Shown here: in pieces, positions 1 to 64,000 of the stretch | Layout of the letters: every line of letters begins with the position of its first letter | Numbering within the stretch: position 1 is the stretch's first letter | DNA from: Vairimorpha necatrix | Lineage: Eukaryota | Reading direction: 5' to 3' | NCBI GenBank assembly: GCA_036630325.1 | Contig: CP142728.1 | Location: 806,001 to 870,000 of the forward strand | Length of the DNA: 64,000 nucleotides | The notes under the pieces: generated by a model | What the model was told of the DNA's origin: nothing | Database searches by the model: none | What the model saw: only the letters and a program-made list of their open reading frames with translations | Made by a program: the position numbers and the translations under genes

Positions 1-3000
1 TCTATTTTTTTATATATGCGTAAGTATAATATTAGAACGTATTTTTTGTGTGAACCAAAAGCTAAAATTTTTTTAGATAAATCGTCAATACCTATATTAT
101 GATTTAAATTTTATATAGATGTTAAAGTATGCTCGCACTAATATTAAACTGTAACAATTTTGCTTTATTTATAATTTTATTAAATCATAGCGACGTTAAT
201 TAAGGTTGTTTCGCTGTAACATCTAATTAAATATTGCTATTAAATTAATAAGGGTTAAACATAAAATAACAACACCTCTCCCTATGCGATACCCTTTCCT
301 ATAAATATACTTAACTACTATTTTCCTAAATTCATAGTGTCTGTTAGTTTATGTTCCTCGTTTTTAAGAACATTATAAGAATCTTTTGTATACACTTCAA
401 CATATTAGCCCACATAAAAACGGAGTTTATTAAATTGTCAATTTTTTTATATTTACAATTTAAGCTTAAATTTCTCGTTATAATTTAACTATTCTCTATA
501 TCAATTCCAAAATATCTAGAATTTTTTTTTGTAAGACTATTTACTATCATCCATACATCGGCCTTATATTTCCCCAAATTATCAAAAAAGTATTGTACAG
601 CATGATAAATTAAAAAAAAATACTCGCTCCTTCTTGATTGTCCTATTGACTCTAGATATTATTTCTAGTGGTTCGGATATTCTTCTAATTCTTTCAGTTG
701 CTTCATATTCCATCCCTTTTTTATTAGCTTCAAACTCATACGTTTTTTATCCATTTTTATCATCTATTTTTCATCTCATAATGCTTATTTTCACTTTTGT
801 TTCGTTGAATTTAAATTAATTGAATATTTTCTTCTCAATCAGTTTTTGAACTCTAGAAATAAAGAAAAACGATACGAAGAAAGATTATAACTTATCTACA
901 TAAAGCATTTTTAAATAAATACTCACAATTATAGCTAGTTAATATGGCGCGCGAGCGTTTATTCCTTAGGATTCCTGCCTTGTTCAAGCATTGTCCCTTG
1001 AGTTTCCTTACGGAAGGCCCTGTCTGAATCATATCTCATTTAGATTAATTAACACTCCAAACTGGATTCGAATTTACGACTCGTACGAAAACTCGTTAGT
1101 ATACAACCAGAACATTAATTTTCTAATATATAAAATTTTTCAAAAAGAAAATATTGGCATAATACCATTTTGGCCAAAATAAATATTCCTATATAAAATT
1201 ATTCTTTCTCTCAGAAAAACTGTTAAACACGAAAAAAAACATGCATTTTACAAGACAAAGATAATAAAGTTGTTTTAGAAAAGTAAAAAAAAACAGTAAA
1301 AACAAAAGGCCGCTAATTTATTTCTTGTAGATGAAGCACTATATTTAAGGTATGAGACATATGAAAACCACCTACCGGTTTTTATAGTAAAAATCTTGAA
1401 GCCATCGAAGTCAAATGTTGAGCTTTCACTAGCCTCGTCACAAAGGCGTTAACAGATTTAAGTCATCATGCAATAAGGTTTTCTCTGAAAATCCCTAGGG
1501 ACAATATTGTAAAAGTTCTTTCCGAATGCATCATATTATACAATTGCAACTGTAAACAATAATAGCCAAGTCTATATTACGGCCTCTAAACCGATGAAGC
1601 TATTATGATCGATTTAATCGCCATTACGCGCTATAAAAAGTTTATCAATGAGAATTGTTGGATTTTAACATTAGAAATGTGTATTCTAAGTTTGACTGAA
1701 CCTTTCTAAAAAAAATAAAACGGGAGGATAGGTTATAGAAAACATACTATTTATTTTACAATATAACTGGTCTCTCCAAGATTCTTTAAAGCAATTTTGA
1801 ATAAAAAATCTATAATTCACTTATAAATAAACCTTTTGCAGACTTTTTTATTGATCAAAAACATAGTGTGCCCAATCACTCACAATCAAATTGGTAAATA
1901 GAAAGATTTAACCAACATTAATTAGTACTACTTAAGTACATGTTTTTATAGAAGGGTTGCTTGCCCTTGACAATTCTAGAACAGAAAATGAAAATGAATG
2001 GCTTAAACATTCTATAAAGTTCTATACAAATTAAATTTAGACAATCATAGTGGACAAAACAAGTGCATTTATTTTTTTTCAAAAAAAAATTAGAATTTAA
2101 TTTCGTTTTTACGCATGATTAAACGAGTCTCTGATTTATAGTCTGAAAAAAATAGAATTTTGACTTGAGACAGTTAATAAAAGAGATGTGTCGAAATGTT
2201 CTTGGAGAACAATTCAAATTGTGTTAGACACTTTAATCTACCTTCCATATATGGATCGTATTTCTTAGGTCCATATCTCAATATACACTTGAAATAGGTG
2301 ACGAGGTCATTTTAACTAAAGACTTGATAATAATATCAAAACCAACAAAACTAAAATTATCTTTGTTTTTTTCTAAAGAAGTTACGATTGCAGAAATTCT
2401 CATAAACAACAGAGTGAAACGTAAAACTATAAAGATACAGAGATTTTCATTATGTCTAGTCTTAAAAACCTTTAATACAAAACAATCAATTATTAATGTA
2501 TTCATGTTTTTTCTATTTATTATTTTTGTACGTTCTGAAGATAAATCAACGCTCGCTCGCCACAATAACATTAGTTGTAAAGAACGTCTTTTTAAAATTT
2601 AGACGGGAACAACAGTAATAATAAAACCAAAAGCCAAAAAATATAAACACCTTTACAATTTATATTTAAACATCAATCATTTTAATGGGGCAGTAGTTTA
2701 AATCTTTTTTGTGTCTAATCTAAGTCTTCTTTCTTGCTTCGTACAAACTTCATTTTACAGCATTAGTACCGCAAGTATTGGATTTGCTTAAAAACTCTTT
2801 GAAAAGGACAAATTTATATCAAAACAAATTAGCTTTTTAAACAAAACTAAGATTTAAAAAGGTTTTGTGGTACAATGAATCAAAGCACAGATGATTTTTC
2901 AAAAAATTTCAAGAGAACTTTTATCTGTTACTAAAGGAATCAATTATAATTCTTCATTGGCAAGTTCTCTGCCATTACCAATTTCTAGACACCATCGACA

Positions 3001-4362
3001 TAGTATCATCAAAAACCCCTTTACATTACTGAATTTAAATCATCTCTTGAACCAAAATCTCGGTTCTTTTATTTAACCAGTTAGTTTTCTAAGACTAATT
3101 TTACTTACTGCTATTGTTTTCTCATATGTCGTTAACTACTATTTAAGATGTAACTATTATAAGTATTTGATAACTATATCACTATAATTTATTGCCAATA
3201 AAATATAAATAGCCGCTACTTCATTTTCTTGTCCTCTTAAAAAATATTTTATTCACAAGAAGTTTATTATGCAATCTAACTTACAAAGTTCAATTTTGAT
3301 TAAAAATATAATGATTCATTATTTGACTGGTTGATATTTCTTTTTTTCTTGAAAATTCTTTTAAAAATAAATTAATTCTATTCCTGTCAACCCACATCTT
3401 GATCTATATTCGTTCTTCTTATGGTACCACAAATTTTTTATATAATTTGTGTTGTCTTCTTTTGCCTCTATAAAGCCAAGCGAGTGATTTACTATGTAGT
3501 GTTCGCTTACGAAATTTCTTGACGCTGAAGATTAAAAAGCAAATTAACGGTAATCAGTAACAGTCTTTCTTTACTCTAAGTTCAAAAAAATCTTCAATAG
3601 TAGTAGATTGTCGATTTTGAAAAAATCAAGAACAATTTTTTATAATTTATAATAACGCCTAAGATCCATTGAATTCGGGCATAGAATACAAAGTTAAAGA
3701 AAAATTAGATCAATAATCCCGCTGCATATGACGAATTCATCAAATTGTACTCAAACAGAAGGACCTCCAATTTAGTAGCTAGCTTCACTATGTAGAGCAA
3801 TTACTTCAATCACTGTATTCTTGATTTTATCAGATGAATTAATACATATTTTGCAAAAATCTATTGATTATTAAGTGGTAAAATTCAATACCTGGCAATA
3901 GAATGCTCTGAGAAGTTTGTGAAATGGGTAGCTTATCCCTAAGGAATTCCCTATTTAAATTACGCTTTTCATTAACATAACGATAATCTTAACTGTCAGT
4001 AAAGCTGGAACATCCCTAACGTTCATAAGAACAGGTCGTTCTGAAGTCGACAATGTCTGCAAGCAAACAATCATTTAAGAAGACCCTTTACTAAAAAGTT
4101 AAATTGCTGCTTCAATGTTTCTAAAGCACATATCTTCACAGATATTCATTTCCAAAATAGTCTCCTTGATTTTTAATCTTAAGGAGACTGTTACCAGAGG
4201 AAGAGTTGGTTTTTAGGAGTATTTCTAATAGAATGAGAACTATATTTATTGGAATAATACTCTATTAAAGATTTCTTAAATAGTTTAGTTGAAAATCATT
4301 AGCAACTGTTTCATCTTTCAATTTTAGTCTGAATTTTTGGCGTGTGCAATGCAGCCGGTAAC

Positions 4363-4578
4363 ACTCTCCCCTCCTTAGAACAAGGCTTCACTTCCCGGAA
4401 AGATGTTATATTTCCAGTAGATTGTCAACCGTTTGTATATTACAAATTCATTTTTGTTGAAAAAACGTTCCAATCCACCCTCAATACTCCGTAATTCATA
4501 GGCACCTTTAGGTTTTTTTGGATCATGAGTATTATACGACATATATAAAAAATAAAGATTTGGCAGACTAAGAGACAA
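4363..4578 (-). pseudogene. Decayed Ty3/gypsy integrase C-terminal remnant with polypurine tract
   Basis: ORF fragment KKPKGAYELRSIEGG resembles RKGAYEI in the integrase tails at 43.2 and 52.7 kb. It is followed by a PPT-like CTCTCCCCTCC (plus strand) at about 4363. Confidence 0.4.
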
Positions 4579-7500
4579 AAAAAATCATGATGCATATTAA
4601 AAAAATTCAACAACCTTAGTAAAATTGTTTTAGAACCTTCTATATCGATCTCAAAACTTAATTTCTATAAAATTATTTTGCAATATTTCTTTTAAATACC
4701 TTTCATTATTGATAATAAATTTTTGCTTAGCCCCGTATGATATTACATGTTGAGTAGAGACTTCTGTGTTAAGATTCATAAAATTGAGAGAATGATATAC
4801 CATTGATTTCTGACTTCTAATGTTTTCTAAATTTTTTTTGTAGATGACCCATTAATTGCTGTATAAAATACTCCTATATTTATGATATTTTAATAATAGG
4901 TAACAGAATTTCCTCAGATCTATTAGTTACGACTTTCAAATATTCTTTTGCCGTTTAAGGTGGTATCGACAATACCGAAAATTACACTTGATGATTTGAA
5001 CTTCTACCAATATGACATTTCTGCTTGACGCGAAATAATGATTCGACCACTTGGCATACAATTTTCGTTACTTCTAACAAAATAGAGTTTCATAAAAGTT
5101 TCATGAAACTAGAACCCCCAAACTATAATTTAGAAAGATTTTTTCATTCAATGACAGTTGACATCTAATATTATATTTTCATTTCTCAACCACATTATTT
5201 AACGGCCAAGACGTCAGATAGACTCAATTTAAATAGTAAAAGAGTTAATCGTACGCTTTAAATCAAGAACGAGAGCATTTCCACTTTACACCCCTACATA
5301 TATAAATACCAATTTAAAAAAATATCCCAAACTTTTGAAATTCAAAGCAGACAGAACGAGAAAGAGAAAAATCTCAAAGCAAAAATTTTAATAAAACAAG
5401 ATAATAACTAAAAATAAACAAATTATAAATTCGTTTTTTTAACTTTTTATGTATCTTTATTTTACTATCTGTCATGTATCCGGGGTACATGGCCATTTTT
5501 ATAAAAATTTTCAATGTAATTATATTTATTGATGGTTGTTCTCTTGCTCTTAGATTCCATACCCCTCAAAGACAGACTTTCTTTTATATTTTATTTTTAA
5601 TTAATTATTCTTTGTCAACACTAAACACAAACATTGGCATACTTACGAATATAGTAGCGACCATGCAACTTTCGTTTGTTTATTTGTGTGACTCGTCTTG
5701 GGGGGGGGGTCACTTGAAATGGTTGACATTCCTCTGAACATAAGTGACAGAAGGCATATTTGAAATCTGTCCATGTGATGTAGTATTGTACATCACACTA
5801 TCAACTTGATTAATTCTGTTTTTATTATACATTTATCTGTATGTAATAAGAAAAATTATTGAAAATTGTCATACCCTCACTATGACCAATTATACTCAAG
5901 GAAATAGTTGTTTCAGATCAATGTTTTAATTGGTACTCGTGTAACCAATAATATTTGATTTGATTCAGAAAAAACTATTTAAGAAAATTATTTTTAAATA
6001 AATATGAAGTTCTCTTCAACTTGTAAATCTATTTACATTTCCTTCTTAAAAACCAACAAGGTACCGCCAAGACATCCCAAATATATATATAATGAACATT
6101 TACATCAACTAAATTATTATATTATAAATTAAAAATAAGTACAAACAAATATTAATATTAATTCATGAAATTAATCGTATAGCAGTTTATTAAATATAGT
6201 TTACAATTTTTATGTTATATAATAAATATGAATGATTTAAAGAACATAAATATTAGATTACATATCTTCGTTGGTCTATGTGGTATTAACCACATGAGAT
6301 TATTGACATGTCGAGATGTCAATAATCTCAACAATTTTTTCTAGAAATTATTTTTGTATAAATAAAAATAATTTGTTAGAGGCAAGTATTCCAGAAAGAA
6401 TGAATAACAACAATAAGAACAATAAATATATTAACAGTAATCACAAATATATTTAACATGATGATAAAACTATATCAAGTATAATAGAGAGTTTTCTCAT
6501 TACGGGGAAGGTCCCACTGAGAAATTCCACAGTCTATAAAACTAATAAATAACAAAAATACTAATTTTTATACATAGTAAAATAATCATAAACAAATCTA
6601 AAATCTGTTTTAAACAGCATAAAAATAATGAAAACATTATTATAAGCATTAGAATCTAATTATAATGACATAAGAAAATAAATATATTTTTATGTATTTA
6701 GACATCAATTTTAGCATAATTCAGAAAAAATAATACTTAAATTTGTTTTATTCTTATGTTTGACAATAATATGATCAAATTAGAAATCAATAAAACTATT
6801 TTTTTTGTACTTTAAAATTTATTTATTTTCTCCTCCTTTTTTTACATTTTGGTTTTGTATAAAAGGGAAATTTTTTAAAATTGGTATTTATATATGCAGG
6901 GGAGGGGGTGTAAAGTGGAAATTGACCCAAAAATGCTTTAGAATAGTTAGAATTATAAAACTTAAAGTTCTTTTATAAATTACGTCTTATTTACCCTTAT
7001 CGGAGATATATTTAAACAATAATTCTTCCACTTTTAACAATTAAAAAATAAGTTTCTTTCTTTTGAAATCTCGATCACATGCTCTACTTTAAAGCTTTTA
7101 ATTCTTAGAATTTGTTCCGATTAAAAAGTTTAATTTTCAATTTTAGAGGCATAATAATAAATATTTTTAGGGCGTATTATACAAAATAATATGTCGTATA
7201 AACCAATAATCTGTTTATTTATGACTATGTAGGAATCGATGTATTTTATCAAGTTTGCTAGTCATATACCTAATGCTAATGAACATTAATGTTCATTCTT
7301 TTACGTCGTCGGCGGATAGTTTTCTCAATTTCTGTTTTTCATATTTTCTGATACCTTCATCATTCTTTCCGCATGTAAATTCTCGTATTTTGTTGTTGAG
7401 TCTTGTGCGTTCGATCAGATTATCCGTCGGTTTTAAACAACATTTCAAAGTCGCTCTGTAGTTCTTCGATTGTGCTAAGTAGTACGACTTTCCTGCCATA

Positions 7501-7859
7501 GCATTTCGAATGGAGACATATGCGATTTTATGATACTGTATACCTTGTACTACATAATTACAAGTGGTAAATACCTATCCCACTGGCTCTATAAATCTTC
7601 GCCGCCTTCGATTACTTACCTACTAAACTTTGGTTTGTCCGTTTCACAAGTCCATTTGATTGTAAGCGATGAAACTCGAGTGTCTGTAGTGAGCACCAAA
7701 TAGCCCCGTAACCTTTTTTACAATCTTGTTAATATGTTTATTATTATTCATAAAATTAGGAGTAACATATAAAATATCTAAAAATCTATCAAAATCTCAC
7801 TGTACAAAGTTGGTTCATAAACTAAAAGCTTAAACTGAGAAGCTTGTCTTTTTATTTTC

Positions 7860-10150
7860 CTTTTTCCTATTTTGCTTATATACGCATTTTATTTGTTCAA
7901 AATAAACACATCTTCGAACCTTTAACTTGTGGCTACATTTTTCTTTATTTCCTTCTTGTCTGATTAACACAGCCTCCCCTGGTCTAAAAAAATAATACTC
8001 TTCGCCTTATCCATTCTTTTTAATGTAGATAATAATTTTCAATTGAATCTGTCTTAGTTTGTCTTGTACATTTAACAATGTTGCTTTTGGGATGTCATTA
8101 AGATTTCAGTATAAAATGTTTTGTTGTAAATCTCTATACCTCTATCTACTTAGTTTTAAAAGAACTGTCTTTCTTATTCTTAACAATTAGATCTTGTAGT
8201 GTCTTATTGATCTAACCACTCTACCATTGGGTTGGTGATTGTAGATAACCGTATAATGTAACTCAAAAATAAGATTCTTATAAAATTTGACGGTTTTTAT
8301 TGCTTAAATTTTTTTTTGACTGATCTAATAGAAGTGTTTTTATCATAACCTTTTCGTTGACTTCTTCTATAAAACTCATCTTTTTTCATCGTTTCTTGAA
8401 CTAAGAATTTTTGCAAAACCTTTTCTATTAAAATAATCAATTGCTGATATAAGGTATTGCTTTCCTATTGGGCCTATTATATCCCCCGCAATCTTTTCTC
8501 CTCTATCAAACGCCGTAACAAAAAATAAACTTTTTTCTTTTTTGAATTATATTGACAACTTATCTCACATTCATTTAGTACTATCTTAACTAGCTTTTCT
8601 ACATTATTAATTTTTAGTCCTCTTTTTGTAATTTCATACTCCAATGATTGTTTCCCTCTATGTAATAGTTCTAAATGAATAGCTCGCACAATTTCTTTTT
8701 CTTCAACCTCATACTTCTCGATTTCTATATCCTTTCTGTTTTCTTTGTCTTCTTCCAGTTGTTTACTATCATCCTCTATTTCCTCATCTTTAACAAAATC
8801 AAAATTTCTGCTCAAACAATCTACATGAGGCATGTCTTTGCCTTGTCTGTACGTAATCTTAAAGCAATATCTAGACATTCTATCTAACTATTTTTAAATT
8901 CTCGGGGAATTAATTTCACCTTTATTAAGTACTTCTAATGCTTTATGGCCTGTAATTACCTCAAATTTCGCACCATATAAAATGTAATTATAATTTTCCA
9001 TGCCCCATAACATGGCCAAACACTCTTTCTCACTAATACCGTAATTAATTTCATGATCTTTTTGTTTTCTAGAAGCAAATGCAATAGGTATCTCCTCTCC
9101 ATCAATGATCTGATTAAGCACTGCCGATTCCATACTTAGAAGCGTCAGCTGTCAAAATAAAATCTCAAGTATAAATAGGTTGAAATAATTCTATGTTCGT
9201 TTGAGAATCTCTTTGATCTCCTTAGAAATTTTCTCTTCTTCCTCTGTTTAAATGAACTGTTTCTTGTCTTTTAATAACTCGTATAGCGGACTACATATAC
9301 CGGAGCAGTCTTAAATAAATTTTCTATAATATTTAATAGTTCGTAAAAATTCCTTAGCTGTTCTTATCCCTTGGCGATTTTAAATCTTCTATTCCCTGTA
9401 AGTTATTAACTAACGGGAGTATCTTATTTTCTTCCATATGGTGTCCTAGAAAGTCGATTTCACGCCATCTAAAACTAGATTTGTCTTCATTTATTTTAAG
9501 TTTGTTTCTATCTAAAGCTTCTCTAAATCTTTTATATGCCTAATCATGTTCCTTTTCATCTCTGCCAAAAATAAAAATATCATCCACATAACAGAAACAG
9601 CCCTTTCCTATTTCTTCTTTGAGCGCAAAATCCATGAACCCCTGGAATATTGTGGTGAATTTTTAAATCCTTGTGGCATCACCTTCCATTCATACAGTCT
9701 ATGTTTGAATCTAAATGCCGTCTTGAATCTACCTCTTTCCACCAACTTAATTTGAAAAAACCCACCTTCCAGATCAAACTTTGAGAAAAATTTCATTATA
9801 CGAAAATTTCACTAAATCTCGTCTATTCTGGATAGGTCAAAATGCCAAGTTTAACTATTTTATTTAACGCTACTGAATTTGTAGTCACTCAAATAGAACC
9901 ATGGGTTTTATTACCAACCGAAGATTATTAAGCCATAAGACTTAGACTCCCAAATGTATTCCTTGCTTAAAAGCTTTTGAATCGCTATTTAAACGTCTTC
10001 TTCCATGTTCTTTGACAATTTATATACGGCCTCTACTACTTTATTGCCCGCTTTCGACTTGATTTCGCATACATATCCTTTATCTTCTGTTTCCATCGTT
10101 CCCCATCCGATTTCCCGACCAATACTTTTTCAATTCTTAGTTTGAGGAAA
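7860..10150 (-). pseudogene. Degraded Ty3/gypsy pol (RT-RNaseH-integrase)
   Basis: Fragments FSKFDLEGGFFQI/TAFRFKHRLYEWKVMPQGFKN, PIAFASR..SEKECLAMLW and MPHVDCLSRN..IHLELLHRG are collinear with the intact pol at 20361-23138. Many stops and frameshifts; boundaries approximate. Confidence 0.85.
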
Positions 10151-10865
10151 AAAAATTTTAAACGATAAACTAAGTCTTAAAACGTCAATTCAATAAATGT
10201 ATGTTTGTTTACTGTCGTGGCCAGTATGGGGGCCACAAAATATGATCAGTTGTTGCAAGAAGATTGGTCGATTAAAATATGTAATTTAATGCTGGAAAGA
10301 GGGGATGGAAAATATTAATAAACAGTTTAACGACATTTACTATAAAAGGCTCTTCAAGGCAGGTCTTAAATACCATTTTCTAGGAATTCCATTGAAATGG
10401 TTGATTAAACTTTGCAGCCACTGCGTTACTGATAAAGTTGTAAGTTCAAACAGTGTCAAAAATAATAGAAATCTCTTGTCCATAAAAATAAACTAAATTA
10501 CTTTATTTTTAATAATGTCTGTACTCCGGCATGTCCCCCGATCCGAAGTAGAAGACGGCGAGTCTAAACTAGCATATTTATATTGTTCTCTTATTTTTTG
10601 CTCATCGGAATTGTGGGTCAGGGGTAAATTCCGTTTAAATAGTTAATTATATTAACTATCAACTCTTTGAGATGTAAACAAACAAACAAGAAACCAAAAA
10701 AAACTAAATTAGTAGTACTTTATGTGACATGCACTTTTCCTACTTTTAGTTTGTGCATGTAAAACATGTCCAATGATTGTTTACAATTCTTCGAAATGCT
10801 TGAACGCACCAATAATCATTGTTTAATTGGAAGCCTATCGTCAGTGCAGGTCTGCAGCCTGGCAC

Positions 10866-11576
10866 TCTCCCTTCTTTCGAAAGAATCCAATCTCTTAAAT
10901 CTGACTCTTCAATTTTTATTAGATCTTTTCGATTAACTGAGTATCGCTTTCCATTTAAACCTTCAATTTCATAGTTTCCATTCTTCCCCTTTTTATAACT
11001 TTATAGATTCCATCAAAGTTTGCATCTAACTTATTATCTTTTTCAGTTAAAAGTTTTTTGCTTCTTACGTAATCATTTTCATCAATATCGTCAAGGCTTC
11101 TACCTTTTTTAACATTTGTTATTTCTTTTTCGCGTATTTCCTTTTCTTCATTTATCATTAATTTACGAAATTCGTTTAATCTCTCGACCATAAGGCCATT
11201 ATCTCCAAAGATATTAGCATCTATCTTAGCCCCTAGAAACATATTTGGCAATCTCCCATATAAAAGTTCGTACGGGAACCTTTAAGATTGTTTTTTTTTG
11301 GAGATATTCGGTAAGCAAATATCGCATAGGAGAGGTATTCATCCCACTGTTTCCCCCACCATCAACTAATTTTGCTAGTTTACCTAACAAGGTTTGATTA
11401 GTGCGCACTGCCAACCCATCACATTTCGGGCCGTAACTTGAAGTAAACGATTTCTTACAATTCATCATACAACATATAGTCTTTATCAATCTGCTGGGGA
11501 ATTTCGTACCTTGATCAGACAATATTTCCTTAGGAAGTCCATGTTGGCAAATTATCTTCTTTAGTATAAATAAAGA
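10866..11576 (-). pseudogene. Degraded Ty3/gypsy integrase with PPT
   Basis: IICQHGLPKEILSDQGTKF...FTSSYGPKCDGLAVRTNQTL...KLDANFDGIYKV; PPT CTCTCCCTTCTTTC at about 10866; same family as the elements at 43 and 52 kb. Confidence 0.8.
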
Positions 11577-11827
11577 GGCACTCCTTAAATTCAAAATCAC
11601 AGGGGTTAAAAAATTAAAAAATTCACATACATGTATTGTAAGCATTCTACAAAAAAAATTACAAATGCCCCTATGATTTTGAATTTAAGGAAAGCGATTT
11701 TGTGAACTTCAATTTTTCACCCCTAATACAAGTTAGAAATCTCTACAGCATAATATTTGTTGAAGAGGAAGCAGCCATAGAATACTTAAAGGCTTTAAAC
11801 TTCTACAGAAATACTATAAAGTGTGAC
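11577..11827 (+). mobile_element. Probable left-end fragment of a Merlin-type DNA transposon
   Basis: Starts with GG where integrase homology stops. A 23-bp inverted repeat (11583-11605/11668-11690, 1 mismatch) is followed by a CCCC motif and an EEEAAIEYLKAL..TIKC-like transposase N-terminus. Confidence 0.4.
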
Positions 11828-12011
11828 TGTGTATCATGCCCACGGGGATAACACCCGTCTTTAAATAGTTCTCAATTATACTTATAATATTTTTATTTTT
11901 ACAAATGTTTAATTCATTGTATCTTGGCTCTTGTCCTAGTCTGGCTCTCTCTTGATTGAATGCTTCTCTTCTTATTTTATCTTCCCCTTCTTTTAAAACT
12001 TTTCTTTAAAT

Positions 12012-12372
12012 TGTGGTGCGAGCTGCCTCCCTGGCCGCTCGGCTTGTTTAAATAATTTGAATACTTATAATATTTATTGACTCTTGTGCTTTTCATGCCT
12101 CGGTGAAGGGCTAGAAATTCCTCCTTTTATGTTTTATTTTTAATAAATGTCAAGCATATCATTAATTGGAGGGAAAGCTGGTCTCTTGTACAGCTTTCCA
12201 TATTCTGGCCATATTCACTAGAATAGACATTTTCTTATTCGTATTTGTTTGTTGACGAAGACGTATTTGTTTACGTCCATGACTCGGGCGTAATTGAGAT
12301 ATGACAGCCGGGGATTTAAATATTAGAGTCTCATTAGGCTTGTAATAGGTGCAGGAAGGATGTCGTGTGACA
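12012..12372 (-). repeat. Solo LTR (361 bp) with 5-bp TSD TAAAT
   Basis: TG...CA ends; TAAAT at 12007-12011 and 12373-12377; reverse-complement homolog of the LTR at 63370-63730. Confidence 0.9.
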
Positions 12373-12989
12373 TAAATATTTTTGTAAAATATGATTAATG
12401 GAATTTTTGATAAAAATTAAATATCAAAAATGCTTATATGGCATCAGGCTATATCATGTAAAAAAAATTTAATCAACAATCTATAAACACCACTAGGAGA
12501 AGTCAATACAACGGTAGTATGTATTGCGGGCGATAAAATTTATGAAGTAGTAGATATAGGAAGTAATTGTAATTTAATTAGTTGGAAGCTGGTAAAAGAA
12601 AAGAGATTTCTCAACAACAAAATAAAAGTGACTACTAAAACTAATATCTTTGGACAAGAAAACACTTTAACAGAGTACGTAGAAATAACTGCAACTTATA
12701 TAACATCCAAATAACGACTAACTTCAACATTATGACTAATAATCAGTTTATCTTTTGATTGAACCCCTAACTATTGTAAATGTAAAAAAATTGAGACATG
12801 AGGTAGGTGAACTTGAGAAGAAGGGTTGTAAAGTATTTAAAGTAAACCATCAGAAGGTTCTATTAAAATAATTTGCACAATAGATACAAGAGAAGGAACC
12901 TAAGTCAATATTAAAAAAGAAATATACCAAATTTGACATATAAGGTAACTAAAAAACAATAACAAAGCTATTAAATTCAGGTTATATGT

Positions 12990-14661
12990 TATGATATACC
13001 AAATATCATAAAATATATTTCTAAAATCTTTCCCTCCAAATTCGACCCGTTTTCCCTCCAACATTTATTTAAATATTTTATCTGGAGAGAGGTACGGAGT
13101 TATGGAAAGAATATCTAAAATTAATAATAAAAACATTTTAAATACTTTCCTCAGTGGTGGATACCACAAGTTAAATTTAACGAAGATGTATCCTATACTA
13201 AACAAAAGGATAAAGACTTATGAATCCAAAGACACGATCAGCTTTGAGATCAAAGTCAAGGGCCTAAAAGAGCCTATTACAAAACAGTTAGAAATAATAA
13301 ACTGTATTTTAGGAACCAATATGTTAGAATGGTTCAGAAAATTTGAAGAATTGAGTAAGAAACTAGCATGGAGCGAGGAAGAGAATCTACTAGTACTACA
13401 AAATTTAGTGGAAACCAAAGAATGGAAGGGAAAGGACCGTTGTAAGGCCTATTCAAAGGGTAGGGACGAAATATTAAGCATTGCCTACCCACATACTATA
13501 TTTTCAAATGCAGGAGTTAAATTATTAGAAATTAAACAATCTAATTATGTTTTAATAGAAGATATGATAAATGATATTTATGCCAAACTTGAAGTGGCAT
13601 CTTATTTAGAAAAATATACTAAGAAGGAATATGAGAGAAGATTTAATGAAATCTGTTTAAATGCTTTATCTGAAGATACAAAAGATTATGTTCTGAAATT
13701 AAATACTACGAATGTTAAAGACATTATTTATCTATTGGTAAACTTGGAGAAAGAATTAGTAGCTAGAATTCGAAATGATGTAGTCTTAATAAGGAATAAC
13801 CGAGTCGAGGTCAAAGAACCAAACCATACAGAGGATGGGAATAGATGGTGTAGTTTGCATCGATCAAGAACCCATAATACTAGTGATTGCTTTAAGAAAA
13901 ATAAAAGTAATAAAAATAGGAATAACTACATGAAAACAGATGAAGCTAAGCGAAATAAAGATCTGTCAAGGCAAAAATGCTTTTCCATAAGTGAGGAAAA
14001 TAAAAGCATTGAAATTTCCGAAAAAATAGACCACTACATCAAAAACAGCGAGTTACATAAAGAGAAAGGGGTTAACGCAGATGAAATTAAAGAAGCGAGC
14101 ACAGATACCGCTATAAAACCACAAGCCAAGGAAGTTAAAAACGAGAAACTCGAAGAGATAATAGTAAGAGCTAAAAAATCAACCCACGGGGACAATGTAT
14201 TGAAAGACAATATAGAAAACAGCGAAGGTGAAAATAAGCAAAATCGCGAGAAAATTCTGTATAAAGTAAAATACTTTGGTAAACCAAAGCTATTGAAGAC
14301 TTTTAAAACAAGAAAGAGGATGATAGCTACATTGGATAATATAAACACCAAAAATAGGTTAGAAACTATAAATAATGATGTTAATAATACAATAGAAGAG
14401 CCTCCAGATATAGTATCTAATATAATACCGGGATATGAAAAATTGGTTGATAGTAAACTTTGAAGCAAAAGGAGAGGCAGATTATGATATACCAAATATC
14501 ATAAAATATATTTCAAAAATCTTTCCCTCCAAATTCGACCCGTTTTCCCTCCAACATTTATTTAAATATTTTATCTGGAGAGGGGTACGGAGTAATGGAA
14601 AGAAGATCTAATATTAATAATAAAAATATTTTAAATACTTTCCTCAGTGGTGGATACCACA
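12990..14661 (+). mobile_element. Gag-only LTR element (TR-GAG-like), 179-bp LTRs, 5-bp TSD TATGT
   Basis: Direct repeats 12990-13168 and 14483-14661; TATGT at 12985-12989 and 14662-14666; purine tract AAAAGGAGAGG before the 3' LTR; single ORF and no pol. Confidence 0.9.
13102..14463 (+). CDS. Gag-like protein, 453 aa, with CHHC-type zinc knuckle
   Basis: Open ORF starting inside the 5' LTR; EWFRKFEE..LAW capsid-like segment; WCSLHRSRTHNTSDC (C-x2-H-x4-H-x4-C). Confidence 0.8.
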   Translation: MERISKINNKNILNTFLSGGYHKLNLTKMYPILNKRIKTYESKDTISFEIKVKGLKEPITKQLEIINCILGTNMLEWFRKFEELSKKLAWSEEENLLVLQNLVETKEWKGKDRCKAYSKGRDEILSIAYPHTIFSNAGVKLLEIKQSNYVLIEDMINDIYAKLEVASYLEKYTKKEYERRFNEICLNALSEDTKDYVLKLNTTNVKDIIYLLVNLEKELVARIRNDVVLIRNNRVEVKEPNHTEDGNRWCSLHRSRTHNTSDCFKKNKSNKNRNNYMKTDEAKRNKDLSRQKCFSISEENKSIEISEKIDHYIKNSELHKEKGVNADEIKEASTDTAIKPQAKEVKNEKLEEIIVRAKKSTHGDNVLKDNIENSEGENKQNREKILYKVKYFGKPKLLKTFKTRKRMIATLDNINTKNRLETINNDVNNTIEEPPDIVSNIIPGYEKLVDSKL

Positions 14662-16189
14662 TATGTAAAGACAACCTAATCATGGTGCAATCCTGCCCCC
14701 AGTAAAAAACCCCCCGATGGAAATATAGAATATCTATAACAACAGATGGTGAGATAAATTCGTAGAGGATAAGAATTACACTATCTCAAAAATAAATGAT
14801 ATCATCGATATGACACAAAGCAAAAAGACCTTCGCGGGTTTGAATTTGTCGGATAAATTTTTCGAAATTAAAATAGAACCTAAGGAAAAATTAAAACAGC
14901 CTTTTATTTTAGAAACAATTTGTATCAAAATACTAGAATGCCACAAGGTTTTAAAAATTTACCTGCAATTTTTCATAAGACATGGACAACATCTTATGCG
15001 ATATCATGAAAACTAAATATCAGGTCTATATAGACGACATAATTGTATATGGTCAACTGAAAAAGAACTGATCAGAGCTTTTTAGAAGTTCTACAATAAG
15101 TTGTAGAAAAAAAATGCATTATAAATGTACAAAAGTAAACTTTTAGGATCTAAGATTAACGAGTCAACTCAAAGACTAAAAAGAGAACATCAGAGAAAGA
15201 TTTTATATTTTAAAACACCAAAAATAAGAAAATCCTACAAAAATTTCTAGGATTTGCCAATTACCATAGGAAATATATCGCACGCTAGCAACAATTTCGC
15301 ATTTATCATATGATGCACTTGTAGGTCTTTAAAACTATGATTAATTTAAATAACAAAGAAAGTGAGACGCATTTTGAAACATAAAGCTACAGATAAATTC
15401 TGTCATGGCGACAAACATAGAAGACTTTACAAAACTTATTGTTCTTACAATAGATACTTCTAATGCTTTAATTAAGGCGGCCTTTTAGAATTAATAGTTG
15501 GTGAACTTATGATTATTGATCTGGGATCTAAAAAACAGCCTGAAGCGAATAAAAATACTATATAACTGAGAAGGAATATCTAGCAACGGCTTAGTGAATG
15601 TATCACTATAAACTATATCCTGAATGACCTGGTTTTAAACTAATAATTATGTACACAGCCCTCGCTAAACATATATTTTATAATATGGAGTTAGAACATG
15701 AGGGGAAAACTCCAAAGCTTTGGTTCCTCAAAACAAGAAAAACACAAAATTCATTGAGGCTGATGTATTAAATAGAACTTATAAAACGTCAAACCAAACT
15801 AACAAATTGAAGTGCCCAAAAGATGAGCTCAATAATTTTTAGATACACAGTATTATTAAGTAAATAACACAAAAACAAAGAACTTATCGCCGGTCGAAGA
15901 TAGGCCAGCGCTTCCTGAGGATGCATATAAAAAGCTTCAAACCATGGCGGAAGAGATACAATACTTCATGCTATAAAAAGAATATATCAATGGCCCAAAT
16001 AAAACAAATCAAATGTTCAATATCTTAAACATCGTAAACCTTCAATGTATTCAAAAAAAAACACAAGGAGAAGAAAAAATGTACATTACCGTTTGGAACC
16101 CGCACTAAAAATTTGAAACGACCCTTTATACAAAAAAACCAATATTTGAAAACAGATGAGTTTTTTTACATGAAAAAAAATTAAAGTTC

Positions 16190-16560
16190 ATTTAAAAGAA
16201 TTGAATAATGCATAAATGGCGGGTGTCTTACTTGTTTTGTTTGCTGTATAAATGCGGCTATTCTCCTTGAAGTAATACAAGATATTTTATCATCATGTTC
16301 TATTGTGATCACTGATCAATGGAGAACATATGTTGCTAGCTAGACAAATCGCGCTGATAAGCACAGGACTGTAAATTACGTCGTCGATTCCGTAAACTTT
16401 TATGATCCCGAGACACAATACCAAACAATGTAGAATTTGTTTTCGTTTCAAGAGATATATTCGATAGGAACGGAATAAATAGGACGAACACTATGAGTAC
16501 CTTCTATAGTTTCTCTGTCTCAAAAATACTAAAAATCGATGTATAAATCAAGATTTTTTT
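16190..16560 (+). pseudogene. Merlin/ISXO2-like transposase remnant
   Basis: Degenerate IVITDQWRTY, TVNY and DPETQYQT..ENLF motifs parallel the HSDMWKAY/VNY/DPNTGVHTNTIEGNW of the intact Merlin at 53-54 kb. Confidence 0.5.
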
Positions 16561-17165
16561 TTGGTTCAAAATAAATTGTAAAGTCTCTTTATATAAATTT
16601 TTTTTATTTTAATGCGGGGTTCAGCCGGCCATGTACCGATTTAAGTATATTTAGAGATTCTACAATGTTGGATTTTAATATCGAATCAATATTTGATTTT
16701 GTAGTATCTTTCTGATTTAATTTAATTTAAATTCTAATTCGTATAATTATATGTACACAGATCTATAGCTATCATTTCTTTGTTTTCATTCTTTAATAAA
16801 TTGAAAAATGATACGAAATAAACAATAAACATTCATTGTGTGTTGTATGTTACAAAAATAACATACATATAGTTACAACATTAGAGATTCATCAGAAATT
16901 TTGACATAAAAATATCATGCTGAAAGATCTCAATAATTAACTAAAATATGTTGTGTCAACTAGCACAATAATTTCTTTAAACAAAATTAAGGATATATAC
17001 GGCCAATATCAACTAGAAGCCGGAAATTGTTTTTTATAACATTTCTTATTTTACTTTTGTTATCATTATAAAAAACATGACTGTCATATTTGTCCTTTTA
17101 AATTTATATTTAAATTTTTTTATTGTATTAATAAATTTGTTTTTTTTTTTATGTTTGTGTGCGAT

Positions 17166-17277
17166 ATTGTTTAGGTTCCAGTGCAAAATTGTTTAAGTTT
17201 GTTTGCAATATTGTTTGAGTTTGTTTGTAATATTGTGAAATTGTTTGAGTTTATATGTAAAATTGTTTAAGTTTGTT
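17166..17277 (+). repeat. Imperfect 22-bp tandem repeat (about 5 copies) in the EnP1-like promoter region
   Basis: Units ATTGTTT(A/G)(A/G)GTT... at 17166, 17188, 17210, 17240 and 17262. Confidence 0.75.
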
Positions 17278-17340
17278 GATTAAAAAGTTATTTAAACAAA
17301 CAAATAAAACTATAAATAAAGAAAAAAATTTAACCCCAAT

Positions 17341-18777
17341 ATGTTTTTCGTGAACTTGCTCATTGTTTTCATTAAAACAATAAGACCATTTACTGCTGTC
17401 ATTGCAGAAGGAACTTGCGAACAAATACCCGAAGATATTTGTAAGGCTGTAGGTAGACGAGGGGTTGTAGCTAATTCTACAAATATCAATGCCATGGTAA
17501 ACTTATTGAATAAAATGAACATTGAAAAGGCCTATGTATTTGGGTGGGAAGATTGCCCCGAGACCATGGTATTGTATTCTAATGGAGCTCTTGTCCCATA
17601 CATCAAAGACAGAATCAGTAGTAAATACGCAATGTGCATAGGAGATTGTCCATGTAAACCTAAAATACTAGGGGAATCTACTAAAGAATGTTGTGTTTTT
17701 AAGGAAGAGAGACCTAAATCATGTTGCGGAACAAAGAATGTAGAATCCAAGACCTGTTGTAGTACAGATAAAAGGGCCGAAAGTCTATGCTCGTGCAATC
17801 AGATGCTAGTCAACAAATCTGGTTTTACAGTGAAAAGCCAACCTCACGTGCCGTGTTGTAATACGCAAGAAACAACATCATTCTGTAACATTAAAGATCA
17901 TGAAGGTAAAATGACAGAATCCAAAAAGTGTTTTCTAACTCAAGAATCAGCGCCTTGTCAATTTGAAAGATATAAAGGTTCATGTTGTTACATTGACAAG
18001 AGATCGTGCTGTAAACAGACACGACCGAGAGCTTGCACCAATGATCGTAAAAATAATTGTAGATGTCATTTAAATAAAAGGCCGTGCTGCAGTTATGATT
18101 ATAAACAGCATTGTTTTAAAACAAAAAGATGTTGTATTGATAAAAACTCATACAATGATAATAATCATAAGCGACGACCTTGTGATAATCGCTCATATTG
18201 CTTATCCTCAAGATCATGTTGTGATAATGAACACTACGAAGAATCTCATGGATCAAGACAAGAAAGCGAGTCTTCTTCAGACATTTATATTCAGAGCTCG
18301 GAAGAATATTGTGACGTGAAAATAGATAATTGCCTAGTACCTCCTACTATCGAACATAATGAATATTTTCAAGAATTTTTTTATGCCGATGAAGAAAGAA
18401 AAAATAAAACGACGACAATAAAATCAAAATCTTTTGAATTTAAGACAGTCGAAGATGGAAATATTTCTTTAGCAGAAAATGAACACACATATCAACACAC
18501 AAAAAAAGAAATAGTAATTGACAAATGTGATGGTAAACTGTTGAAAATTCCTAGAAAATTATATGATCCATTCCTACTCTATCAAATTACTAGTAAACTC
18601 AGTTCCAAGCATCGTATGCCCGTGTGTCTATATATCACTGACGATGATTTATTATTTGTGATGATAAATCATAAGATGTATCACGTTGACATAACATGTA
18701 GAAAGTTAGTACTTAAAGAAGTATGTAATAAAGATAGGGAAATGCTTCAATTGCATCTCATAGGATTTAGAAATTAA
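17341..18777 (+). CDS. EnP1: Cysteine-rich spore wall/anchoring disk protein, EnP1 family
   Basis: Hydrophobic signal-like N-terminus and CCCC motif just upstream of the ATG. NSTNINAMVNLLNKMNIEKAYVFGW..MVLYSNGALVP..KYAMCIGDCPC and VCLYITDDDLLFV match my recollection of the Encephalitozoon EnP1 N- and C-terminal blocks. Confidence 0.8.
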   Translation: MFFVNLLIVFIKTIRPFTAVIAEGTCEQIPEDICKAVGRRGVVANSTNINAMVNLLNKMNIEKAYVFGWEDCPETMVLYSNGALVPYIKDRISSKYAMCIGDCPCKPKILGESTKECCVFKEERPKSCCGTKNVESKTCCSTDKRAESLCSCNQMLVNKSGFTVKSQPHVPCCNTQETTSFCNIKDHEGKMTESKKCFLTQESAPCQFERYKGSCCYIDKRSCCKQTRPRACTNDRKNNCRCHLNKRPCCSYDYKQHCFKTKRCCIDKNSYNDNNHKRRPCDNRSYCLSSRSCCDNEHYEESHGSRQESESSSDIYIQSSEEYCDVKIDNCLVPPTIEHNEYFQEFFYADEERKNKTTTIKSKSFEFKTVEDGNISLAENEHTYQHTKKEIVIDKCDGKLLKIPRKLYDPFLLYQITSKLSSKHRMPVCLYITDDDLLFVMINHKMYHVDITCRKLVLKEVCNKDREMLQLHLIGFRN

Positions 18778-19540
18778 ATAAATACTTAGTGTAACATATT
18801 TTCTCAATACACAAAAAAACACTTTTCTTTAACACTTCTTTTTTTTCTGATATATTACTATTAAAGTAATGACTTAAAAGTTTGAATTTGAATCTTATAA
18901 TAATGTGCCTTTGTAAAGACCTCATATCATTTACAAGCGTGAAATATGCATTATTTATTTTTTATGAAAATCATTATTAATAGAGTTTATTTCTAATTGA
19001 TATTTGCTCGAACAAACATAATAATACTAATCTACATAAAAACTTCGTTTAGCATATTTTTACTAAAATTTATCTTAATCATATTTTTTTTTTGGCTTAT
19101 ATACTTATAAAATCATTTTTTGTTGTAAAAGGTCTACGTATTACTAAACGTAAAATTTAATGAGTTTAGAAAGATTTAGAAATGATATATTTATTTTATA
19201 TCATCAAATTGTATTTTGTAATTGACAATTCGTTATGTACGCTAATATATCAATTAAATTTAAATTTTATGTTTTAATTCGTTTTGAATGAGTTCTACGA
19301 CATATTTTATGATATATTTCGTAGGGACCAGGGTATACATCATATCATGAGACTTAAAAGCATCGGCATTAGAGTATAGTTTTTTGTACTTAAAAATTGG
19401 GATATGAAACATTTGGATTCATTTCACCTTTAGATCATTATTACTATAAGTCACATCTATGTCAGATTAACAAACTCTGATTAAACTTTCTATTTTTATA
19501 CAAACCCATTTTTGTGGCTATAAAGTCTTTTATTTATGAG

Positions 19541-20280
19541 TGTTACAGATAATTGTAAGTTACAGGTCAAATCTATTACAATTTTATTTGTAACATCCCC
19601 GCGCTAAATTTTGAACTGGGTGTTGTAATTATCTTTACTACTTTCTACCCTACTACTTAGCTCTCAAAATAAAGGATCATTTTTATGAAAATTAGCCATC
19701 GTCTGCGCTTTACACTTTCGCGTCTTACTATGTTTTATTGTATTGGTCTTTACGGTACTTTATTTCCCTGTTATAAAAAAGATCTATGGGCATGAGATTT
19801 TTCTTTACACATGTCTTTAAAACAATAAGACGGATTTTATCCGTGTATCCCATTCTTTAAAACAAAATAGTCTTTTTTGATTTCTTCTTTTTTTAAATCT
19901 ATTTGGATTTTCTTACACTGGTTGTTAGCCATCTTGCACACACAGCTTTGAGTGTGAATAATAGGAATACCACTACGCTACATCTGGACATGTCTCATAG
20001 ATATATAATTTCCTCATACTGTTTCTTCGCTACTCTCTATAGCCCAACTACGTTTTCTCCTATCCGATTCCTTTGATTGATGCAATTCATTACATTCTTT
20101 TCGTTTTGACAACCAACCATCCCTATTCTATCATTACTGCATTTTTTTACGTCTCATGCCTTGGCAGAACTTTCAACCTCTTCCTTTGTTTATGTTTTGG
20201 TTCAATCATTTTTCATTCTCCACCATGTTACAGATAATTGTAAGTTACAGGTCAAATCTATTACAATTTTATTTGTAACA
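19541..20280 (-). mobile_element. TRIM (740 bp) with identical 55-bp LTRs, TSD ATGAG
   Basis: TGTTACA...TGTAACA repeats at 19541-19595 and 20226-20280; ATGAG at 19536-19540 and 20281-20285; PBS TGGTGGAGAATG; no long ORF. Confidence 0.9.
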
Positions 20281-20360
20281 ATGAGATTCTTCTCCTCCAC
20301 TTCCTTACTCACCTTAAAAATTGGGGTAATAAAAATATAAAAATATCAACATCCCTCCGC

Positions 20361-23138
20361 TTAAAGGATGGGGTCATCAATGACAAGTTTGAGTTGAGAT
20401 ATATGCCTTTTAAACTTTCTTTTACCGGTGTCTATCATGTACGTATTACCCTCTAAACATTCATGAATTTTACCCCTTAATTTAAATCTAGGTTGTCCCT
20501 TCTTTATTATTCCTTCTTCTTTGATAATTACTATATCGCCCATATTTAATTTAATTTCTTTTGGTTTCCTCATTTGGGCTGTATTATATGCAACAATGTT
20601 CTTAATTTGTGCATTTTTTAATTCATCCGTATTTTCTAACGAGAAAGCTTCATTTGGCGTCATCCTCGTAGCCGAATGATAGCTATTATTGTATATCTCT
20701 ATTCCTCTGTTAACCTTTTCAGTAAGTAATTTTTCCTTTTTATTTTTATAGATTAAATCTTGTAAAGTACGATTAAACCTTTCTACACGTCCATTTGACT
20801 GGTGATGGAAAGGTGTGGTATAATGTAATTCTATTTTATTTGCTTGGCAAAACATTTTTAACTTACTACTGAGATTTTCTTTCGATTGATCCAGGATCAA
20901 TGTCTTCAAAGGCATAGATGAACTTATTTCTTTTAGAAAGTTAACTACATTTTCATCTTTTCTCTTATTTATCACTTTAGCAAATCCTTTTCTCGTAAAA
21001 TAATCAATCCCAGTTATAATGTATTGTGTGTTTATTGGACCTATTATATCTATAGCAATTTTTTCTCCCTTTGCATACGAGGTAACAAATATGTGTTGTT
21101 TAGATTTTTTAGAATTGTACTCGTTGCATGTTTCACACGAATCTATAATTTTTCTAATCAATTTTTGTGAATTTTTTATATTAATACCTCTTTTATACAT
21201 CTCATATTTTACTGATTGTATCCCACGGTGAAGTAACTCATTATGAATTTCGCGAATCATCTGAAGCATTTTCTTTTCGTCTATTTCTTCACATTGATTT
21301 ATCGATCCTTCGTGTAAATTTAATCTCTTGTCGTTTGTTGCCAATCCAGAATTTCGACTTAGGCAATCCACGTGAGGAATTTCTTTACCTCGTCTATATC
21401 TAATTCTAAAATTAAACAATGACATTCTATCTAGCCATCTTTGTATTCTCAGAGACTTAATTTGACCCTTATTTAATGATTCTAACGCTTTATGATCTGT
21501 GATAATTTCAAAATGTGTACCGTATAAAAAATATCGAAAGTGTTCCATTGCCCATAACATGGCCAGACATTCCTTTTCGCTGATACTATATTTAATCTCA
21601 TGTTCTAATAACCTTCTCGATGCAAATGCAATTGGTTTTTCATCTCCATCAAAATTTTGCGAGAGTATTGCAGCTATACCTTCATTTGAAGTGTCGGTCT
21701 CTAGTTTAAATTCTTTTGACCAATCTGGCTGAAATAGTCCTACCGTATTAATAAAAATTCTTTTAACTTCTTTAAAAGCGTTCTCTTCTATATTCGTCCA
21801 TTTGAATTCTTTCTTATTTTTCAATAATTCATACAAAGGACCACATACAATTGAACAGTTTTTAATGAATTTTCTATAATAGTTTATGGCACCTAAAAAT
21901 TCTTGAACCTGTTTTTTGTCCTTAGGTGGTTTTAAATCCTCAATAGCTTGCATCTTATCTATGAGCGGAATAATGATGTTGTGTTTAATTTTGTATCCCA
22001 GGAATAGAACTTCGGATTGTCTAAATACACACTTTTCCTCATTGATTTTGAGACCATTTTCTAGTAAAAGTTTTCGAATTCTATTATATGATTCGTCATG
22101 CTCTTTTGCAGTTTTTCCAAATATTAGAATATCATCTACGTAGCAGAAACAACTTTTACCAATTTCATCTCTCAAAACTTTATCCATTTTTCGTTGAAAT
22201 ATTGCTGGAGCATTCTTAAACCCCTGTGGCATTACTTTCCACTCATATAATTTATGTTTATATCTGAATGCTGTTTTATATCTATCTTTCGGTGCCAAAG
22301 GAATTTGAAAAAATCCATCCTTCAAATCCAATTTAGAAAATACTGTCATGTCTCTTAAATTACAAAGGATTTCATCTATTCTTGGTAAAGAATAATTATC
22401 CTGTTCTACCAACCTATTAAGTGCTATTAAATTGGTTGTAACCCTTACAGTGCCATCTGGCTTTATCACGGGTCTCAAATTACTAACCCACGTTGATTTT
22501 GAGTTTTGTATATATCCCTTTTCTAATAATTTATTAATAGCAATTTCAATTCCTACTTCCAATTTCTTTGGTAAATTATATATCTTTTCGATCACTTTTG
22601 AGCCTTCAGGTGTTTTGATTTCACATGTATAACACAGTTTCTCAATATTATTAAGTCTAATTAATGTTTCTCTACCAAATAGGATTTTTTCAGTTCGTAC
22701 TTTTGGCAATATATAAAACTTTGATCTATATAAATGTCCTTTATATGTATAATTTAATATAACATGTCTTTTTATCACAAATGAATCTTCCAAACATGTC
22801 CAAAATCTTAATTTCCTTGTGTTATTATGTGTTAAAAGGTTGAATCTTGCTACACTAGCACTACTTATAAAATTATAATTTGCACCTGTATCAAACAATA
22901 CTGGAACCTTCTCTCCACAAATGTAAACTGAATTTTCTTTATTTAATAAATCTCTAAGTTCTTCAGTAATTTCATTAATGTTTCTCCTAAGATTTTCACT
23001 TCTCTTTGGCTTTCGACAATCTCTAGCATAATGGCCTAAGCTATTACAGTTGTAACATTTAACTGTTTTCTTGCCCTGAAGTTTAAGAGTATCAATTTTT
23101 TCAATCATCAATTCGGTGTAATTCAGCTGTACACTCAC
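20361..23138 (-). CDS. pol: Zinc knuckle-protease-RT-RNaseH-integrase polyprotein (open, 925 aa)
   Basis: CYNCNSLGHYARDC, LFDTGA, YVDD, LETDTS, IAIDIIGP, GRVERFNRT in gypsy domain order. Confidence 0.95.
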   Translation of the reverse strand: MSVQLNYTELMIEKIDTLKLQGKKTVKCYNCNSLGHYARDCRKPKRSENLRRNINEITEELRDLLNKENSVYICGEKVPVLFDTGANYNFISSASVARFNLLTHNNTRKLRFWTCLEDSFVIKRHVILNYTYKGHLYRSKFYILPKVRTEKILFGRETLIRLNNIEKLCYTCEIKTPEGSKVIEKIYNLPKKLEVGIEIAINKLLEKGYIQNSKSTWVSNLRPVIKPDGTVRVTTNLIALNRLVEQDNYSLPRIDEILCNLRDMTVFSKLDLKDGFFQIPLAPKDRYKTAFRYKHKLYEWKVMPQGFKNAPAIFQRKMDKVLRDEIGKSCFCYVDDILIFGKTAKEHDESYNRIRKLLLENGLKINEEKCVFRQSEVLFLGYKIKHNIIIPLIDKMQAIEDLKPPKDKKQVQEFLGAINYYRKFIKNCSIVCGPLYELLKNKKEFKWTNIEENAFKEVKRIFINTVGLFQPDWSKEFKLETDTSNEGIAAILSQNFDGDEKPIAFASRRLLEHEIKYSISEKECLAMLWAMEHFRYFLYGTHFEIITDHKALESLNKGQIKSLRIQRWLDRMSLFNFRIRYRRGKEIPHVDCLSRNSGLATNDKRLNLHEGSINQCEEIDEKKMLQMIREIHNELLHRGIQSVKYEMYKRGINIKNSQKLIRKIIDSCETCNEYNSKKSKQHIFVTSYAKGEKIAIDIIGPINTQYIITGIDYFTRKGFAKVINKRKDENVVNFLKEISSSMPLKTLILDQSKENLSSKLKMFCQANKIELHYTTPFHHQSNGRVERFNRTLQDLIYKNKKEKLLTEKVNRGIEIYNNSYHSATRMTPNEAFSLENTDELKNAQIKNIVAYNTAQMRKPKEIKLNMGDIVIIKEEGIIKKGQPRFKLRGKIHECLEGNTYMIDTGKRKFKRHISQLKLVIDDPIL

Positions 23139-23658
23139 TTTCCAATTTCTTGATTGTCTCTAGATTTTCATCTGTAATATCACTATTTGCCAATAAAAAT
23201 CTTTTTACATCGCCCATTCCTGTTTTAAGTCCAGCTGTAATTATATCAATGATTTCCTTTTTTGCAAGTTTATACTCTCTGGCCGAATCTCTAACTCTTT
23301 CTATAAACGTTGGTATAGTTTCTTCATCTTGTTGTACCATGCGATATAACTCCCCTATAGTAAGCCTTTTCTTTTCAAATTCGGTTCTAGCCAACTCTTT
23401 CCATTTTTCGTAATCCAACGAACACCTCCTTTTAGTGTCCATCAACTCATGGTGCCAATCTACTATAAAGTAGTCAGCTCTTCCAATCAAATATTCGATT
23501 TTCCTCTCATCGCACATTTCTCTGAAGAAGGTCATATTTTCTAACCTTCTACATTCACTCATCAAATTTTCCTTTTTGATGGTAGTTTCAACTGGCTTTG
23601 TTTTCATATTCTCCACCATTTTATTTATGAGATTCTTCTCCTCCACTTCCTTACTCAT
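23101..23658 (-). CDS. gag: Gag capsid region
   Basis: 185-aa ORF beginning in the 5' LTR; Q-x-ETIPTFIER motif; overlaps the pol frame. Confidence 0.8.
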   Translation of the reverse strand: MSKEVEEKNLINKMVENMKTKPVETTIKKENLMSECRRLENMTFFREMCDERKIEYLIGRADYFIVDWHHELMDTKRRCSLDYEKWKELARTEFEKKRLTIGELYRMVQQDEETIPTFIERVRDSAREYKLAKKEIIDIITAGLKTGMGDVKRFLLANSDITDENLETIKKLESECTAELHRIDD

Positions 23659-26600
23659 CTTAAAAATTGGGGTAATAAAAATATAAAAATATCAACAAAG
23701 TCAATGATGGCATTATATTTTTTATATATCTACTTCTACTATATTACACCAATAATGTTAAATGGTTTTTATTTTTTTTCGTGTTTTAAAACACACCAAT
23801 TTTATAACTTCATACTTATTGTGTCATTAAGATTTAATCTAGTTGAGATTCTCAAACTGATTTTTCGAAGAGCATGTATTATATTTTTATACATCTTTAT
23901 TCGAATTATGTTTTTGTAAAACTTAAATCCAATATATCATAAAGACATTTTTTAGAATTTTTTTAACATTTCCACAAAAAAAAAACGAAAACATATTACT
24001 CATAAAAATGTGTATAAATAGTATAAAACAATTGAACCTAAAACATTTAGAAGATACTTCATTATTGTTATTAGGTTGGTATGATTTAATTTTCTATTTA
24101 AGTTTTGCTTAGATGTAATTTCTACTTTTTTAGAAACCATGATCTTTCCTTTTTAAATTCACCCAGCACAGGTAGAAGTTTAAATAAAAAACAAGAAGAA
24201 GAACGAATCAAGCTGATAGCGTTATAAAAAAAAAATGCATACGCTAGTGTACTTTTAAAATATTAAGAAAAAACAATAATCAAAAATTAAAACAATAATA
24301 CTCATATAAAAAAAATATAAATGTAACAAATTGAAAATTTATCCAGGATATTTCAAATTTTTTAAAAGGATGCAAAGGTCTTATTGAAGATGATGAAAGT
24401 CGAGTTGTGCAAAGAGAATTAAAATACTATTAACTGGAGTGTCTTACACGATTATTGATTTTATATGATGAATAATGACTACTTTATTCAAGAAAAACTT
24501 TATAATATAAGGAAATGCATAAATGTTATATGTAAATAGATATTGGAAGTCCAACATACAGTGTTTATGTTTGTCTGAACAATACAATGTAAATTGATCC
24601 TGTTTCTAAAACAAATATTTTTTAAAAATAATCGAATCAGCTCTGTATGTCTGAAATAAATTAGATAAAAAAGATATTGCAGTAATTTTTATTTCGGAAT
24701 GATTTTTAACACGAACCACATAAATCTGAACTCAAATAGGAATTTTAGCATCCTATTAAATGCCCGAAACCGATAGGGTGTTTATACAAACAACTATGTA
24801 CATTCTGTCATTGTTTTTTACTTCTTCGTATTTCAATGTATTGATATGTTACACAAATGCCAAATATCTATAGAATAATTATCGACAATATAAAAATAAT
24901 CCAGAAAAAAATTATAATTTATAATATAAAATTCCATACTTCATATTCTACTATAATGTAACATATTGACGTATAAATTAAGAAGAGCACGAAGTTTACA
25001 CATTTTATATGGCGTATAATAATTTCGCATAAATGAAATTAATTATAGTTTAAAATGAAGTATTAGATTTTTTACGATGATAAAGACCTAAAAACATTTT
25101 GGATTGGTTTTAATCTAAATGGAAATAGAATCAGATTCTACTAGTGTTTTATTAGAAATCAAAACTCAGTTGTAAGTTCTGTATCTCATACATTGCGACA
25201 AAAAGATTAACGATACAATGATTTCTTTAAATATTGAAACCATATTTAGTTGTCATTGTTTATAGCAAAAATAAATAAAGCTATAGAAAACGTATGAACT
25301 GTAAAATAACTATAATATGTTATTGTTCAAACACCACAGTATATATGCAATTGAACTAGAGCCAGAAGACTGCAGTGAGACATGATACAGACAAAATACA
25401 TGAAATTAACTTGGAACCCAGAGAAAATTTAGATAATAAAGTACGGAAAAAAAATAAGCCATTATAGCCTAATTCTAGAGTTTTTCGGGTCGCTTCGCAA
25501 AAAACCTAAAGCCATGAGACAATTCTCAATTGTATATTTTTTTATTTCACTAATCTAATGCAAAAATTATTTTCATATTTTTAATTTATAATCGGAATCT
25601 ATTTATTTTATATTTATACGACTGTTTTTGATAAAAAAATTTTCTTTTTTAAATCAAGAGCCTATTTCTAAAAAATTATTGTTTTCTTTTTTTAGACATT
25701 AAAATGCATTTTGTTAATATTTTCTAATTTTTTGTTGGAGACAATATCCCGAGAGACACAAAGACGTTTTACAAATTCAGAAACATAATCTTATAAATTT
25801 AAATTGAAGTTTTCACTAAAAGGGGGTTACTTGTAAATATTGTTAATTACAGTCAAATTAAATAGATCCACGAGAGTTAAAATAATTTAATGTTATTCTT
25901 AAGTTTTAAAATAGTTTTTAAACATATATATCAATGAGAAACTCAATATTTTAGGAATATATGTTTCTTTTATAATTTCTTGCTATAGTATCCGATCAAA
26001 TATTGACGAAACATATTTTTACAAGTAGAGATTTGTTTGCCTGCATAAATCATTAAAAACATTTATGAAGAAGGGATGAGATATTACTTTAAAAAATTTA
26101 CTATTCTTGTAACAGCTACATCGATTTCCCACGTTGGTTATATACATTTACAACACCTCTTTAAGTAAAATTATATGTAAATGTCTTAAAAATTATCCCC
26201 CCAAAAAATATTAATCTTTTTGTCGCGGCCAAATAAGGGGCCTGGTCATGATGGTATGTTGCTTTATAATTTTTTTATGTGTTTCATCGTTTTATATATT
26301 AATTTTGTGGCTCAATGTTCATATTTAAGAAAATTTAATGATTTTGTTTGAATTTATCTCAAGCTAACAAAATATACCTGTATAATTTTATATTTTTGTA
26401 GGGCTACTGTCATGTCATAATGACATATCACATAAAATAAATCTGTCAAACATCTTATCACTGACCGGCAAAAGTCAATAAAAAAAAAACTTTAGAAATA
26501 TATTTATAATGTAAGATACAAACAATTAGTATTCTTGTTAAAACATACATTAAAAATAAAAAAAGAAGTGCATGTAATCAAATAGGAACAAGGCCAATGA

Positions 26601-26788
26601 AGCTATCAGTAAGTGAAGAAATAAAAATATATTTTAAGAGCATATGTACTTTATACTATATAAATTTATATACAATTATACATGATGTATTTATTTTTAT
26701 TATACAACACAAACTAACCATGAAAAAGTTTATATAATATTTTTATTATGTATAAGTCGACGTCAAATTGGCATCTATCATTATATAG

Positions 26789-26966
26789 TGTGGTATCCAC
26801 CACTGAGGAAAGTATGTAAAATGTTTTTATTGTTAATTTTAAATTTTCTTTCCATTACTCCGTACCCCTCTCCGGATAAAATGATTAAATAAATGTTGGG
26901 GGGAAAACTGGAAGAATTTGGCGGGTAATATTTATAAACCATTTTTATGATATTTGGGATATCATA
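26789..26966 (-). repeat. Solo LTR of the gag-only family, TSD TATAG
   Basis: Reverse-complement homolog of 12990-13168; TATAG at 26784-26788 and 26967-26971. Confidence 0.9.
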
Positions 26967-27475
26967 TATAGATGTCAAGTTTCTTGTTTTGTTGTTTGGT
27001 CGACAAATAAACAAAACGTATGTATAATAGACAATATAATTTTATATCTGAGAATTAGATATTAAATCATTTAATTATCAGAATTATCATGATTTAAGAT
27101 AAATTGTCAGTATAAGTTGTGTTCATGTATAATACTGTAGTATCATGTAGATTCAACTCTTTATAAAGCATCATTTAGAATTCATGTTTTTTTATACAAT
27201 TTTTACACAATTATAAATGTTGCTAATCTCAGATCACAATTTTGATCAGTGAATCAGTGATTAATCAATCATTTGCTGATTTATTAAAATAATTTTTTAC
27301 CCTTGTAAAATTTTATTTCATCCAATCTGATATTATATCATTTATTAAGTATTTTTAAACAATTATATAGTTTTCATATTTTATATTATAAGAATTTGTA
27401 TTAAGAAATATATTTATTTCTGATATTTTTCATAAATACTGATTAAAATCAAATATATTGATTTTTAATACACAA

Positions 27476-28722
27476 CACCAGGTTGATTCTGCCTGACGTA
27501 GACGCTATTCCCTAAGATTAACCCATGCATGTTTTTGATATGGAAAAATGGACTGCTCAGTAATACTCACTTTATTTAATGTATTAAATTAGTATAACTG
27601 CGTTAAAGTGTAGCATAAGACATATACAGTAAGAGTGAGACCTATCAGCTAGTTGTTAAGGTAATGGCTTAACAAGGCAATGACGGGTAACGGTATTACT
27701 TTGTAATATTCCGGAGAAGGAGCCTGAGAGACGGCTACTAAGTCTAAGGATTGCAGCAGGGGCGAAACTTGACCTATGGATTTTATCTGAGGCAGTTATG
27801 GGAAGTAATATTCTATTGTTTCATATTGTAAAAGTATATGAGGTGATTAATTGGAGGGCAAATCAAGTGCCAGCAGCCGCGGTAATACTTGTTCCAAGAG
27901 TGTGTATGATGATTGATGCAGTTAAAAAGTCCGTAGTTTATATTTAAGAAGCAATATGAGGTGTACTGTATAGTTGGGAGAGAGATGAAATGTGACGACC
28001 CTGACTGGACGAACAGAAGCGAAAGCTGTACACTTGTATGTATTTTTTGAACAAGGACGTAAGCTGGAGGAGCGAAGATGATTAGATACCATTGTAGTTC
28101 CAGCAGTAAACTATGCCGACGATGTGATATGATATTAATTGTATTAGATGATAGAAATTTGAGTTTTTTGGCTCTGGGGATAGTATGATCGCAAGATTGA
28201 AAATTAAAGAAATTGACGGAAGAATACCACAAGGAGTGGATTGTGCGGCTTAATTTGACTCAACGCGAGGTAACTTACCAATATTTTATTATTCAGAGAA
28301 GATTTTTAATCTGAGAATGATAATAGTGGTGCATGGCCGTTTTCAATGGATGCTGTGAAGTTTTGATTAATTTCAACAAGACGTGAGACCCTTTTATTAA
28401 TAGACAGACACAATCAGTGTAGGAAGGAAAGGATTAAAACAGGTCCGTTATGCCCTCAGACATTTTGGGCTGCACGCGCAATACAATAGATATATAATCT
28501 TTATGGGATAATATTTTGTAAGAGATATTTGAACTTGGAATTGCTAGTAAATTTTATTAAATAAGTAGAATTGAATGTGTCCCTGTTCTTTGTACACACC
28601 GCCCGTCGCTATCTAAGATGATATGTGTTGTGAAATTAGTGAAAACTACTTGAACAATATGTATTAGATCTGATATAAGTCGTAACATGGTTGCTGTTGG
28701 AGAACCATTAGCAGGATCATAA
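27476..28722 (+). rRNA. Microsporidian small-subunit (16S-like) rRNA
   Basis: CACCAGGTTGATTCTGCCTGAC start, GTGCCAGCAGCCGCGGTAA, GTACACACCGCCCGTC, GGATCATAA end; about 1.25 kb reduced length. Confidence 0.98.
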
Positions 28723-28751
28723 TAAGTTAAATTTAAATTGATTAGTGATTA
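28723..28751 (+). other. Short AT-rich ITS
   Basis: About 30 nt between the SSU end and the 5.8S-like segment; right boundary approximate. Confidence 0.75.
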
Positions 28752-30352
28752 TTACTTTACCCACACATGGGATCAATAGGATACCATAACGATGAAGGTC
28801 GTAATAGAATACGAAATTATATTATTTACCTAATTAATATATTTATAATGTATTGATAACCCTTTGAACTTAAGCATATCATTAAAAGGAGGAAAAGAAA
28901 CTAACTAGGATTTCTTTAGTAGCAGCGAGTGAACAAGAAAAGACCCTCCATTGTAATCCTTAATTGGAGTTGTAAATGGTTTATTCTATTAATTATATTT
29001 ATAGAGAATATTATATTCGTTATTAATAGAATAGAATAATGTACTTGAGTAGAGCTGCTTGGTAGTGCAGTTTGAATAAAGGTAGAATGAAATATCTAAG
29101 GTTAAATATAATGGTATACCGATAGAAAATAAGTACTGCGAAGGAACTTGTGAAAATGTGTGGAGTTTAGCCTTATTTTTAAGGACCCGTCTTGAAACAC
29201 GGACCAAGGAGATTATAATTATAGCAAGATAAAAATTAAATTTTTTAATCTTTATTAACTTGATTAGTTATAATTATAAGACCCGAAACACAGTGAACTA
29301 TACATGTTCTGGTTGAAGATAAACAACAGTTTATTGGAAGACCATAATCATTCTGACGTGCAAATCGATGATTTAAGATGTGTATAGTGGCGAAAGACCA
29401 ATCGAACTGTGTGGTAGCTGGTTCACAGCGAAATGTCTCTCAGGACAGCAGTTATTATTATATAGGACATAGATGTAGGACACTGTTATAGTTTTTTAAC
29501 TATGAAAAATCTTTAATTCTATGGAATTATATAAATTAAATTTATATAATGAATCTATTGTATAACTAGTGGGCACATGATTGTAAGAATGATGTGCAAA
29601 AAGGGATGAACCTTATGAAACATTAAATATTCTAAATAGTAGATATTATACCATAAATATGATGAATACATTGAGACAGTAGGGCGGTTGTTATGGAAGT
29701 AGAAATCCGCTAAGAAACGTGTTACAACGTACCTACCGAATGTATTATTGTATAAAATGGAAGAAGATTACTACTTTTATGAGATGTTTCTAATAAATAT
29801 TTAGGTAGCTGTGCAATTTGTTTGTATTGAAGTATATATGTGAGTGTATATAGAAGAAACAAATGAGCTGATCTTGGAGGCAGTAACAATATATTTGTAT
29901 AGATATAGACTAGGGTTTTCAATTATTATTGAAGTGAATCGGTGTTATTTATAAAAACAAAAAAGATTAATAATTCTTTATTAAATTATTATAAGGTAAC
30001 TTGATAATGACAGTATATTTCAATAAATTTAAGATAAATGAATTAAATTTTATTTTAACTATGGATTGTCATGATAAGAAATAGTTAATTATATATACTT
30101 GATAAAAATAAAATAATTTTAACCGTACCTATACCGCATCAGGTGTCTTTGTATCATAACAAATATTTTAAATTAAAGTAAGTAAGGGAATTCGGCAAAT
30201 TAGATCTGTAACTTTGGGATAAAGATTGGCTCTAGCATGCTAGAACTTTTACTATGTAAGGAATCTGACTGTTTATTAAAAACATAGCTTTTTGTATTTA
30301 CAAGAAGTGAATTCTGCCCAGTGCATTTATTGTTAAAGTTGTGTAAGCGAAT

Positions 30353-30405
<53 letters not shown>

Positions 30406-30504
30406 TTAATTGGTGACGCGCATGAATGGAGCAACGAGATTCCTACTGTCCCTACTTACAATTTTGTGAAACCACGAGACAAGGGAACGGGCTTGTTATT
30501 TATC

Positions 30505-30536
<32 letters not shown>

Positions 30537-30971
30537 TTAGTATGTTTTAATAAATATTCGGTATATTGTAGAGAGGTGGGAGAAGTATTGTGAAACCACT
30601 AGTATGTTTGAATATTTATTTATTAGAATATATGGGGAGTTTGGCTGGGGCGGTACAGCTGTTAAAAAGTAACACAGCTGTCCTAAGGTAGATGAATGAT
30701 GGATGGTAACCATCAGTTTATTATAAGGGAATAAATCTGCTTTACTTTATGCATATGACTGTATTTAGTAGGGAAACCTTGGCCTAGCGATCCCAATTAC
30801 ATTCATTATGTATTGGGTGATTGAAAAGTTACCACAGGGATAACTGGCTTGTAGCAGGCAAGCGATCATAGCGACTCTGCTTTTTGATTCTTCGATGTCG
30901 TCTCTTCTGATCATCGTAGTGTATATGTTACGAAGTGTTGGATTGTTCACCCGGTAATGAGGAACGTGAGA

Positions 30972-31013
<42 letters not shown>

Positions 31014-31245
31014 TAAGTATTTTTGAGTGAACTTTGATAGTACGAGAGGAACTCTAAGTGATGACCACTGGTAGTGCGATTAACTATTAAGTTATGTTGC
31101 TTAGCTACGTCGTTTCGATTAAGGCTGAAGGCCTCTTAAGCCTGAAGCGTAGCTCAAAGATACATTTAGGAGAATACTACTCTTTTAAGCAGAACTGTAA
31201 GAATGAAGGTGTATGCCGACATTTTGAGGTTACTGCTTTTTTTGT
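28752..31245 (+). rRNA. Large-subunit rRNA with fused 5.8S
   Basis: ACGATGAAG 5.8S motif, GAACTTAAGCATATC, ACCCGTCTTGAAACACGGACC, TTAAGGTAGCCAAATGCCTC, sarcin-ricin loop AGTACGAGAGGAAC. The 3' end is uncertain (31240-31300). Confidence 0.95.
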
Positions 31246-31300
31246 ATGTAAAGTAGGTGTTGTATACTATAAGAGAGCGTACTTTATGTCTAGATTTGGT

Positions 31301-31368
31301 ACCCTTACAAGAGAGAGTCTACGTCGCGGAGGGCGGGACCGATGTTTTTTAACTAGGTGCAGATCTCT
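31301..31368 (+). ncRNA. HDV-like ribozyme, degenerate copy
   Basis: Homolog of 38377-38445 with changes in P1 (ACCCTT/GGAGGGC), P3 (GAG/CGC) and L3 (TCTACGT). Confidence 0.7.
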
Positions 31369-31374
31369 ACCAAA

Positions 31375-34271
31375 ATGAAGGGTAAAGTAAGAGAAAGCAG
31401 GAGCGAGCTCAGTAGAGCAAAAAGTGACCACTTTGGTGGTCCAAACAACGATTTAGATACAGAAATGTATTTAAAACAACAAACTAAGCATGTATATGCT
31501 AGTAAAAGTTTCCCAAGTGTTACTTTCAAAAATGATGGAGAAATGGGCGCAACGGTCAGAACCCGGACTTTCCATAATATTTTACGTACTGAATCCGGGT
31601 ACTGACCGTAAAGTGGGGAAATGTTTTTTACGAACCATATCCCCAAGAGTCGAAATTTTACAGATTTGTTTAAATTTCATTCGCATTAACATTTCTTGAG
31701 TTATAAACATTTTTGTTTTTTAGATGATTTTTTCAAAAATATTTTACCCTTATGGTATGTATGGAGCCGCTTGACAGTAGGTCGAAAATATTCCAAGACC
31801 CACATGAGGAAATATGTTGGTTAGTGGATGAAAATCTACTAAAAACAACAATGGAATGTACGAAATGTCCTGGTATAATGATATTAACACCGGACGATTC
31901 GTACATGAACTGCCACCGGTTTAAGTGTAGGGGGAAGACTGGATGTGGAACATCAATCGGAGTTTTTGATAAAACTTCATTTTCTAATCCCCGAATACCT
32001 ATACATAATTATTTGTATATTCTGTATTCGTTCACTGAAAAGCAGTCTACACTAAACCTAAACAAAAATTCCCGGGTGTCTGCTTCCAGTGTCTTCAGGG
32101 CTAAAAAAAAATATACGAAGCACTGAAAAAAGAAAATCTCAAACACCAAAAAAAAAATTGGAGGATTTGAAGAAGTGACACAGCCGATGAAACGGTTATA
32201 GTAAAGGGGAAGTTTGTCAAAGCTCCAACGGAAAGATATGACACAGTCAAAAACTGTGTGTGGTTGGTAGGGACGATAGACGAGCGAACGTTAGAACTGA
32301 GAATCGAAATAGTACCTAACCGGACTATACAGACGATGACTCGGTTTTTTGTAAAGTATATAAAAAACGACACTACATGCATAACTGATGGTCATAAATC
32401 TTATCCCGCTGCAGTAGAATCTATCAACGGTGATCATCGCGTTGTAATTCATGATGAAGGCTTTAAAACAAAGCAGTAGAGACCACAAACTTAATAGAAG
32501 GTGTTTGGTCACATCTTAAATGTGATATAATAGCTAGAAAAGGGATCAAAGAAAGTGCTATCCCTGATTTTTTGGAAGAATTTAAGTGGAGAAGAAGATG
32601 TGCAATTTATAAAAACATCAAAAGTTCAAGAGAGTTCTTCATTGAAATTATCAAAGTTTTCTTAGAATAAAATGGTTTTTTATTATTATTATTTTTTTTC
32701 GTTTCTCTCCAAGGGGGGACCCTTAGAGAGAAAAAAAGTCCGGGTTCTGACCGATGCGCCGAGAAATGAAATATTTTCTCAAGAAAATCAAAATTCTTTC
32801 AGAAAGAATTAATAAAAATGATATTTTGGACACATCAAAAAAAGATAACAATAAAGATCTTATTGATCTTAAAAGATACATATCTAGCACTACTGAATTA
32901 GTATTGATTCAGCAGACATATTTGGAGCTCTTCCATGACAAGCTAGAAAGACAAAACATCAAACTAAAAAATTTGATTAAAAATAATGTGATGGATGACA
33001 GTGATCAAATTACTGAATCATCAAAAAACAAATTTGAGATAATGATTGAGAATCACTCAAAAGAATGTGTAGAACAAAAGGATTATAACTCCGATGTTCC
33101 AAATGATACCAGTAGCGAAACCCTTCAGTTAGCTACTGGAAACAATGATATTTCTAAATTAGAAATCATAAATGAAGATGTTTTAATTAATGTCAAAAAT
33201 ATCGTGTCTGCTGTCAAAGTAGAAGAAGAAGATCGATTGTCAGAAGATGGCAAAAGAAAATGTATAGGTGTCTCAAATGCGTCTACAAATACTATAATTA
33301 ATAAAAATATTAAAACAAAAGATGTTAAGCTAGACTTAGCTTCCATTAATAAAAAAGCAGTAGTTAGACATCTGTCAACTATCTCTGCTATTATAGCTGG
33401 TAAAAGAAAAGCTCCTAAGAATGGAGTAAAACTTTACCATACAAATGAAGACGGATGGACATCTGTCAAACACACATTCAAGCCTAAAGTCCAGATAGAC
33501 TTGAAGAAAAACAGAAGTGGCAAAACCACGCATAAATCCAACTTTATTAGATTTAAATCACTTAAAGTAGAATCCGGTGGCAATGTAAAAGTGCCCAAAA
33601 ATTCTATTCATGCAGCTTTACATGAGAAAAACAAAATATCTACTAAAGACTATAAAAAAGAAAGATTACAAAATCATAAAATAAATTTTACTCAAAAAAT
33701 GAAGAATAGAAAAAATGAGAAATGTCAACAAAAAAGAAGTTCAGTTTTACCAAAGAAAAACTGGGCCAAAGAGCTATCAGACGAAGCTCTTATGAAAATT
33801 ATAAAGGATGGTAGAATTATTTCCAATTGTAAGTTTAGGATAGCTCTTGTGTCTGGACTCGGATTGAAAGGGAAACCTCAATCTAGAGACGCTTGGGCAG
33901 CCTTAGCTGATGTGGAAAATAAAGATATACCACTTATAAAACAATTTAAAGATTCGGAAGTAGTACTTCTGATGATTAGAGAACACGTGTGCCAAAAGGT
34001 ACTAAGCAAGATTAAAGAAAAGTTCGGAGGTTCTAATATCTGCGATGAAGTTAATTTCTTTATCGACTTTTTGTCTTTAACAAAAACAACTGTTCTAGGA
34101 GAGCTGCAAAGACTCTCTGGAACGCATAAAAATTTTGTACCGCTTGTAAAAGCATGTTGGTACATAACTAAAGAATTAAATAAAGAAAAGCCAAACCATG
34201 GTTCTTTCATTTATTTAGAAAATATGATGGGTGAGCCTGCCCGAGAATCTAAGGACTTTAACAATGAATAA
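31375..34271 (+). pseudogene. LINE ORF1 (basic, coiled-coil-like), split by a Merlin insertion at 31546-32760
   Basis: MKGKVRES...KNDGEM joins KYFLKKIK... once the transposon and one TSD are removed; matches the uninterrupted start of copy 2 at 39333. Confidence 0.9.
31546..32760 (+). mobile_element. Merlin (IS1595/ISXO2-like) DNA transposon, frameshifted transposase about 31752-32670
   Basis: 26-bp TIR GGCGCA(A/T)CGGTCAGAACCCGGACTTT; 8-bp TSD GAGAAATG (31538-31545, 32761-32768); ADET, WLVGTIDE, ITDGHKSY and IEGVWS motifs. Confidence 0.93.
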
Positions 34272-37200
34272 AGTATCTTTGTTAAAGTCCTGTTATTATA
34301 GGAAATTATTTTCCTATAACAAGAGTGATATTTTCAAATCTCTAAATAAAAAAACGCATAATCCAATTGGATTTACTCAGATTAAAAATACTTTCCAAAC
34401 GACAACGAGATTGAAAAGTCTCAAGTATTTTTTCATTAGAAAGAATATGTGGTGGAAGAAAGTACAAGAACAATATTGTATTGTCAAGATACAAAGAATT
34501 CCTTATGGAGTGAAAGATCTCCTCAAAGACTTATGTAAGAAGAACTCTTTTTTGGAGAATTCCATTATTACAGCAAGAAAATATAGACGAAGGGACACGT
34601 CATTCACAAAAATAATAGTTGAAAAACTACATGCAAAGTTATTGATTAAGACAGTTAAAGCTAAAGGCTTTAAAGTTTTAAATGATAATAGAAAAGAACT
34701 AGAGAAATCTAGTAAAGTAAATAAAAAGACCAAAGAGAACATAAAACTCTTAAGTCTAAACATTAACCATCTCTCTAATAAGAGATTAGAACTTGAGTTT
34801 CTTCTTAAGAAGGAGAAACCAGAAATTATGTGCTTACAGGAAACTTGGAGACAATCTACAAGACCTTTAAAACTTGAAAAATACACTACAGTTGAAACAC
34901 CTAGTGGTGGAAAAAATAAACCAGGATTAATAACTCTGGTTAGAAATAATGGAGCGATCAGATGTTCCAAAAAAGGAACCGACTCAAACATTCTGCAAAC
35001 TGTAGTTGAGTTTAGTTCAGCAGGCAAATGGATTAAGTATTTAGTCTTAAATGTCTACATACCACAAAACAAGGATCTCAAAAGGGAGACCTTGGCCAGA
35101 TTATTTTCTCTTTTAGAAAAAGAGAATTTCAGAAATAACTATAGTGAGATCATAGTGATGGGAGATATGAATATGCAGAGTTCTAGTCTCAAGAAAAAAT
35201 TAAGTGTAGTTGGTTTGCCAGTTACAATTAAATATAACAGCAAAGATGGTACAAGGATTCTCAAAGATGGTAAAAGATCTAAGAGGAAAATTGATACCAT
35301 CTTTCGACTAAAAAGTAATGATAATGAGAAGATCATTATATCCAAGTCTTGGGTATTAAGTGATCACTTAGTGCTCAAAAGAAAAATTAAACTTGCCGTT
35401 GATAAGATCTCAGATCAACTAGTTTATGATAAGAAAATGCTGGAAAATCCAAAAGTGATTAAAAAGCTTAAAAAGAAGTTGTGTAATCAACAATTAAACA
35501 TGAATAATCTTCCTGAGATTATTCAAAAAGTTTGTACATCTTTGAAGATTTACAAAAAGAGAAGATTCCATACTGGACTTACAATGAGATGGAGATATTT
35601 AAAAGTCTTCAAAGAAAAACGTCTAGCAGCAAGAGCTGTTATGAAAAATTACAATGAAATCAACTCAATTAGATTCGAATATCTCAAAAAGAGAGTAGAC
35701 GAAACTAAAAAGTTGATTCGCAAAGATAGATCGAAACTTTGGGCTTTAAGAGGAATAAGGTTCTTTAAAAGTAATAGATCCCGAGAATTCTGGCAATGGC
35801 TGAAAAATAGAAGTGTCTCCATTCGTTTGGATCAAGTGGCTCTAATTGACCACAATAAGATTCTTCAGACTTGCCGAGCAAAGAAGCTAGAAATAGCGAA
35901 TAAATTTTACGCTGATTTGGCGTCAGAGAATGATATAGATGTCAATGTCTATGATAAAGTAGATCTTGTTGATCTTCCCCCAGAGATAACAGATGAAGAA
36001 TTTTTATCCGCACTGAAGAAATGTGGAAATAACAAAGCAGCCGGTCCTGATGAGATTCCAACCGAGCTATACAAATACTTACTGACTAGAGCAGTAAAAG
36101 ATAAATTCTTTAAATTCATGCTACATGAATTTAATAAATATATTTGTGGAAATAGTCCTCCTGAATACTGGAGCATGGCAAACATGATTTGCCTCCACAA
36201 AAAAGGAGATGAGACAGATCTGAATAATTATAGGGGAATCTCTTTAATTAACACAATTAGTAAGATCTATCTCAAGATAATAAATGACAGGTTAACTCAA
36301 TTTGTCGAAGAACAAGATATACTCTCTAGATACCAAGCAGGATTCCGAGCAGGTGAAGAGTGTATGAATCAGATTACATCTCTACTAGAAATAGTGAGAA
36401 GAAGAGAATTCAGAGGCCTGAACACAATAATGTGTTTCATTGACTTTGAAAAAGCTTATGATAATGTAAGTCATGACTTATTATTTGAGAAGCTTACAAA
36501 ACTTAATATCCCATTGTATTTAATCAATACAATAAAGGATATTTATAAATATACCACCATGCGTGTGAAAATTGGCGGTGACACGTCAAGTGGTTATAAC
36601 TACAGAAAAGGAGTGAGACAAGGGTGCCCTTGTTCTCCAATGCTATTCAATATATTCATCAATGATATTTTTGACGGCATAGAAGGAGTTTTGATCCCAA
36701 GGTCAAATACGAGAGTTCCGGGACTGATGTTCGCAGATGATATTGTTGTCTTCGGAAACAACATTGATGATCTTAATAATAAGATCAATAGAATTTCTAA
36801 TTGGGCAGTTAATAACAGAATGAAGATTAACTGCTCAAAAAGCGGAGTATTAGAATGGGCTGCTCATTCTAACATACAAGAATTCCGAAGTTTGTATTCT
36901 CTCAGTACAGACTTTGGTGTGATTGAGGAAGTCACTGAATACAGATATCTAGGTGTCTTAACTAAAAGAAACACGCTAGAAGAACACTTGGTCAAAGACG
37001 CAGCAATGCGTGGCAAGAAAGCCTTGGACGCCTTGATGCCCAAGTTGATGAATGGCAGCATCAATCTCTACTTCAAGGCGATCTTAATAAAATGTGTACT
37101 AGTACCCACACTAATGTATGGCAGTGAATTGTGGGGAATGTCAAGTACAAGAGCAGGTAAGATTAACAGGATCTTAAGAAAATCTATCAGAATGATATTC

Positions 37201-37956
37201 AAAAGAGTATTAGTTCCACTAGATAGAGTAATGGACGAGTTCAGTATCGAACGAATTCATATACAAGCAGCTCTAAGTAGATTTAGAGCATACAACAAGT
37301 GGAAACACAATAAGACAATCATATCGGATATAATCTCAATCAATCCGAAAGAAAGAAAAACTACCTGGTGTTCAAGAACACAAAGATGGTTAAAACGATT
37401 TGTCGGCAACGATTATGAATCAAGTGATAGTAGATTTATCACTACAAAAATAATTGATGTACTAAGAAGTCGAAGAACTCTAAATACTTCTTTAGCTGCA
37501 TCAATAGCAAATCAATATGACATAAGAAATTCACAAATAAAATATGTCATGAACAAAATAAATAATAGAAAAATTAGAACATATACTAGATTGAGATGTA
37601 ATCTAGTAAAGTGGTCCTCAGCAATAGCATATTCAAAAAGAATACCAATGAGTTATAGAAACAAATGCTTTTTGTGTGATGGACCACAAGAAAATTTAGA
37701 ACACTTTCTGCTGGAGTGCGTCTGTTTAACTGACATTAGATCATCTTTTGAAAATAAACTGCCTCTACTGACTTGTTCAAAAACAAATAACCAAGAAAAA
37801 ACCAAATTACTTCTTGGTAATAAAATCGGATTAAGAAACAACCCAGAAAAGATAAAAGAACTTTGTTGGACTATAGAGTTCTTAGATAGAATGGTTGTCT
37901 CTAGAAGAATTATATTTGAAAAGAAACTTAAGGAGATAACGAAACAAGGTAATTAA
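34264..37956 (+). CDS. LINE ORF2: AP endonuclease + reverse transcriptase + CCHC zinc finger (intact, about 1230 aa)
   Basis: SLNINHL, CLQET, VMGDMN, IDTIF, SDH; KAAGPDEI, FIDFEKAYD, QGCPCSP, FADD, YRYLG; CFLCDGPQENLEHFLLEC. ATG at 34264 overlaps the ORF1 end (ATGAATAA). Confidence 0.96.
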   Translation: MNKVSLLKSCYYRKLFSYNKSDIFKSLNKKTHNPIGFTQIKNTFQTTTRLKSLKYFFIRKNMWWKKVQEQYCIVKIQRIPYGVKDLLKDLCKKNSFLENSIITARKYRRRDTSFTKIIVEKLHAKLLIKTVKAKGFKVLNDNRKELEKSSKVNKKTKENIKLLSLNINHLSNKRLELEFLLKKEKPEIMCLQETWRQSTRPLKLEKYTTVETPSGGKNKPGLITLVRNNGAIRCSKKGTDSNILQTVVEFSSAGKWIKYLVLNVYIPQNKDLKRETLARLFSLLEKENFRNNYSEIIVMGDMNMQSSSLKKKLSVVGLPVTIKYNSKDGTRILKDGKRSKRKIDTIFRLKSNDNEKIIISKSWVLSDHLVLKRKIKLAVDKISDQLVYDKKMLENPKVIKKLKKKLCNQQLNMNNLPEIIQKVCTSLKIYKKRRFHTGLTMRWRYLKVFKEKRLAARAVMKNYNEINSIRFEYLKKRVDETKKLIRKDRSKLWALRGIRFFKSNRSREFWQWLKNRSVSIRLDQVALIDHNKILQTCRAKKLEIANKFYADLASENDIDVNVYDKVDLVDLPPEITDEEFLSALKKCGNNKAAGPDEIPTELYKYLLTRAVKDKFFKFMLHEFNKYICGNSPPEYWSMANMICLHKKGDETDLNNYRGISLINTISKIYLKIINDRLTQFVEEQDILSRYQAGFRAGEECMNQITSLLEIVRRREFRGLNTIMCFIDFEKAYDNVSHDLLFEKLTKLNIPLYLINTIKDIYKYTTMRVKIGGDTSSGYNYRKGVRQGCPCSPMLFNIFINDIFDGIEGVLIPRSNTRVPGLMFADDIVVFGNNIDDLNNKINRISNWAVNNRMKINCSKSGVLEWAAHSNIQEFRSLYSLSTDFGVIEEVTEYRYLGVLTKRNTLEEHLVKDAAMRGKKALDALMPKLMNGSINLYFKAILIKCVLVPTLMYGSELWGMSSTRAGKINRILRKSIRMIFKRVLVPLDRVMDEFSIERIHIQAALSRFRAYNKWKHNKTIISDIISINPKERKTTWCSRTQRWLKRFVGNDYESSDSRFITTKIIDVLRSRRTLNTSLAASIANQYDIRNSQIKYVMNKINNRKIRTYTRLRCNLVKWSSAIAYSKRIPMSYRNKCFLCDGPQENLEHFLLECVCLTDIRSSFENKLPLLTCSKTNNQEKTKLLLGNKIGLRNNPEKIKELCWTIEFLDRMVVSRRIIFEKKLKEITKQGN

Positions 37957-38376
37957 TATGAATAATTAAAAAAATGAAGATCTAGAAATAGAAGAAAGAG
38001 ACGTTGATTTATTAACAAGAAGACTTATATTTAATTATATTTGACCTGGGAGAGGTCGGGCATGATACTGATGCTGTATTGTTCCGCTGAACTGAGTCGT
38101 GTTCTTAAATGGTGTATTGAGCCAGGCGTTTTCGTTTTTCATTAGACCCATGAAAGTGGGTCTCTAGTCATATTATGACTAAGGATGTGTCCTATGGGAA
38201 CAAACTTTTCTCCTACAAGCGAGGCCGTTAAGGTATGCTGGCGTGTAAGCGCACTTATTGATGATTTTTTCTTTATTAGTGGAGTTTTTGGTGCTTTGGA
38301 GGCTTTTCTTCGTTTTGCTGATTCTGTCTTTTTTTACAATAAACAATTTTAATTTTTTTTTTAGGTGCAGATCTCT

Positions 38377-38445
38377 ACCCTCCACAAGAGAGCGTCCACG
38401 TCGCGGAGGGTGGGACCGATGTTTTTTAACTAGGTGCAGATCTCT
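38377..38445 (+). ncRNA. HDV-like self-cleaving ribozyme (intact nested double-pseudoknot fold)
   Basis: P1 ACCCTCC/GGAGGGT, P2 AGAGA/TCTCT, P3 GCG/CGC, L3 TCCACGT, P1.1 CC/GG, P4 ACC...GGT, J4/2 GCAGA with the putative catalytic C at 38437. Confidence 0.88.
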
Positions 38446-38872
38446 AAGTCTTACCAACCTTCGGCTGCTGGTTGGTAAGTAGGGTCAGCTATACTCTAGG
38501 GGTGGGAGACCCATTGCTGGTGAGAAGAACGCCGTTAACTTTCGAGTAATTCTTCATATTTTTAACCTGGGAGAGGTTGGGCATGATACTGAAGCTGTAT
38601 TGTTCCGCTGAACTGAGTCGTGTTCTTAAATGGTGTATTGAACCAGGCGTTGTGTTTTCGTCAGGTCCGCGAAATATGTAGTCAGAGATGACTAAGGATC
38701 TGTTACCTACGGGAACAAATTTTTCTCCTACAAGCGAGGCCGTTGAGGTATGCTGGCGTGTAATCGCAATTATTGATGTTTTTCTGGTTGGTGGAGTTTT
38801 TGGTGGCTTGGTGGCTTTTCTTCGTTTTGCTGATTCTTTCTTTTTTACAATAAACAATTTTATTTTTTTTTT
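38446..38872 (+). mobile_element. Non-autonomous SINE/SIDE-like unit 1 sharing the LINE 3' tail
   Basis: About 120-nt head, then ACCTGGGAGAGG...ACAATAAACAATTTT(T)n homologous to LINE 3' UTR 38044-38362; 441-bp periodicity with unit 2. Confidence 0.85.
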
Positions 38873-39315
38873 AGGTGCAGATCTCTAAGTCTTACCAACC
38901 TTCGGCTGCTGGTTGGTAAGTAGGGTCAGCTATACTCTAGGGGTGGGAGACCCATTGCTGGTGAGAAGGACACCGTTAACTTTCGAGTAATTCTTCATAT
39001 TTTTAACCTGGGAGAGGTTGGGCATGATACTGAAGCTGTATTGTTCCGCTGAACTGAGTCGTGTTCTTAAATGGTGTATTGAACCAGGCGTTGTGTTTTC
39101 GTCAGGTCCGCGAAATATGTAGTCAGAGATGACTAAGGATCTGTACCTACGGGAACAAATTTTTCTCCTACAAGGGAGGCCGTTGAGGTATGCTGGCGTG
39201 TAAACGCAATTATTGATGTTTTTCTGGTTGGTGGAGTTTTTGGTGGCTTGGAGGCTTTTCTTCGTTTTGCTGATTCTGTCTTTTTTTACAATAAACAATT
39301 TTATTTTATTTTTTT
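38873..39315 (+). mobile_element. Non-autonomous SINE/SIDE-like unit 2
   Basis: Near-identical to unit 1; begins with AGGTGCAGATCTCT; followed by AGTCTTACCAAC. Confidence 0.85.
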
Positions 39316-42300
39316 AGTCTTACCAACACCCTATGAAGGGTAAAGCGCAACAAACCAGGAGCAAGCTCAGTAGAGCAAAAAGTGACCACTTTGGTGGTCC
39401 AAACAACAATTTAGATACAGAAATGTATTTAAAACAACAAACTAAGCATGTATATGCTAATAAAAGTTTCATAAGTGTTACTTTCAAAAATGATGGAGAA
39501 ATGAAATATTTTCTCAAGAAAATCAAAATTCTCTCAGAAAGAATTAATAAAAACGATATTTTCGACACGTCAAAAAAAGAAAATAACAAAGATCTTCTTG
39601 ATATTAAAAGATACATATCTAGCACTACTGAATTAGTATTGATTCAGCAGACATATTTGGAGCTCTTCCATGATAAGCTAGAAAAACAAAATATCAAATT
39701 AAAAAATTTGAAAAAAAATAATCTGATGGATGACAGTAATCAAATTACAGAATCAACAAAAAATAAAATTGAGATGATGATAGAGAATCACTCAAAAGAA
39801 TATGTAGAACAAAAGGATAATAACTCCGATGTTCCAAATGATACCAGTAGCGAAACCCTTCAGTTAGCTACTGGAAACAATGATATTTCTAAATTAGAAA
39901 TCATCAATGAAGATGTTTTAATTAATGTCAAAAATCTCCCATCTGCTGTCATAAATCTCGACACTGCTGTCAAAGTAGAAGAACAAGATAAATTGTCAGA
40001 AGATGGCAAAAGAAAATGTATAGATGTTTCAAAGGCATCTACAGATATTATAATTAATAAAAATATTAAACCAAAAGATGGTAAGCTAGATATAGCTTCC
40101 ATTAACAAAAAAGCAGTAGTTAGACATCTGTCAACTATCTCTGCTATTATAGCTGGTAAAAGAAAAGCTCCTAAGAATGGAGTCAAGCTTTTCCATATAA
40201 ACGAAGACGGATGGACATCTGTCAAACACACATTCAAGCCTAAAGTCCAGATAGACTTGAAGAAAAACAGAAGTGGTAAAACCACAGATAAAACCAACTT
40301 TAATAGATTTAAATCACTTAAAGTAGAAACTGGTGGCAATGTAAAAGTGCCTAAAAAGATTAATCATGAAGCTGTAAAGAGAAAAGATATCATTCATAAA
40401 AAAGATCATGAAAAAAGAAGATTACTAAATCAGAAAATAAATTTTACAAAAAAAAACGAAGGACAGAAAAAATGAGAAATGTCAACAAAAAAGAAGGCCA
40501 GTTTTACCAAAGAAAAACTGGGCCAAAGAGCTAACTGAAGAAGCTCTTATGAAAATTATAAAGGACGGTAGAATTATTTCCAAATGTAAGTTTAGGCTAG
40601 CTCTTGCTTCTGGACTCGGATTGAAAGGGAAACCTCAATCTAGAGACGCTTGGGCAGCCTTAGCTGATGTGGAAAATAAAGATATACCACTTATAAAACA
40701 ATTTAAAGACTCGGAAGTAGTACTTCTGATGATTAGAGAACACGTGTGCCAAAAGGTACTAAGCAAGATTAAAGAAAAGTTCGGAGGTTCTAATATCTGC
40801 GATGAAGTTAATTTCTTCATCGACTTTTTGTCTTTAACAAAAACAACTGTTCTAGGAGAGCTGCAAAGACTCTCTGGAACGCATAAAAATTTTGTACCGC
40901 TTGTAAAAGCATGTTGGTACATAACTAAAGAATTAAATAAAGAAAAGCCAAACCATGGTTCTTTCATTTATTTAGAAAATATGATGGGTGAGCCTGCCCG
41001 AGAATCTAAGGACTTTAACAATGAATAAAGTATCTTTGTTAAAGTCCTGTTATTATAGGAAATTATTTTCCTATAACAAGAGTGATATTTTCAAATCTCT
41101 AAATAAAAAAACGCATAATCCAATTGGATTTACTCAGATTAAAAATACTTTCCAAACGACAACGAGATTGAAAAGTCTCAAGTATTTTTTCATTAGAAAG
41201 AATATGTGGTGGAAGAAAGTACAAGAACAATATTGTATTGTCAAGATACAAAGAATTCCTTATGGAGTGAAAGATCTCCTCAAAGACTTATGTAAGAAGA
41301 ACTCTTTTTTGGAGAATTCCATTATTACAGCAAGAAAATATAGACGAAGGGACACGTCATTCACAAAAATAATAGTTGAAAAACTACATGCAAAGTTATT
41401 GATTAAGACAGTTAAAGCTAAAGGCTTTAAAGTTTTAAATGATAATAGAAAAGAACTAGAGAAATCTAGTAAAGTAAATAAAAAGACCAAAGAGAACATA
41501 AAACTCTTAAGTCTAAACATTAATCATCTCTCTAATAAGAGAGAAGAACTTGAGTTTCTTCTTAAGAAGGAGAAACCAGAAATTATGTGTTTACAAGAAA
41601 CTTGGAGACAATCTACAAGACCTTTGAAACTTGAAAAATACACTGCAGTTGAAACACCTAGTGGTGGAAAAAATAAACCAGGATTAATAACTCTGGTTAG
41701 AAATAATGGAGCGATCAGATGTTCCAAAAAAGGAACCGACTCAAACATTCTGCAAACTGTAGTTGAGTTTAGTTCCGCAGGCAAATGGATTAAGTATTTA
41801 GTCTTAAATGTCTACATACCACAAGACAAGGATCTCAAGAGGGAGACCTTGGCCAGATTACTTTCTCTTTTAGAAAAAGAGAATTTCAGAAATAACTATA
41901 GTGAGATCATAGTGATGGGAGATATGAATATGCAGAGTTCTAGTCTCAAGAAAAAATTAAATGTAGTTGGTTTGCCAGTTACAATAAAATATAACAGCAA
42001 CGATGGTACAAGGATTCTCAAAGATGGTAAAAGATCTAAGAGGAAAATTGATACCATCTTTCGACTAAAAAGTAATGATAATGAGAAGATCATTATATCC
42101 AAGTCTTGGGTATTAAGTGATCACTTAGTGCTCAAAAGAAATGTTAAACTTACTGTTGATAAGATCTCAGATCAACTAGTTTATGATAAGAAGATGCTGG
42201 AAAATCCAAAAGTGATTAAAAAGCTTAAAAAGAAGTTGAGTAATCAACAATTAAACATGAATAATCTTCCTGAGATTATTCAAAAAGTTTGTACATCTTT

Positions 42301-42898
42301 GAAGATTTACAAAAAGAGAAGAGTCCATACTGGTCTTACAATGAGATGGAGATATTTAAAAGTCTTCAAAGAAAAACGTCTAGCAGCAAGAACTGTTATG
42401 AAAAATTACAATGAAATCAACTCAATTATATTCGAATATCTCAAAAAGAGAGTTGACGAAACTAAAAAGTTGATTCGCAAAGATAGATCGAAACTTTGGG
42501 CTTTACGAGGAATAAAGCTCTTTAAAAGTAATAGATCCCGAGAATTCTGGCAATGGCTGAAAAATAGAAGTGTTTCCATTCGTTTGGATCAAGTGGCTCT
42601 AATTGACCACAATAAGCTTCTTCAGACTTGCCGAGCAAATAAGCTAGAAATAGCGAATAAATTTTACGCCGTATTAGCGTCAGAGAATGATATAGATGTC
42701 AATGCCTATGATAAAGTAGATCTTGTTGATCTTCCCCCAGAGATAAAAGATGAATAATTTTTATCCGCACTGAAGAAATGCGGAAATAACAAAGCAGCCG
42801 GTCCTGATGAGATTCCAACCGAGCTATACAAACACTTACTGACTAGAGCAGTAGAAGAAAAATTCTTTAAATTCATGCTACATGAATTTTTTAAATAT

Positions 42899-45800
42899 TG
42901 TGGTCTGTTGGTTTCCCAACAGACCGAGAAGAATGTTTTAAGCCATATTTTTTATTATCCTTCATACCCTTCTGGGCATGAATTTCTTTTATGTTTGTCG
43001 GAGGGAAAATATACAATATTTTCCCTCCAAAAACATAATTGGGAAGAGGAAGAGAATACTTATAGAATAGTATTCTCTGGTCTCCAGGGTAATCTTAGGA
43101 CCACTGGAGAACTGTTCCTTGACACTCCCCCCTTCTTTATTGGCTCCCATGTTTCCAGCTCAAAGTCCATCTTTTTTAAGTCTTTCCCATTTACCTTAAA
43201 CACGTCATTATTGGGATTTTTTATCTCGTATGCACCTTTCCTCCCGACTTTCGTTATAGCGTATGGGCCTTCAAATTTGCTGTCTAGTTTATTTCTAATG
43301 CTTATAGGTGGTTTTCTTCTTAATACCACATCACCTACTTGAAGTGCAAATTCTTTCCCCTCTACTATTTCCCTTTCTCTGGCCTCTCTTTCGGCTTGTA
43401 ACATAGTATCACGGGTTTGCTTCAATCTTTCAAATATTAAAAAATTATCTTCTAAACATAAGAGTTCTCTTTCGGGATGCTCCCATAATAAGGGTTTCCG
43501 TCCGTATAATAATTCAAAAGGAGAAAATCCTGTCTTCTTCCTCGGAGAAATTCTGTATGCGTACAGAGCCAGTTCAAAATCTTCATCCCAGTCTTTCCAC
43601 CTTCCATTTATCATTTTAGCCAGTTTTGCTACTAATGATTGGTTGGTTCTCTCTACCGTGCCATTGCATTGTGGGTGGTAAGCTGAAGTAAAAGATTTCT
43701 TTATTTTAAATATTCCACATAATTCCTTGACCGTGTTGTTCAAAAATTCAAGTCCTCTATCTGATAGTAATTCGTTGGGCGGACCATGTCTACATACTAT
43801 TTCTTCAAAAATAAATTTAGCTACCGTCTTAGCCGATTTATTTCTCACGGCTTTTGCTTCGCACCATCTTGTTAGATAATCCGTGGCAACTATTAAATAT
43901 GTTTTCCCATTTTCCGACTTAGGTAGAGGACCTACCATATCAATTCCTATCAGTGAAAATGGGTCCTTGAGTCGAATTCTATGATGTTGCTTTGGTGTTC
44001 TTTTTAAATTAAATTTTAGACACACCTGACATTTTTCGAGTTCCTGTTTAATATCTGCGTACATACCTTTCCATTTTGTTTTATCGAGAACTAAAGCATA
44101 TGTTGGATACATACTGCCATGTCCACACTCTTCGTGACATTTTAAAATCAGTTCTTTACGACTCTCGGCCGATAATTCTAGTTCATCTTCATAATTTACT
44201 ACATGAACAAATCTCGTTAGTCCGTCCGCTATAATGTTCTCTTTGCTTTTTATATATTCAATGTCATATGAGTAGTTTTAGAGTGTGAGAATCCATCTCA
44301 TTAATCTACCAGTGCTCTCTTTATAACTCAGCAGCCATTTGAGGGCGTGATGATCTGTTCGAATTGTAAAAGTATTTGTTAGGTAAATCCGGAACTGGGA
44401 TATGCTCCATATTATTGCCAAGCATTCCTTTTCGGTTACGGTGTAATTAATTTCAGCAGTATTTAATTTCCTTGAGATAAAATATACGGGCATTTCAGTC
44501 TTCTCGTATCTTTGCATCAGTGTTGCTCCTATGTAAAGGTTGGATGCATCTGTGTATAAGATAAATCTCTTATTGAAGTCCGGTAACTTGAGAACGGGAG
44601 AGCTCGTAATAATTTCTTTTATTTTCCCTACACTTTGTTTTGCTTCTTCAGAAAAATATAAATTTACCTTTCTTCAAGCAGTCATAGATAGGAGCCATTA
44701 TATCTGTATAATTCCTTATAAATTTTCTAAAATAGTTTATGAACCCAATAAAGGCTCTAGTTTCTTTAAGAGTGGCTGGGATTTTTAAATTAAGACATTT
44801 CGTCTGTTGCTCAAGTGGTATACTTACTCCATTCTTATTTATCGTATATCCCAAAAAATTCACCGTATTCTTTCCGATTTTACATTTTTTGTGATTAACT
44901 TTCAATTTCAATTTGTTTAAAATTTCAAAAACTGCTTCAATGTGCTTTACGTGCTCTTCAATCGATCTAGAGTATATCATAATGTCGTCTAGATATACTT
45001 GTACAAATTTATGTAGGTACGGAGACAGTATAGAATTCATTATCTTATGGAATGTAAAGGGTGCATTTACGAGTCCAAATGGCATCCTAACCCATTGAAA
45101 CGTTTTTGTCCTACTCCTAATAGCTGTAAGATATCTATCTTTTCCCGAATTCTTATTTGATGGTACCCAGATTCCAAGTCCAATACTGTAAATATAGATG
45201 CTCCTTGTAATTCTTCTATAGTTTCTTATACAAGTGGAATAGGATAGATCATCTTCTTTGTGATTTTATTCAACCTTCTAAAGTCTATGCAAAATCTAAT
45301 ATCACCATTAGGTTTCTTGACAAGAACCACCGGGGAAGTATAGTCTGATTCACTGTTCTCAATAAATCCTATACTCAAAAACTCTTGAATCTTACTTTCA
45401 ATAATCTCGTTTTGTTCTGGAGATCTTCTGTATTGAATATTTCTTACTTCCGAAAAGTCATTTGTTATTTCTATGGCGTGCTCAATATCTAAGCTTGATT
45501 TTAAATCATTATTGTGGAAAACAGCTGGATACTTTGAGATAAGTTTATTAAATTTTTCTTTGTCCTCCTGTGCCGTGTCTTCTTCTCCGACGTCTACAGT
45601 TTGAGTTTCGAGTACTTCGGGAGTTGTTGTGCAGACTGATTTTGTTATTAACGCATTTCTCATCTTATCAAGAATTTTGAGTAAGTTCAGATTTAGAACA
45701 TCTGAGAGGCCAATAATAAGGTCTTCTGGTAAGTTTTCTACTACATGTGCTTCTAATATTCTCGTTTTCTTAGTTTTAGGCTCTTTGACACTAAATTCCA

Positions 45801-46906
45801 CTATGCCTTCTGATTTCACTGTACCGCCCACTCCTACTATATTCAGGGTCTCTTTTCTTGGATTCAGACCCAATAGTTGGGCCTTCTTTTTATTAATGCA
45901 ATTAATTTCCGCTCCCGTGTCAATGAGCGCAGCAATCTTTTCTCTCCCTGAAAAAAAATTAATCCTTGCTCGGACATCCGATAAATTATCGTTTTTAGCC
46001 ACTCTACCTATCTTTAGGATTAATGAAGAATTTGTCTGTACTGCTTTCTTGGGGACAGTTTTATATTCTTTCATTTCTTGACAGGTTACTTTATTCTGTG
46101 GCTTTTTAAAAAAAGTTTTCCTTTTCTTTAGGTATTTATTTATTAAAAAATCCTTTTCTTCTACGAGTTCTAGTAACTCTATCCACTCTTTGGTTTCACT
46201 GATCGCCTCCTTTAATATCTCGGGGGAGTTTCTTCCAATCGCAATCTTAGATCTCTCAAAGTGCTCAATGCTTCCTTTAGCACACCTTTTTAGGTCATAA
46301 GCGTAACTCAAGATGTCGCTTTCCTTCGGACCCTCTACGTATAGGTGCATGAATAGATCTGTTACGTCTTCCACTAGTTTTTTTTTTTAGGTATTTTTTA
46401 TTAAAGTGGGATTTGAATGTCTCGTAATCTACAATCTCCTCGCCCTCAAAAGCTTTAAAACATTTCAACGCTTTGCCTTTTAGTTTTGACTTGGCAATAT
46501 CTAGCGTCTTCGCTTGAGAGTACACATCTTCAATTTCTCGAAATTGAGACAGAAAGTCTTCGGCTTTGTTCAGATCTTCGCCGGTAAATTCTAACCATCT
46601 GTTCTGAAGACATAGTTTTTTCATTTGAGAAAGGATGTTGTCGAGATCATCGCTCTTATCCTCATCATCGTTACCACCATTGTGGTCTGTTGGTTTCCCA
46701 ACAGACCGAGAAGAATGTTTTAAACCATATTTTTTATTATCCTTCATACCCTTCTGGGCATGAATTTCTTTTATGTTTGTCGGAGGGGAAATATACAATA
46801 TTTTCCCTCCAAAAACATTATTGGGAAAAGGAAGATAATACTTATAGAATAGTATTCTCTGGTCTCCAGGGTAATCTTAGGACCACTGGAGAACTGTTCC
46901 TTGACA
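42899..46906 (-). mobile_element. Ty3/gypsy retrotransposon, 226-bp LTRs, TSD AATAT, disrupted gag-pol
   Basis: LTRs 42899-43124 and 46681-46906 (TG...CA); AATAT at 42894-42898 and 46907-46911; PBS TGGTGGTAACG; PPT 43125-43138; IDTGA, YLDD and integrase motifs. Confidence 0.95.
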
Positions 46907-49089
46907 AATATATTTGTGGAAATAGTCCTCCTGAATACTGGAGCATGGCAAACATGATTTGCCTTCACAAAAAAGGAGATGAGACAGATCTGAATAATTA
47001 TAGGGGATCTCCTTAATTAACACAATTAGTAAGATCTATCTCAAGATAATTAACGACAGATTGACACAATTTGTTGAAGAAAATAACATCATCTCTAAAT
47101 ACCAAGCAGGATTAGAGAAGGCTAAGAATGTATGAACCAAATTACTATCCTACTTGAAGTAGTAAGAAGAAGAGAATTCAGAGGCGTGAACACAGTGATG
47201 TGTTTCATAGACTTTGAGAAAGCTTATGATGATGTAAGTCATGACTTATTATTTAGTAAGCTAGAAAATCTAGATATCCCCAGGTATTTGATAAATACAA
47301 TAAAGGATATCTATAAAAGCACCACCATGCGAATAAAAATCGTCGGGGAAACATCAAGTGGCTATAACTACAGAAAAGGGGCGAGGCAGGGGTGCCCCTG
47401 TTCTCCAATGCTGTTCAATATATTCATAAGCGATCTTTTGATGACATAGATGGTGTCTTGATTCAAAGATCAAATACAAGAGTTCCAGGACGGATGTTCA
47501 CCGATGATATCGTTGTCTTTGGAAACAACATTGATGATCTAGAAAATAAGATCAAAAGAATTTCGAAATGGGCAGTTGACAACAGAATGAAAATTAACTG
47601 CAAGAAGAGTGGAGTATTAGAATGGAATGTTAAATCTAATATTCAAGAAATTAGAAGTTTGTATTCCATCAATACAGACTTTGGCATGATTGAAGAAGTC
47701 ACAGAATATAGATATCTATGTGTTTTAATAAAGGAAACGCACTTGAAGAACATTTGGTCAGAGACGCGGCAATGCGTGGATCGAAACCCCTAGACGCCCT
47801 GATGCCTAAGTTGATGAATAATAGCATCAACCTCTATTTAAAGGCGATCTTAATAAAATGTTTACTAGTACCCACACTAATGTATGGTAGTGAATTGTGG
47901 GGAATGTCAAGTACAAGAGCAGGTAAGATTAACAGGATCTTAAGAAAATCAATGAGGATGATATTCAAACGAGTATTAGCTCCCCTAGATAGATTATTGG
48001 ACGAATTCAGTATCGAACGAATTCATATACAAGCAGCTTTAAGTAGATTTAGAGATACAACAAGTGGAAACACAATAAGACAATAATATCGGATATAATT
48101 GCAATCAAACCGAAAGAAAGAAAAACTACCTGATGTTAAAGAACACAAAGATGGTTAAAACGATTTGTCGGCAACGAATACGAATCAAGTGATAGTAGAT
48201 TTATCACTTCAAAAATAATTGATGTACTAAGAAGTCGAGAACTCTAAATACTTCCTTAGCTGCATCAATAGCAAATCAATATGACATAAGAAATTCACAA
48301 ATAAAATATGTCATGAACAAAATAAATAATAGAAAAATTAGAACATATACTAGATTGAGATGTAATCTAGTAAAGTGGTCCTCAGCAATAACCAATTCAA
48401 AAAGAATATCTATGAGTTATAGAAATAAATGCTTTTTGTGTGATGGACCACAAGAAAATTTAGAACACTTTCTGCTAGAGTGCGTCTGTTTAACTGACAT
48501 TAGAACATCTTTTGAAAATAAACTGCCTCTACTGACTTGTTCAAAAACAAATAACCAAGAAAAAACCAAATTACTTCTTGGTAATAAAATCGGATTAAGA
48601 AACAACCCAGATAAGATAAAAGAACTCTGTTGCATAAAAGACTACTTAGACAAGATGGTTGTCTCTGGAAGAATTATATTTAATAACAAACTTAAAGAGA
48701 TAACAAAACAAGATAATTAATATAGAATAATTAAAAAATGTAGATCTAGAAATAGAAGAAAGAGGCGTTGATTTATTAACAAGAAGACTTATACTTAATT
48801 ATATTTGACCTGGGAGAGGTCGGCCATGATACTGATGCTGTATTGTTCCGCTGAACTGAGTCGTGTTCTTAAATGGTGTATTGAGCCAGGCGTTTTCGTT
48901 TTTCATCAGACCCATGAAAGTGGGTCTCTAGTCATATTATGACTAAGGATGTATCCTATGGGGACAAACTTTTCTCCTACAAGCGAGGCAGTTAAGGTAT
49001 GCTGGCGTGTAAACGCGATTATTGATGTTTTTCTTATTGGTGGAGTTTTTGGTGGCTTAGTGGCTTTTCTTCGTTTTGCTGATTCTGTC

Positions 49090-52000
49090 TGTCACGGGAC
49101 AGCTCTCCAGTGGTCCTAAGCCTACCATGGAGGCCAGAGAATACTAGTATATAGAAAGTCTCCTCTTTATTTTAATCATGTTCTGGAGGGAAAATGTACC
49201 ACATTTTCCCGCCCATAAACATAAAAGAAAATCATCCCTAGAAGGGTATGAAGAAATCTAATAAACAGTTTAACAGTAAAGATTCTTCGAGGACTGTTGG
49301 ACATACAACAGTCCAAAATGGTGGTAACGGTAGCGGGGATGAGAACAACAGCTTTAATCAGTTGGCCTCACTTATGAGAAAGTTATGTCTGGGTAATAAA
49401 TGGCTTAAGTTTAATGGAGAAGATCCAAAACAAGCGGAAGAGTTTATTAACCAATTTAGAGAGATCGAAGACGTATATCCTCAAGATAAAACTTTAGACA
49501 TTGCCAAGTCTCAACTGAAAGGCAAAGCACTTATCTGGTTTAAAGCATATGAGGGGGGGGGAAATCACGGATTATAAGTCGTTCATTCGATACTTTAAAA
49601 AAAAAATATATGAAAGAGAAACTTACAGAAGACACAACCGACATGTTTATGCATCTCTATGTCGAAGGCCCAAAAGAAAACGATATTCTTAGTTACGCTT
49701 ATGTCCTGAAGACATGTTCAAAAAGAAACGAAGAGTACTTCTTGAGATCAAAGATAGCAATCGAGAAAAACTCCCCAGAAACGATAAAGGAGTCAATTGC
49801 AGATACAACAGACTGGATGGAGTTACTAGAACTCTTGGGAAAAAACAAAATATTATTAATTACTACTTAAAAAAGAAAAGAAATTGGTCGAGAATCCCAC
49901 GTAACGAAGCGCCCTTGCAGGAAAAGAAGTATACTAAAACTTATACGGAAAAATCAGTGAATCCTAAGACTGCATTACACCTGAAGGTAGGTAGAGTGGA
50001 GACCCCAAAACAAAAGATATTCGGCCAAGGATAAAACTCTTTTCAGAAAAATCAACCATTTCAGCGCCCATTGATACGGGAGCCCAGATTAATTTGATGA
50101 GTAAAGACACAGTCCAACTCTTAGGTCTAGACACAAAGAAAGGCATACTGAACATAGAAGGAGTAGGTGGGAGTGTTAAATCAAAAGAAATGGTAAAATT
50201 TATGGTCAAGAGATCTATAAACAAGAAAAACGACATGTTAAAAGCGTATGTTGTTGATAATTTACAAGAGGACCTTATTATCGGCATTGATGATGCAATT
50301 GCTTTGAATTTGTTAAAAATGCTTGACAAAATGGAAAACGCAGTGATAACGAAAACTATTCTCACAACAACTACAGAAGAGATTGGGACCTTTACACCAG
50401 ATATCGGAGATGAAACAATGCTTTCTGACGAAAAAGAAAAATTCAATAAATTGATTTTGAAGTACTCAGAAATTTTCCACAATAAAGACCCCCAATCAAG
50501 TTTAGACATTGAACACGCGATAGAATTAACAAGTGACGTCTCGGAAATTAAAAATATTCAATACAGAAGATCGCCTGAACAAAATAAGATCATAGAAGAT
50601 AAAGTTCAAGAATTTTTGAAGAAAGGATTTATTGAGAACAGTGATTCGGATTATACTTCCCCGGTCGTGTTGGTCAAGAAACCTGACGGTGATTTAAGAT
50701 TTTGTATTGACTATAGAAGACTCAATAAAATCACGAAAAAAATGATCTACCCAATCCCTCTCATATAAGAAACTATCGAAGAAATCCAAGGAGCTTCTAT
50801 ATTTACGGTATTAGACTTAGAATCAGGATATCACCAAATAAGAATTCGCCCCAAGGATAGATACCTAACGGACTTTAGGAGTAGATCGGGAACTTTTCAG
50901 TGGGTCAGGATGCCATTCGGGCTAGTAAATGCGGCCTTTACATTTCAAAAGATAATGAACTCAATAATATCTCCATACTTACACAAATTCGTACAAGTAT
51001 ATCTAGATGATTTAATGATATATTCAAAATCAATTAAAGAACATCTAAAACATTCAGAGGCAGTATTTAAAATATCAAATAAGTTGAAACTGAAAGTTAA
51101 TAAAAAAAATGTAGAATCGCTAAGAACTCAGTTAAATTTCTAGGGTATATGATAGATAAAGACGGGATTAGCATACCTTTAGAGCAGCAGACAAAATGTT
51201 TACAGTTAAAAACACCAACGACTCTCAAAGAAACTAGAGCCTTCATTGGCTTTACCAACTATTTTCGGAAATTTGTAAAAAACTATACAGATATCATGGC
51301 TCCAATTTATGAATGCTTAAAAAAGGGGAAATTTGAGTTCTCCGAAGATGCGAAAGAAAGTGTATCTAAGATAAAGCAAATTATCACGAGCTCGCCCGTT
51401 CTTAAATTACCAGATTTTAACAGAAGGTTTATATTATATACTGACGCATCTAATTTGTATATAGGAGCAACATTGATGCAGGATTACGAAGGAATTGAGA
51501 TGCCCGTTTATTTTATATCAAGAAAACTAAATACGGCAGAGATTAATTATACGGTTACTGAGAAGGAGTGTCTTGCCATAATATGGAGCATAACGCAATT
51601 CAGAATATACCTTACAAATACGTTTACGATCCGAACAGACCACCAAGCACTTAAATGGCTACTCGGTTTTAAAGAGAGCACAGGAAGGTTAATGAGGTGG
51701 ATCCTAACTTTGGAAAATTACTCATACGAAATTGAATATATTAAAGGAAAGGATAACGTTATTGCTGATGGATTGACCAGATTTGTACACACTGTAAACA
51801 AGAACAAGGTACCAGAAATACCCATAGAAAATCGGAAAGAGCTGATATTAAAATGTCACGAAGAATGTGGACATGGAAGTCTATTTCCAACATATACACT
51901 AATACTTAACGAAGCACAGTGGAAAGGGATGTACTCGGATATAAAGAGTGAAATAGAAAAATGCCATGTATGTTTGAAATTCAATCCCAAAAGATTACCT

Positions 52001-53097
52001 AAAGAACATCATAGAATTCGTCTAAAGGAACCATTTTCCCTAGTGGTTATCGATATCGTAGGTCCATTACCTAAATCAGAAAACGGAAAGGTGTATTTAA
52101 TAGTAGCTACAGACTACCTAACCAGATGGTGTGAAGCAAAGGCCGTGAAGAATAAGACGGCAAAAATGGTAGCTAAATTTATTTTCGAAGAGATTGTATG
52201 TAGACATGGGCCTCCAAACGAACTACTATCAGACAGGGGACTTGAATTCTTAAACATTACAGTCAAAGAAATATGTAGAATCTTCAATACACGAAAATCT
52301 TTTACTTCGTCTTATCATCCACAATGTAACGGTACAGTAGAGAGAACTAATCAATCTCTTGTAGCGAAACTGGCCAAAATTACAAACGGAAGATGGAAGG
52401 AATGGGACGAATACCTAGAGCTGGCTCTATATGCTTATCGAATCTCTCCAAGAAAAATAACAGGGCATTCCCCATTTGAATTGTTGTATGGACGTAAACC
52501 GCAGACATGGGAACAGATAAGTGAAGAGTTAATACCAATAGAACCCAATTTATTAATATTCGAAAGGCTAAAACGGACCCGAGAAATTATGCTTCAAGCA
52601 GAAAGAGAAGCACGGGAAAGAGAAATGGGAAGTGTGAAAGAACAAACATTGAAGGTAGGTGATATAGTATTGAGACGTAAACCTCCCATTAATATAAAAA
52701 ATAAATTAGACAGTAAATTTGAAGGTCCATATACTATAACAAAAATCGGCAGGAAAGGCGCGTATGAAATAGTAAGTCCAAATACCGTGGTTTTCTCAGT
52801 GAATCAGAAGGATCTAAAGAAGATGGATGTTGAAATGGAAACATGGGAGCCTCTAAAGGAGGGGGGAGTGTCACGGGACAGCTCTCCAGTGGCCTTACGC
52901 CTACCCTGGAGGCCAGAGAATACTAGTATATAGAAAGTCTCCTCTTTATTTTAATCATGTTTTTGGAGGGAAAATGTACCGCATTTCCCCGCCCATAAAC
53001 ATAAAAGAAAATCATCCCTAGAAGGGTATGAAGAAATCTAATAAACAGTTTAACAGTAAAGATTCTTCGAGGACTGTTGGACATACAACAGTCCACA
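49090..53097 (+). mobile_element. Ty3/gypsy retrotransposon (sister family), about 228-bp LTRs, TSD CTGTC, disrupted gag-pol
   Basis: LTRs 49090-49317 and 52869-53097; CTGTC at 49085-49089 and 53098-53102; PBS TGGTGGTAACGG; PPT AAAGGAGGGGGGAG; IDTGA, YLDD, RNaseH and integrase. Confidence 0.95.
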
Positions 53098-53136
53098 CTG
53101 TCTTTTTACAATAAACAATTTTAATTTTATTTTTTT

Positions 53137-54159
53137 GGCTAAAGTAACCTTTAGCACACAATTTTCGATATAGGGTTTTTTTTGTTTTTTTTGCCCCTTT
53201 TTTTCAAAAATGGAAGAAAGAAAATGTGGAGGAAGAAACAAAAATAAAAATTAAAACAATAAATTTATTAATGCTTCAAACACAGAACTAGAATAGTTTC
53301 TTTGGATCATGTACCTAAATAAATAAAGCTTGGCACTGCATGATGACCTATTTCTATTAAAAATAGCATTTTTGAGGGAACGCCAATTACCTTCGATGGT
53401 ATTGGTATGAACACCAGTATTGGGATCTCGAAAGTGCAACGAGTAATTAACCATATGGTGTTCTTTAAATATGGTCCTCAAAGAATGATAAGCCTTCCAC
53501 ATATCACTATGTATAGTACTTTTTGTACTTACAAATTTTAATAAATGACCCGTAAGAGTTTCTTTATCTCTTTTTTTAATATATAACACTAAAATTCTAC
53601 GTTTGATGGTACGTTCTATCATACCGAAACACCAAAAACCCTTCACTAATTTTCCTCTGTTATGTTTATTCTTTCCTATTTTAGTTTCATCGATTTCTAC
53701 AACAACATCTTCCCCGCCTATCTTACTAAAAGAAGATAAATATTTGTCATAAATGTTTATTTCTTTTAATTTTGTTAATATAAAGGACATAGACTTTTTG
53801 GTACAACCTAACATTTGACAAATATATTTACGTGGATAACCAAGAATCCACAGATTAAGTATTTGTAATATTGTTATATGATTAAGGTGAGAACATTCAA
53901 AGAAAGAATCTTTCCATATAGAAAATGACTTTTTGCAATCCTTCCAAGTACATATAAATAAGCCTTTCCCTTTACGTTGTACTCGAATCCTAGATGTACA
54001 ATTATCACAAACAGTAGGTTGTCTTTTTATTGATAATTCATTATACATTGCTTCAGTTCATCTCTTGTCCAAATTCTTTCTTCCATTTTTGAAAAAAAGG
54101 GGCAAAAAAAACAAAAAAAACCCTATATCGAAAATTGTGTGCTAAAGGTTACTTTAGCC
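53137..54159 (-). mobile_element. Merlin DNA transposon with about 86-bp TIRs, TSD ATTTTTTT
   Basis: GGCTAAAGTAACCTTTAGCACAC... inverted at both ends; TSD at 53129-53136 and 54160-54167. Confidence 0.95.
53251..54048 (-). CDS. Merlin/ISXO2-like DDE transposase (open, 265 aa)
   Basis: N-terminal CxxC..CxxxxC, IGGEDVVVEIDETK, WCFGMIER, IHSDMWKAY, HTNTIEGNW. Confidence 0.92.
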   Translation of the reverse strand: MYNELSIKRQPTVCDNCTSRIRVQRKGKGLFICTWKDCKKSFSIWKDSFFECSHLNHITILQILNLWILGYPRKYICQMLGCTKKSMSFILTKLKEINIYDKYLSSFSKIGGEDVVVEIDETKIGKNKHNRGKLVKGFWCFGMIERTIKRRILVLYIKKRDKETLTGHLLKFVSTKSTIHSDMWKAYHSLRTIFKEHHMVNYSLHFRDPNTGVHTNTIEGNWRSLKNAIFNRNRSSCSAKLYLFRYMIQRNYSSSVFEALINLLF

Positions 54160-54168
54160 ATTTTTTTT

Positions 54169-54410
54169 GTCGTGTAATTAAATGGTGTATTGAACCAGGC
54201 GTTGTGTTTTCGTCAGGTCCGCGAAATATGTAGTCATAGATGACTAAGGATCTGTTACCTACGGCAACAAATTTTTCTCCTACAAGCGAGGCCGTCGAGG
54301 TATGCTGGCGTGTAAACGCAATTATTGATGTTTTTCTTTATTGGTGGGTTTTTTGGTGGCCTTCTTCGTTTTGCTGATTCTGTCTTTTTACATAAACAAT
54401 TTTATTTATT
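54169..54410 (+). mobile_element. 5'-truncated copy of the SINE/SIDE-type tail
   Basis: GTCGTG..TAAATGGTGTATTGAACCAGGCG..TCAGGTCCGCGAAATATG matches units 1 and 2 rather than the LINE variant; ends CATAAACAATTTTATTTATT. Confidence 0.85.
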
Positions 54411-55642
54411 AGATTAGAACAGCCTCGGTCAAACCAAAAAACCAAAATACGATTCTGAATGAAGGGCGGACTTACAATTTTAAAGATCTAATTTACAGGT
54501 GGAATACTATTTCTATAAATGAATAAAATATCTAGAATAGGTTTTTTTATAATTGTATTTTTATATCTACACATCAAAAAAATTCATTAAATTATGTAAA
54601 TAAATGATAAAACAAATTAGTTGCTTATGTTATCTAGTTTAAAAACAATTTTTTTTGCTATTGTTTTTTATCATATTTTTTTAAAATAAACCCAATTTTA
54701 TTTAATGTCGTAAACCGATGATAGGAAATTTTATATGTGCTAAAAATAAAACTTAGTACACGAATATTTTTTCTGCATAATTTGAATTCAATGGTCAATT
54801 TTAATCATTCATTTTGCAATTATTATATACAGTTATTGATTATCATGAGCAGGGAATGTATTTATATGTATAATAAACAGATAGAATATAAATTTCTATC
54901 TAGAATATTAGAGGAAGCACCCTCTCCAATTAAGCTATGTGTATTGTAATTCTATACGATAAAACATTTTGTACGTATAACACTAACATTGTTCACAATT
55001 TTAACATAAGTATTGTCATCCATTTTGGATTATTGGTCTTGATTTTGTTTAGCAAATATTTTATTGAATTAACAGAAATTTTTGTTTATGAAATAATTGC
55101 GCAAAACTAACTTATCTTTTTACATATAATAAATAAACAAAATACTGGGATACTGTGGTGTTAGCACCAGGGAGGCGGCCTGTTTGTAAATAGCACTCGA
55201 TGGTGCTCCTCCCTGCAATATGTATATGAATATTATAATAGTAATATTGTATATTTATTAAAGAGTGTTCTCTTGTCCTTCTCATGTTGATCGACCTTAG
55301 GGGTAAAATAAAAGGAAAATATTTATAATAAATATTTTCTAGAAAAAGATTATTTAAAGGGAATAAAAAATAAAGTAATGTGGTAAATAATACCACAGAT
55401 ACATATATATATATATATTTTAGTTTTAAAAAAAACACTTTTTAATCTCATATTTTGAATTTATAAAAAATGCACGCATATGTGTATATGTCTATTAAAC
55501 TAAACATTAATTAAATAACACAGGTATATACAGAGCATTTTAATAAACAACAGATGTTATTTGTTGTCTAAAGTGTATAACATAAAGTGAAAGATTGAAC
55601 GAAATACAATTATAAGAAGCAACATAGTATTTTATTTTTAAA

Positions 55643-55712
55643 AGAGCTTTAGCCTAGTGGTCAGAGGCGAAGCTCGCTATTGACGTGTTAGGTTCGAATA
55701 CATGTGGCTTTA
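55643..55712 (+). pseudogene. tRNA-like sequence (pseudo-tRNA or SINE head)
   Basis: A-box TAGCCTAGTGG and B-box GGTTCGAATAC at tRNA-like spacing; anticodon and T stems pair poorly. Confidence 0.45.
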
Positions 55713-56509
55713 AAGGAGTTTTACTTTTGATAAGGCAGTTGGAACAGTTAAAATTCTGAAAATGTACATGACAAAATTAATTTTTCTAATGAAATTAAAT
55801 GCGTATAGCCATAAAAAGATAGGAATCATGTGTTGAAACGCATTTTATGGACGAAAACCACATCACGCTTGTGATAATGTATCAATAAAAATAAATATCA
55901 GCAATAAATGGTCTAGTTGGGACTACAAAGTCAACTGGGTTTTGTTTCAAAAGCTAACCTGCAGATTTAAAATGGAGCAAAAGTCTACCCACGAGCCCCG
56001 TTCTATCGTATTCTGTAACACACGACAGAAAGTAATAAAGACTAACGGCCAACGCTCCCCAATAAAATGCTGGGCTGGTGATGTGGCGGGGTATAGGAGG
56101 CGTATGTGGATGCAGATGATTTTAGACACCTTGAGCTTGTACGACAGTGTCTTCATTCAAGATATTAAAATTATTTCCTTTAAGTTTCCCCCGGTAGGGT
56201 CATTCTAGACGCGATTTGAGATCTAAATAAAAAGTTCTTTTTGAGCCAAGTCTAATGGTTACGGCAATGATTTCTACACCGACATGTATAAGGGATGTTT
56301 CGCGAGCAAGAATCAAACATCGCCGCTTTTAAAGAGCCACTCCCAAATAATTCTGGTCTCTGGGTGGGGTTATATCTACCACTTACAAGCAAAGAAAAAC
56401 ATGAATTTTCAATGTCTTAGTGGGGGTTCTTCGCTTTTTTAATAGTATTTTTACACTTTAATTGTTATTTTATTTTTAGGATTCTACAGTTCACTGGAAT
56501 AAGTTTTTA

Positions 56510-56655
56510 CACTACAGGCGAGGCCGTTAAGGTATTCTGGCATATAAGGCAATTACTAATGATTTTTCCATTTAGGTGGAGTTTTTATCTTCTTTGAGCT
56601 TTTCTTCCTCAGTTGATTGTGTCTTTTTTACATAAATATTCTAATTTTATTTTTT
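56510..56655 (+). repeat. Old diverged copy of the LINE/SINE 3' tail
   Basis: CTACAGGCGAGGCCGTTAAGGTATTCTGGC...GGTGGAGTTTTT...GTCTTTTTTACATAAA..(T)n. Confidence 0.75.
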
Positions 56656-59600
56656 ACAATTCCGTCTTTTTTACAGTAAACATTTTTATTTATATTATTT
56701 TTATGTAATGTAGTTTTACAAGTAAAATTAGAAATTTTGTTGGTTGGTTTTTTTTCGAGGACTTTGTTGTTTAATGAACGTTCCATGAATTTAAAAAGTA
56801 TAAAAAGAAAAAAAATTATCAGAAATTATGAATGGGTCAGAGTCTAGATGTCAATGTCCATGACACAGTAAAAGCATGGGGTTACACTATGATGCAGTGT
56901 ATACTATAAATGAAATCTGAACCAGTTCATATGAAGATATGACTTGTTTTTCCAACTTCTCATGTGTATCAAATTTTCTCTATATGCGTCGTTTTTCCCT
57001 AAAAAACTTTAGAACTATTCTTATAATATTCGTTTTATTTATGCGAATTTATGAAAGTTGCTTTTTTTCTGTATTAGATATTCAAAATTTTATCCAGTTT
57101 ATGGCTTTGAATAATCATCTTCCCCCATTAATGTTTAAAATTAATTTCCAATCCATTTATAAATTAGAATAATTGAATTTCTTTTATTTAAAACAAAATC
57201 TTCATAATATAAGACTCAAGAAAACTATTTTCCGTGATATTTTAGATCATCATATATTTATGTGATATTCTTGTGGAACGTTAGATGTAGTTATAGCCCA
57301 AAAAATATGTTTTTTTTCCAAACAAATACTCATATCGTACTTAATGTCTTTCATTTATTTTCTTGTACGTTCAAGAAATAGCAGCTAACTACAAAGAAGC
57401 TTTTAGTAATGGCACCAATAATTATTTTTTGTAACTGTTTATGTAGACTTTCAAATATTGCATTCCCTTAAAACATCCAAGCCTCATTTCAAAATCATTT
57501 AAATATCGATATTATCCACACAATTTACCCTGCCTATTGTTTTCAATATGTCTAATTTTTCTTTAGTGCTTCATTTTTACGTCACATTCACTCATCTGTA
57601 ATTATTTTACAAGGGTCCGTTAGTTAAGTATATTTCACCAACGTGCTTCATAGATAATAATAGAAATATTGTAAGAGTCTATTTGGCCCATTGCTATATC
57701 ATCATATTTTATAAGTATTAGGAAACATAATTAAATGAAATAAATGCATGATATTGAAGAAATTAGTTTTACTAACCTTACACTGGAGAAAAAAATTATA
57801 TATGTATTTTTCAAGCTCTAATAAGAAATTAAAGGGCTCTATCACATAGGAATTTTTAAATTAAGAATGTCGTAGCTCTATTTACAACATCGTTATACAT
57901 CAATTTGTTTTACATTATTTCCAAAATGATTATAGAAAAAAAATGAAATGTGGGGTTCTTCTAATGTGTAAAATCGAGGTTTTTTTTTGCTAGATTAAAT
58001 TAGGACGGATTGCAAAAAAAATGATACTTAAATATTCTTGTAAAAGAATTTTAAAAAACTATGATAATGTACACTTAAACAGAATTGATTATTGTCTTTG
58101 GTTTTTGACTCTAAAATCACAAAACAGTAAAAAAATTACATGAAAACAATATAACAAAAGAAATAATTTGAGCATATAGTCGAAACGCAAGTTAAAAACC
58201 AAATATTATACTATAAAACCTTTATGTCTGTTTTGAAAGGTGAATTACATAATGTAATTTATTTTTAAACATGACTGAATTATATATTAGATTATTTGCA
58301 CAAGATGTTCTATTAGTGTGCTAGTTTTTTTAGGTTCAATTCAAAGTTCAATGAATTGTTCCCAAAGAAAAAGATTTTACAAATAGTTAATATTGTAAAT
58401 TATGCCTGCTTTATTTATGTATAGGTATAGTTATATGATCGAATAAGAATATTCAAACATTTATTGAATTTTTGTTTTTGGTTAATACATAGATATTTAG
58501 AATATTTCTGTAGGACTGATTTTATTCAATATGTTAAAAATACGTGGGGTATATTGATTTATTCACTAAAATATATGCGAACATGCAATCATAAAAATTG
58601 AAACAAATTAATGAAGTGATTTAAAAAAATTTAAACGATCTTTTTTGAAAATAAAACTTAAATAATATATAAAAAAAGGTGACATATAACCCATATGAAT
58701 TTAAAGTATAAAGTGTAAAAACATACAGAATCGTTTGAATAAAAACAATTTGTAGTCTTGTAAACAAGATGGTTGCATAGAATTACATTCGAAAAAAAAG
58801 ATATGACACAACCACTTTTATCTACTAACACTTTATTTGGAATTGCATAGTAATGAAGGTTTTTTATATTTAGCAAGGAAAGGGGGTTTCTTTCTAATTA
58901 CATTTTAGTCTCTTGGCTGTTGCATTCTTATAAATATCGATCAAAAGTAAAAGTTATGATTTTTTATTTAATAACTTTGACTTGTTATTTTATTCTATAT
59001 TAAGTATAACATTATTACTGCAATGAATAACTTTCTTGGCTCTGAATAGGTTGTTAGTTTTTGCTACCGATATTATTGTATATCTATCTGTTTTATACAA
59101 ATATAGGACGGGAGCTTATTAGGACAAGATTTTACATCTCTCCTGCTCAAATAGCGGTACGTCTGGGTTGAATTCAGCGGAAGAATTAAATTAATCCAGT
59201 AAAAAACAATATTCTAAAGAACACTTTGGCATATTGGCCATTATATGTTCGAGTAACGACATAAATACATACAGGGTAGAGGTGTCTTAATTCTTTAAAT
59301 GTTGATCTTTCTGTTTTTATGTAAAAAATCATAGAGAGTATATTCTTAGATAATTTTCATTAGATTCAAAGAAATAGAAACATATTCCATCATTATAAAT
59401 TTGGGAGTTGAAACAGCGATAGGGGCTTTATCATGTTGCTACAGATTGTGTCTTATATTCAAATCTCAGATATAGTGCGGGTTGTTTATACTATATAAGA
59501 ACATTTATATTAATTTTGACCTATCCAAATCTTAACAAATATCTCTAATTTCTCAAATGTTTACTTGTATAAAACAAAAAATAATTCATCTTCTCTATCT

Positions 59601-60264
59601 TGGATATTGTGATACGAATAATTGTAATTTAGTATCTGTTTATTGATTCATTGGTGTATTCCTTTTTGATTTTGTATTACTATCACAGGAAAAATGTTTT
59701 TACCAAAAGCTTATATCGTTTACGGGATCTAATTGCCTTGTTTGCTTTTTCTGGTGTTTTATTGTATATTTTTTTAATCAACTCTGGAATTTTAAAATTT
59801 GATAGCCACTTACAAAGCAATGTAAGAATGTAAGTTACATATCAAACCCCTTTGCTAAATACCCAGATCAAAATCAAGTACTTCACGCTATATTTCCGTA
59901 TTTCTCCCGATATTATCGTAGTCTCACAAATATGCAAACGTTTATATATTCTATTTCATTTTATTAGTTTTATAAAAGATCTTTGCAATCTTTTTTATAT
60001 AAATAAAGGTCGCCTGAATTTATGATTAAATATCGGTAAAAAGAGTACTATGTATTTTTTATTCTGAGCCCAATAACTTATATTTTTGTCTCTAATGAAT
60101 AAAACGAAGATAAATCAAATTTAAACAAAACAAACATAAAAAAGATCCATCAGTACATTGATTAATAATAGATAAAAGGGTTTTATCGAAAAAATGAACC
60201 GCATGTTTTTTTTTTAATTTGGTTTTATGGAAATTAATTGCAATTTTTAGTTCTAAATAGTAAT

Positions 60265-62080
60265 TGTCACCGTTCGGATTGGACGCCCGTTCGGACTGGA
60301 CGCCGGGGAAAATGCTTACTTGAGAAGGGTAAAAATTTAAAAAAAATATCCGTTCGGACTGGACGCCGGGAAAAATGCTTACTTAAGAAGGGTAAAAAAT
60401 TAAAAAAAATTGGTGTTTATTTTTTATTTGTTTTTAAAATTATTTTAAAAATAAGGGCATGAAAACAAAATTGAATAACAATGAAAGACAAGAAGTTTTT
60501 GTCTTTTTACAGACTGGTGTTGTTCCAACAAGGTTGGTAACAAAACAAGAAAGAGATGCTTTCAAAAAAAAAGCACAAAAATTTATCCTTTTTGAGGATG
60601 TAATTGACGGCATCACAGAGCTCACGGTGAGATTTAAAGTAGGTCTATATAGATCATTAAGATTCTTTACCACCAACGAGCAACGATTCAAAATCGATTA
60701 TATAAAATTGATCCACGTCTCAAATAAGCATGCGGGACTGGACAGATTGTTTCCATTATTGCAAACAAAAGTCTACGACGCTTCACAAAAAGATATCCAG
60801 AGGGTCTTGAATAGCTGTGATATATGTCAATCAAAGAGAAATCTAGTAACTAGACCAGTTATTAGACCAATTGTAGCAAAGTATCCAAGGGAAAGATATG
60901 TTGCAGACTTGATTGATCTCCGGCTATATCACGAACTCAAAAGGATATAAATGGTTATTGAATATTGTGATTCAATTACCAAATTTTGTTGGACGGTACC
61001 ACTGTTTGACAAAACAGGTATTAGTGTGGGGAATGCCTTTGAAACATTGTTTAGAACATTTGGTTCTTGTTATATACTTCATACTGATAACGGCAGAGAA
61101 TTTGTAAATCAAACACTCGTCGATTTATGTCAGAATTATGAAATAAGACACGTAAGGGGGAGAGCTAGATGTCCATGGATACAAGGACAGATAGAACGAT
61201 GCAATCAAACAATAAAGTGGATGATTGCATCTACTCTTAGGACAAAAAATATTTTGGGGCAATGGACCAAGGTAAGAGAAGAAGTTACCTGGTCATATAA
61301 TAATTTAAGACACTCTACTACGAGACAAACACCATTCTCTTTAATGTTTGGTAGACCCATTAGGGACATAATGGACGAGTCTAGAATCACGGGCATTCTA
61401 GATTCGATCAATAGCGAAAATCATGAACAAGAGTTAGAGGAAGAAGAAATAGCTGAGGAAAGTTTATCAGATGTTCTAGATGGCAATACAAATGAAGAAA
61501 TACAGCAACTCTATGCTCTTAATAACACAAACCTTTTTTTAAATGAAATTTATCATGATGCAGCTAGAATTCATACACAAACTGCTGCAGATAGAATGGT
61601 ACAAAGAAGTATGTGGAGAAATGATTTCTTAGAATTCAAAATAGGAGATAGAGTCCTTATAAGACCTTACTTGGACAACAACGTAAATACCCGAAGACAT
61701 TCTCTTTATGAACATTTAGATGCTGAAGTCTATATTGTAACAGACATAATTCAATTTAATAAAGTAAAATTATGCAAAGAAGATGATAATGGCATTATAA
61801 TAGAAGAAATAAGTACTAGAGATCTAAGGTTGCTTGGTAATGAATAAAGTACTAAAAATTTTGTTTTTTTTATTTTTCTCCTTTTTTCATTATTCCCTTC
61901 CATTATTATAAAAAAAAAACAAAAATTCCCCCCTCAAAAAATCAGAAGAAATTTGAGCTGTCTTAAAGACGAACATTTATTTGTTCTTATTTTCTGGTTC
62001 GCCCCTGACTGAAGAGATTTTTTTTTAATTTTTTACCCCCGGCGTCCAGTCCGAACGGGCGTCCGGTCTGAACGGTGACA
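60265..62080 (+). mobile_element. Ginger2/Tdd-like DNA transposon with integrase-type transposase
   Basis: About 44-bp TIR TGTCACCGTTC...GCCGGGG; 5-bp TSD GTAAT (60260-60264, 62081-62085); no gag, RT or LTR. Confidence 0.88.
60459..61847 (+). pseudogene. HHCC + rve DDE integrase-like transposase, frameshifted at about 60935-60972
   Basis: IHVSNKHAG..CDIC, RERYVADLID, GYKWLLNI, LHTDNGREF, PWIQGQIERCN and TPFSLMFGR spread over three frames. Confidence 0.88.
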
Positions 62081-63369
62081 GTAATTTTTATTGAAAACAT
62101 TTGGAACTTTCATCTTAGATAGTATTTTTGTTTTTTTCATTTGCCATTCCTAACAAATTCCTATCTTTCCATTTGTGGCAAAAAAGGATTATCTATGTAA
62201 GAAAATATCGCTTTGTTTTTGACAATTCTATTATATAATTTTTGATAATTTAAATATAATTTGAGATTTGTTTTTTTAAAATATTAGATGTCCTACCTCC
62301 CGTCTAATGTATCTAGCTCATAAAGGGATTTCCGCTTTCATGATTTGGCAGTTACATAGAAGTTATTCAAATGTATATTATGATATTGTCATTCATTCAT
62401 TTTAATTTTTATGTTCTCATAAGATATAGATCTGCAACAAAAACAAAATTTTATTAGCTGCAAACTTTTCATATTAAATTAGAGATGAATTTCAGTCTAT
62501 AAGTAACATTTATTTATAAAACTTTACGCTAAAAGAGAAATACTTACTCTTTAGTATATAGTTTTTGTATAAGAATTGAATATAATCAAAACAGTACTAT
62601 AAAAATGACGAAAAAGCATACTCGGGGTTTTTTATATAAAATAATATCTAATATCTCTTCTATTTTGTGAATTCTAAATAATTATCAGTAATATGGTTTG
62701 TGTACATGAGAATCTGTTTATATTTTGTATATATATTATAGAGGCATCTAAACATCTCTTCTCTAGTAACGATGGCTTTGTAAATTAGCTAAATAGAATT
62801 ATTATTTTCAACTACTATTCTTATTTCAGGAAAACAATATTTTATTTAACTATTATATATATATTTAAAAATTCCTAAAAGCCCGAAAGCTGCACGAATA
62901 AACAAACTTGTTTCTACTATATCCAAGGATAATGCTATAAAAGATATGGATGTTTTCATCACCATTAGTATCCTTAGTTGCCTGAAATTTGTTCAATTAT
63001 TGCTTAATTTCATATTTCTAAAGATATTAGTTAGGTCGAGATCGATTTCTATGTCAGACGTTACGGACTACTAGTTTGTGGAAAAATGAATCAAGAGTTG
63101 TTATAGAGTCAAGTATCATGAATTTATAGAAAAGTTGTTTTTGCGCATATTATTTTGTTATTCTCTATAATGATGTATTTATCCAGAAATTATATGAGAA
63201 AACCTTTGAAATATAGTAATTTTTTATAGAAAAAAGAAAAAAAACTGATGCTTGCAATAGTTCACAAGAACTTTTTACGAATATAAGCTATAAGTTAAAT
63301 CTAAAACTTTTGTTACGAATTACAAGTACGAAGTTCTTTTTCATGCTTAAATAGATTACAAATTATACC

Positions 63370-64000
63370 TGTCACACGACATCTTTCCTGTACTTATTAC
63401 AAGCTCAGTGAGACTCTAATATTTGAATCCCTCGGCTGTCATATCTCAATTACGGCCGAGTCATGGACGTAAACAAATACGTCTCCGCCAACAAACAAAT
63501 GACGAATAAGAAAATGTCTATTCTAGTGAATATGGCCAGAATATGGAAAGCTGTACAAGAGACCAGCTTTCCCTCCAATAAATGATATGCTTGACGTTTA
63601 TTAAAAATAAAACATAAAAGGATGAATTTCTAGCCCTTCACCGAGTCATGAGAGATTATAAAACCAATAAGTAGTACTAAAAACTCATATATAGACACAC
63701 CGAGCAGCCAGGGAGGCAGCCAGTGTCACAATGGCGACAATGCGAATGCCAAAGATAATTTAGAGAATATTATCAAAAAACTAGCAGGAATGCTTACAAC
63801 TGAAAAATACTGCAAATTTAAGGGAACTAGAGAATAAAACCCAAGAGATTTTATCCAGCAATTTACAGAGTTAGAAGGCGAGAAAACACCGGAACAAACC
63901 TATAAAATTATAAAAAAAAACTAGAATTTAAAGCCCTCGCGTGGTTCGAGGCAAAGGAAGGTCACGAAATACACGAGTATGAAAGCTTCATAAAAGAGTT
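63370..64000 (+). mobile_element. 5' end of a Ty3/gypsy element: LTR 63370-63730, PBS, decayed gag (runs off the window)
   Basis: TG...CA LTR homologous to the solo LTR at 12012; PBS TGGCGACAATG; FIQQFTELE..KALAWFEAKEG resembles gag at 46.5 and 49.4 kb. Confidence 0.88.

What the first reader, a model, noticed from the sequence alone, without database searches (positions are those of the whole stretch)
31301..54410. Ribozyme-punctuated head-to-tail LINE/SINE array directly downstream of the LSU rRNA
Seen: with nested TEs removed, 23 kb reduces to ribozyme-LINE1-(T)n-ribozyme-short unit-short unit-LINE2-(T)n-truncated unit. All parts are co-oriented with the rDNA and start within about 60 nt of the LSU 3' end, while the classical R2 site (TTAAGGTAGC, about 30381) is empty. 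There is no room for a promoter: ORF1's ATG is 6 nt after the ribozyme in copy 1. Inference: an APE-type LINE that, like R2, is co-transcribed from rDNA read-through and released by self-cleavage, but occupies the 3' spacer so the rRNA gene stays intact.
Basis: partly seen in the sequence, partly recalled or inferred. Interest (0 to 1): 0.88.

Follow-up and report, generated by a model that had tools for sequence, protein, structure and literature searches.

The report
Ribozyme-headed LINE array behind microsporidian rDNA
Just downstream of a microsporidian ribosomal RNA gene lies a head-to-tail pile-up of one jumping-gene family whose full-length copies begin with a probable self-cutting RNA of the hepatitis-delta type, a known strategy of animal and trypanosome elements that has apparently not been described in this group of parasites.

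Summary
A microsporidian SSU-LSU unit is followed, about 39 nt after the LSU end, by a co-oriented array. It runs: 69-nt ribozyme-like element, LINE1, T-run, second ribozyme copy, two short non-autonomous units, LINE2, then truncated tails. Four other transposons are nested inside.

The second ribozyme copy (38377-38446) fits all five helices of the HDV-like double pseudoknot. Its P3/L3 core is nearly identical to the CPEB3 ribozyme consensus, but the Rfam score is below threshold (18.3 bits, gathering 35). It sits at the exact 5' end of a unit flanked by an identical 25-nt repeat. The rDNA-adjacent copy is degenerate, and its LINE has a broken ORF1.

Public contigs show two more junction forms at the same spot behind the LSU. 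They also show many T-run-to-truncated-unit junctions.

Not shown: self-cleavage, LSU co-transcription, covariation, and genome-wide rDNA specificity. No RNA data and no genome were available.

Best reading: a promoterless APE-type LINE and its short partner, released from read-through transcripts by an HDV-like ribozyme, as in R2 or L1Tc/NARTc. It inserts at T-runs and so builds arrays. This is a new variant of a known kind, of moderate interest.

The parts
27476..28722 (+). SSU rRNA gene (microsporidian model)
   Evidence: Rfam RF02542, 1057 bits
28837..31262 (+). LSU rRNA gene. The 3' end is set at the end of the archaeal-model match. The eukaryotic model is stretched to 31358 across the ribozyme copy.
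   Evidence: Rfam RF02543, 1340.8 bits; RF02540 match ends at 31261
31263..31300 (+). 38-nt 3' spacer stub between the LSU end and the first ribozyme copy. Its last 16 nt match the 15 nt in front of Rz2 at 10 aligned positions.
   Evidence: Reading; BLAST alignment of 38362-38446 with 31285-31369
31301..31369 (+). Rz1, a degenerate copy of the ribozyme. It has a weakened P1, a mismatch in P3, and a C-to-U change in L3.
   Evidence: 93% identical to Rz2 over 71 nt. 3 pairs unpaired and 1 gapped out of 23. Fails my descriptor. No Rfam match at E<=10.
31370..38362 (+). LINE1. ORF1 is 31375-31537 plus 32761-34271, split by the nested transposon. ORF2 is 34231-37956 (APE+RT, intact). The 3' UTR ends in a T10 run at 38353-38362.
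   Evidence: ORF list; Pfam RVT_1 5.6e-39 and Exo_endo_phos 2.3e-5; PDB L1 ORF2p 2.7e-33; T-runs
31538..32760 (.). Nested DNA transposon in LINE1 ORF1, with 26-bp terminal inverted repeats (31546-31571 and 32735-32760) and an 8-bp duplication.
   Evidence: Absent from LINE2. Absent from contigs of both runs, joint 31537->32761. TIRs found.
38363..38376 (+). 14-nt copy of the ribozyme's 3' end, lying between LINE1's T-run and Rz2. Read as the left target-site duplication of the unit 38377-38872.
   Evidence: T10 plus these letters plus A (38353-38377) is identical to 38863-38887
38377..38446 (+). Rz2, an HDV/CPEB3-like ribozyme candidate. P1 38377-83 with 38405-11. P2 38387-91 with 38441-45. 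P3 38392-94 with 38402-04. L3 38395-38401. P1.1 38396-97 with 38412-13. P4 38415-35. J4/2 CAGA 38437-40, with candidate catalytic C at 38437. Predicted cut is 5' of A38377, or of C38378 if P1 has 6 bp.
   Evidence: Only strict descriptor hit in the window; 2 of 40 shuffles gave one hit. The MFE fold equals P1+P3+P4. 23 of 23 pairs formed. Rfam CPEB3_ribozyme 18.3 bits, E 0.0093 in a 141-nt search.
38447..38872 (+). Short non-autonomous unit 1. A 110-nt head of its own is followed by a tail homologous to the LINE 3' UTR (38036-38362), ending in T10.
   Evidence: Tail 86% identical to the LINE1 3' UTR; head found only twice in the window
38873..38887 (+). 15-nt remnant of the ribozyme's 3' end in front of short unit 2. 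It is either a 5'-truncated ribozyme or the right target-site duplication.
   Evidence: Reading. Run X2 contigs join T-runs to positions 38431, 38433 and 38443.
38888..39315 (+). Short non-autonomous unit 2
   Evidence: Head 98% identical to unit 1
39316..53136 (+). LINE2. It starts at the first base after the ribozyme position: 17-nt leader, ATG at 39333. ORF1 and ORF2 are broken, and two LTR elements are nested inside.
   Evidence: 95% and 90% identical to LINE1 in two blocks. The leader shares its first 12 nt with the short-unit head.
42899..46905 (-). Nested LTR retrotransposon (228-nt LTRs; integrase and protease ORFs)
   Evidence: Repeat family D12; Pfam rve and aspartyl protease
49091..53097 (+). 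Nested LTR retrotransposon (about 230-nt LTRs; RNase H and integrase ORF)
   Evidence: Repeat families D16 and D19; Pfam RT_RNaseH and rve
53137..54160 (-). Merlin/IS1595-type DNA transposon with terminal inverted repeats, inserted in the T-run after LINE2
   Evidence: Pfam DDE_Tnp_IS1595 2.3e-15; termini read
54161..54410 (+). 5'-truncated tail unit directly after LINE2's T-run
   Evidence: 81% identical to 38096-38357
56496..56691 (+). Older, diverged tail fragments of the same family (77% and 88% identical)

Best explanation
This is a head-to-tail array of one non-LTR retrotransposon family and its short, internally deleted partner. The family has a 562-aa ORF1 of no known fold and an APE+RT ORF2.

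Inferred mechanism:
1. The family has no promoter of its own and is transcribed by read-through. The source is either the rRNA gene about 39 nt upstream or upstream array members.
2. A roughly 70-nt HDV/CPEB3-like ribozyme at the very 5' end of full-length units cuts at its own 5' edge. This releases an uncapped RNA that begins with the ribozyme.
3. ORF1's conserved ATG lies 0-17 nt behind the ribozyme. The ribozyme may therefore also serve translation, as proposed for R2.
4. The RNA ends in a U-rich tail. Reverse transcription is primed on the A-run opposite a genomic T-run.
5. The tails of earlier copies are therefore preferred targets, and arrays grow.
6. Reverse transcriptase often stops at or inside the tightly folded ribozyme. 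Most copies therefore lack it.

Shown here: the anatomy, the protein domains, the fit to the fold, the unit boundaries, and the junction forms in other data.

Inferred only: catalysis, the polymerase that transcribes the array, the priming mode, and any preference for the site behind the LSU.
For: 1. Layout and homology of all units.
2. APE+RT ORF2.
3. Rz2 satisfies a strict HDV-like descriptor: 7-bp P1, 5-bp P2, 3-bp P3, 7-nt L3 beginning UCC, GG for P1.1, and CNRA before P2'. It is the only hit on both strands of the 64-kb window. 2 of 40 dinucleotide shuffles gave one hit, mean 0.05.
4. The unconstrained MFE fold returns exactly P1, P3 and P4 and leaves the two P2 strands free.
5. Rfam's best match to the 141 nt around Rz2 is the HDV-like CPEB3 ribozyme, on the right strand, E 0.0093. 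The P3-L3-P3' core differs from the model consensus at one base, and P1 is kept with different letters.
6. The unit 38377-38872 is flanked by an identical T10+15-nt string. The inserted copy therefore begins exactly at the predicted cleavage site.
7. The ribozyme heads both the LINE and the short unit.
8. The ORF1 start 'MKG' right behind the ribozyme matches the start of a 562-aa V. ceranae homologue. One X2 contig has the ribozyme abutting the ATG directly.
9. An X1 contig runs from the LSU end straight into an Rz2-type ribozyme and the short-unit head, with 0 differences over 128 nt. An X2 contig joins the same LSU flank to a 5'-truncated tail unit.
10. X2 contigs join T-runs to units truncated at 34732, 35047, 35126, 36228, 38431, 38433, 38443 and 38487.
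11. There is precedent for ribozyme-released, promoterless LINEs: abstracts and passages.
Against: - No RNA data. Nothing shows cleavage or an LSU-LINE co-transcript.
- The Rfam match is below the gathering score (18.3 against 35). It appeared only after the search was narrowed to 141 nt, and it was not listed in the 24.5-kb search.
- My descriptor was written after I had seen the sequence.
- The nested MFE is no better than shuffles (z -0.29).
- There is no covariation. Only two copies were available, and all changes in Rz1 weaken or break pairs; none is compensatory.
- The copy next to this LSU is degenerate, and its LINE has a split ORF1.
- Only 2 of the 6 array units between 31301 and 54410 carry a whole ribozyme.
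- The sequence in front of Rz2 equals the ribozyme's own 3' end. I explain this as a target-site duplication, but a duplication or template switch is not excluded.
- A V. necatrix gene model (P0022) shows family pieces joined inside another copy, with no sign of rDNA.
- The distribution of the family across the genome is unknown.
Confidence: 0.6

Rival explanations
1. The ribozyme-headed LINE is real, but it is not an rDNA element. It targets T-runs, above all the tails of its own copies, anywhere in this repeat-rich genome. The position behind the LSU is then one chance landing. It could have been copied along when dispersed rDNA units duplicated, or reshaped by recombination between array members.
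For: Most junctions seen in X2 are T-run to truncated unit. The one clear target-site duplication lies in a tail, not in the spacer. The X1 form (LSU, ribozyme, short unit) could be another paralogous rDNA locus with a rearranged array. V. necatrix has 18-20 dispersed rDNA loci (passages of PMC10759460). P0022 shows a family junction inside another copy.
Against: Three different 5' ends are joined to the LSU flank within about 3 nt of each other: a ribozyme short of its first bases, a whole ribozyme, and a tail unit only. This is the pattern of site-specific LINEs. The spacer in front of Rz1 resembles the sequence in front of Rz2 at 10 of 16 positions. All family copies in the 64-kb window lie downstream of the LSU and point the same way.
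Confidence: 0.25
2. The 70-nt element is not catalytic. It is a conserved structured 5' leader, for example an internal promoter or a translation element, that happens to fit the HDV-like outline.
For: The Rfam score is below threshold. There is no covariation. The fold energy is ordinary. The descriptor is post hoc. In L1Tc the same 77 nt act as both promoter and ribozyme (abstract of PMC3383444), so a promoter role is not far-fetched.
Against: Every element of the fold is present, including the L3 letters shared with CPEB3, the GG for P1.1 and a C in J4/2. The inserted unit starts exactly at the predicted cut. RNA made from an internal promoter would not be expected to start at the first base of P1.
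Confidence: 0.12
3. The ribozyme belongs to the rDNA unit. On this reading it is a host 3'-spacer processing or termination signal, and the LINE and short unit picked it up by copying read-through transcripts.
For: Both LSU 3' flanks that could be read (the window and the X1 contig) carry it at the same place, about 39 nt after the LSU.
Against: The copy behind this LSU is the decayed one, while the intact copy lies 7 kb away at a unit's 5' end. X2 shows an LSU flank joined to a tail unit without a ribozyme. HDV-like ribozymes at LINE 5' ends are a known feature of the elements themselves.
Confidence: 0.08

Closest known systems
R2 elements of animals (HDV-like ribozyme, co-transcribed with 28S rRNA)
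   Same: Both are promoterless non-LTR elements tied to rDNA. Both have an HDV-like ribozyme at the 5' end that frees the element from an rRNA co-transcript, with the ORF start close behind. 5' junctions vary when the cut is at the element's own end (passages of PMC6765202 and PMC3774820).
   Different: R2 has one ORF with a restriction-like endonuclease and sits inside the 28S gene at a fixed site. This element has two ORFs and an APE endonuclease. The R2 site is uninterrupted here. The array lies outside the mature rRNA, so the gene is not disrupted.
L1Tc and NARTc of Trypanosoma cruzi
   Same: An APE-type LINE and a short non-autonomous partner share the same 5' HDV-like ribozyme (abstracts of PMC3185411 and PMC3383444).
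   Different: L1Tc's first 77 nt are also an internal promoter, and the elements are dispersed with A-rich tails (the tails are recalled, not checked). Here the tails are T-rich, the copies form arrays, and no promoter activity is known.
Baggins and RTE elements with HDV-like ribozymes; R2 short internally deleted elements
   Same: Baggins and RTE are promoterless LINEs released from host or neighbour transcripts by HDV-like ribozymes (passage of PMC6765202). The R2 short elements keep the 5' ribozyme and 3' UTR of the parent (seen only as a title in the reference list).
   Different: Those are animal elements. The clade of the present LINE is unresolved. Its nearest relatives are in Vairimorpha and Nosema.
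Mammalian CPEB3 ribozyme (Rfam RF00622)
   Same: It is the best Rfam match. The P3-L3-P3' core differs at one base, and the helix order is the same.
   Different: CPEB3 is intronic and single-copy, and is not linked to a retroelement. The score here is below the family's gathering threshold. [quoted passage not shown]

Membership tests
HDV-like self-cleaving ribozymes | Five helices (P1, P1.1, P2, P3, P4) forming a nested double pseudoknot | tested here: met
   Rz2 forms 23 of 23 proposed pairs in 6 helix segments. It is the only strict descriptor hit in the window. The MFE fold gives P1, P3 and P4. In Rz1, 3 pairs are unpaired and 1 is gapped.
HDV-like self-cleaving ribozymes | A P1 of about 7 nt pairing with the roughly 7 nt directly after P3/L3, which sets the cut site (PMC3774820) | tested here: met
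   38377-83 pairs with 38405-11, directly after P3' at 38402-04. The duplication-flanked unit starts at 38377.
HDV-like self-cleaving ribozymes | Active-site letters: a G in L3 and a catalytic C in J4/2 | tested here: met
   G38400 lies in L3 and C38437 in J4/2 (CAGA). Only their presence was tested, not their function.
HDV-like self-cleaving ribozymes | Self-cleavage giving a 5'-OH product | not testable with these tools
   No RNA run was listed. No wet assay was possible.
HDV-like self-cleaving ribozymes | Score at or above the gathering threshold of a curated Rfam model | tested here: not met
   CPEB3_ribozyme scored 18.3 bits against a gathering score of 35. There was no match at gathering level and none in the 24.5-kb E-value search.
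HDV-like self-cleaving ribozymes | Compensatory base changes across homologues | tested here: inconclusive
   Only 2 copies were available, with 0 pairs changed on both sides. The scans for more copies failed.
APE-type non-LTR retrotransposon (LINE) | ORF2 with an apurinic-like endonuclease followed by a reverse transcriptase | tested here: met
   Pfam Exo_endo_phos at residues 174-319 and RVT_1 at 657-909. Human L1 ORF2p matches residues 169-913, E 2.7e-33.
APE-type non-LTR retrotransposon (LINE) | No LTRs, a fixed 3' end, variable 5' truncation, target-site duplication | tested here: met
   All units share a common 3' end. 5' ends lie at many positions. One exact duplication was found.
R2 clade | A single ORF with a restriction-like endonuclease, inserted at the conserved 28S site | tested here: not met
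   The element has two ORFs and an APE domain. The 28S site motif at 30381 is uninterrupted.
rDNA-specific (site-specific) LINE | Independent insertions at the same rDNA nucleotide in many units and genomes, and few copies elsewhere | tested here: inconclusive
   Three junction forms lie within about 3 nt behind the LSU: the window, X1 and X2. Their independence is unproven and no genome was held. Many junctions are tail-to-unit.
Non-autonomous partner (SINE in the wide sense, or internally deleted element) | No coding capacity, and ends shared with the autonomous LINE | tested here: met
   The unit is about 495 nt. It shares the ribozyme plus a 12-nt leader with the LINE at the 5' end, and 86-87% identity to the LINE 3' UTR. 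The head matches no Rfam family.

The most novel reading that the evidence does not exclude
The ribozyme about 39 nt behind the LSU may be a fixed part of most rDNA units in this Nosema/Vairimorpha lineage. In that case it would work for the host as the co-transcriptional cut that ends the pre-rRNA, doing the job RNase III does in yeast Pol I termination. It would have been donated by, or shared with, the LINE family. The element would then be a tolerated, even useful, tenant of the 3' spacer rather than a gene-breaking parasite like R2.
Probability: 0.1. Interest if true: 0.85.

Novelty: new variant of a known kind. Interest (0 to 1): 0.55.

Why it matters
Ribozyme-released, promoterless LINEs are documented in animals (R2, Baggins, RTE) and trypanosomatids (L1Tc).

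Three full-text searches found no paper on a ribozyme-bearing retroelement in Microsporidia. In one search, 8 papers held all three terms, and none concerns this by title or abstract.

If confirmed, this would extend the strategy to a fungal-related parasite lineage with dispersed rDNA. It would also add a variant that parks in the 3' spacer instead of breaking the rRNA gene. That would give a simple explanation for how a LINE can live off Pol I transcription at no cost to the host.

It would also offer a compact natural HDV-like ribozyme whose core converges on the CPEB3 letters. The T-rich tail and tail-targeted arrays would be an unusual mirror image of A-tail priming in L1.

Tried and rejected
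- **Whole genome:** not held. The family could not be mapped, and no other rDNA units could be read.
- **RNA evidence:** no RNA holder was listed. Only contigs of two runs could be laid, so no RNA starts, ends or strand information. 14 joints and 194 loose ends of that output were not shown.
- **More ribozyme copies:**
  - A degenerate 22-nt core pattern in metagenome contigs gave 5 loci. All had 68-72% G+C and unrelated flanks, so they are chance matches.
  - The V. ceranae ORF2 homologue searched in viral contigs gave none.
  - The ORF2 alignment searched in prokaryote genome contigs gave none.
  - Covariation could therefore not be tested.
- **Rfam:** nothing but rRNA at gathering level. 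No ribozyme in the 24.5-kb E-value search. No match around Rz1.
- **ORF1:** no Pfam family even at E<=10, and no PDB sequence match at E<=10. Its fold and type remain unknown.
- **LINE clade:** not resolved, because no labelled reference set was at hand.
  - The protein atlas gave only generic endonuclease-RT clusters.
  - By sequence, only L1 endonucleases among solved ones matched the APE domain.
  - The ORF2 C-terminus has a C-x2-C...H-x4-C motif, and ORF1 has no zinc knuckles.
  - This hints at an L1-like rather than an R1-like element, but it is a hint only.
- **Short-unit head as tRNA, 5S or snRNA:** rejected, because it matches no Rfam family.
- **Circularly permuted ribozyme using the upstream 14-nt copy:** rejected on geometry, by inference only.
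- **Supplementary tables of the V. necatrix genome paper:** could not be seen. They may list rDNA loci and transposon positions.

Full report
**Context.** The window is AT-rich, about 30% G+C. It holds one microsporidian rDNA unit: SSU at 27476-28722 and LSU from 28837. The eukaryotic LSU model is stretched to 31358. The archaeal LSU model ends cleanly at 31261, after the last helix that closes the molecule. The stretch 31301-31369 recurs 7 kb downstream, so I take the rRNA to end near 31262.

The closest named proteins come from Vairimorpha necatrix, V. ceranae, V. apis and Nosema granulosis. The V. necatrix genome paper reports 28.3% G+C, 50% repeats and 18-20 dispersed rDNA loci that are neither tandem nor subtelomeric (passages read). 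No whole genome is held for this window.

Repeat finding, self-BLAST and direct reading give, all on the + strand:
- a 38-nt spacer stub;
- ribozyme copy Rz1 (31301-31369);
- a 5-nt spacer, then ORF1's ATG at 31375;
- LINE1, running to a T10 run at 38353-38362;
- a 14-nt copy of the ribozyme's 3' end;
- Rz2 (38377-38446);
- short unit 1 (to 38872);
- a 15-nt ribozyme remnant;
- short unit 2 (to 39315);
- LINE2 (39316-53136), which starts exactly at the first base after the ribozyme position;
- a 5'-truncated tail unit (to 54410);
- older tail fragments at 56496-56691.

Four other transposons are nested inside:
- A TIR element with 26-bp inverted repeats sits in LINE1's ORF1. It is absent from LINE2 and from contigs of both public runs.
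- Two LTR elements sit in LINE2.
- A Merlin/IS1595-type element sits in the T-run after LINE2.

The R2 target motif occurs once, uninterrupted, at 30381.

**The LINE.** ORF2 is 1241 codons and intact in LINE1. It has an apurinic-like endonuclease and a reverse transcriptase. It matches human L1 ORF2p over residues 169-913, E 2.7e-33. Its C-terminus carries a Cys-His motif.

ORF1 has no Pfam or PDB match. It does have full-length homologues. One is a 562-aa V. ceranae protein, 49% identical. The other is a V. necatrix gene model mis-named as a helicase, which is a chimera of family pieces. 562 aa equals the 57 plus 505 codons on either side of the nested transposon in LINE1. The V. ceranae protein begins with the same MKG...NNLDTEMYL start as LINE2's ORF1. 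The ATG directly behind the ribozyme is therefore the conserved start.

The nearest ORF2 relatives, 55-56% identical, belong to clusters with V. ceranae members. The clade within LINEs is unresolved.

**The short units.** Each has a 110-nt head found nowhere else in the window, then a tail 86-87% identical to the LINE's last 327 nt. The head shares its first 12 nt with LINE2's leader. Unit 1 carries the whole ribozyme. These are non-autonomous partners that keep both ends of the LINE. They compare with NARTc for L1Tc (abstracts) and with the short internally deleted derivatives of R2 (title only).

**Is it a ribozyme?** Evidence for Rz2:
- It can form every helix of the HDV-like fold: P1 7 bp, P2 5 bp, P3 3 bp, a 7-nt L3 beginning UCC, two G for P1.1, a P4 hairpin, and CAGA before P2'.
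- It is the only hit on either strand of the window to a strict descriptor of these features. 2 of 40 dinucleotide shuffles gave a single hit.
- Unconstrained folding returns exactly P1, P3 and P4 and leaves the P2 strands free.
- In a 141-nt search, Rfam's best match is the HDV-like CPEB3 ribozyme, on the right strand: 18.3 bits, E 0.0093. The P3-L3-P3' core differs from the consensus at one base, and P1 is kept with different letters.
- The passages I read say the cut site is set by a roughly 7-nt P1 pairing directly after P3/L3, that a G in L3 and a C in J4/2 matter, and that R2 ribozymes converged on the same active-site letters. All of this fits.

Evidence against, or missing:
- The descriptor was written after I had seen the sequence.
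- The Rfam score is below the gathering score of 35 and was not listed in the wider search.
- The fold energy is ordinary, z -0.29.
- There is no covariation. With two copies, no pair changes on both sides.

Rz1, the copy beside the LSU, has a mismatch in P3, a C-to-U change in L3, and a weakened P1. Three pairs are unpaired and one is gapped out of 23. It has no Rfam match at E<=10. It looks like a decaying copy, in keeping with LINE1's interrupted ORF1.

**Unit boundaries.** The string T10 plus 15 nt is identical at 38353-38377 and 38863-38887. Read as a target-site duplication, it brackets a unit that starts at A38377, the first base of P1. That is where an HDV-like ribozyme would cut. This is the best internal evidence that the template RNA had a ribozyme-made 5' end.

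The duplicated 14-15 nt are themselves the 3' end of a ribozyme. I explain this as insertion into the T-run in front of a unit that had been 5'-truncated inside its ribozyme. A local duplication or template switch cannot be excluded.

**Evidence from other data.** No RNA run was available, so only contigs of two coded runs could be laid. What they bridge:
- An X1 contig runs from the LSU end into an Rz2-type ribozyme and the short-unit head, with 0 differences over 128 nt. Its junction differs from the window's by five extra bases. It is therefore a different locus or strain, with an intact ribozyme behind the LSU.
- An X2 contig joins the same LSU flank, within about 3 nt, to a unit truncated to its tail.
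- Contigs of both runs lack the nested transposon.
- X2 contigs join T-runs directly to units truncated at eight different positions. Four are in the LINE body, three are inside the ribozyme's 3' part, and one is in the short-unit head.
- One X2 contig has the ribozyme abutting the ATG.

The family therefore builds tail-to-head arrays in other genomes too. The spot behind the LSU carries three different 5' ends. That pattern is what site-specific LINEs show, but rearrangement of one ancestral array among paralogous rDNA loci would look similar.

**Mechanism.** The most likely account, at about 0.6:
1. The family has no promoter and is transcribed by read-through.
2. The ribozyme cuts at its own 5' edge.
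3. The uncapped RNA is translated from the ATG just behind the ribozyme. A role of the ribozyme in translation is proposed for R2 (passage).
4. The U-rich tail pairs with the A-run opposite a genomic T-run at the nicked target.
5. Reverse transcriptase frequently stops at the ribozyme.

Shown: anatomy, domains, fit to the fold, boundaries and junction forms. Inferred: catalysis, the polymerase, the priming mode and rDNA preference. The 39-nt distance from the LSU makes Pol I read-through plausible, but this is inference from general knowledge of Pol I termination downstream of the mature 3' end.

**Comparison and novelty.**
- It works like R2 and like L1Tc/NARTc.
- It is not a member of the R2 clade, because it has an APE endonuclease and two ORFs, and the 28S site is intact.
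- It meets the structural criteria of HDV-like ribozymes but not an Rfam threshold, and activity is untested.
- Three literature searches found no report of a ribozyme-bearing retroelement in Microsporidia. A review of rDNA-transposon associations lists only MITEs for Nosema rDNA (passages).
- I rate it a new variant of a known kind. The differences are a new host lineage, a position in the 3' spacer rather than in the gene, T-rich tails, and tail-targeted arrays.

**What stays unexplained.**
- The 16 nt in front of Rz1 resemble the 15 nt in front of Rz2, matching at 10 aligned positions. This could be endonuclease target preference, an old remnant, or chance.
- Both runs show a variant 5' end with five extra bases before P1.

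Noticed in passing
window 31538-32760: A 1.2-kb DNA transposon with 26-bp terminal inverted repeats and an 8-bp duplication, nested in LINE1 ORF1. It has a 124-codon Cys-rich ORF (31752-32126) with no Pfam match. X2 contigs show several internally deleted forms of it (joints 32154->32265, 32287->32499, 32287->32509 and 32558->32641).
   Followed up: partly
window 42899-46905 and 49091-53097: The two LTR elements nested in LINE2 are both 4007 bp by my boundaries, in opposite orientations. Each has only part of a gypsy-type gene set. They may be deleted members of one family.
   Followed up: no
window 53137-54160: A Merlin/IS1595-type transposon with long T/G-rich terminal inverted repeats, inserted in the T-run after LINE2 and flanked by a T-rich duplication.
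   Followed up: partly
window 20361-23658 (-) and 60459-61847 (+): A gypsy-type LTR retrotransposon polyprotein (915 aa) with a gag-like ORF lies upstream of the rDNA. Integrase fragments lie downstream. The rDNA unit sits in a transposon-rich stretch with no recognised host gene among the ORFs scanned.
   Followed up: partly
window 26778-26966; inverted copies at 12990-13168 and 14483-14671: A roughly 190-bp repeat (87% identical) lies about 500 nt upstream of the SSU. Two inverted copies flank the ORF at 13102-14463. It may be an LTR or a MITE.
   Followed up: no
protein P0022 (V. necatrix, named ATP-dependent RNA helicase by its source): This gene model is a chimera of LINE pieces. It runs from an ORF1 C-terminus, through the first roughly 180 residues of ORF2, directly into a second ORF1 beginning MKG. 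The helicase name is almost certainly wrong.
   Followed up: partly
window 31285-31300 compared with 38362-38376: The spacer in front of Rz1 resembles the ribozyme-3'-end copy in front of Rz2, matching at 10 aligned positions. This could be endonuclease target preference, a decayed remnant, or chance.
   Followed up: partly
runs X1 and X2, junctions laid at window 38375: Both runs hold a ribozyme 5' end with five extra bases that repeat the start of P1. In X1 it follows the LSU flank, and in X2 it follows a T-run. It may mark a second usable P1 register or a variant cut site.
   Followed up: no

Follow-up and report, generated by a model that had tools for sequence, protein, structure and literature searches.

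Introduction

LINEs with 5′ HDV-like ribozymes and LINEs linked to rDNA are both already known, and several described systems share parts of the arrangement reported here. R2, as portrayed in the available text of its account (PMC3774820), resembles our locus in being a non-LTR element that is linked to rRNA genes, lies on the rRNA strand and has a 5′ HDV-like fold that would free it from the co-transcript. According to the same text, R2 encodes a restriction-like endonuclease within a single ORF and occupies a fixed site inside the 28S gene; short target-homologous sequences at its RNA or cDNA ends were proposed to produce uniform junctions, and tandem duplications of these sequences were seen (PMC3774820). 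In contrast, the element described here encodes an APE domain, contains two ORFs and lies ~55 nt after the LSU end, and the sequence repeated at its junctions is its own ribozyme end rather than rRNA.

A second parallel is provided by L1Tc and NARTc of Trypanosoma cruzi, an autonomous LINE and a short partner that share a 5′ HDV-like ribozyme segment, the 77-nt segment of L1Tc also being a promoter (PMC3383444, available sections). In those sections the pair is described with no mention of self-targeting or of copies stacked head to tail at the ribozyme (PMC3383444). Perere-3 of Schistosoma mansoni is likewise an APE-type LINE, with target-site duplications (TSDs) directly beside the ribozyme cleavage site, and in the accessible text this adjacency was taken as the footprint of cleaved-RNA insertion (PMC8501958). 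Its 5′ ribozymes, however, are twister variants, and its TSDs vary by copy, so that the element is not site-specific (PMC8501958, same text). Here the bracketing sequence does not vary and is identical to the 3′ end of the ribozyme itself.

Whereas Zepp inserts at poly(A) tails and telomeric elements are joined to the ends of chromosomes, the joints described here fall on a ribozyme end next to an rRNA gene, and the elements have T-rich tails. To judge by the parts of the reports at hand, the Zepp clusters of Chlorella and Coccomyxa, with copies in or beside older family copies (PMC3446292), and the head-to-tail telomeric arrays of HeT-A/TART, with adjoining family copies (PMC5537684), nevertheless share a single orientation with our stack. 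Template jumping by the R2 reverse transcriptase also yields head-to-tail copies without intervening target sequence, and the available text reports it from in vitro work and from engineered templates (PMC11371274). Jumping of this kind would give one age per stack, and the comparison of LINE1 with LINE2 presented below argues against that.

For Microsporidia, the entry in a review table of transposable elements in rDNA, as far as the available portion of the review goes, consists of MITEs only (PMC10946416), and our literature search found no paper on a ribozyme-bearing LINE and short-partner pair in this group, to which the present locus would add one. Here we describe, in a 64-kb stretch of DNA (referred to as the window), head-to-tail joints at the 14-base 3′ end of a candidate ribozyme, which suggest that new copies home into older ones.

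Results and discussion

The stack lies downstream of an rDNA unit

Rfam searches located a microsporidian rDNA unit in the window, and all junction evidence comes from the single locus beside it.

27476..28722, + strand: SSU rRNA gene of microsporidian type (Rfam RF02542, 1057 bits)
28837..31245, + strand: LSU rRNA gene (Rfam RF02543), 3′ end near 31245
31301..31369, + strand: Rz-a, decayed ribozyme copy with three broken pairs and two wobbles

A stack of elements on the rRNA strand begins ~55 nt past the LSU end. Arranged head to tail, it runs from the decayed Rz-a through LINE1, an intact candidate ribozyme (Rz-b), two 441-bp short units and LINE2 to a truncated unit tail. The putative ribozyme might instead be the LSU rRNA 3′ end, in which case the repeats would be fragments of a target site in rDNA, like that of R1/R2-type elements. 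On the full window the Rfam LSU alignment was indeed stretched through Rz-a to 31358 (231.6 bits). Once Rz-a was cut away, however, the model was still complete, with its last position at 31245 and a score of 234 bits; neither Rz-a alone nor Rz-b alone matched the LSU model at E up to 10, and the forced alignment contained several non-canonical pairs. We give this reading next to no credence.

A candidate HDV-like ribozyme

38377-38446, + strand: Rz-b, candidate HDV-like ribozyme fitting the double pseudoknot, predicted cleavage 5′ of A38377

The HDV-like descriptor comprises a 7-bp P1, a 3-bp P3 directly before the P1 3′ strand, a P2 closing the fold, a P4, and a 2-bp P1.1 that pairs L3 with the two bases 3′ of P1. 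In HDV-like ribozymes the catalytic C lies in J4/2 (C-N-R-A), just before the P2 3′ strand. Under this double-pseudoknot scheme Rz-b forms 20/20 Watson-Crick pairs, with P1 ACCCTCC/GGAGGGT, P2 AGAGA/TCTCT, P3 GCG/CGC, P1.1 CC/GG and P4 ACC/GGT; L3 is TCCACGT, and J4/2 is GCAGA at 38436-38440, followed by TCTCT as expected for the catalytic C. The ViennaRNA minimum free energy structure also contains the P1/P3 nest. Rz-b was the only one of seven descriptor hits to qualify under strict criteria, which were fixed after this candidate was already known, and none of 75 dinucleotide shuffles yielded a comparable GC-rich descriptor hit. The first P1 pair at an HDV-like cleavage site is usually a G.U wobble; the corresponding pair of Rz-b, A38377-T38411, is a Watson-Crick A-U and not G.U. 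Rfam, whose covariance models are unable to encode pseudoknots, gave no ribozyme or small-RNA family match at E up to 10 in 38300-39400, which covers Rz-b and the unit heads, or in 31270-31400, which covers Rz-a. We conclude that Rz-b is probably a credible HDV-like self-cleaving ribozyme, its activity being predicted from the fold. A search for its core in metagenome data returned one locus, on a GC-rich contig with no likeness beyond a 23-mer, which we treated as a chance match.

Rz-a differs from Rz-b at six positions, all within the first 35 nt. None of these differences is compensatory and five weaken pairs in Rz-a, which, in a comparison of two copies only, fits decay of one copy. The last 15 nt of Rz-a consist of the 14-mer AGGTGCAGATCTCT plus A. 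This 14-mer is the 3′ end of the candidate ribozyme, comprising the P4 3′ strand, J4/2 and P2′, and it is preceded both by the ribozyme P4 loop GTTTTTTAACT and, elsewhere, by a T-tail.

LINE1 is bracketed by an 18-nt repeat

31354..31371, + strand: left 18-nt repeat TAGGTGCAGATCTCTACC, flanking LINE1
31372..38362, + strand: LINE1, with ORF1, ORF2, 3′ UTR and T10 tail
38036-38361, + strand: LINE1 3′ UTR, with T10 tail
38362..38379, + strand: right 18-nt repeat, holding the 14-mer at 38363-38376 between the LINE1 T-tail and the predicted cleavage site

LINE1 has the simple 3′ tail and perfect 18-nt flanking repeat of a LINE (17/18 nt of the repeat were confirmed by BLAST). ORF1, which begins at 31375, is interrupted by a nested DNA transposon (31546-32760), both pieces being open. 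ORF2 (34231-37956) is open over 1241 aa and contains RT (PF00078, 5.6e-39) and APE domains (PF03372, 2.3e-05, 24.7 bits with a cut-off at 24.5). Thus the decayed ribozyme 5′ part sits upstream of an element whose ORF2 and ORF1 pieces stay open. Relatives also have both domains. A search of viral and prokaryote contigs with ORF2 gave no relatives. A conserved 26-mer of the 3′ UTR had 0 loci in viral contigs, as did the 14-mer in a pattern scan of these contigs, and the UTR pattern had 0 loci in prokaryote genome contigs. The LINE1 tail is T-rich on the sense strand and is not poly(A).

The original prediction had described repeats flanking the copies like TSDs. The perfect repeat at LINE1 bears this out, while the second such repeat, the 12-mer AGTCTTACCAAC, is judged from its alignment to be a leader common to the elements rather than a plain TSD, because it forms one arm of the short units' 5′ hairpin and its CCAA core aligns to the LINE1 leader CCAAA.

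Short non-coding units share the LINE 3′ end

38447..38872, + strand: unit 1, with head (38447-38556), LINE-type 3′ UTR and T10 tail
38873..38887, + strand: 14-mer plus A between the unit 1 T-tail and unit 2, without the ribozyme 5′ part
38888..39315, + strand: unit 2, with T7 tail

Each short unit spans 441 bp and consists of a 110-nt head joined to the LINE 3′ UTR; the head of unit 1 opens with AGTCTTACCAAC as one arm of a 10-bp hairpin. The 316-nt 3′ part of the units is ~87% identical to the LINE1 UTR. With no + strand ORF of at least 100 aa within the units, these are SINE-like: short, non-coding and ending in the UTR and tail of a LINE. Their heads do not appear to derive from tRNA, 5S or 7SL RNA, as Rfam gave no match at E up to 10 and ARAGORN no tRNA. 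The unit sequence holds many T4-T6 runs, which would stop Pol III. The window contains two tandem units and one truncated tail only. The tandem match (38422-38872 against 38863-39313, 97.3% identity) starts ~10 nt before the 14-mer and consists of two rounds of 14-mer, A, leader, head, UTR and T-tail, with 7 mismatches and 2 gap columns between unit 2 and unit 1 over 427 aligned columns.

In so repeat-dense a region, the 441-bp units and their junctions could have arisen from mis-joined reads of dispersed copies. Eight sequencing runs cover part of the stretch, with best shares of 0.64, 0.54 and 0.20, and none of those listed is of RNA. The copies differ, however, by 1.6% substitutions between units 1 and 2, by 9.3% between the units and the LINE1 UTR and at the six positions between Rz-a and Rz-b, differences not to be expected of collapsed or chimeric assemblies of identical repeats, and the junctions agree with one another. 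We therefore assign an assembly artefact little probability.

Ribozyme and leader motifs follow three of seven T-tails

That pieces of the elements' own 5′ region follow poly(T) ends, as the original prediction claimed, was confirmed in motif counts, coordinates and T-run junctions. AGGTGCAGATCTCT has four + strand copies (31355, 38363, 38432 and 38873), against a chance expectation of 0.22 with two mismatches allowed, and four matches occurred in 0/100 shuffles. AGTCTTACCAAC has three copies (38447, 38888 and 39316; expectation 0.34 with one mismatch, three matches in 0/100 shuffles). T-runs lie directly 5′ of these motifs at 38353-38362, 38863-38872 and 39309-39315. Since the motifs belong to repeated elements their copy number itself is unsurprising, and it is the position right after T-tails that is informative. 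All four copies of the 14-mer are identical and so cannot be dated. Two of them flank the unit headed by Rz-b (38377-38872), the left one stopping exactly where cleavage is predicted and the right one starting directly after the T-tail.

These junctions might be duplication joints. On such an account the ribozyme-headed unit before LINE2 was tandemly duplicated by slippage or unequal crossover at a microhomology of T-run plus AG, followed by duplication of the 69-nt ribozyme and then by one ordinary LINE1 insertion. The exact 441-bp tandem of units 1 and 2 could be made without retrotransposition, and the P4 loop and T-tail that precede the 14-mer offer short homology for misalignment. A separate event would nevertheless be needed to place the 14-mer directly before the ribozyme-cleaved 5′ end, and the exact 18-nt bracketing of LINE1 from leader to T-tail is left unexplained, as are two other tails that abut truncated copies. 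We regard DNA-level rearrangement as unlikely.

The window holds seven T-tails of the LINE/unit family, four of which, overlooked in the original prediction, are followed by neither motif. The 14-mer follows two of the seven tails and the 12-mer one; of the others, two run into the family's own 3′ UTR in 5′-truncated form and the remaining two into unrelated sequence. Motifs after only 3/7 tails suggest that targeting is not strict. Five of the seven tails abut another family copy in the same orientation, although the window contains 124 runs of at least 7 (59 T-runs and 65 A-runs, 4 of the T-runs being family tails), which argues against a general preference for T-runs.

This abutment is also what would be expected if newcomers, often 5′-truncated, entered the T-tail of a resident, with the A-rich bottom strand priming on a U-rich RNA end, the 14-mer and 12-mer being the 5′ ends of truncated newcomers, and the stack growing at its 3′ side. 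Two of the five abutting copies are deep 5′ truncations, and the nested Zepp clusters provide a precedent for self-nesting (PMC3446292, available text). Against such stacking, family tails make up only 4 of the 124 T or A runs, two truncations must end at the identical nucleotide, the start of the 14-mer, and the 14-mer upstream of an intact cleavage site is left unexplained. It also predicts older copies to the left, where the left copy, LINE1, looks younger than LINE2 (see below). Stacking directed by T-tails is, in our view, quite unlikely.

Two further candidates were dropped: telomere erosion, because an rRNA gene lies where the chromosome end should be and because two junctions fall at the same nucleotide, and rolling-circle copying of a circular unit RNA, because unit 2 lacks the ribozyme 5′ part.

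Relative age of the two LINEs

39316..39327, + strand: third copy of AGTCTTACCAAC, directly after the unit 2 tail
39328..53136, + strand: LINE2, degenerate, with a T-tail ending at 53136

The third copy of AGTCTTACCAAC is read as the leader of LINE2 itself; with the 12-mer lying in the unit hairpin and homologous to the LINE1 leader, this copy needs no TSD. The ORF1 of LINE2 is frameshifted, its ORF2 is in at least seven tblastn pieces, and two gypsy-like LTR retrotransposons (42899-46906 and 49090-53097), whose LTRs differ by 2.2% and 3.5%, lie within the element. Because of the ORF1 frameshift, the ORF2 pieces and the diverged LTRs of LINE2, set against the open ORF2 of LINE1, LINE1 looks younger than LINE2, an argument from 5 and 8 LTR mismatches and one intact ORF. 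In simulations the LINE1 ORF2 stayed open in 30/400 trials at 1% substitutions and in 2/400 at 2%. If LINE1 is the younger, the stack was probably extended on its 5′ side, and insertion at the 5′ end of a resident copy does predict that the copy closest to the rRNA gene is the younger one.

The age difference also bears on serial template switching or copying of a read-through multimer RNA, in which the reverse transcriptase would run from an RNA 5′ end, or from a stall site at the ribozyme 3′ edge, onto the 3′ end of another RNA, so that natural RNA ends are joined in one or a few integrations. Each junction does have a complete 3′ end, namely a T-tail with or without the 14-mer that downstream cleavage would leave, and the 5′ end joined to it either belongs to a 5′-truncated copy or lies at the predicted cleavage site or at the nucleotide immediately 3′ of the ribozyme. 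R2 proteins are reported, in the text available, to jump from full-length cDNA to further RNAs and to give head-to-tail repeats in cells (PMC11371274). With LINE1 apparently clearly younger than LINE2, however, the whole stack would not be one event, and a cDNA of ~13 kb copied from five templates, including two full LINEs, would be extreme. As an explanation of the stack, template switching is decidedly unlikely.

Proposed insertion into the 5′ end of a resident copy

Our tentative preference is for a model in which an APE-type LINE and its short partner were stacked as successive copies entered the 5′ end of a resident copy by target-primed reverse transcription. The LINE and the short non-coding partner would share a 5′ HDV-like ribozyme, a leader and a ~320-nt 3′ UTR ending in a T-run. 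The bottom strand would be nicked at the left edge of the last 14 nt of the ribozyme (AGGTGCAGATCTCT) or one nucleotide after the ribozyme, and the top strand 12-18 nt downstream. Each newcomer would thereby be bracketed by a short sequence, and the oldest copy, LINE2, would come to lie furthest from the rRNA gene. Both the nick positions and co-transcription with rRNA are inferred. The bracketing repeat would represent either a target-site duplication or, as first proposed, the annealing of homologous RNA or cDNA ends; priming by a ribozyme-cleaved RNA 3′ end and an ordinary 14-18 bp TSD would lead to the same product, indistinguishable in sequence. As for the original prediction that new copies insert at the ribozyme or leader of a resident, the boundaries and the age of LINE1 speak for it and the presence of the motifs at only 3/7 tails against it, leaving a possible but doubtful account.

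A more specific form of target-primed insertion at the resident's 5′ end, which we consider improbable, would be a self-homing pair whose own ribozyme serves as a landing pad and which forms a Pol I-fed stack past the LSU gene, renewed at its 5′ end and never interrupting the rRNA. Ribozyme cleavage of read-through rRNA transcripts would produce a 5′ end of ACCCUCC and a 3′ end of ...UUU-AGGUGCAGAUCUCU, and these cleaved ends would direct both junctions of the next insertion to the ribozyme of whichever copy lies closest to the rRNA gene. If so, this would be a new way of target choice, with specificity residing in the element's own processed RNA ends rather than in host sequence, and a safe harbour beside the rRNA gene instead of inside it. 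If one of the rival explanations is right, the locus would be an ordinary repeat-rich region beside an rDNA unit.

Sequences at the edges of the stack

31285..31299, + strand: a*, 15-mer just 5′ of Rz-a
53137..54159, no strand assigned: unrelated TIR DNA transposon inserted into the LINE2 T-tail
54169..54410, + strand: C5, 5′-truncated 3′ UTR of the unit subfamily, followed by unrelated sequence
56493..56702, + strand: divergent 3′ UTR end to 56655, then within 2 nt a truncated tail copy of ~45 nt

At the left edge, a* is like T plus AGGTGCAGATCTCT at 9/15 positions, a score reached by 0.59% of 9141 window 15-mers sampled. Local alignment of the 60 nt 5′ of Rz-a with the 3′ UTR end was not significant, 1728/2000 shuffles scoring as high. 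At the right edge, the TIR transposon has 87-nt perfect inverted repeats and an 8-bp TSD, ATTTTTTT, and before it landed C5 adjoined the LINE2 T-tail. By BLAST, C5 is 90% identical to unit 1 and 81% to the LINE1 UTR. Template switching may account for the joining of LINE2 to C5 and for the pair at 56.5 kb.

Anatomy of the stack past the rRNA genes

The window is microsporidian, and Rfam models place the SSU rRNA, of microsporidian type, at 27476-28722 and the start of the LSU rRNA at 28837. A stack of LINE copies, short partner units and ribozyme-like segments begins approximately 55 nt downstream of the LSU 3' end and runs on the same strand as the rRNA; its order was obtained from window self-comparison and direct reading of the sequence. 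Given this strand and distance, co-transcription of the stack with rRNA is possible. All inferences here are based on this one locus.

Members of the stack (window coordinates)
31301-31369, + strand, Rz-a, decayed copy of a candidate HDV-like ribozyme
to 38362, + strand, LINE1, first copy of an APE-type LINE
38363-38376, + strand, a, 14-mer AGGTGCAGATCTCT
38377-38446, + strand, Rz-b, intact copy of the candidate ribozyme
38447-38872, + strand, unit 1, short non-coding partner of the LINE
38873-38887, + strand, a plus A
38888-39315, + strand, unit 2, short non-coding partner of the LINE
39316-39327, + strand, b, 12-mer AGTCTTACCAAC
39328-53136, + strand, LINE2, second copy of the LINE
54169-54410, + strand, C5, 5'-truncated 3' UTR copy of the unit subfamily

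When the full window was scanned, the LSU alignment ran on across Rz-a as far as 31358. The possibility that the ribozyme segment is the LSU 3' end was rejected: with the stretch cut at 31296, the model still reached its last position, at 31245, and scored slightly higher without Rz-a (234 vs 231.6 bits). Neither Rz-a nor Rz-b alone gave an LSU match in Rfam.

LINE1 ORF2 matches reverse transcriptase (Pfam, 5.6e-39) and an APE-type endonuclease, the latter barely over the Pfam cut-off (2.3e-05). Its closest proteins are unnamed (60% identity), and its closest named relative is the Nosema granulosis 'LINE-1 reverse transcriptase like protein' (48%). Identity between LINE1 and LINE2 is 95.2% in the 5' 3.4 kb (32761-36141) but only 90.2% in the 3' 2.2 kb (36136-38329), a difference suggestive of a mosaic ancestry or of gene conversion among the copies. 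Each unit consists of a 110-nt head joined to a 3' UTR of LINE type with its T-tail (~316 nt together), this 3' part being ~87% identical to the LINE1 UTR. The head, for which neither an Rfam nor a tRNA match was found, is higher in GC than its surroundings (38447-38556) and folds somewhat better than shuffled sequences (z -1.93). The sense-strand end common to the family (38334-38362 and other tails) is AATAAA followed by TTTTA(A)T(n), not poly(A). A U-rich 3' end is unusual among APE-type LINEs, and would call for an A-rich primer strand.

Elements nested in the LINE copies
31546-32760, TIR DNA transposon splitting LINE1 ORF1, 8-bp target-site duplication (TSD) GAGAAATG, 124-aa ORF without Pfam match
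53137-54159, TIR DNA transposon within the LINE2 T-tail, 8-bp TSD ATTTTTTT, 87-nt perfect inverted repeats
42899-46906 and 49090-53097, two gypsy-like LTR retrotransposons within LINE2, 5-bp TSDs AATAT and CTGTC

Both LTR retrotransposons are ~4 kb long, with ~228-nt LTRs and protease, RT, RNase H and integrase, and their coding strands are mutually opposite.

A full-text literature search found no paper combining microsporidia, non-LTR and HDV-like. The main text of a survey of microsporidian transposable elements (PMC4202319) mentions LINEs, while a term search of it returned 0 occurrences of ribozymes or rDNA; in the main-text table of a review of transposable elements in rDNA, as excerpted, the Microsporidia entry holds MITEs only (PMC10946416). 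No related DNA turned up when metagenome, viral and prokaryote sequence collections were scanned.

Repeated motifs at the junctions

The 14-mer a occurs at 31355, 38363, 38432 and 38873 (0.22 expected by chance even when 2 mismatches are allowed; 4 matches reached in 0/100 shuffles). The 12-mer b occurs at 38447, 38888 and 39316 (expectation 0.34; 3 matches in 0/100 shuffles), and an 18-nt repeat, TAGGTGCAGATCTCTACC, is present at 31354-31371 and 38362-38379. The motifs lie where the original prediction had placed them. Three T-runs, whose last bases are 38362, 38872 and 39315, lead straight into a, a and b, respectively.

It had also been proposed that b flanks unit 2 like a TSD. The position is correct; the plain TSD reading is weakened, since b supplies one strand of the 10-bp hairpin (CTTACCAACC/GGTTGGTAAG) that each unit contains, and its CCAA core aligns with the LINE1 leader (TCTCTA-CCAAA-ATG vs TCTCTA-AGTCTTA-CCAAC). 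For these reasons we read the third b (39316-39327) as LINE2's own leader, starting at the first nucleotide past the would-be ribozyme end, and it need not be a duplication from the insertion of unit 2. Had unit 2 entered the LINE2 leader, the third b could represent 12 nt of homology or a TSD.

A candidate HDV-like ribozyme

Judged by the defining features of that fold, Rz-b fits an HDV-like double pseudoknot. It can be arranged with P1 ACCCTCC/GGAGGGT, P2 AGAGA/TCTCT, P3 GCG/CGC, L3 TCCACGT, P1.1 CC/GG, P4 ACC/GGT and J4/2 GCAGA, in which 20/20 pairs are Watson-Crick. The P1/P3 nest also appears in the ViennaRNA prediction; shuffled versions of the whole stretch fold just as well (z -0.33). 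A loose HDV-like descriptor proved unspecific (7 matches in the window vs a mean of 3.1 per shuffle). Rz-b alone among the 7 has GC-rich P1 and P3 helices together with GG for P1.1, a combination seen in 0/75 shuffles, these strict criteria having been fixed only after the candidate was known. Two observations speak against the ribozyme: the cleavage-site pair is A-U, not G.U, and no Rfam family matched Rz-b or Rz-a at E up to 10.

A third comes from Rz-a, the sole second copy; in this two-copy comparison it differs from Rz-b at 6 positions, with 0 compensatory changes, 3 pairs broken and 2 turned into wobbles. Taken together, an HDV-like fold of Rz-b is probable, and cleavage would be predicted between T38376 and A38377. 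On the predicted fold, a does form the ribozyme 3' end as originally proposed, comprising the P4 3' strand, J4/2 and P2'.

All 6 differences lie within the first 35 nt, the last 35 nt being identical (31336-31369 vs 38412-38446). The identical 3' halves might reflect replacement on the joining of LINE1, or gene conversion.

Relative ages and the proposed growth of the stack

LINE1, the copy adjoining the rRNA gene, is probably younger than LINE2. Its ORF2 (1241 aa) and both ORF1 pieces are open, and in simulation ORF2 stayed open in 30/400 trials at 1% random substitutions and in 2/400 at 2%; LINE2, by comparison, has a frameshift after 380 aa of ORF1, an ORF2 in at least 7 tblastn pieces, and two LTR insertions whose LTRs diverge at 5/225 and 8/227 aligned bases. 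Such an age order is what one would expect if newcomers insert at a resident's 5' end. It speaks against growth through insertions into the left copy's tail, since T-tail stacking, for which Zepp clusters (PMC3446292) are a comparable case, predicts the opposite order. Joining of 3' to 5' ends by template switching (PMC11371274, as excerpted) would explain why complete 3' ends abut 5' ends directly, but one such event for the whole stack leaves the age difference between LINE1 and LINE2 unexplained.

The census of 3' junctions covered the 7 T-tails of the LINE family within the window.

T-tails and what follows them
LINE1 tail, then a
unit 1 tail, then a
unit 2 tail, then b
LINE2 tail (TIR element and one TSD copy removed), then C5, 5'-truncated
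C5 tail, then unrelated sequence
divergent tail ending 56655, then, within 2 nt, a ~45-nt truncated tail copy
truncated tail copy ending 56702, then unrelated sequence

Tails adjoin another copy of the same family in 5/7 cases. Two of these arrangements, LINE2 plus C5 and the 56.5-kb pair, are probably products of template switching. That the stacking reflects a mere liking for T-runs in general was rejected, since only 4 of the 59 T-runs of at least 7 nt (the window also holds 65 such A-runs) are family tails.

The consensus expected at 3' junctions, a or b, was found at 3/7 tails (a at 2, b at 1). The other four tails count against the proposal that new copies insert at the ribozyme/leader of a resident, which is partly supported by the exact a flanks, the 18-nt repeat and the age order.

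The most likely reading of the sequence, held at somewhat less than even confidence, is a four-step history. A resident copy (Rz-a, A, b, LINE2) would have lain directly past the LSU gene, and unit 2 would then have entered at its ribozyme/leader boundary. Next, Rz-b plus unit 1, as one full-length unit released by ribozyme cleavage, would have inserted at the left boundary of a, so that a came to flank it on either side. LINE1 would have come last, at the same boundary, leaving the 18-nt repeat behind. Such a history would account for all copies of a, for the decayed 5' portion of a ribozyme that precedes the young LINE1, and for a Rz-b unit that spans exactly from the predicted cleavage site to the T-tail between two a copies. 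Tandem duplication of a 441-bp block would explain only the second of the two a junctions; misassembly of the repeats is a further, unlikely alternative.

The Rz-b unit resembles Perere-3, as excerpted from PMC8501958, in being bounded at the predicted ribozyme cleavage site and flanked by direct repeats; there, the same cleavage-site-to-tail pattern was taken as proof of insertion of cleaved RNA. The mechanism originally proposed, in which an RNA 3' end ...UUU-a released by a downstream ribozyme anneals to the nicked target, is coherent and resembles a proposal for R2 ends (excerpts of PMC3774820). Its product is the same as that of a 14-18 bp TSD.

Sequences at the outer edges of the stack

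Directly 5' of decayed Rz-a, the 15-mer a* (31285-31299, TATGTCTAGATTTGG) matches T+AGGTGCAGATCTCT at 9/15 positions, a level equalled by only 0.59% of 9141 15-mers sampled from the window. Either an earlier copy of the junction motif that has since diverged, or a similar site native to the spacer, could explain it. TAGATT occurs at 31291-31296, 4 nt 5' of Rz-a, and at 54410-54415, directly 3' of the C5 tail. So short a match may be chance; the pair could also be a TSD of 6 bp made when the first resident (Rz-a to LINE2 plus C5) inserted.

What the first reader, a model, noticed from the sequence alone, without database searches (positions are those of the whole stretch)
38377..38445. Complete HDV-like self-cleaving ribozyme fold in a microsporidian retroelement
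Seen: every element of the HDV fold is present in order. P1 ACCCTCC (38377-83)/GGAGGGT (38405-11); P2 AGAGA (38387-91)/TCTCT (38441-45); P3 GCG/CGC around a 7-nt L3 TCCACGT; P1.1 CC/GG; short P4 ACC/GGT; J4/2 GCAGA. Known: HDV-like ribozymes form the 5' ends of R2, RTE and L1Tc retrotransposon RNAs. Inference: it cleaves 5' of A38377, exactly where homology with the second copy (31301) begins. I know of no described microsporidian example, but cannot verify novelty.
Basis: partly seen in the sequence, partly recalled or inferred. Interest (0 to 1): 0.92.

Follow-up and report, generated by a model that had tools for sequence, protein, structure and literature searches.

The report
HDV-like ribozyme candidate beside microsporidian rDNA LINE
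A 69-base stretch just past a microsporidian large-subunit rRNA gene, sitting at the head of LINE-type jumping genes, has every part of a hepatitis-delta-type self-cutting RNA, and probably frees the jumping gene's RNA from the rRNA transcript, though cutting has not been shown.

Summary
The fold is real and beyond chance. My HDV descriptor matched 0 of 20,000 composition-matched local shuffles. Rfam's CPEB3 ribozyme model matches weakly: 18.3 bits, E 0.006 on 91 bases, below the family cut-off of 35.

The window holds microsporidian rDNA: SSU 27476-28722 and an LSU starting at 28837. The candidate has a second, damaged copy at 31301-31368. That copy lies about 55 nt past the conserved LSU core, so in the 3' external spacer.

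Head-to-tail copies of an endonuclease plus reverse-transcriptase LINE follow, together with a 440-nt non-autonomous partner. Each junction carries the 14-nt AGGTGCAGATCTCT, which is also the ribozyme's own 3' end. The intact copy at 38377 starts within 0-2 nt of the predicted cut site, directly after one such 14-mer. This fits reverse transcription of a ribozyme-cut RNA.

In another sequencing run the intact version follows the LSU directly.

This resembles the R2 ribozyme system, in a new host group and a new rDNA position. Catalysis is untested, I found no RNA data and have no real covariation. Confidence 0.6.

The parts
27476..28722 (+). Microsporidian SSU rRNA gene
   Evidence: Rfam RF02542, 1057 bits
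28837..31245 (+). LSU rRNA gene. The conserved core ends at about 31245-31252. The first Rfam alignment ran on to 31358.
   Evidence: RF02543. The alignment to 31358 scores 363.2 bits with mean posterior 0.85. The alignment ending at 31245 scores 365.1 bits with mean posterior 0.94 and gives clean H100 and H101 helices.
31254..31300 (+). 3' ETS stretch that weakly resembles the 14-mer plus the first 19 nt of the ribozyme. It may be an older, decayed copy.
   Evidence: Local alignment score 22, reached by 100 of 5000 shuffles. Weak and uncorrected.
31301..31368 (+). rDNA-proximal ribozyme copy (Rz_a), degenerate: P1 weakened, the middle pair of P3 lost, one P1.1 C lost
   Evidence: 4 substitutions and 1 deletion against 38377-38445. 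Its minimum-free-energy fold does not form P1.
31369..38362 (+). LINE copy 1. ORF1 ATG at 31375. A 1.2-kb foreign insertion at 31538-32760. The rest of ORF1 runs to 34271. ORF2 is 34264-37956 (endonuclease plus reverse transcriptase). The 3' UTR ends in a T-run.
   Evidence: ORFs. Pfam Exo_endo_phos 2.2e-05 and RVT_1 5.7e-39. Contigs of X1 and X2 skip 31537-32761. Nearest named homologue is a LINE-1-like reverse transcriptase of Nosema granulosis at 49% identity.
38363..38376 (+). 14-mer AGGTGCAGATCTCT, the junction or target-site-duplication copy directly before the intact ribozyme
   Evidence: 4 exact copies in the window at 31355, 38363, 38432 and 38873, against 0.22 expected by chance
38377..38445 (+). 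Intact HDV-like ribozyme candidate (Rz_b). P1 38377-83/38405-11. J1/2 38384-86. P2 38387-91/38441-45. P3 38392-94/38402-04. L3 38395-38401. P1.1 38396-97/38412-13. P4 38415-17/38433-35 plus 38421-23/38428-30. Proposed catalytic C at 38437. Predicted cut 5' of A38377.
38446..38872 (+). Non-autonomous mini-element 1. It has about 110 nt of its own 5' sequence, starting AAGTCTTACCAAC, with a 10-bp hairpin at 38450-59/38470-79. The rest is the LINE 3' UTR and T-run.
   Evidence: Repeat families D1, D2, D4, D9, D13 and D19. Sequence. No tRNA found.
38873..38886 (+). 14-mer junction copy
38887..39315 (+). Mini-element 2, without a ribozyme
39316..49090 (+). LINE copy 2. It starts AGTCTTACCAAC directly after a T-run, with no ribozyme and no 14-mer. 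ORF1 ATG at 39333. It is interrupted by an LTR retrotransposon at 42897-46906 and cut off at 49090.

Best explanation
The 69 nt are an HDV-family (nested double-pseudoknot) self-cleaving ribozyme in the 3' external transcribed spacer of the rDNA. They serve as the 5' processing module of an L1-like LINE (endonuclease plus reverse transcriptase) and of its roughly 440-nt non-autonomous partner.

Proposed mechanism, all steps inferred:
1. RNA polymerase I reads past the LSU into the ribozyme and the elements behind it.
2. The ribozyme cuts at its own 5' edge, before A38377 or the equivalent base. This yields an element RNA that begins with the ribozyme, with the ORF1 start codon 7-19 nt behind it.
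3. The element endonuclease nicks at the 14-mer AGGTGCAGATCTCT, which is J4/2 plus P2' of a resident ribozyme. Each new copy therefore lands directly behind a ribozyme, with the 14-mer duplicated.
4. Usually the ribozyme part of the cDNA pairs with the resident copy, giving a clean junction with no duplication. This matches the model proposed for R2 elements that cut upstream in 28S. Occasionally the full-length cDNA is joined end-on.

The last case gives what is seen at 38363-38445: a 14-mer followed directly by a complete ribozyme that starts at the predicted cut site.

Shown: the fold, its statistics, the gene order and the junction sequences. Inferred: transcription, cleavage and the order of insertions.
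For: 1. The complete fold has canonical dimensions. The unconstrained minimum-free-energy fold gives exactly P1, P3 and P4, and leaves both P2 strands free.
2. It is beyond chance: 0 of 20,000 local shuffles; 1 hit in 25 whole-window shuffles; 134 of 50,000 even with the P1/P3 hairpin fixed.
3. The core matches a known member. Rfam CPEB3_ribozyme gives E 0.006 and 18.3 bits on 91 bases, aligning P1 and the P3-L3-P3 stretch with one L3 difference from its consensus. L3 has the U and G that form the conserved reverse wobble and the two Cs for P1.1 (G in L3: passage in PMC3774820). The 3-nt J1/2 lies within the range that worked in a tested ribozyme (PMC4908430 passage).
4. Context. It runs in the same orientation as the rRNA and lies about 55 nt past the LSU core. 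It sits immediately before LINE ORF1. HDV-like ribozymes process R2, R4, Dong, Baggins and L1Tc RNAs (PMC3774820 sections 15 and 18; PMC3185411 abstract).
5. The array copy begins at the predicted cut site, right after a 14-mer. A contig of run X2 shows a T-run followed by ACC and then sequence matching from 38375 on. That is a second junction at the start of a P1-like ACCCT (table 7).
6. In run X1 the only contig covering the LSU 3' region runs from 31200-31303 straight into 38375-38502 with 0 differences. The intact version is therefore rDNA-proximal there. A contig of X3 has the intact core with a 6-pair P1 (tables 5 and 8).
7. Junctions of a T-run with 5'-truncated LINE bodies at 35047, 35126, 34732 and 33083 show the family moves by reverse transcription (tables 5 and 5c).
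Against: - No cleavage data and no RNA run were available.
- No Rfam HDV-type family reaches its cut-off. There was none in the whole-window scan at gathering thresholds and none at E up to 10 in a 1.2-kb scan. CPEB3 scores 18.3 against a cut-off of 35.
- Folding energy is ordinary, z = -0.15.
- The pair at the cleavage site is A-U, not the G.U wobble of HDV. I know the G.U feature only from a reference title in PMC3185411 and from recall.
- J4/2 reads C-A-G-A. P2 has only 5 pairs. P4 is imperfect.
- Bases upstream could extend P1 and compete with P1.1 (my reading of the sequence).
- There is no true covariation. The three variants seen differ by U.G or A/G changing to C-G on one side only.
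- The rDNA-proximal copy in this window is damaged.
- The 14-mer may matter only as a target site.
- The 15 nt upstream of both copies are 9 of 15 identical, so the 'exact' homology boundary is softer than stated.
Confidence: 0.6

Rival explanations
1. A spacer fragment carried along by retrotransposition, with a coincidental fold. The 69 nt are ordinary 3' ETS sequence, for example a processing hairpin. They were copied into the array when a read-through rRNA-element transcript was reverse-transcribed and truncated, or by unequal recombination. The HDV-like fold is inactive.
For: The sequence is the same as the rDNA-proximal spacer in X1 and X3. Junctions with 0-2 nt of shared bases are typical of microhomology-mediated joining of truncated cDNAs (model in the PMC3774820 abstract). 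Folding energy is not special. No Rfam family passes its cut-off. The cleavage-site pair is A-U. There is no covariation.
Against: Even with the P1/P3 hairpin taken as given, the remaining features (P1.1, P4, the C spacing and P2') arise in only 0.04-0.27% of shuffles. L3 matches the conserved U, CC and G pattern and the CPEB3 model. Two different junctions start at a P1-like ACCCT. The position directly before a LINE ORF1 is where such ribozymes are known to lie.
Confidence: 0.27
2. A piece of LSU rRNA. The stretch is a duplicated copy of the last ~58 nt of the mature LSU rRNA (helices H99-H101) plus 11 nt of spacer. P1 and P3 would then be ribosomal helices.
For: The whole-window Rfam scan and the 30700-31500 scan both align the LSU model through to 31358. 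That covers 31301-31358, the homologue of 38377-38434.
Against: When the sequence is cut at 31300, the same model scores slightly higher (365.1 against 363.2 bits) with higher mean posterior (0.94 against 0.85). It then ends at 31245 and places H100 (AGGAG/CUCUU with a 7-nt loop) and H101 (with the conserved GUAAG and UGAG motifs) upstream. In the longer alignment those same bases were pushed into a low-confidence loop, and the terminal helices had several non-standard pairs.
Confidence: 0.06
3. A host-owned ribozyme. It is active but belongs to the rDNA. It makes the cut in the 3' ETS that releases pre-rRNA and helps polymerase I terminate. The LINE and mini-elements merely exploit it by inserting at its 3' edge.
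For: An intact or near-intact copy follows the LSU in X1 and X3. All full or truncated elements in the array sit behind a 14-mer or a T-run, not inside the ribozyme.
Against: A complete ribozyme copy sits inside the element array (38377), so it moves with the elements. The spacer ahead of it looks like an older decayed 14-mer plus ribozyme (p about 0.02), which suggests repeated import. The rDNA-proximal copy in this window is damaged, although the rRNA genes look intact.
Confidence: 0.15

Closest known systems
R2 retrotransposon HDV-like ribozyme (rDNA-specific non-LTR elements of animals)
   Same: It is co-oriented with the rRNA genes and predicted to be cut out of an rRNA cotranscript by an HDV-type fold at the element's 5' side. 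Upstream target sequence is carried on the RNA 5' end, which can give either clean junctions or duplications of target sequence (PMC3774820 abstract, sections 15 and 18, discussion passages).
   Different: The element here has an AP-type endonuclease and is L1-like, not R2 clade with a restriction-like endonuclease. The site is in the 3' ETS past the LSU, not inside 28S. The whole ribozyme lies upstream of the insertion point, and its own 3' strand is the recurrent junction 14-mer. The host is a microsporidian. Activity is untested.
L1Tc / NARTc Pr77 ribozyme of Trypanosoma cruzi
   Same: An HDV-like ribozyme at the extreme 5' end, shared by an autonomous LINE and its non-autonomous partner (PMC3383444 and PMC3185411 abstracts). 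Here the LINE and the 440-nt mini-element share the ribozyme position, the first 13 nt after it and the 3' tail.
   Different: L1Tc is dispersed and its first 77 nt also act as an internal promoter. Here the copies are clustered behind the rDNA, and no promoter function is indicated.
Mammalian CPEB3 ribozyme (Rfam RF00622)
   Same: It is the best-matching curated model. P1 and the P3-L3-P3 segment align with one L3 difference from the consensus.
   Different: The score of 18.3 bits is below the family's cut-off of 35. The 3' half (P4, J4/2, P2') is not aligned correctly by the model. The genomic context is unrelated (an intron of a mammalian gene). This is not a member of that family.

Membership tests
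HDV-like (delta) self-cleaving ribozymes | Nested double pseudoknot with P1, P2, P3, P1.1 and P4 in the canonical order, P3 directly followed by the 3' strand of P1 | tested here: met
   Pair-by-pair check. Descriptor hit. The minimum-free-energy fold gives P1, P3 and P4.
HDV-like (delta) self-cleaving ribozymes | Catalytic cytosine at the start of J4/2, a few bases before the 3' strand of P2 | tested here: met
   C38437 is followed by A-G-A and then P2'. This is met at sequence level only. The role of the C as first position of J4/2 is from a PMC10879173 passage. Here a G precedes it.
HDV-like (delta) self-cleaving ribozymes | L3 with the conserved U and G (reverse wobble) and the bases that pair in P1.1 | tested here: met
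   L3 is UCCACGU. Its two Cs pair with G38412/G38413. The conserved G in L3 is described in a PMC3774820 passage.
HDV-like (delta) self-cleaving ribozymes | Spacer between P1 and P2 (no activity with 0 nt, little with 1 nt) | tested here: met
   J1/2 is ACA, 3 nt. The requirement is from a PMC4908430 passage on one ribozyme.
HDV-like (delta) self-cleaving ribozymes | G.U wobble at the cleavage-site base pair of P1 (conserved in HDV; whether it is obligatory in retrotransposon members I could not check) | tested here: not met
   The pair is A38377-U38411. I know the feature from recall and from a reference title listed in PMC3185411. I treat it as typical rather than defining.
HDV-like (delta) self-cleaving ribozymes | Mg2+-dependent self-scission at the first nucleotide of P1, abolished by C-to-U at the catalytic position | not testable with these tools
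   There is only indirect support. A retrotransposed copy starts at the predicted site, within 0-2 nt.
HDV-like (delta) self-cleaving ribozymes | Compensatory base changes in the helices among homologues | tested here: inconclusive
   Only three variants are available: the two window copies, X1 (identical to 38377) and X3. Changes are one-sided, U.G or A/G becoming C-G. External searches found no further copies.
Rfam curated HDV-type families (HDV_ribozyme, CPEB3_ribozyme and relatives) | Score at or above the family's gathering cut-off | tested here: not met
   No such family in the whole-window scan at gathering thresholds. None at E up to 10 in 1.2 kb. CPEB3 scores 18.3 against 35 bits on 91 bases.
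R2-type rDNA retrotransposon with a cotranscript-processing ribozyme | Non-LTR element in the rRNA transcription unit, same strand, with a ribozyme at or upstream of its 5' junction | tested here: met
   Co-transcription itself is not shown.
R2-type rDNA retrotransposon with a cotranscript-processing ribozyme | R2-clade protein (single ORF, C-terminal restriction-like endonuclease) inserted at the R2 site of 28S | tested here: not met
   There are two ORFs. ORF2 has an N-terminal Exo_endo_phos (AP-type) endonuclease. The nearest named relative is LINE-1-like. The site lies past the LSU.
Mature LSU rRNA 3' end (H99-H101) | The stretch is needed for the best alignment to the LSU covariance model | tested here: not met
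   365.1 bits ending at 31245 without it, against 363.2 bits with it.

The most novel reading that the evidence does not exclude
Every functional rDNA unit of this microsporidian carries an active HDV-type ribozyme about 55 nt past the LSU. This ribozyme, not a protein nuclease, makes the cut in the 3' spacer that separates pre-rRNA from downstream RNA. A LINE and its small partner have evolved to recognise the ribozyme's own 3' strand as their insertion site. Even 5'-truncated copies then regain polymerase I transcription and a ribozyme-made 5' end. The spacer itself would be built from layers of decayed ribozyme copies.
Probability: 0.2. Interest if true: 0.85.

Novelty: new member of a known kind. 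Interest (0 to 1): 0.6.

Why it matters
HDV-like ribozymes that free non-LTR retrotransposon RNA from host cotranscripts are known from animals and trypanosomatids.

An active one here would extend the mechanism in three ways. It would reach Microsporidia, a fungus-related group with very reduced genomes. It would involve an L1-like element with an AP-type endonuclease. It would occupy a new niche in the rDNA, the 3' spacer directly behind the LSU.

The arrangement offers a compact natural test of the R2 model. The element inserts at the 3' edge of a resident ribozyme, and both clean junctions and one full ribozyme duplication are visible. In that model, upstream sequence left on the RNA guides the 5' junction.

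It also raises a testable question: does a ribozyme take part in pre-rRNA 3' processing in these parasites?

Full-text searches found no paper describing a self-cleaving ribozyme in microsporidia. A 2024 review table of transposable elements in rDNA lists only MITEs for microsporidia, in the passage I read (PMC10946416).

Tried and rejected
- Whole genome: not held for this window.
- RNA evidence: no RNA holder was listed among 7 runs. All four runs I laid are contigs, so no RNA starts or ends could be read (table 6: none).
- More copies for covariation. The ribozyme pattern in metagenome contigs gave 0 hits. LINE ORF2 in metagenome contigs gave 53 pattern matches and 0 relatives. An alignment of ORF2 with six homologues, run against prokaryote genome contigs, gave 3 loci at only 26-28% identity; these are distant LINE contaminants and were not used. 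The same alignment against viral contigs gave 0 relatives.
- Rfam: the whole-window gathering scan found only SSU and LSU. The scan of 37800-39000 at E up to 10 found only chance snoRNA, miRNA and sRNA matches.
- Folding energy as evidence: z = -0.15 for the intact copy and +0.59 for the damaged copy. Not informative.
- A looser descriptor on the window gave 10 further loci. All are AT-rich or inside coding sequence, and none lies at an element 5' end. I rejected them as chance.
- tRNA origin of the mini-element: no tRNA found.
- My first working idea was that the stretch is simply the LSU rRNA 3' end. I dropped it.
- My early note that all five differences between the copies improve the fold, and so suggest selection, was re-read. 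The intact version is the common one in X1 and X3, and the window's rDNA-proximal copy is the mutated outlier.
- blastn-short of the spacer 31236-31300 against the window gave only short chance matches. One was a 10-nt match, AAGAGAGCGT, to the ribozyme (E 2.6).

Full report
**Observation.**
- P1 is ACCCTCC/GGAGGGT, 7 Watson-Crick pairs.
- J1/2 is ACA.
- P2 is AGAGA/TCTCT.
- P3 is GCG/CGC around the 7-nt loop TCCACGT.
- P1.1 is two C-G pairs between loop positions 2-3 and the two Gs after P1.
- J4/2 is GCAGA, with C38437 three bases before P2'.

The unconstrained minimum-free-energy fold of the 69 nt reproduces P1 and P3. It gives a P4 made of ACC/GGU plus GUU/AAC around a UUUU loop, and it leaves both P2 strands single-stranded. 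The energy itself is ordinary: -19 kcal/mol, z = -0.15, with 83 of 200 shuffles folding as well.

**Chance.**
I wrote a descriptor requiring P1 of 7 bp (G-U allowed), J1/2 of 0-8 nt, P2 of at least 5, P3 of 3, L3 of 7-8, P1.1 of 2, P4 of at least 3, and a C four bases before P2'.
- The real window gave the candidate and one T/A-run low-complexity locus at 54024-54111(-).
- 25 dinucleotide shuffles of the whole window, both strands, gave 1 hit in total.
- Shuffling only 38362-38460, which keeps the GC-richer local composition, gave 0 of 20,000. A looser version gave 9 of 20,000.
- Holding the P1/P3 hairpin fixed and shuffling only the 59 nt downstream gave 134 of 50,000 (dinucleotide) and 22 of 50,000 (mononucleotide).

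The fold is therefore not explained by composition, nor by a pre-existing hairpin alone.

Rfam found no HDV-type family in the whole-window scan at gathering thresholds, nor at E up to 10 in a 1.2-kb scan. On 91 bases the CPEB3 ribozyme model matched with 18.3 bits and E 0.006, below its cut-off of 35. That alignment covers P1 and the P3-L3-P3 stretch with one difference in L3.

**What surrounds it.**
The window carries a microsporidian SSU rRNA gene (27476-28722) and an LSU gene starting at 28837, both on the + strand.

Behind the LSU lies a LINE. ORF2 (34264-37956, 1230 aa) has an Exo_endo_phos endonuclease and an RVT_1 reverse transcriptase. Its nearest database relatives are unnamed proteins at 59-60% identity and a 'LINE-1 reverse transcriptase like protein' of Nosema granulosis at 49%.

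A second, broken copy starts at 39316. Between the two lie two copies of a roughly 440-nt unit. Each has about 110 nt of its own 5' sequence followed by the LINE's 3' UTR and T-rich tail, so it looks like a non-autonomous partner.

The 14-mer AGGTGCAGATCTCT occurs exactly four times, at 31355, 38363, 38432 and 38873, against 0.22 expected. It is the last 14 nt of the fold (J4/2 plus P2') and also the sequence at the junctions.

Reading left to right:
1. LSU.
2. About 55 nt of spacer.
3. Ribozyme copy Rz_a at 31301-31368, ending in the 14-mer.
4. LINE copy 1 at 31369-38362.
5. The 14-mer.
6. Intact ribozyme Rz_b at 38377-38445, ending in the 14-mer.
7. Mini-element 1.
8. The 14-mer.
9. Mini-element 2.
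10. LINE copy 2.

The ORF1 start codon lies 7 nt behind Rz_a in copy 1 (31375). In copy 2 the ATG at 39333 follows 17 nt of 5' leader.

**Is it rRNA?**
My first scans aligned the LSU model through to 31358. That would make 31301-31358, and hence the candidate, the last helices of the rRNA.

Cutting the input at 31300 changed the picture. The same model then scored slightly higher (365.1 against 363.2 bits) and aligned more cleanly (mean posterior 0.94 against 0.85). It ended at 31245, with H100 as AGGAG/CUCUU around a 7-nt loop and H101 carrying the conserved GUAAG and UGAG motifs. In the longer alignment those bases had been forced into a low-confidence loop.

I conclude that the conserved LSU core ends at about 31245-31252 and that the fold lies in the 3' external transcribed spacer. 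The mature 3' end has not been mapped, so a small doubt remains.

**The two copies and other samples.**
Rz_a differs from Rz_b by four substitutions and one deletion. These weaken P1, break the middle pair of P3 and remove one P1.1 cytosine. Its minimum-free-energy fold no longer forms P1.

Contigs from public runs show which version is the common one.
- In X1 the only contig over the LSU 3' region (429 nt, depth 53) runs from 31200-31303 directly into 38375-38502 with no differences. There the intact version follows the LSU, preceded by an extra ACCCT, and is followed by the mini-element 5' sequence.
- In X3 a 151-nt contig joins 31259-31306 to 38384-38486. It has the intact core with a 6-pair P1 (ACCCUU, including a U.G).

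The window's rDNA-proximal copy is therefore the mutated outlier. The variation in P1 is one-sided, U.G or A/G changing to C-G. It is compatible with the fold but is not covariation.

**Evidence that an RNA began at the predicted cut site.**
All junctions in the window fit one rule: insertion at the 14-mer, with the 14-mer duplicated on both sides.

Under that rule the array has a simple history.
1. A full-length copy consisting of ribozyme plus mini-element inserted at the 14-mer of the resident Rz_a.
2. Later, LINE copy 1 inserted at the same 14-mer. It lacks its own ribozyme and the first 7 nt of the leader.

This leaves a 14-mer directly followed by a complete ribozyme, as observed at 38363-38445.

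The inserted copy starts at A38377, the first base of P1, where HDV-type ribozymes cut (PMC4908430 passage). The uncertainty is 0-2 nt, because the X1-type source has CT before that A and the 14-mer also ends in CT ('both = 2').

A contig of X2 shows a T-run, then ACC, then sequence matching from 38375 on. That is a T-rich tail followed directly by ACCCT-ACCCTCC, a second and different junction that starts at a P1-like ACCCT (table 7). I could see only 21 loose letters of that contig.

X2 also shows T-runs joined directly to LINE bodies truncated at 35047, 35126, 34732 and 33083. These are typical products of incomplete reverse transcription (tables 5 and 5c).

**Comparison with the known.**
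The pattern matches the R2 elements of animals. R2 RNAs are cut from the 28S cotranscript by an HDV-like ribozyme. In many lineages the cut lies up to 36 nt upstream in 28S. The rRNA sequence left on the RNA is thought to pair with the target and give uniform junctions. Duplications of target sequence at the 5' junction occur and can become part of the element (PMC3774820: abstract, sections 15 and 18, discussion passages).

The sharing of a 5' ribozyme by an autonomous LINE and a short partner recalls L1Tc and NARTc (PMC3383444 abstract).

The differences are these:
- an AP-type, L1-like element rather than an R2-clade one;
- a site in the 3' spacer rather than inside the LSU;
- the whole ribozyme upstream of the insertion point, with its 3' strand serving as the junction sequence;
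- T-rich rather than A-rich tails;
- a microsporidian host.

**Weak points.**
- Nothing here shows cleavage or even transcription.
- The cleavage-site pair is A-U rather than the G.U wobble of HDV. I know that feature only from recall and a reference title.
- J4/2 is C-A-G-A. One X2 contig end reads GCAAA at that place.
- P2 is short and P4 is imperfect.
- Upstream bases could extend P1 at the expense of P1.1.
- The 15 nt before the two copies are 9 of 15 identical. The spacer 31254-31280 aligns with the 14-mer plus the first 19 nt of the ribozyme at p about 0.02 (100 of 5000 shuffles). I read this as a possible older, decayed copy, but it also softens the claim of an exact homology boundary.

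**Verdict.**
- The most likely explanation (0.6) is a functional HDV-type ribozyme that processes polymerase I read-through transcripts into LINE and mini-element RNAs.
- The main rival (about 0.27) is an inactive spacer fragment carried along by retrotransposition.
- The rRNA-fragment reading is unlikely (about 0.06).
- A host-owned role in pre-rRNA processing overlaps with the best explanation and is my boldest reading.
- It is a new member of a known kind. Full-text searches found no paper on a microsporidian self-cleaving ribozyme, and the rDNA transposable-element review table lists only MITEs for the group in the passage read.

Noticed in passing
window 42897-46906: An LTR retrotransposon on the minus strand has inserted into LINE copy 2. 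It encodes an aspartyl protease (45226-46350), a reverse-transcriptase fragment (44648-45085) and an integrase (43060-44112). It is flanked by 228-nt direct repeats, 98% alike, at 42897-43124 and 46679-46906.
   Followed up: partly
window 31538-32760: A 1.2-kb insertion interrupts ORF1 of LINE copy 1. Contigs of X1 (1 contig) and X2 (4 contigs, depth about 3085) join 31537 to 32761 without it. Copy 2 lacks it as well. Its 124-aa ORF (31752-32126) has no Pfam match.
   Followed up: partly
window 38036-39315, and table 2: The 3' UTR and mini-element region has far higher summed contig depth than the LINE body or the LSU end. In X2 it is about 2x10^5 against 10-4000; in X1 about 130 against 9-85. 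This suggests that the short partner, or the tail region, is greatly amplified. Summed contig depths are a poor measure.
   Followed up: no
window 38350-38362, 38863-38872, 39298-39315, 54395-54410: The elements end in T-rich runs after an AATAAA-like ACAATAAACAA, not in poly(A). A 5'-truncated dispersed copy at about 54169-54400 also follows a T-run. The target preference seems to include a T-run, and the LSU core itself ends in one (31239-31245).
   Followed up: partly
window 31254-31300: The spacer between the LSU and the first ribozyme copy weakly resembles the 14-mer plus the ribozyme 5' part (TAGGTG..AAGAGAGCGT; p about 0.02; a 10-nt exact match). It may be a decayed earlier copy.
   Followed up: partly
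window 31245-31358: The Rfam eukaryotic LSU model gives two nearly equal placements of the 3' end, 31358 and 31245, depending on how much sequence is supplied. Automatic annotation of this rDNA would probably overextend the LSU by about 110 nt.
   Followed up: yes
window 38450-38479: A perfect 10-bp hairpin, CTTACCAACC/GGTTGGTAAG with a 10-nt loop, lies at the start of each mini-element, 5 nt behind the ribozyme. It is repeated at 38891-38920. Its function is unknown.
   Followed up: no
window 49091 onward and 56496-56690: The 3' UTR of LINE copy 2 is cut off at 49090 by unrelated sequence. A more diverged copy of the tail, 81% identical over 53 nt, lies at 56496-56548.
   Followed up: no
table 7 (run X2): Loose contig ends suggest a diverged sister family. 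One reads a T-run, then AGCCAATCTG, then ACCCACCACAAGA (consensus agreement 0.66 over 5 contigs). Another diverges after 38413 into ACCAATGTTTATTATAACTGGGTGCAAA. If the matching 3' strands could be read, these would provide the covariation test.
   Followed up: no

Follow-up and report, generated by a model that had tools for sequence, protein, structure and literature searches.

A Candidate Ribozyme-Headed, SIDE-Like Retroposon Behind the LSU rRNA Gene of a Microsporidian

Introduction

Ribozyme-headed, rDNA-specific LINEs that carry short parasites have been described mainly from insects, in the form of the R2/R1 SIDEs, and from trypanosomes, in the form of the L1Tc/NARTc pair. The R2 and R2/R1 hybrid SIDEs of Drosophila are short, non-coding rDNA elements (Eickbush & Eickbush 2012, PMC3414825). 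In Trypanosoma cruzi, L1Tc and NARTc share their first 77 nt, a segment that contains an HDV-like ribozyme cutting at +1 and also serves as an internal promoter (PMC3383444). For R2, both ribozyme cleavage and priming at the junction have been described (PMC3774820).

Within the microsporidia, the entries on rDNA (Nosema bombycis) in passages of a review of rDNA transposable elements are MITEs only (PMC10946416), and the words SINE and rDNA are absent from passages of Parisot et al. 2014 (PMC4202319). We found no paper on a microsporidian rDNA-specific LINE, SIDE-like element, or self-cleaving ribozyme, a point on which supplementary TE lists could bear. The genome paper of Vairimorpha necatrix gives 18–20 dispersed rDNA loci per haplotype (PMC10759460), and dispersed, variable rDNA units have been reported in these genomes (PMC10759460, PMC3566094).

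Here, we analyzed a stretch of 64,000 nucleotides from V. necatrix, referred to as the window, in which two short units lie between LINE copies downstream of an rRNA gene. With a probability of roughly 0.6, we read these units as a SIDE/NARTc-like, non-autonomous, non-coding retroposon that is co-transcribed with rRNA and mobilized by the LINE, whose own insertion site would be the 3' edge of the LSU rRNA gene.

Results

Organization of the rDNA unit and the array

In the window, retroelements form a head-to-tail array behind a microsporidian rDNA unit (Table 1); the DNA is AT-rich, with a G+C content of 24–38%. The 5.8S-like part of the LSU lies upstream of 28837. At the other end of the gene, the archaeal Rfam model (RF02540) stops at 31261 with high posterior probability, and the eukaryotic model reaches 31358, inside a ribozyme-like block designated variant A, or block A. 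A search for the mature LSU 3' end through pairing between the 3' and 5' regions of the LSU, using RNAduplex and blastn-short, was uninformative.

On the plus strand, from the LSU end to approximately 54410, the order of the array is block A, LINE1, T, block B, short element 1, T, short element 2, LINE2 (not preceded by T), and short element 3. T denotes a 15-bp repeat, TAGGTGCAGATCTCT, which forms the last 15 nt of both block A and block B. Four copies occur in the window (31354, 38362, 38431, and 38872), a number reached by none of 100 shuffles, and they lie on both sides of LINE1 and of short element 1. This arrangement is consistent with a series of insertions at T, every one of which would have left a 15-bp duplication. 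LINE1, the member nearest the LSU, is 5'-truncated within the leader, the short sequence with which LINE2 and the short elements open. As for the order of insertion, the junctions would fit a history in which a composite of short element 2, LINE2, and short element 3 arrived first, followed by short element 1, in full length and with its own block B, and finally LINE1.

Two further observations at the edges of the array are offered as leads. The native LSU end (31285–31300) resembles repeat T, and the hexamer TAGATT is found at 31291–31296 and again at 54410–54415, possibly an outer duplication. Between short element 3 and an older tail remnant, region 54411–56492, no clear structure was found.

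Table 1. Coordinates of the rDNA genes, ribozyme-like blocks, and retroelements within the window.
Feature	Positions	Strand	Remarks
Microsporidian SSU rRNA gene	27476..28722	+	Rfam RF02542, 1057 bits
LSU rRNA gene	28837..31300	+	Rfam RF02543, 1340.8 bits; 3' limit uncertain
Ribozyme-like block, variant A	31301..31368	+	68 nt, directly ahead of LINE1; decayed
LINE1	31369..38361	+	ORF1 32751–34271; ORF2 34228–37956; 3' UTR 37957–38361, T-run at end
Repeat T after LINE1 tail	38362..38376	+	Read as target-site duplication
HDV-like ribozyme candidate, variant B	38377..38445	+	69 nt, at head of short element 1
13-nt leader	38446..38458	+	Common to LINE2 5' end (39316–39327)
Unique head of short element 1	38459..38556	+	98 nt; nt 25–34 pair with leader, 10-bp hairpin
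Tail of short element 1	38557..38871	+	Homologous to LINE 3' UTR; T-run at end
Repeat T between short elements 1 and 2	38872..38886	+	
Short element 2	38887..39315	+	Leader + head + tail, own ribozyme block absent; abuts LINE2
LINE2	39316..53136	+	Opens with leader minus 1 nt; two nested LTR retrotransposons, 42897–46906 and 49091–53097
Short element 3	54169..54410	+	5'-truncated; short-element tail variant

The partner LINE

ORF2 of the LINE encodes an N-terminal Exo_endo_phos (AP-endonuclease) domain and RVT_1, which identifies the element as an AP-endonuclease LINE and not an R2-type element. R2 has a single ORF with a C-terminal restriction-like endonuclease, and membership in the R2 clade is ruled out for the partner LINE by its two ORFs and N-terminal AP-endonuclease domain. 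A protein labelled Vairimorpha necatrix shares 88% identity with the ORF2 product across 14% of the length of the latter, and clusters whose named members come from Vairimorpha ceranae show 55–56% full-length identity to it.

Of the leader, LINE1 retains the final 5 nt (ACCAA), which run directly into the 5' UTR that the LINEs share; in LINE1 this UTR is split by a 1.2-kb TIR element (31546–32760) flanked by an 8-bp TSD, GAGAAATG. In the LTR retrotransposons nested within LINE2, the LTRs diverge by 2–4%, similar to the 2.1% that separates short elements 1 and 2. All LINE and short-element tails carry an AATAAA-like motif followed by a terminal T-run of variable length.

Anatomy of the short elements

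A first-pass annotation, made from the sequence, had described two units of about 441 bp, each composed of the LINE leader, a unique head of about 105 nt, and a tail of about 310 nt homologous to the LINE 3' UTR. The repeat itself was readily recovered: Tandem Repeats Finder reports 38431–39314 with a period of 441, 2.0 copies, and 97% matches, and blastn within the window aligns short element 2 (38887–39313) to the unit at 38446–38886 with 97.9% identity over 428 nt. The unit limits required adjustment, as the 441-bp period is the sum of the 15-bp T and a short element of 426–429 bp; the second unit ends at 39315, and LINE2 follows from 39316 without T. The tail is close to the described length, at about 315 nt. 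Positions 112–441 of the unit match the LINE1 3' UTR (38036–38376) with 86.9% identity over 343 nt, and the tail matches the LINE2 3' UTR (48800–49090) with 86.3% identity over 293 nt (both blastn). Because homology to the LINE tail already begins at 38557, the head shrinks to 98 nt, while the leader and the uniqueness of the head stand as described.

The uniqueness of the head was evident by two approaches. With blastn on both strands, the first 120 nt of the unit match nothing in the window except the two units. When the head was compared with LINE1, LINE2, and the rDNA by Smith-Waterman alignment, the only stretch exceeding shuffles was the 12-nt leader, located at the exact 5' end of LINE2. 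Allowing at most one mismatch, the leader, AAGTCTTACCAAC, occurs three times (38446, 38887, and 39315), which none of 100 shuffles achieved.

The additional truncated copy that had been placed at 54169 was confirmed. It spans 54169–54410, aligns to the unit 38446–38886 with 90.1% identity over 253 nt (blastn), and possesses the tail variant regarded earlier as diagnostic; in the alignments this variant is present in 3/3 short copies and in neither LINE tail. The short-element tails thus form a lineage, common to all three copies, that differs by approximately 13% from both LINE tails. Short element 3 once abutted the T-run of LINE2, and a Merlin-like transposon (53137–54159, 8-bp TSD) later split them. 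All short-element copies seen, three of them in the window, occupy the same kind of site. Short element 1 is the only one with its own ribozyme block, and short element 2 has just the last 15 nt of the block.

No ORF longer than 66 aa occurs in the short units. An Rfam search of the head at E≤10 gave a sole match, on the minus strand, to an unrelated family (E 6.7, 12.9 bits), which is not credible, and ARAGORN detected no tRNA anywhere in the window. On these grounds we rejected an origin of the head from 5S, from tRNA, or from any other known RNA. The claim that 38377–38872 is a ribozyme-headed, SIDE-like parasite of the LINE gains support from the shared ends, the short ORFs, and a candidate ribozyme block 93% like that of LINE1. 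As to its SIDE-like nature, the LINE leader, 3' UTR, and site all agree, but the 98-nt head does not derive from the LINEs of the window.

At the RNA level, leader and head of the short element form a 10-bp hairpin (−14.6 kcal/mol, z = −2.5). A 5' hairpin common to LINE and short element was considered and rejected, as the LINE 5' ends do not form one. The whole short element folds no better than shuffles (z = −0.49). For the five tails, RNAalifold returns several stems, with two pairs double-changed between the LINE and short lineages (columns 8/22 and 106/162), the first of which closes the hairpin that opens the shared tail block. These double changes hint that the 3' structure of the tail may be conserved and recognized by a protein.

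A candidate HDV-like ribozyme

Variant B is 92.9% identical to variant A over 70 nt (blastn) and can be drawn as a nested double pseudoknot. The proposed stems are P1 (1–7/29–35, 7 bp), P2 (11–15/65–69, 5 bp), P3 (16–18/26–28, 3 bp), P1.1 (20–21/36–37, two C-G pairs), and P4 (39–41/57–59, 3 bp, with a 15-nt AU-rich loop); P2 uses the last 5 nt of repeat T. In this fold 20/20 proposed pairs are standard, compared with 44–60% when the partners are slid. J4/2 reads GCAGA, just before the 3' strand of P2, and contains a C that we take to be at the candidate catalytic cytosine position of HDV-like ribozymes. The 5' edge of the block in short element 1 (38377) coincides with the first nucleotide of P1, where HDV-like ribozymes cut.

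A targeted Rfam scan of 96 nt (38365–38460) returned CPEB3_ribozyme (RF00622) as its sole ribozyme-family match, with 18.3 bits and an E value of 0.0063, below the gathering score of 35. In the 1.5-kb and whole-window Rfam scans this match is absent, having been filtered out. Within the CPEB3 alignment, each of the six aligned P1 pairs is changed on both sides yet kept, and the P3-L3-P3' core is almost identical to the consensus. Variant A has no Rfam match at E≤10; 16/19 of its pairs are standard, and its three defects are a mismatch within P3, a C changed to U in L3, and a P1 of reduced length.

A fold descriptor match covers exactly 38377–38445. The loose version of this descriptor found 15 core matches in the window versus 4–12 per shuffle (12 shuffles); it lacks specificity in AT-rich DNA of this kind and was rejected as a test of significance. 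The structure of variant B was drawn by hand, and the two sequences (A and B) give no covariation. Given the low score, the absence of the match from the larger scans, the defects of variant A, and the unspecific descriptor, we therefore treat the 69-nt block as a candidate, albeit a well-fitting one, for an HDV-like self-cleaving ribozyme.

The block was first taken for the LSU 3' end, because the eukaryotic model extends to 31358 and contigs from other sequencing runs, described below, continue from it into the LSU. An interpretation of the block as a plain LSU 3' end, with T as a simple target, was dropped in light of the archaeal model's end at 31261, the CPEB3 match, and the full fold.

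Copies in other sequencing runs

For comparison, we examined contigs from four public runs, X1 to X4, of which X2, X3, and X4 come from different studies. X1 may be the sample from which the window was assembled; X2 carries a different organism code and a divergent version of the block; X3 is a bat gut metagenome; and X4 is a freshwater metagenome. Contigs of X1 and X4 present the LSU end, ribozyme block, leader, and head in that order. Variant B matches an X1 contig with 0 differences over 38375–38502, and this contig runs at least 255 nt upstream into a complete LSU end. In the window, variant B is instead preceded by the LINE1 tail and T, unlike the LSU-block junction of the X1 contig. Because that junction with block B is absent from the window, one or more additional loci with the order LSU, ribozyme, leader, and head, or else an allele without LINE1, must exist. 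The resident variant in the window is A, and the comparison fits the idea that the variant B copy was brought in from another rDNA unit.

Several contigs join a tail to a truncated copy. In those of X2, a tail T-run is followed by copies whose first nucleotide lies inside the head (38928 and 38954), by copies that start at 38988 and 38991 and so keep the last 10 and 7 nt of the head, and by copies that start in the tail (39115 and 39194). Three X2 contigs join a tail T-run to the start of the ribozyme block. The sides of the X2 joints are only 21–29 nt and were aligned at 88% likeness, an error-prone setting. In an X3 contig, a tail is followed by a copy that begins at 38991, with a side of 59 nt and 0 mismatches over 38991–39083 (93 nt, short-element-specific). 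Variable 5' starts of this sort would be expected from TPRT of an RNA that holds head and tail together. These contigs, with the head beside a complete LSU end and truncated starts after tails, go against the refuting condition named earlier, that the head be confined to this locus; as every copy seen lies at the same kind of site, the copies need not be independent insertions with distinct flanks in the strict sense.

In X1, contig depth is 53–117 on stretches specific to the short element versus 13–20 in the unique sequence flanking element 3 and in the LINE2 5' UTR; because the X1–X4 data are contigs, these run depths are not copy numbers. X1 and X2 also contain some unexplained joints that lead from within an element to where the ribozyme block begins (39231 to 38378, 39049 to 38379, and 38692 to 38386). 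Exact patterns drawn from the head, target, and tail gave 0 matches in metagenome, genome, and viral contig collections.

Discussion

Proposed mechanism

If the short units are a retroposon mobilized by the LINE, their life cycle may be outlined as follows. A short element downstream of the LSU would be transcribed by Pol I within the rRNA precursor. The candidate HDV-like ribozyme, as folded in silico, would cut the co-transcript between GGU and ACCC, yielding an RNA that starts with the ribozyme. The ORF2 protein of the LINE may then recognize the structured 3' UTR, which both elements are observed to have in common. Its endonuclease would nick between AAC and TAGG, and the second strand would be cut 15 bp further, producing the 15-bp duplication of T that the repeats display. 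T doubles as the final 15 nt of the ribozyme block, which would place each new copy behind a resident ribozyme. A cDNA reaching T or the ribozyme could anneal to the resident copy, giving the uniform T-leader junctions; a full-length cDNA would duplicate the ribozyme, as in short element 1 (38377–38871). Template jumps could generate direct tail-to-head joins, such as the series of element 2, LINE2, and element 3. In invoking cDNA annealing and template jumps, we follow postulates made for R2 (PMC3774820, PMC3414825).

Two extensions go further. An HDV-like ribozyme might sit at the LSU end in every working rDNA unit and make the 3' end of the LSU rRNA precursor, with the LINE and its parasite targeting its last 15 nt and riding on host rRNA processing; we regard this as a long shot. 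A further possibility is that copies of 5'-extended co-transcripts helped scatter rDNA units over the chromosomes.

Alternative explanations

The complete units are adjacent and 97.9% identical, the head is found nowhere else in the 64-kb window, and scans of the contig collections gave no independent locus with a different flank. Such a picture could arise from a one-off, immobile chimera, in which a truncated LINE cDNA jumped once onto a head RNA and unequal crossing-over then made a local duplicate of the product. For R2, template jumping to other RNAs has been documented in vivo (PMC3414825). Unequal crossing-over could make one unit from the other, because full units are adjacent and copies lie at the same type of site. 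What makes this account unlikely is the evidence for copies elsewhere: the X1 contig has block, leader, and head behind a complete LSU end, unlike the window copy, and X4, X2, and X3 also hold short-element sequence, with several differing 5'-truncated starts after tails. Both head variants reach several times the unique-flank contig depth in X1, depth not being copy number, and short element 3 has the diagnostic tail yet sits at another join.

Two other origins of the head deserve consideration. Block, leader, and head could together be the 3' external transcribed spacer of the host rDNA, so that the units are pieces of spacer with truncated LINE tails. The block does lie directly after the LSU end and is followed by leader and head, in the window as in X1 and X4, and since the eukaryotic LSU model aligns through most of it, the block could be rRNA or 3' ETS. 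We nevertheless find a spacer origin quite improbable. LINE2 opens with the leader directly after a tail, LINE1 retains the leader's last 5 nt, and copies that start inside the head follow tails. The head-tail join, which lacks T, recurs in units 1 and 2 and in contigs of X1, X2, and X3, and it is a second ribozyme block, not the leader, that comes after the LINE1 tail and T, an arrangement the spacer model does not predict. Alternatively, the head could belong to the UTR of a sister LINE subfamily located outside the window, the units being its truncated or internally deleted copies. Here it is telling that both units, like the contigs of X1 and X4, open with the LINE leader at the same nucleotide, because random 5' truncation would not produce this; the head, moreover, has no similarity to either window LINE. 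The short-element tail is a distinct lineage for which a matching LINE could exist elsewhere, and element 3 alone is indistinguishable from a truncated LINE of such a subfamily. Overall, we judge a sister LINE very improbable, and an internal deletion of one would remain a non-autonomous SIDE, which is the main reading itself.

Implications

If the retroposon reading is true, it widens the range of this lifestyle to include a highly reduced lineage of parasites, adds the LSU 3' edge as a new rDNA target, and supplies a compact, easily tested ribozyme candidate of 69 nt. The elements may also matter for rDNA variation and rDNA-based typing, because rDNA units are dispersed and variable in these genomes (PMC10759460, PMC3566094).

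Comparison with known systems

Measured against what defines a SIDE, the 5' end of the short element corresponds to the ribozyme region of the partner LINE (the block at 92.9% over 70 nt, and a 13-nt leader equal to the LINE2 5' end), the 3' end comes from the LINE 3' UTR, and the site is that of the partner, with a 15-bp duplication. The interior is not LINE sequence throughout, as the 98-nt head shows no similarity to LINE1, LINE2, or the rDNA above shuffles. Because its middle part does not derive from these LINEs, the element falls outside the strict SIDE definition and is better described as a chimera than as a pure internal-deletion SIDE. Nor does it qualify as a classical SINE, since a Pol III-type head is absent. 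Like stringent LINE/SINE pairs, it is a non-autonomous retroposon with a LINE-like 3' tail; unlike them, it is site-specific and lacks both a Pol III box and a head of tRNA, 5S, or 7SL type.

As for the block, variant B can be drawn as the double pseudoknot with a C in J4/2, and its Rfam score lies under the gathering value. With the R2 HDV-like ribozymes (PMC3774820) and the Rfam CPEB3 family (RF00622), it would share the fold class, as predicted here, and the location at a junction of rRNA gene and element. The differences are the score below the Rfam cut-off, a P4 of 3 bp, and another organism and LINE type. The L1Tc/NARTc pair resembles the present one in combining an autonomous AP-endonuclease LINE with a short partner and in a shared 5' ribozyme (a candidate here) that travels along; those elements are dispersed, whereas the ones described here lie behind an rRNA gene (PMC3383444).

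The R2/R1 SIDEs differ from the short element in several respects. Here the partner LINE has two ORFs and an AP-endonuclease and lives in a microsporidian host, and the site is the LSU 3' edge, in place of internal 28S sites. Neither LINE copy of the window is the source of the middle 98 nt, a T-run closes the tail, and the duplicated target is the last 15 nt of the ribozyme block. Both kinds of element nevertheless combine a 5' HDV-like ribozyme, a candidate in our case, with the 3' end of a site-specific LINE, and both use the LINE's own site and target duplication, which is 14 bp for R1-type SIDEs and 15 bp here (PMC3414825). Both are also thought to depend on rRNA co-transcription and on TPRT by the partner, with template jumps in the same arrays (PMC3414825). 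The strategy is already known, and it is the host group that is probably new.

LSU rRNA Boundary and Array Edges

The Rfam eukaryotic LSU model takes in most of the HDV-like ribozyme candidate. This model reaches 31358, whereas the archaeal LSU model places the end of the rRNA at 31261, so the LSU 3′ end called by automatic rRNA annotation may lie too far downstream here. The native LSU end at 31285–31300 (TATGTCTAGATTTGGT) is similar to target T (31354–31368), the 15-mer that closes each ribozyme-like block and is read as a target-site duplication, with C|TAG at the presumed nick in both. TAGATT stands at 31291–31296, shortly before block A (the ribozyme-like block ahead of LINE1), and again at 54410–54415, just after short element 3. 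Judged from sequence, this pair may be an outer duplication of the whole array; chance could also be the source of both the pair and the likeness between the LSU end and T.

In contigs from two public sequencing runs (X1 and X2), the sequence breaks off inside a short element and resumes at the start of the ribozyme block (39231>38378, 39049>38379, and 38692>38386). Simple 5′ truncation does not account for these joints; deletion, recombination, or faulty assembly could have produced them.

Coordinates of junction, insertion, tail, and repeat features
Feature	Positions	Details
HDV-like ribozyme candidate	31301–31368; 38377–38445	69 nt; at the LSU gene/retroelement junction
Insertion in LINE1 5′ UTR	31546–32760	1,215 bp; 23-nt terminal inverted repeats; 8-bp duplication (GAGAAATG)
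Two Ty3/gypsy-type LTR retrotransposons	42897–46906; 49091–53097	nested in LINE2
Merlin/IS1595-like DNA transposon	53137–54159	long terminal inverted repeats; 8-bp duplication (ATTTTTTT)
T-run tail ends	38340–38361; 38855–38871; 39295–39315; 53115–53136; 54395–54409	sense strand
63-nt tandem repeat and inverted 17-nt core copy	60270–60410; 62041–62075	

Insertions and Neighboring Repeats

The insertion in the LINE1 5′ UTR contains broken ORFs. Within LINE2, the terminal repeats of the nested LTR retrotransposons are 98% and 96% identical, and the CTGTC duplication in the LINE tail belongs to the second of them. The LINE2 tail is separated from short element 3 by the Merlin/IS1595-like transposon, whose minus-strand ORF (53251–54057) matches PF12762 (E = 2.4e-15).

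Roughly 2 kb past the array, an older remnant of a related LINE tail (56493–56654, ~75% identical) is followed by a second tail end of 33 nt (56659–56691); by sequence, the two look like another tail-to-tail tandem. Elsewhere in the window, two ORFs of ~485 aa (13012–14463 and 17320–18777) gave no Pfam match, one of them lying between 180-nt direct repeats (12989–13168 and 14482–14661, 97% identical). An integrase-bearing ORF (60951–61847) has the 63-nt tandem repeat on one side and, on the other, a copy in inverted orientation of that repeat's 17-nt core (GGCGTCCAGTCCGAACG); the two may mark the termini of another retroelement.

3′ Ends of the LINE and Its Short Partners

On the sense strand, both the LINE and its short partners carry a terminal T-run that varies in length and might stem from a terminator or from slippage; an AATAAA-like motif precedes it. 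An A-rich tail is absent from these ends, and termination in a T-run in its place is unusual among LINEs.
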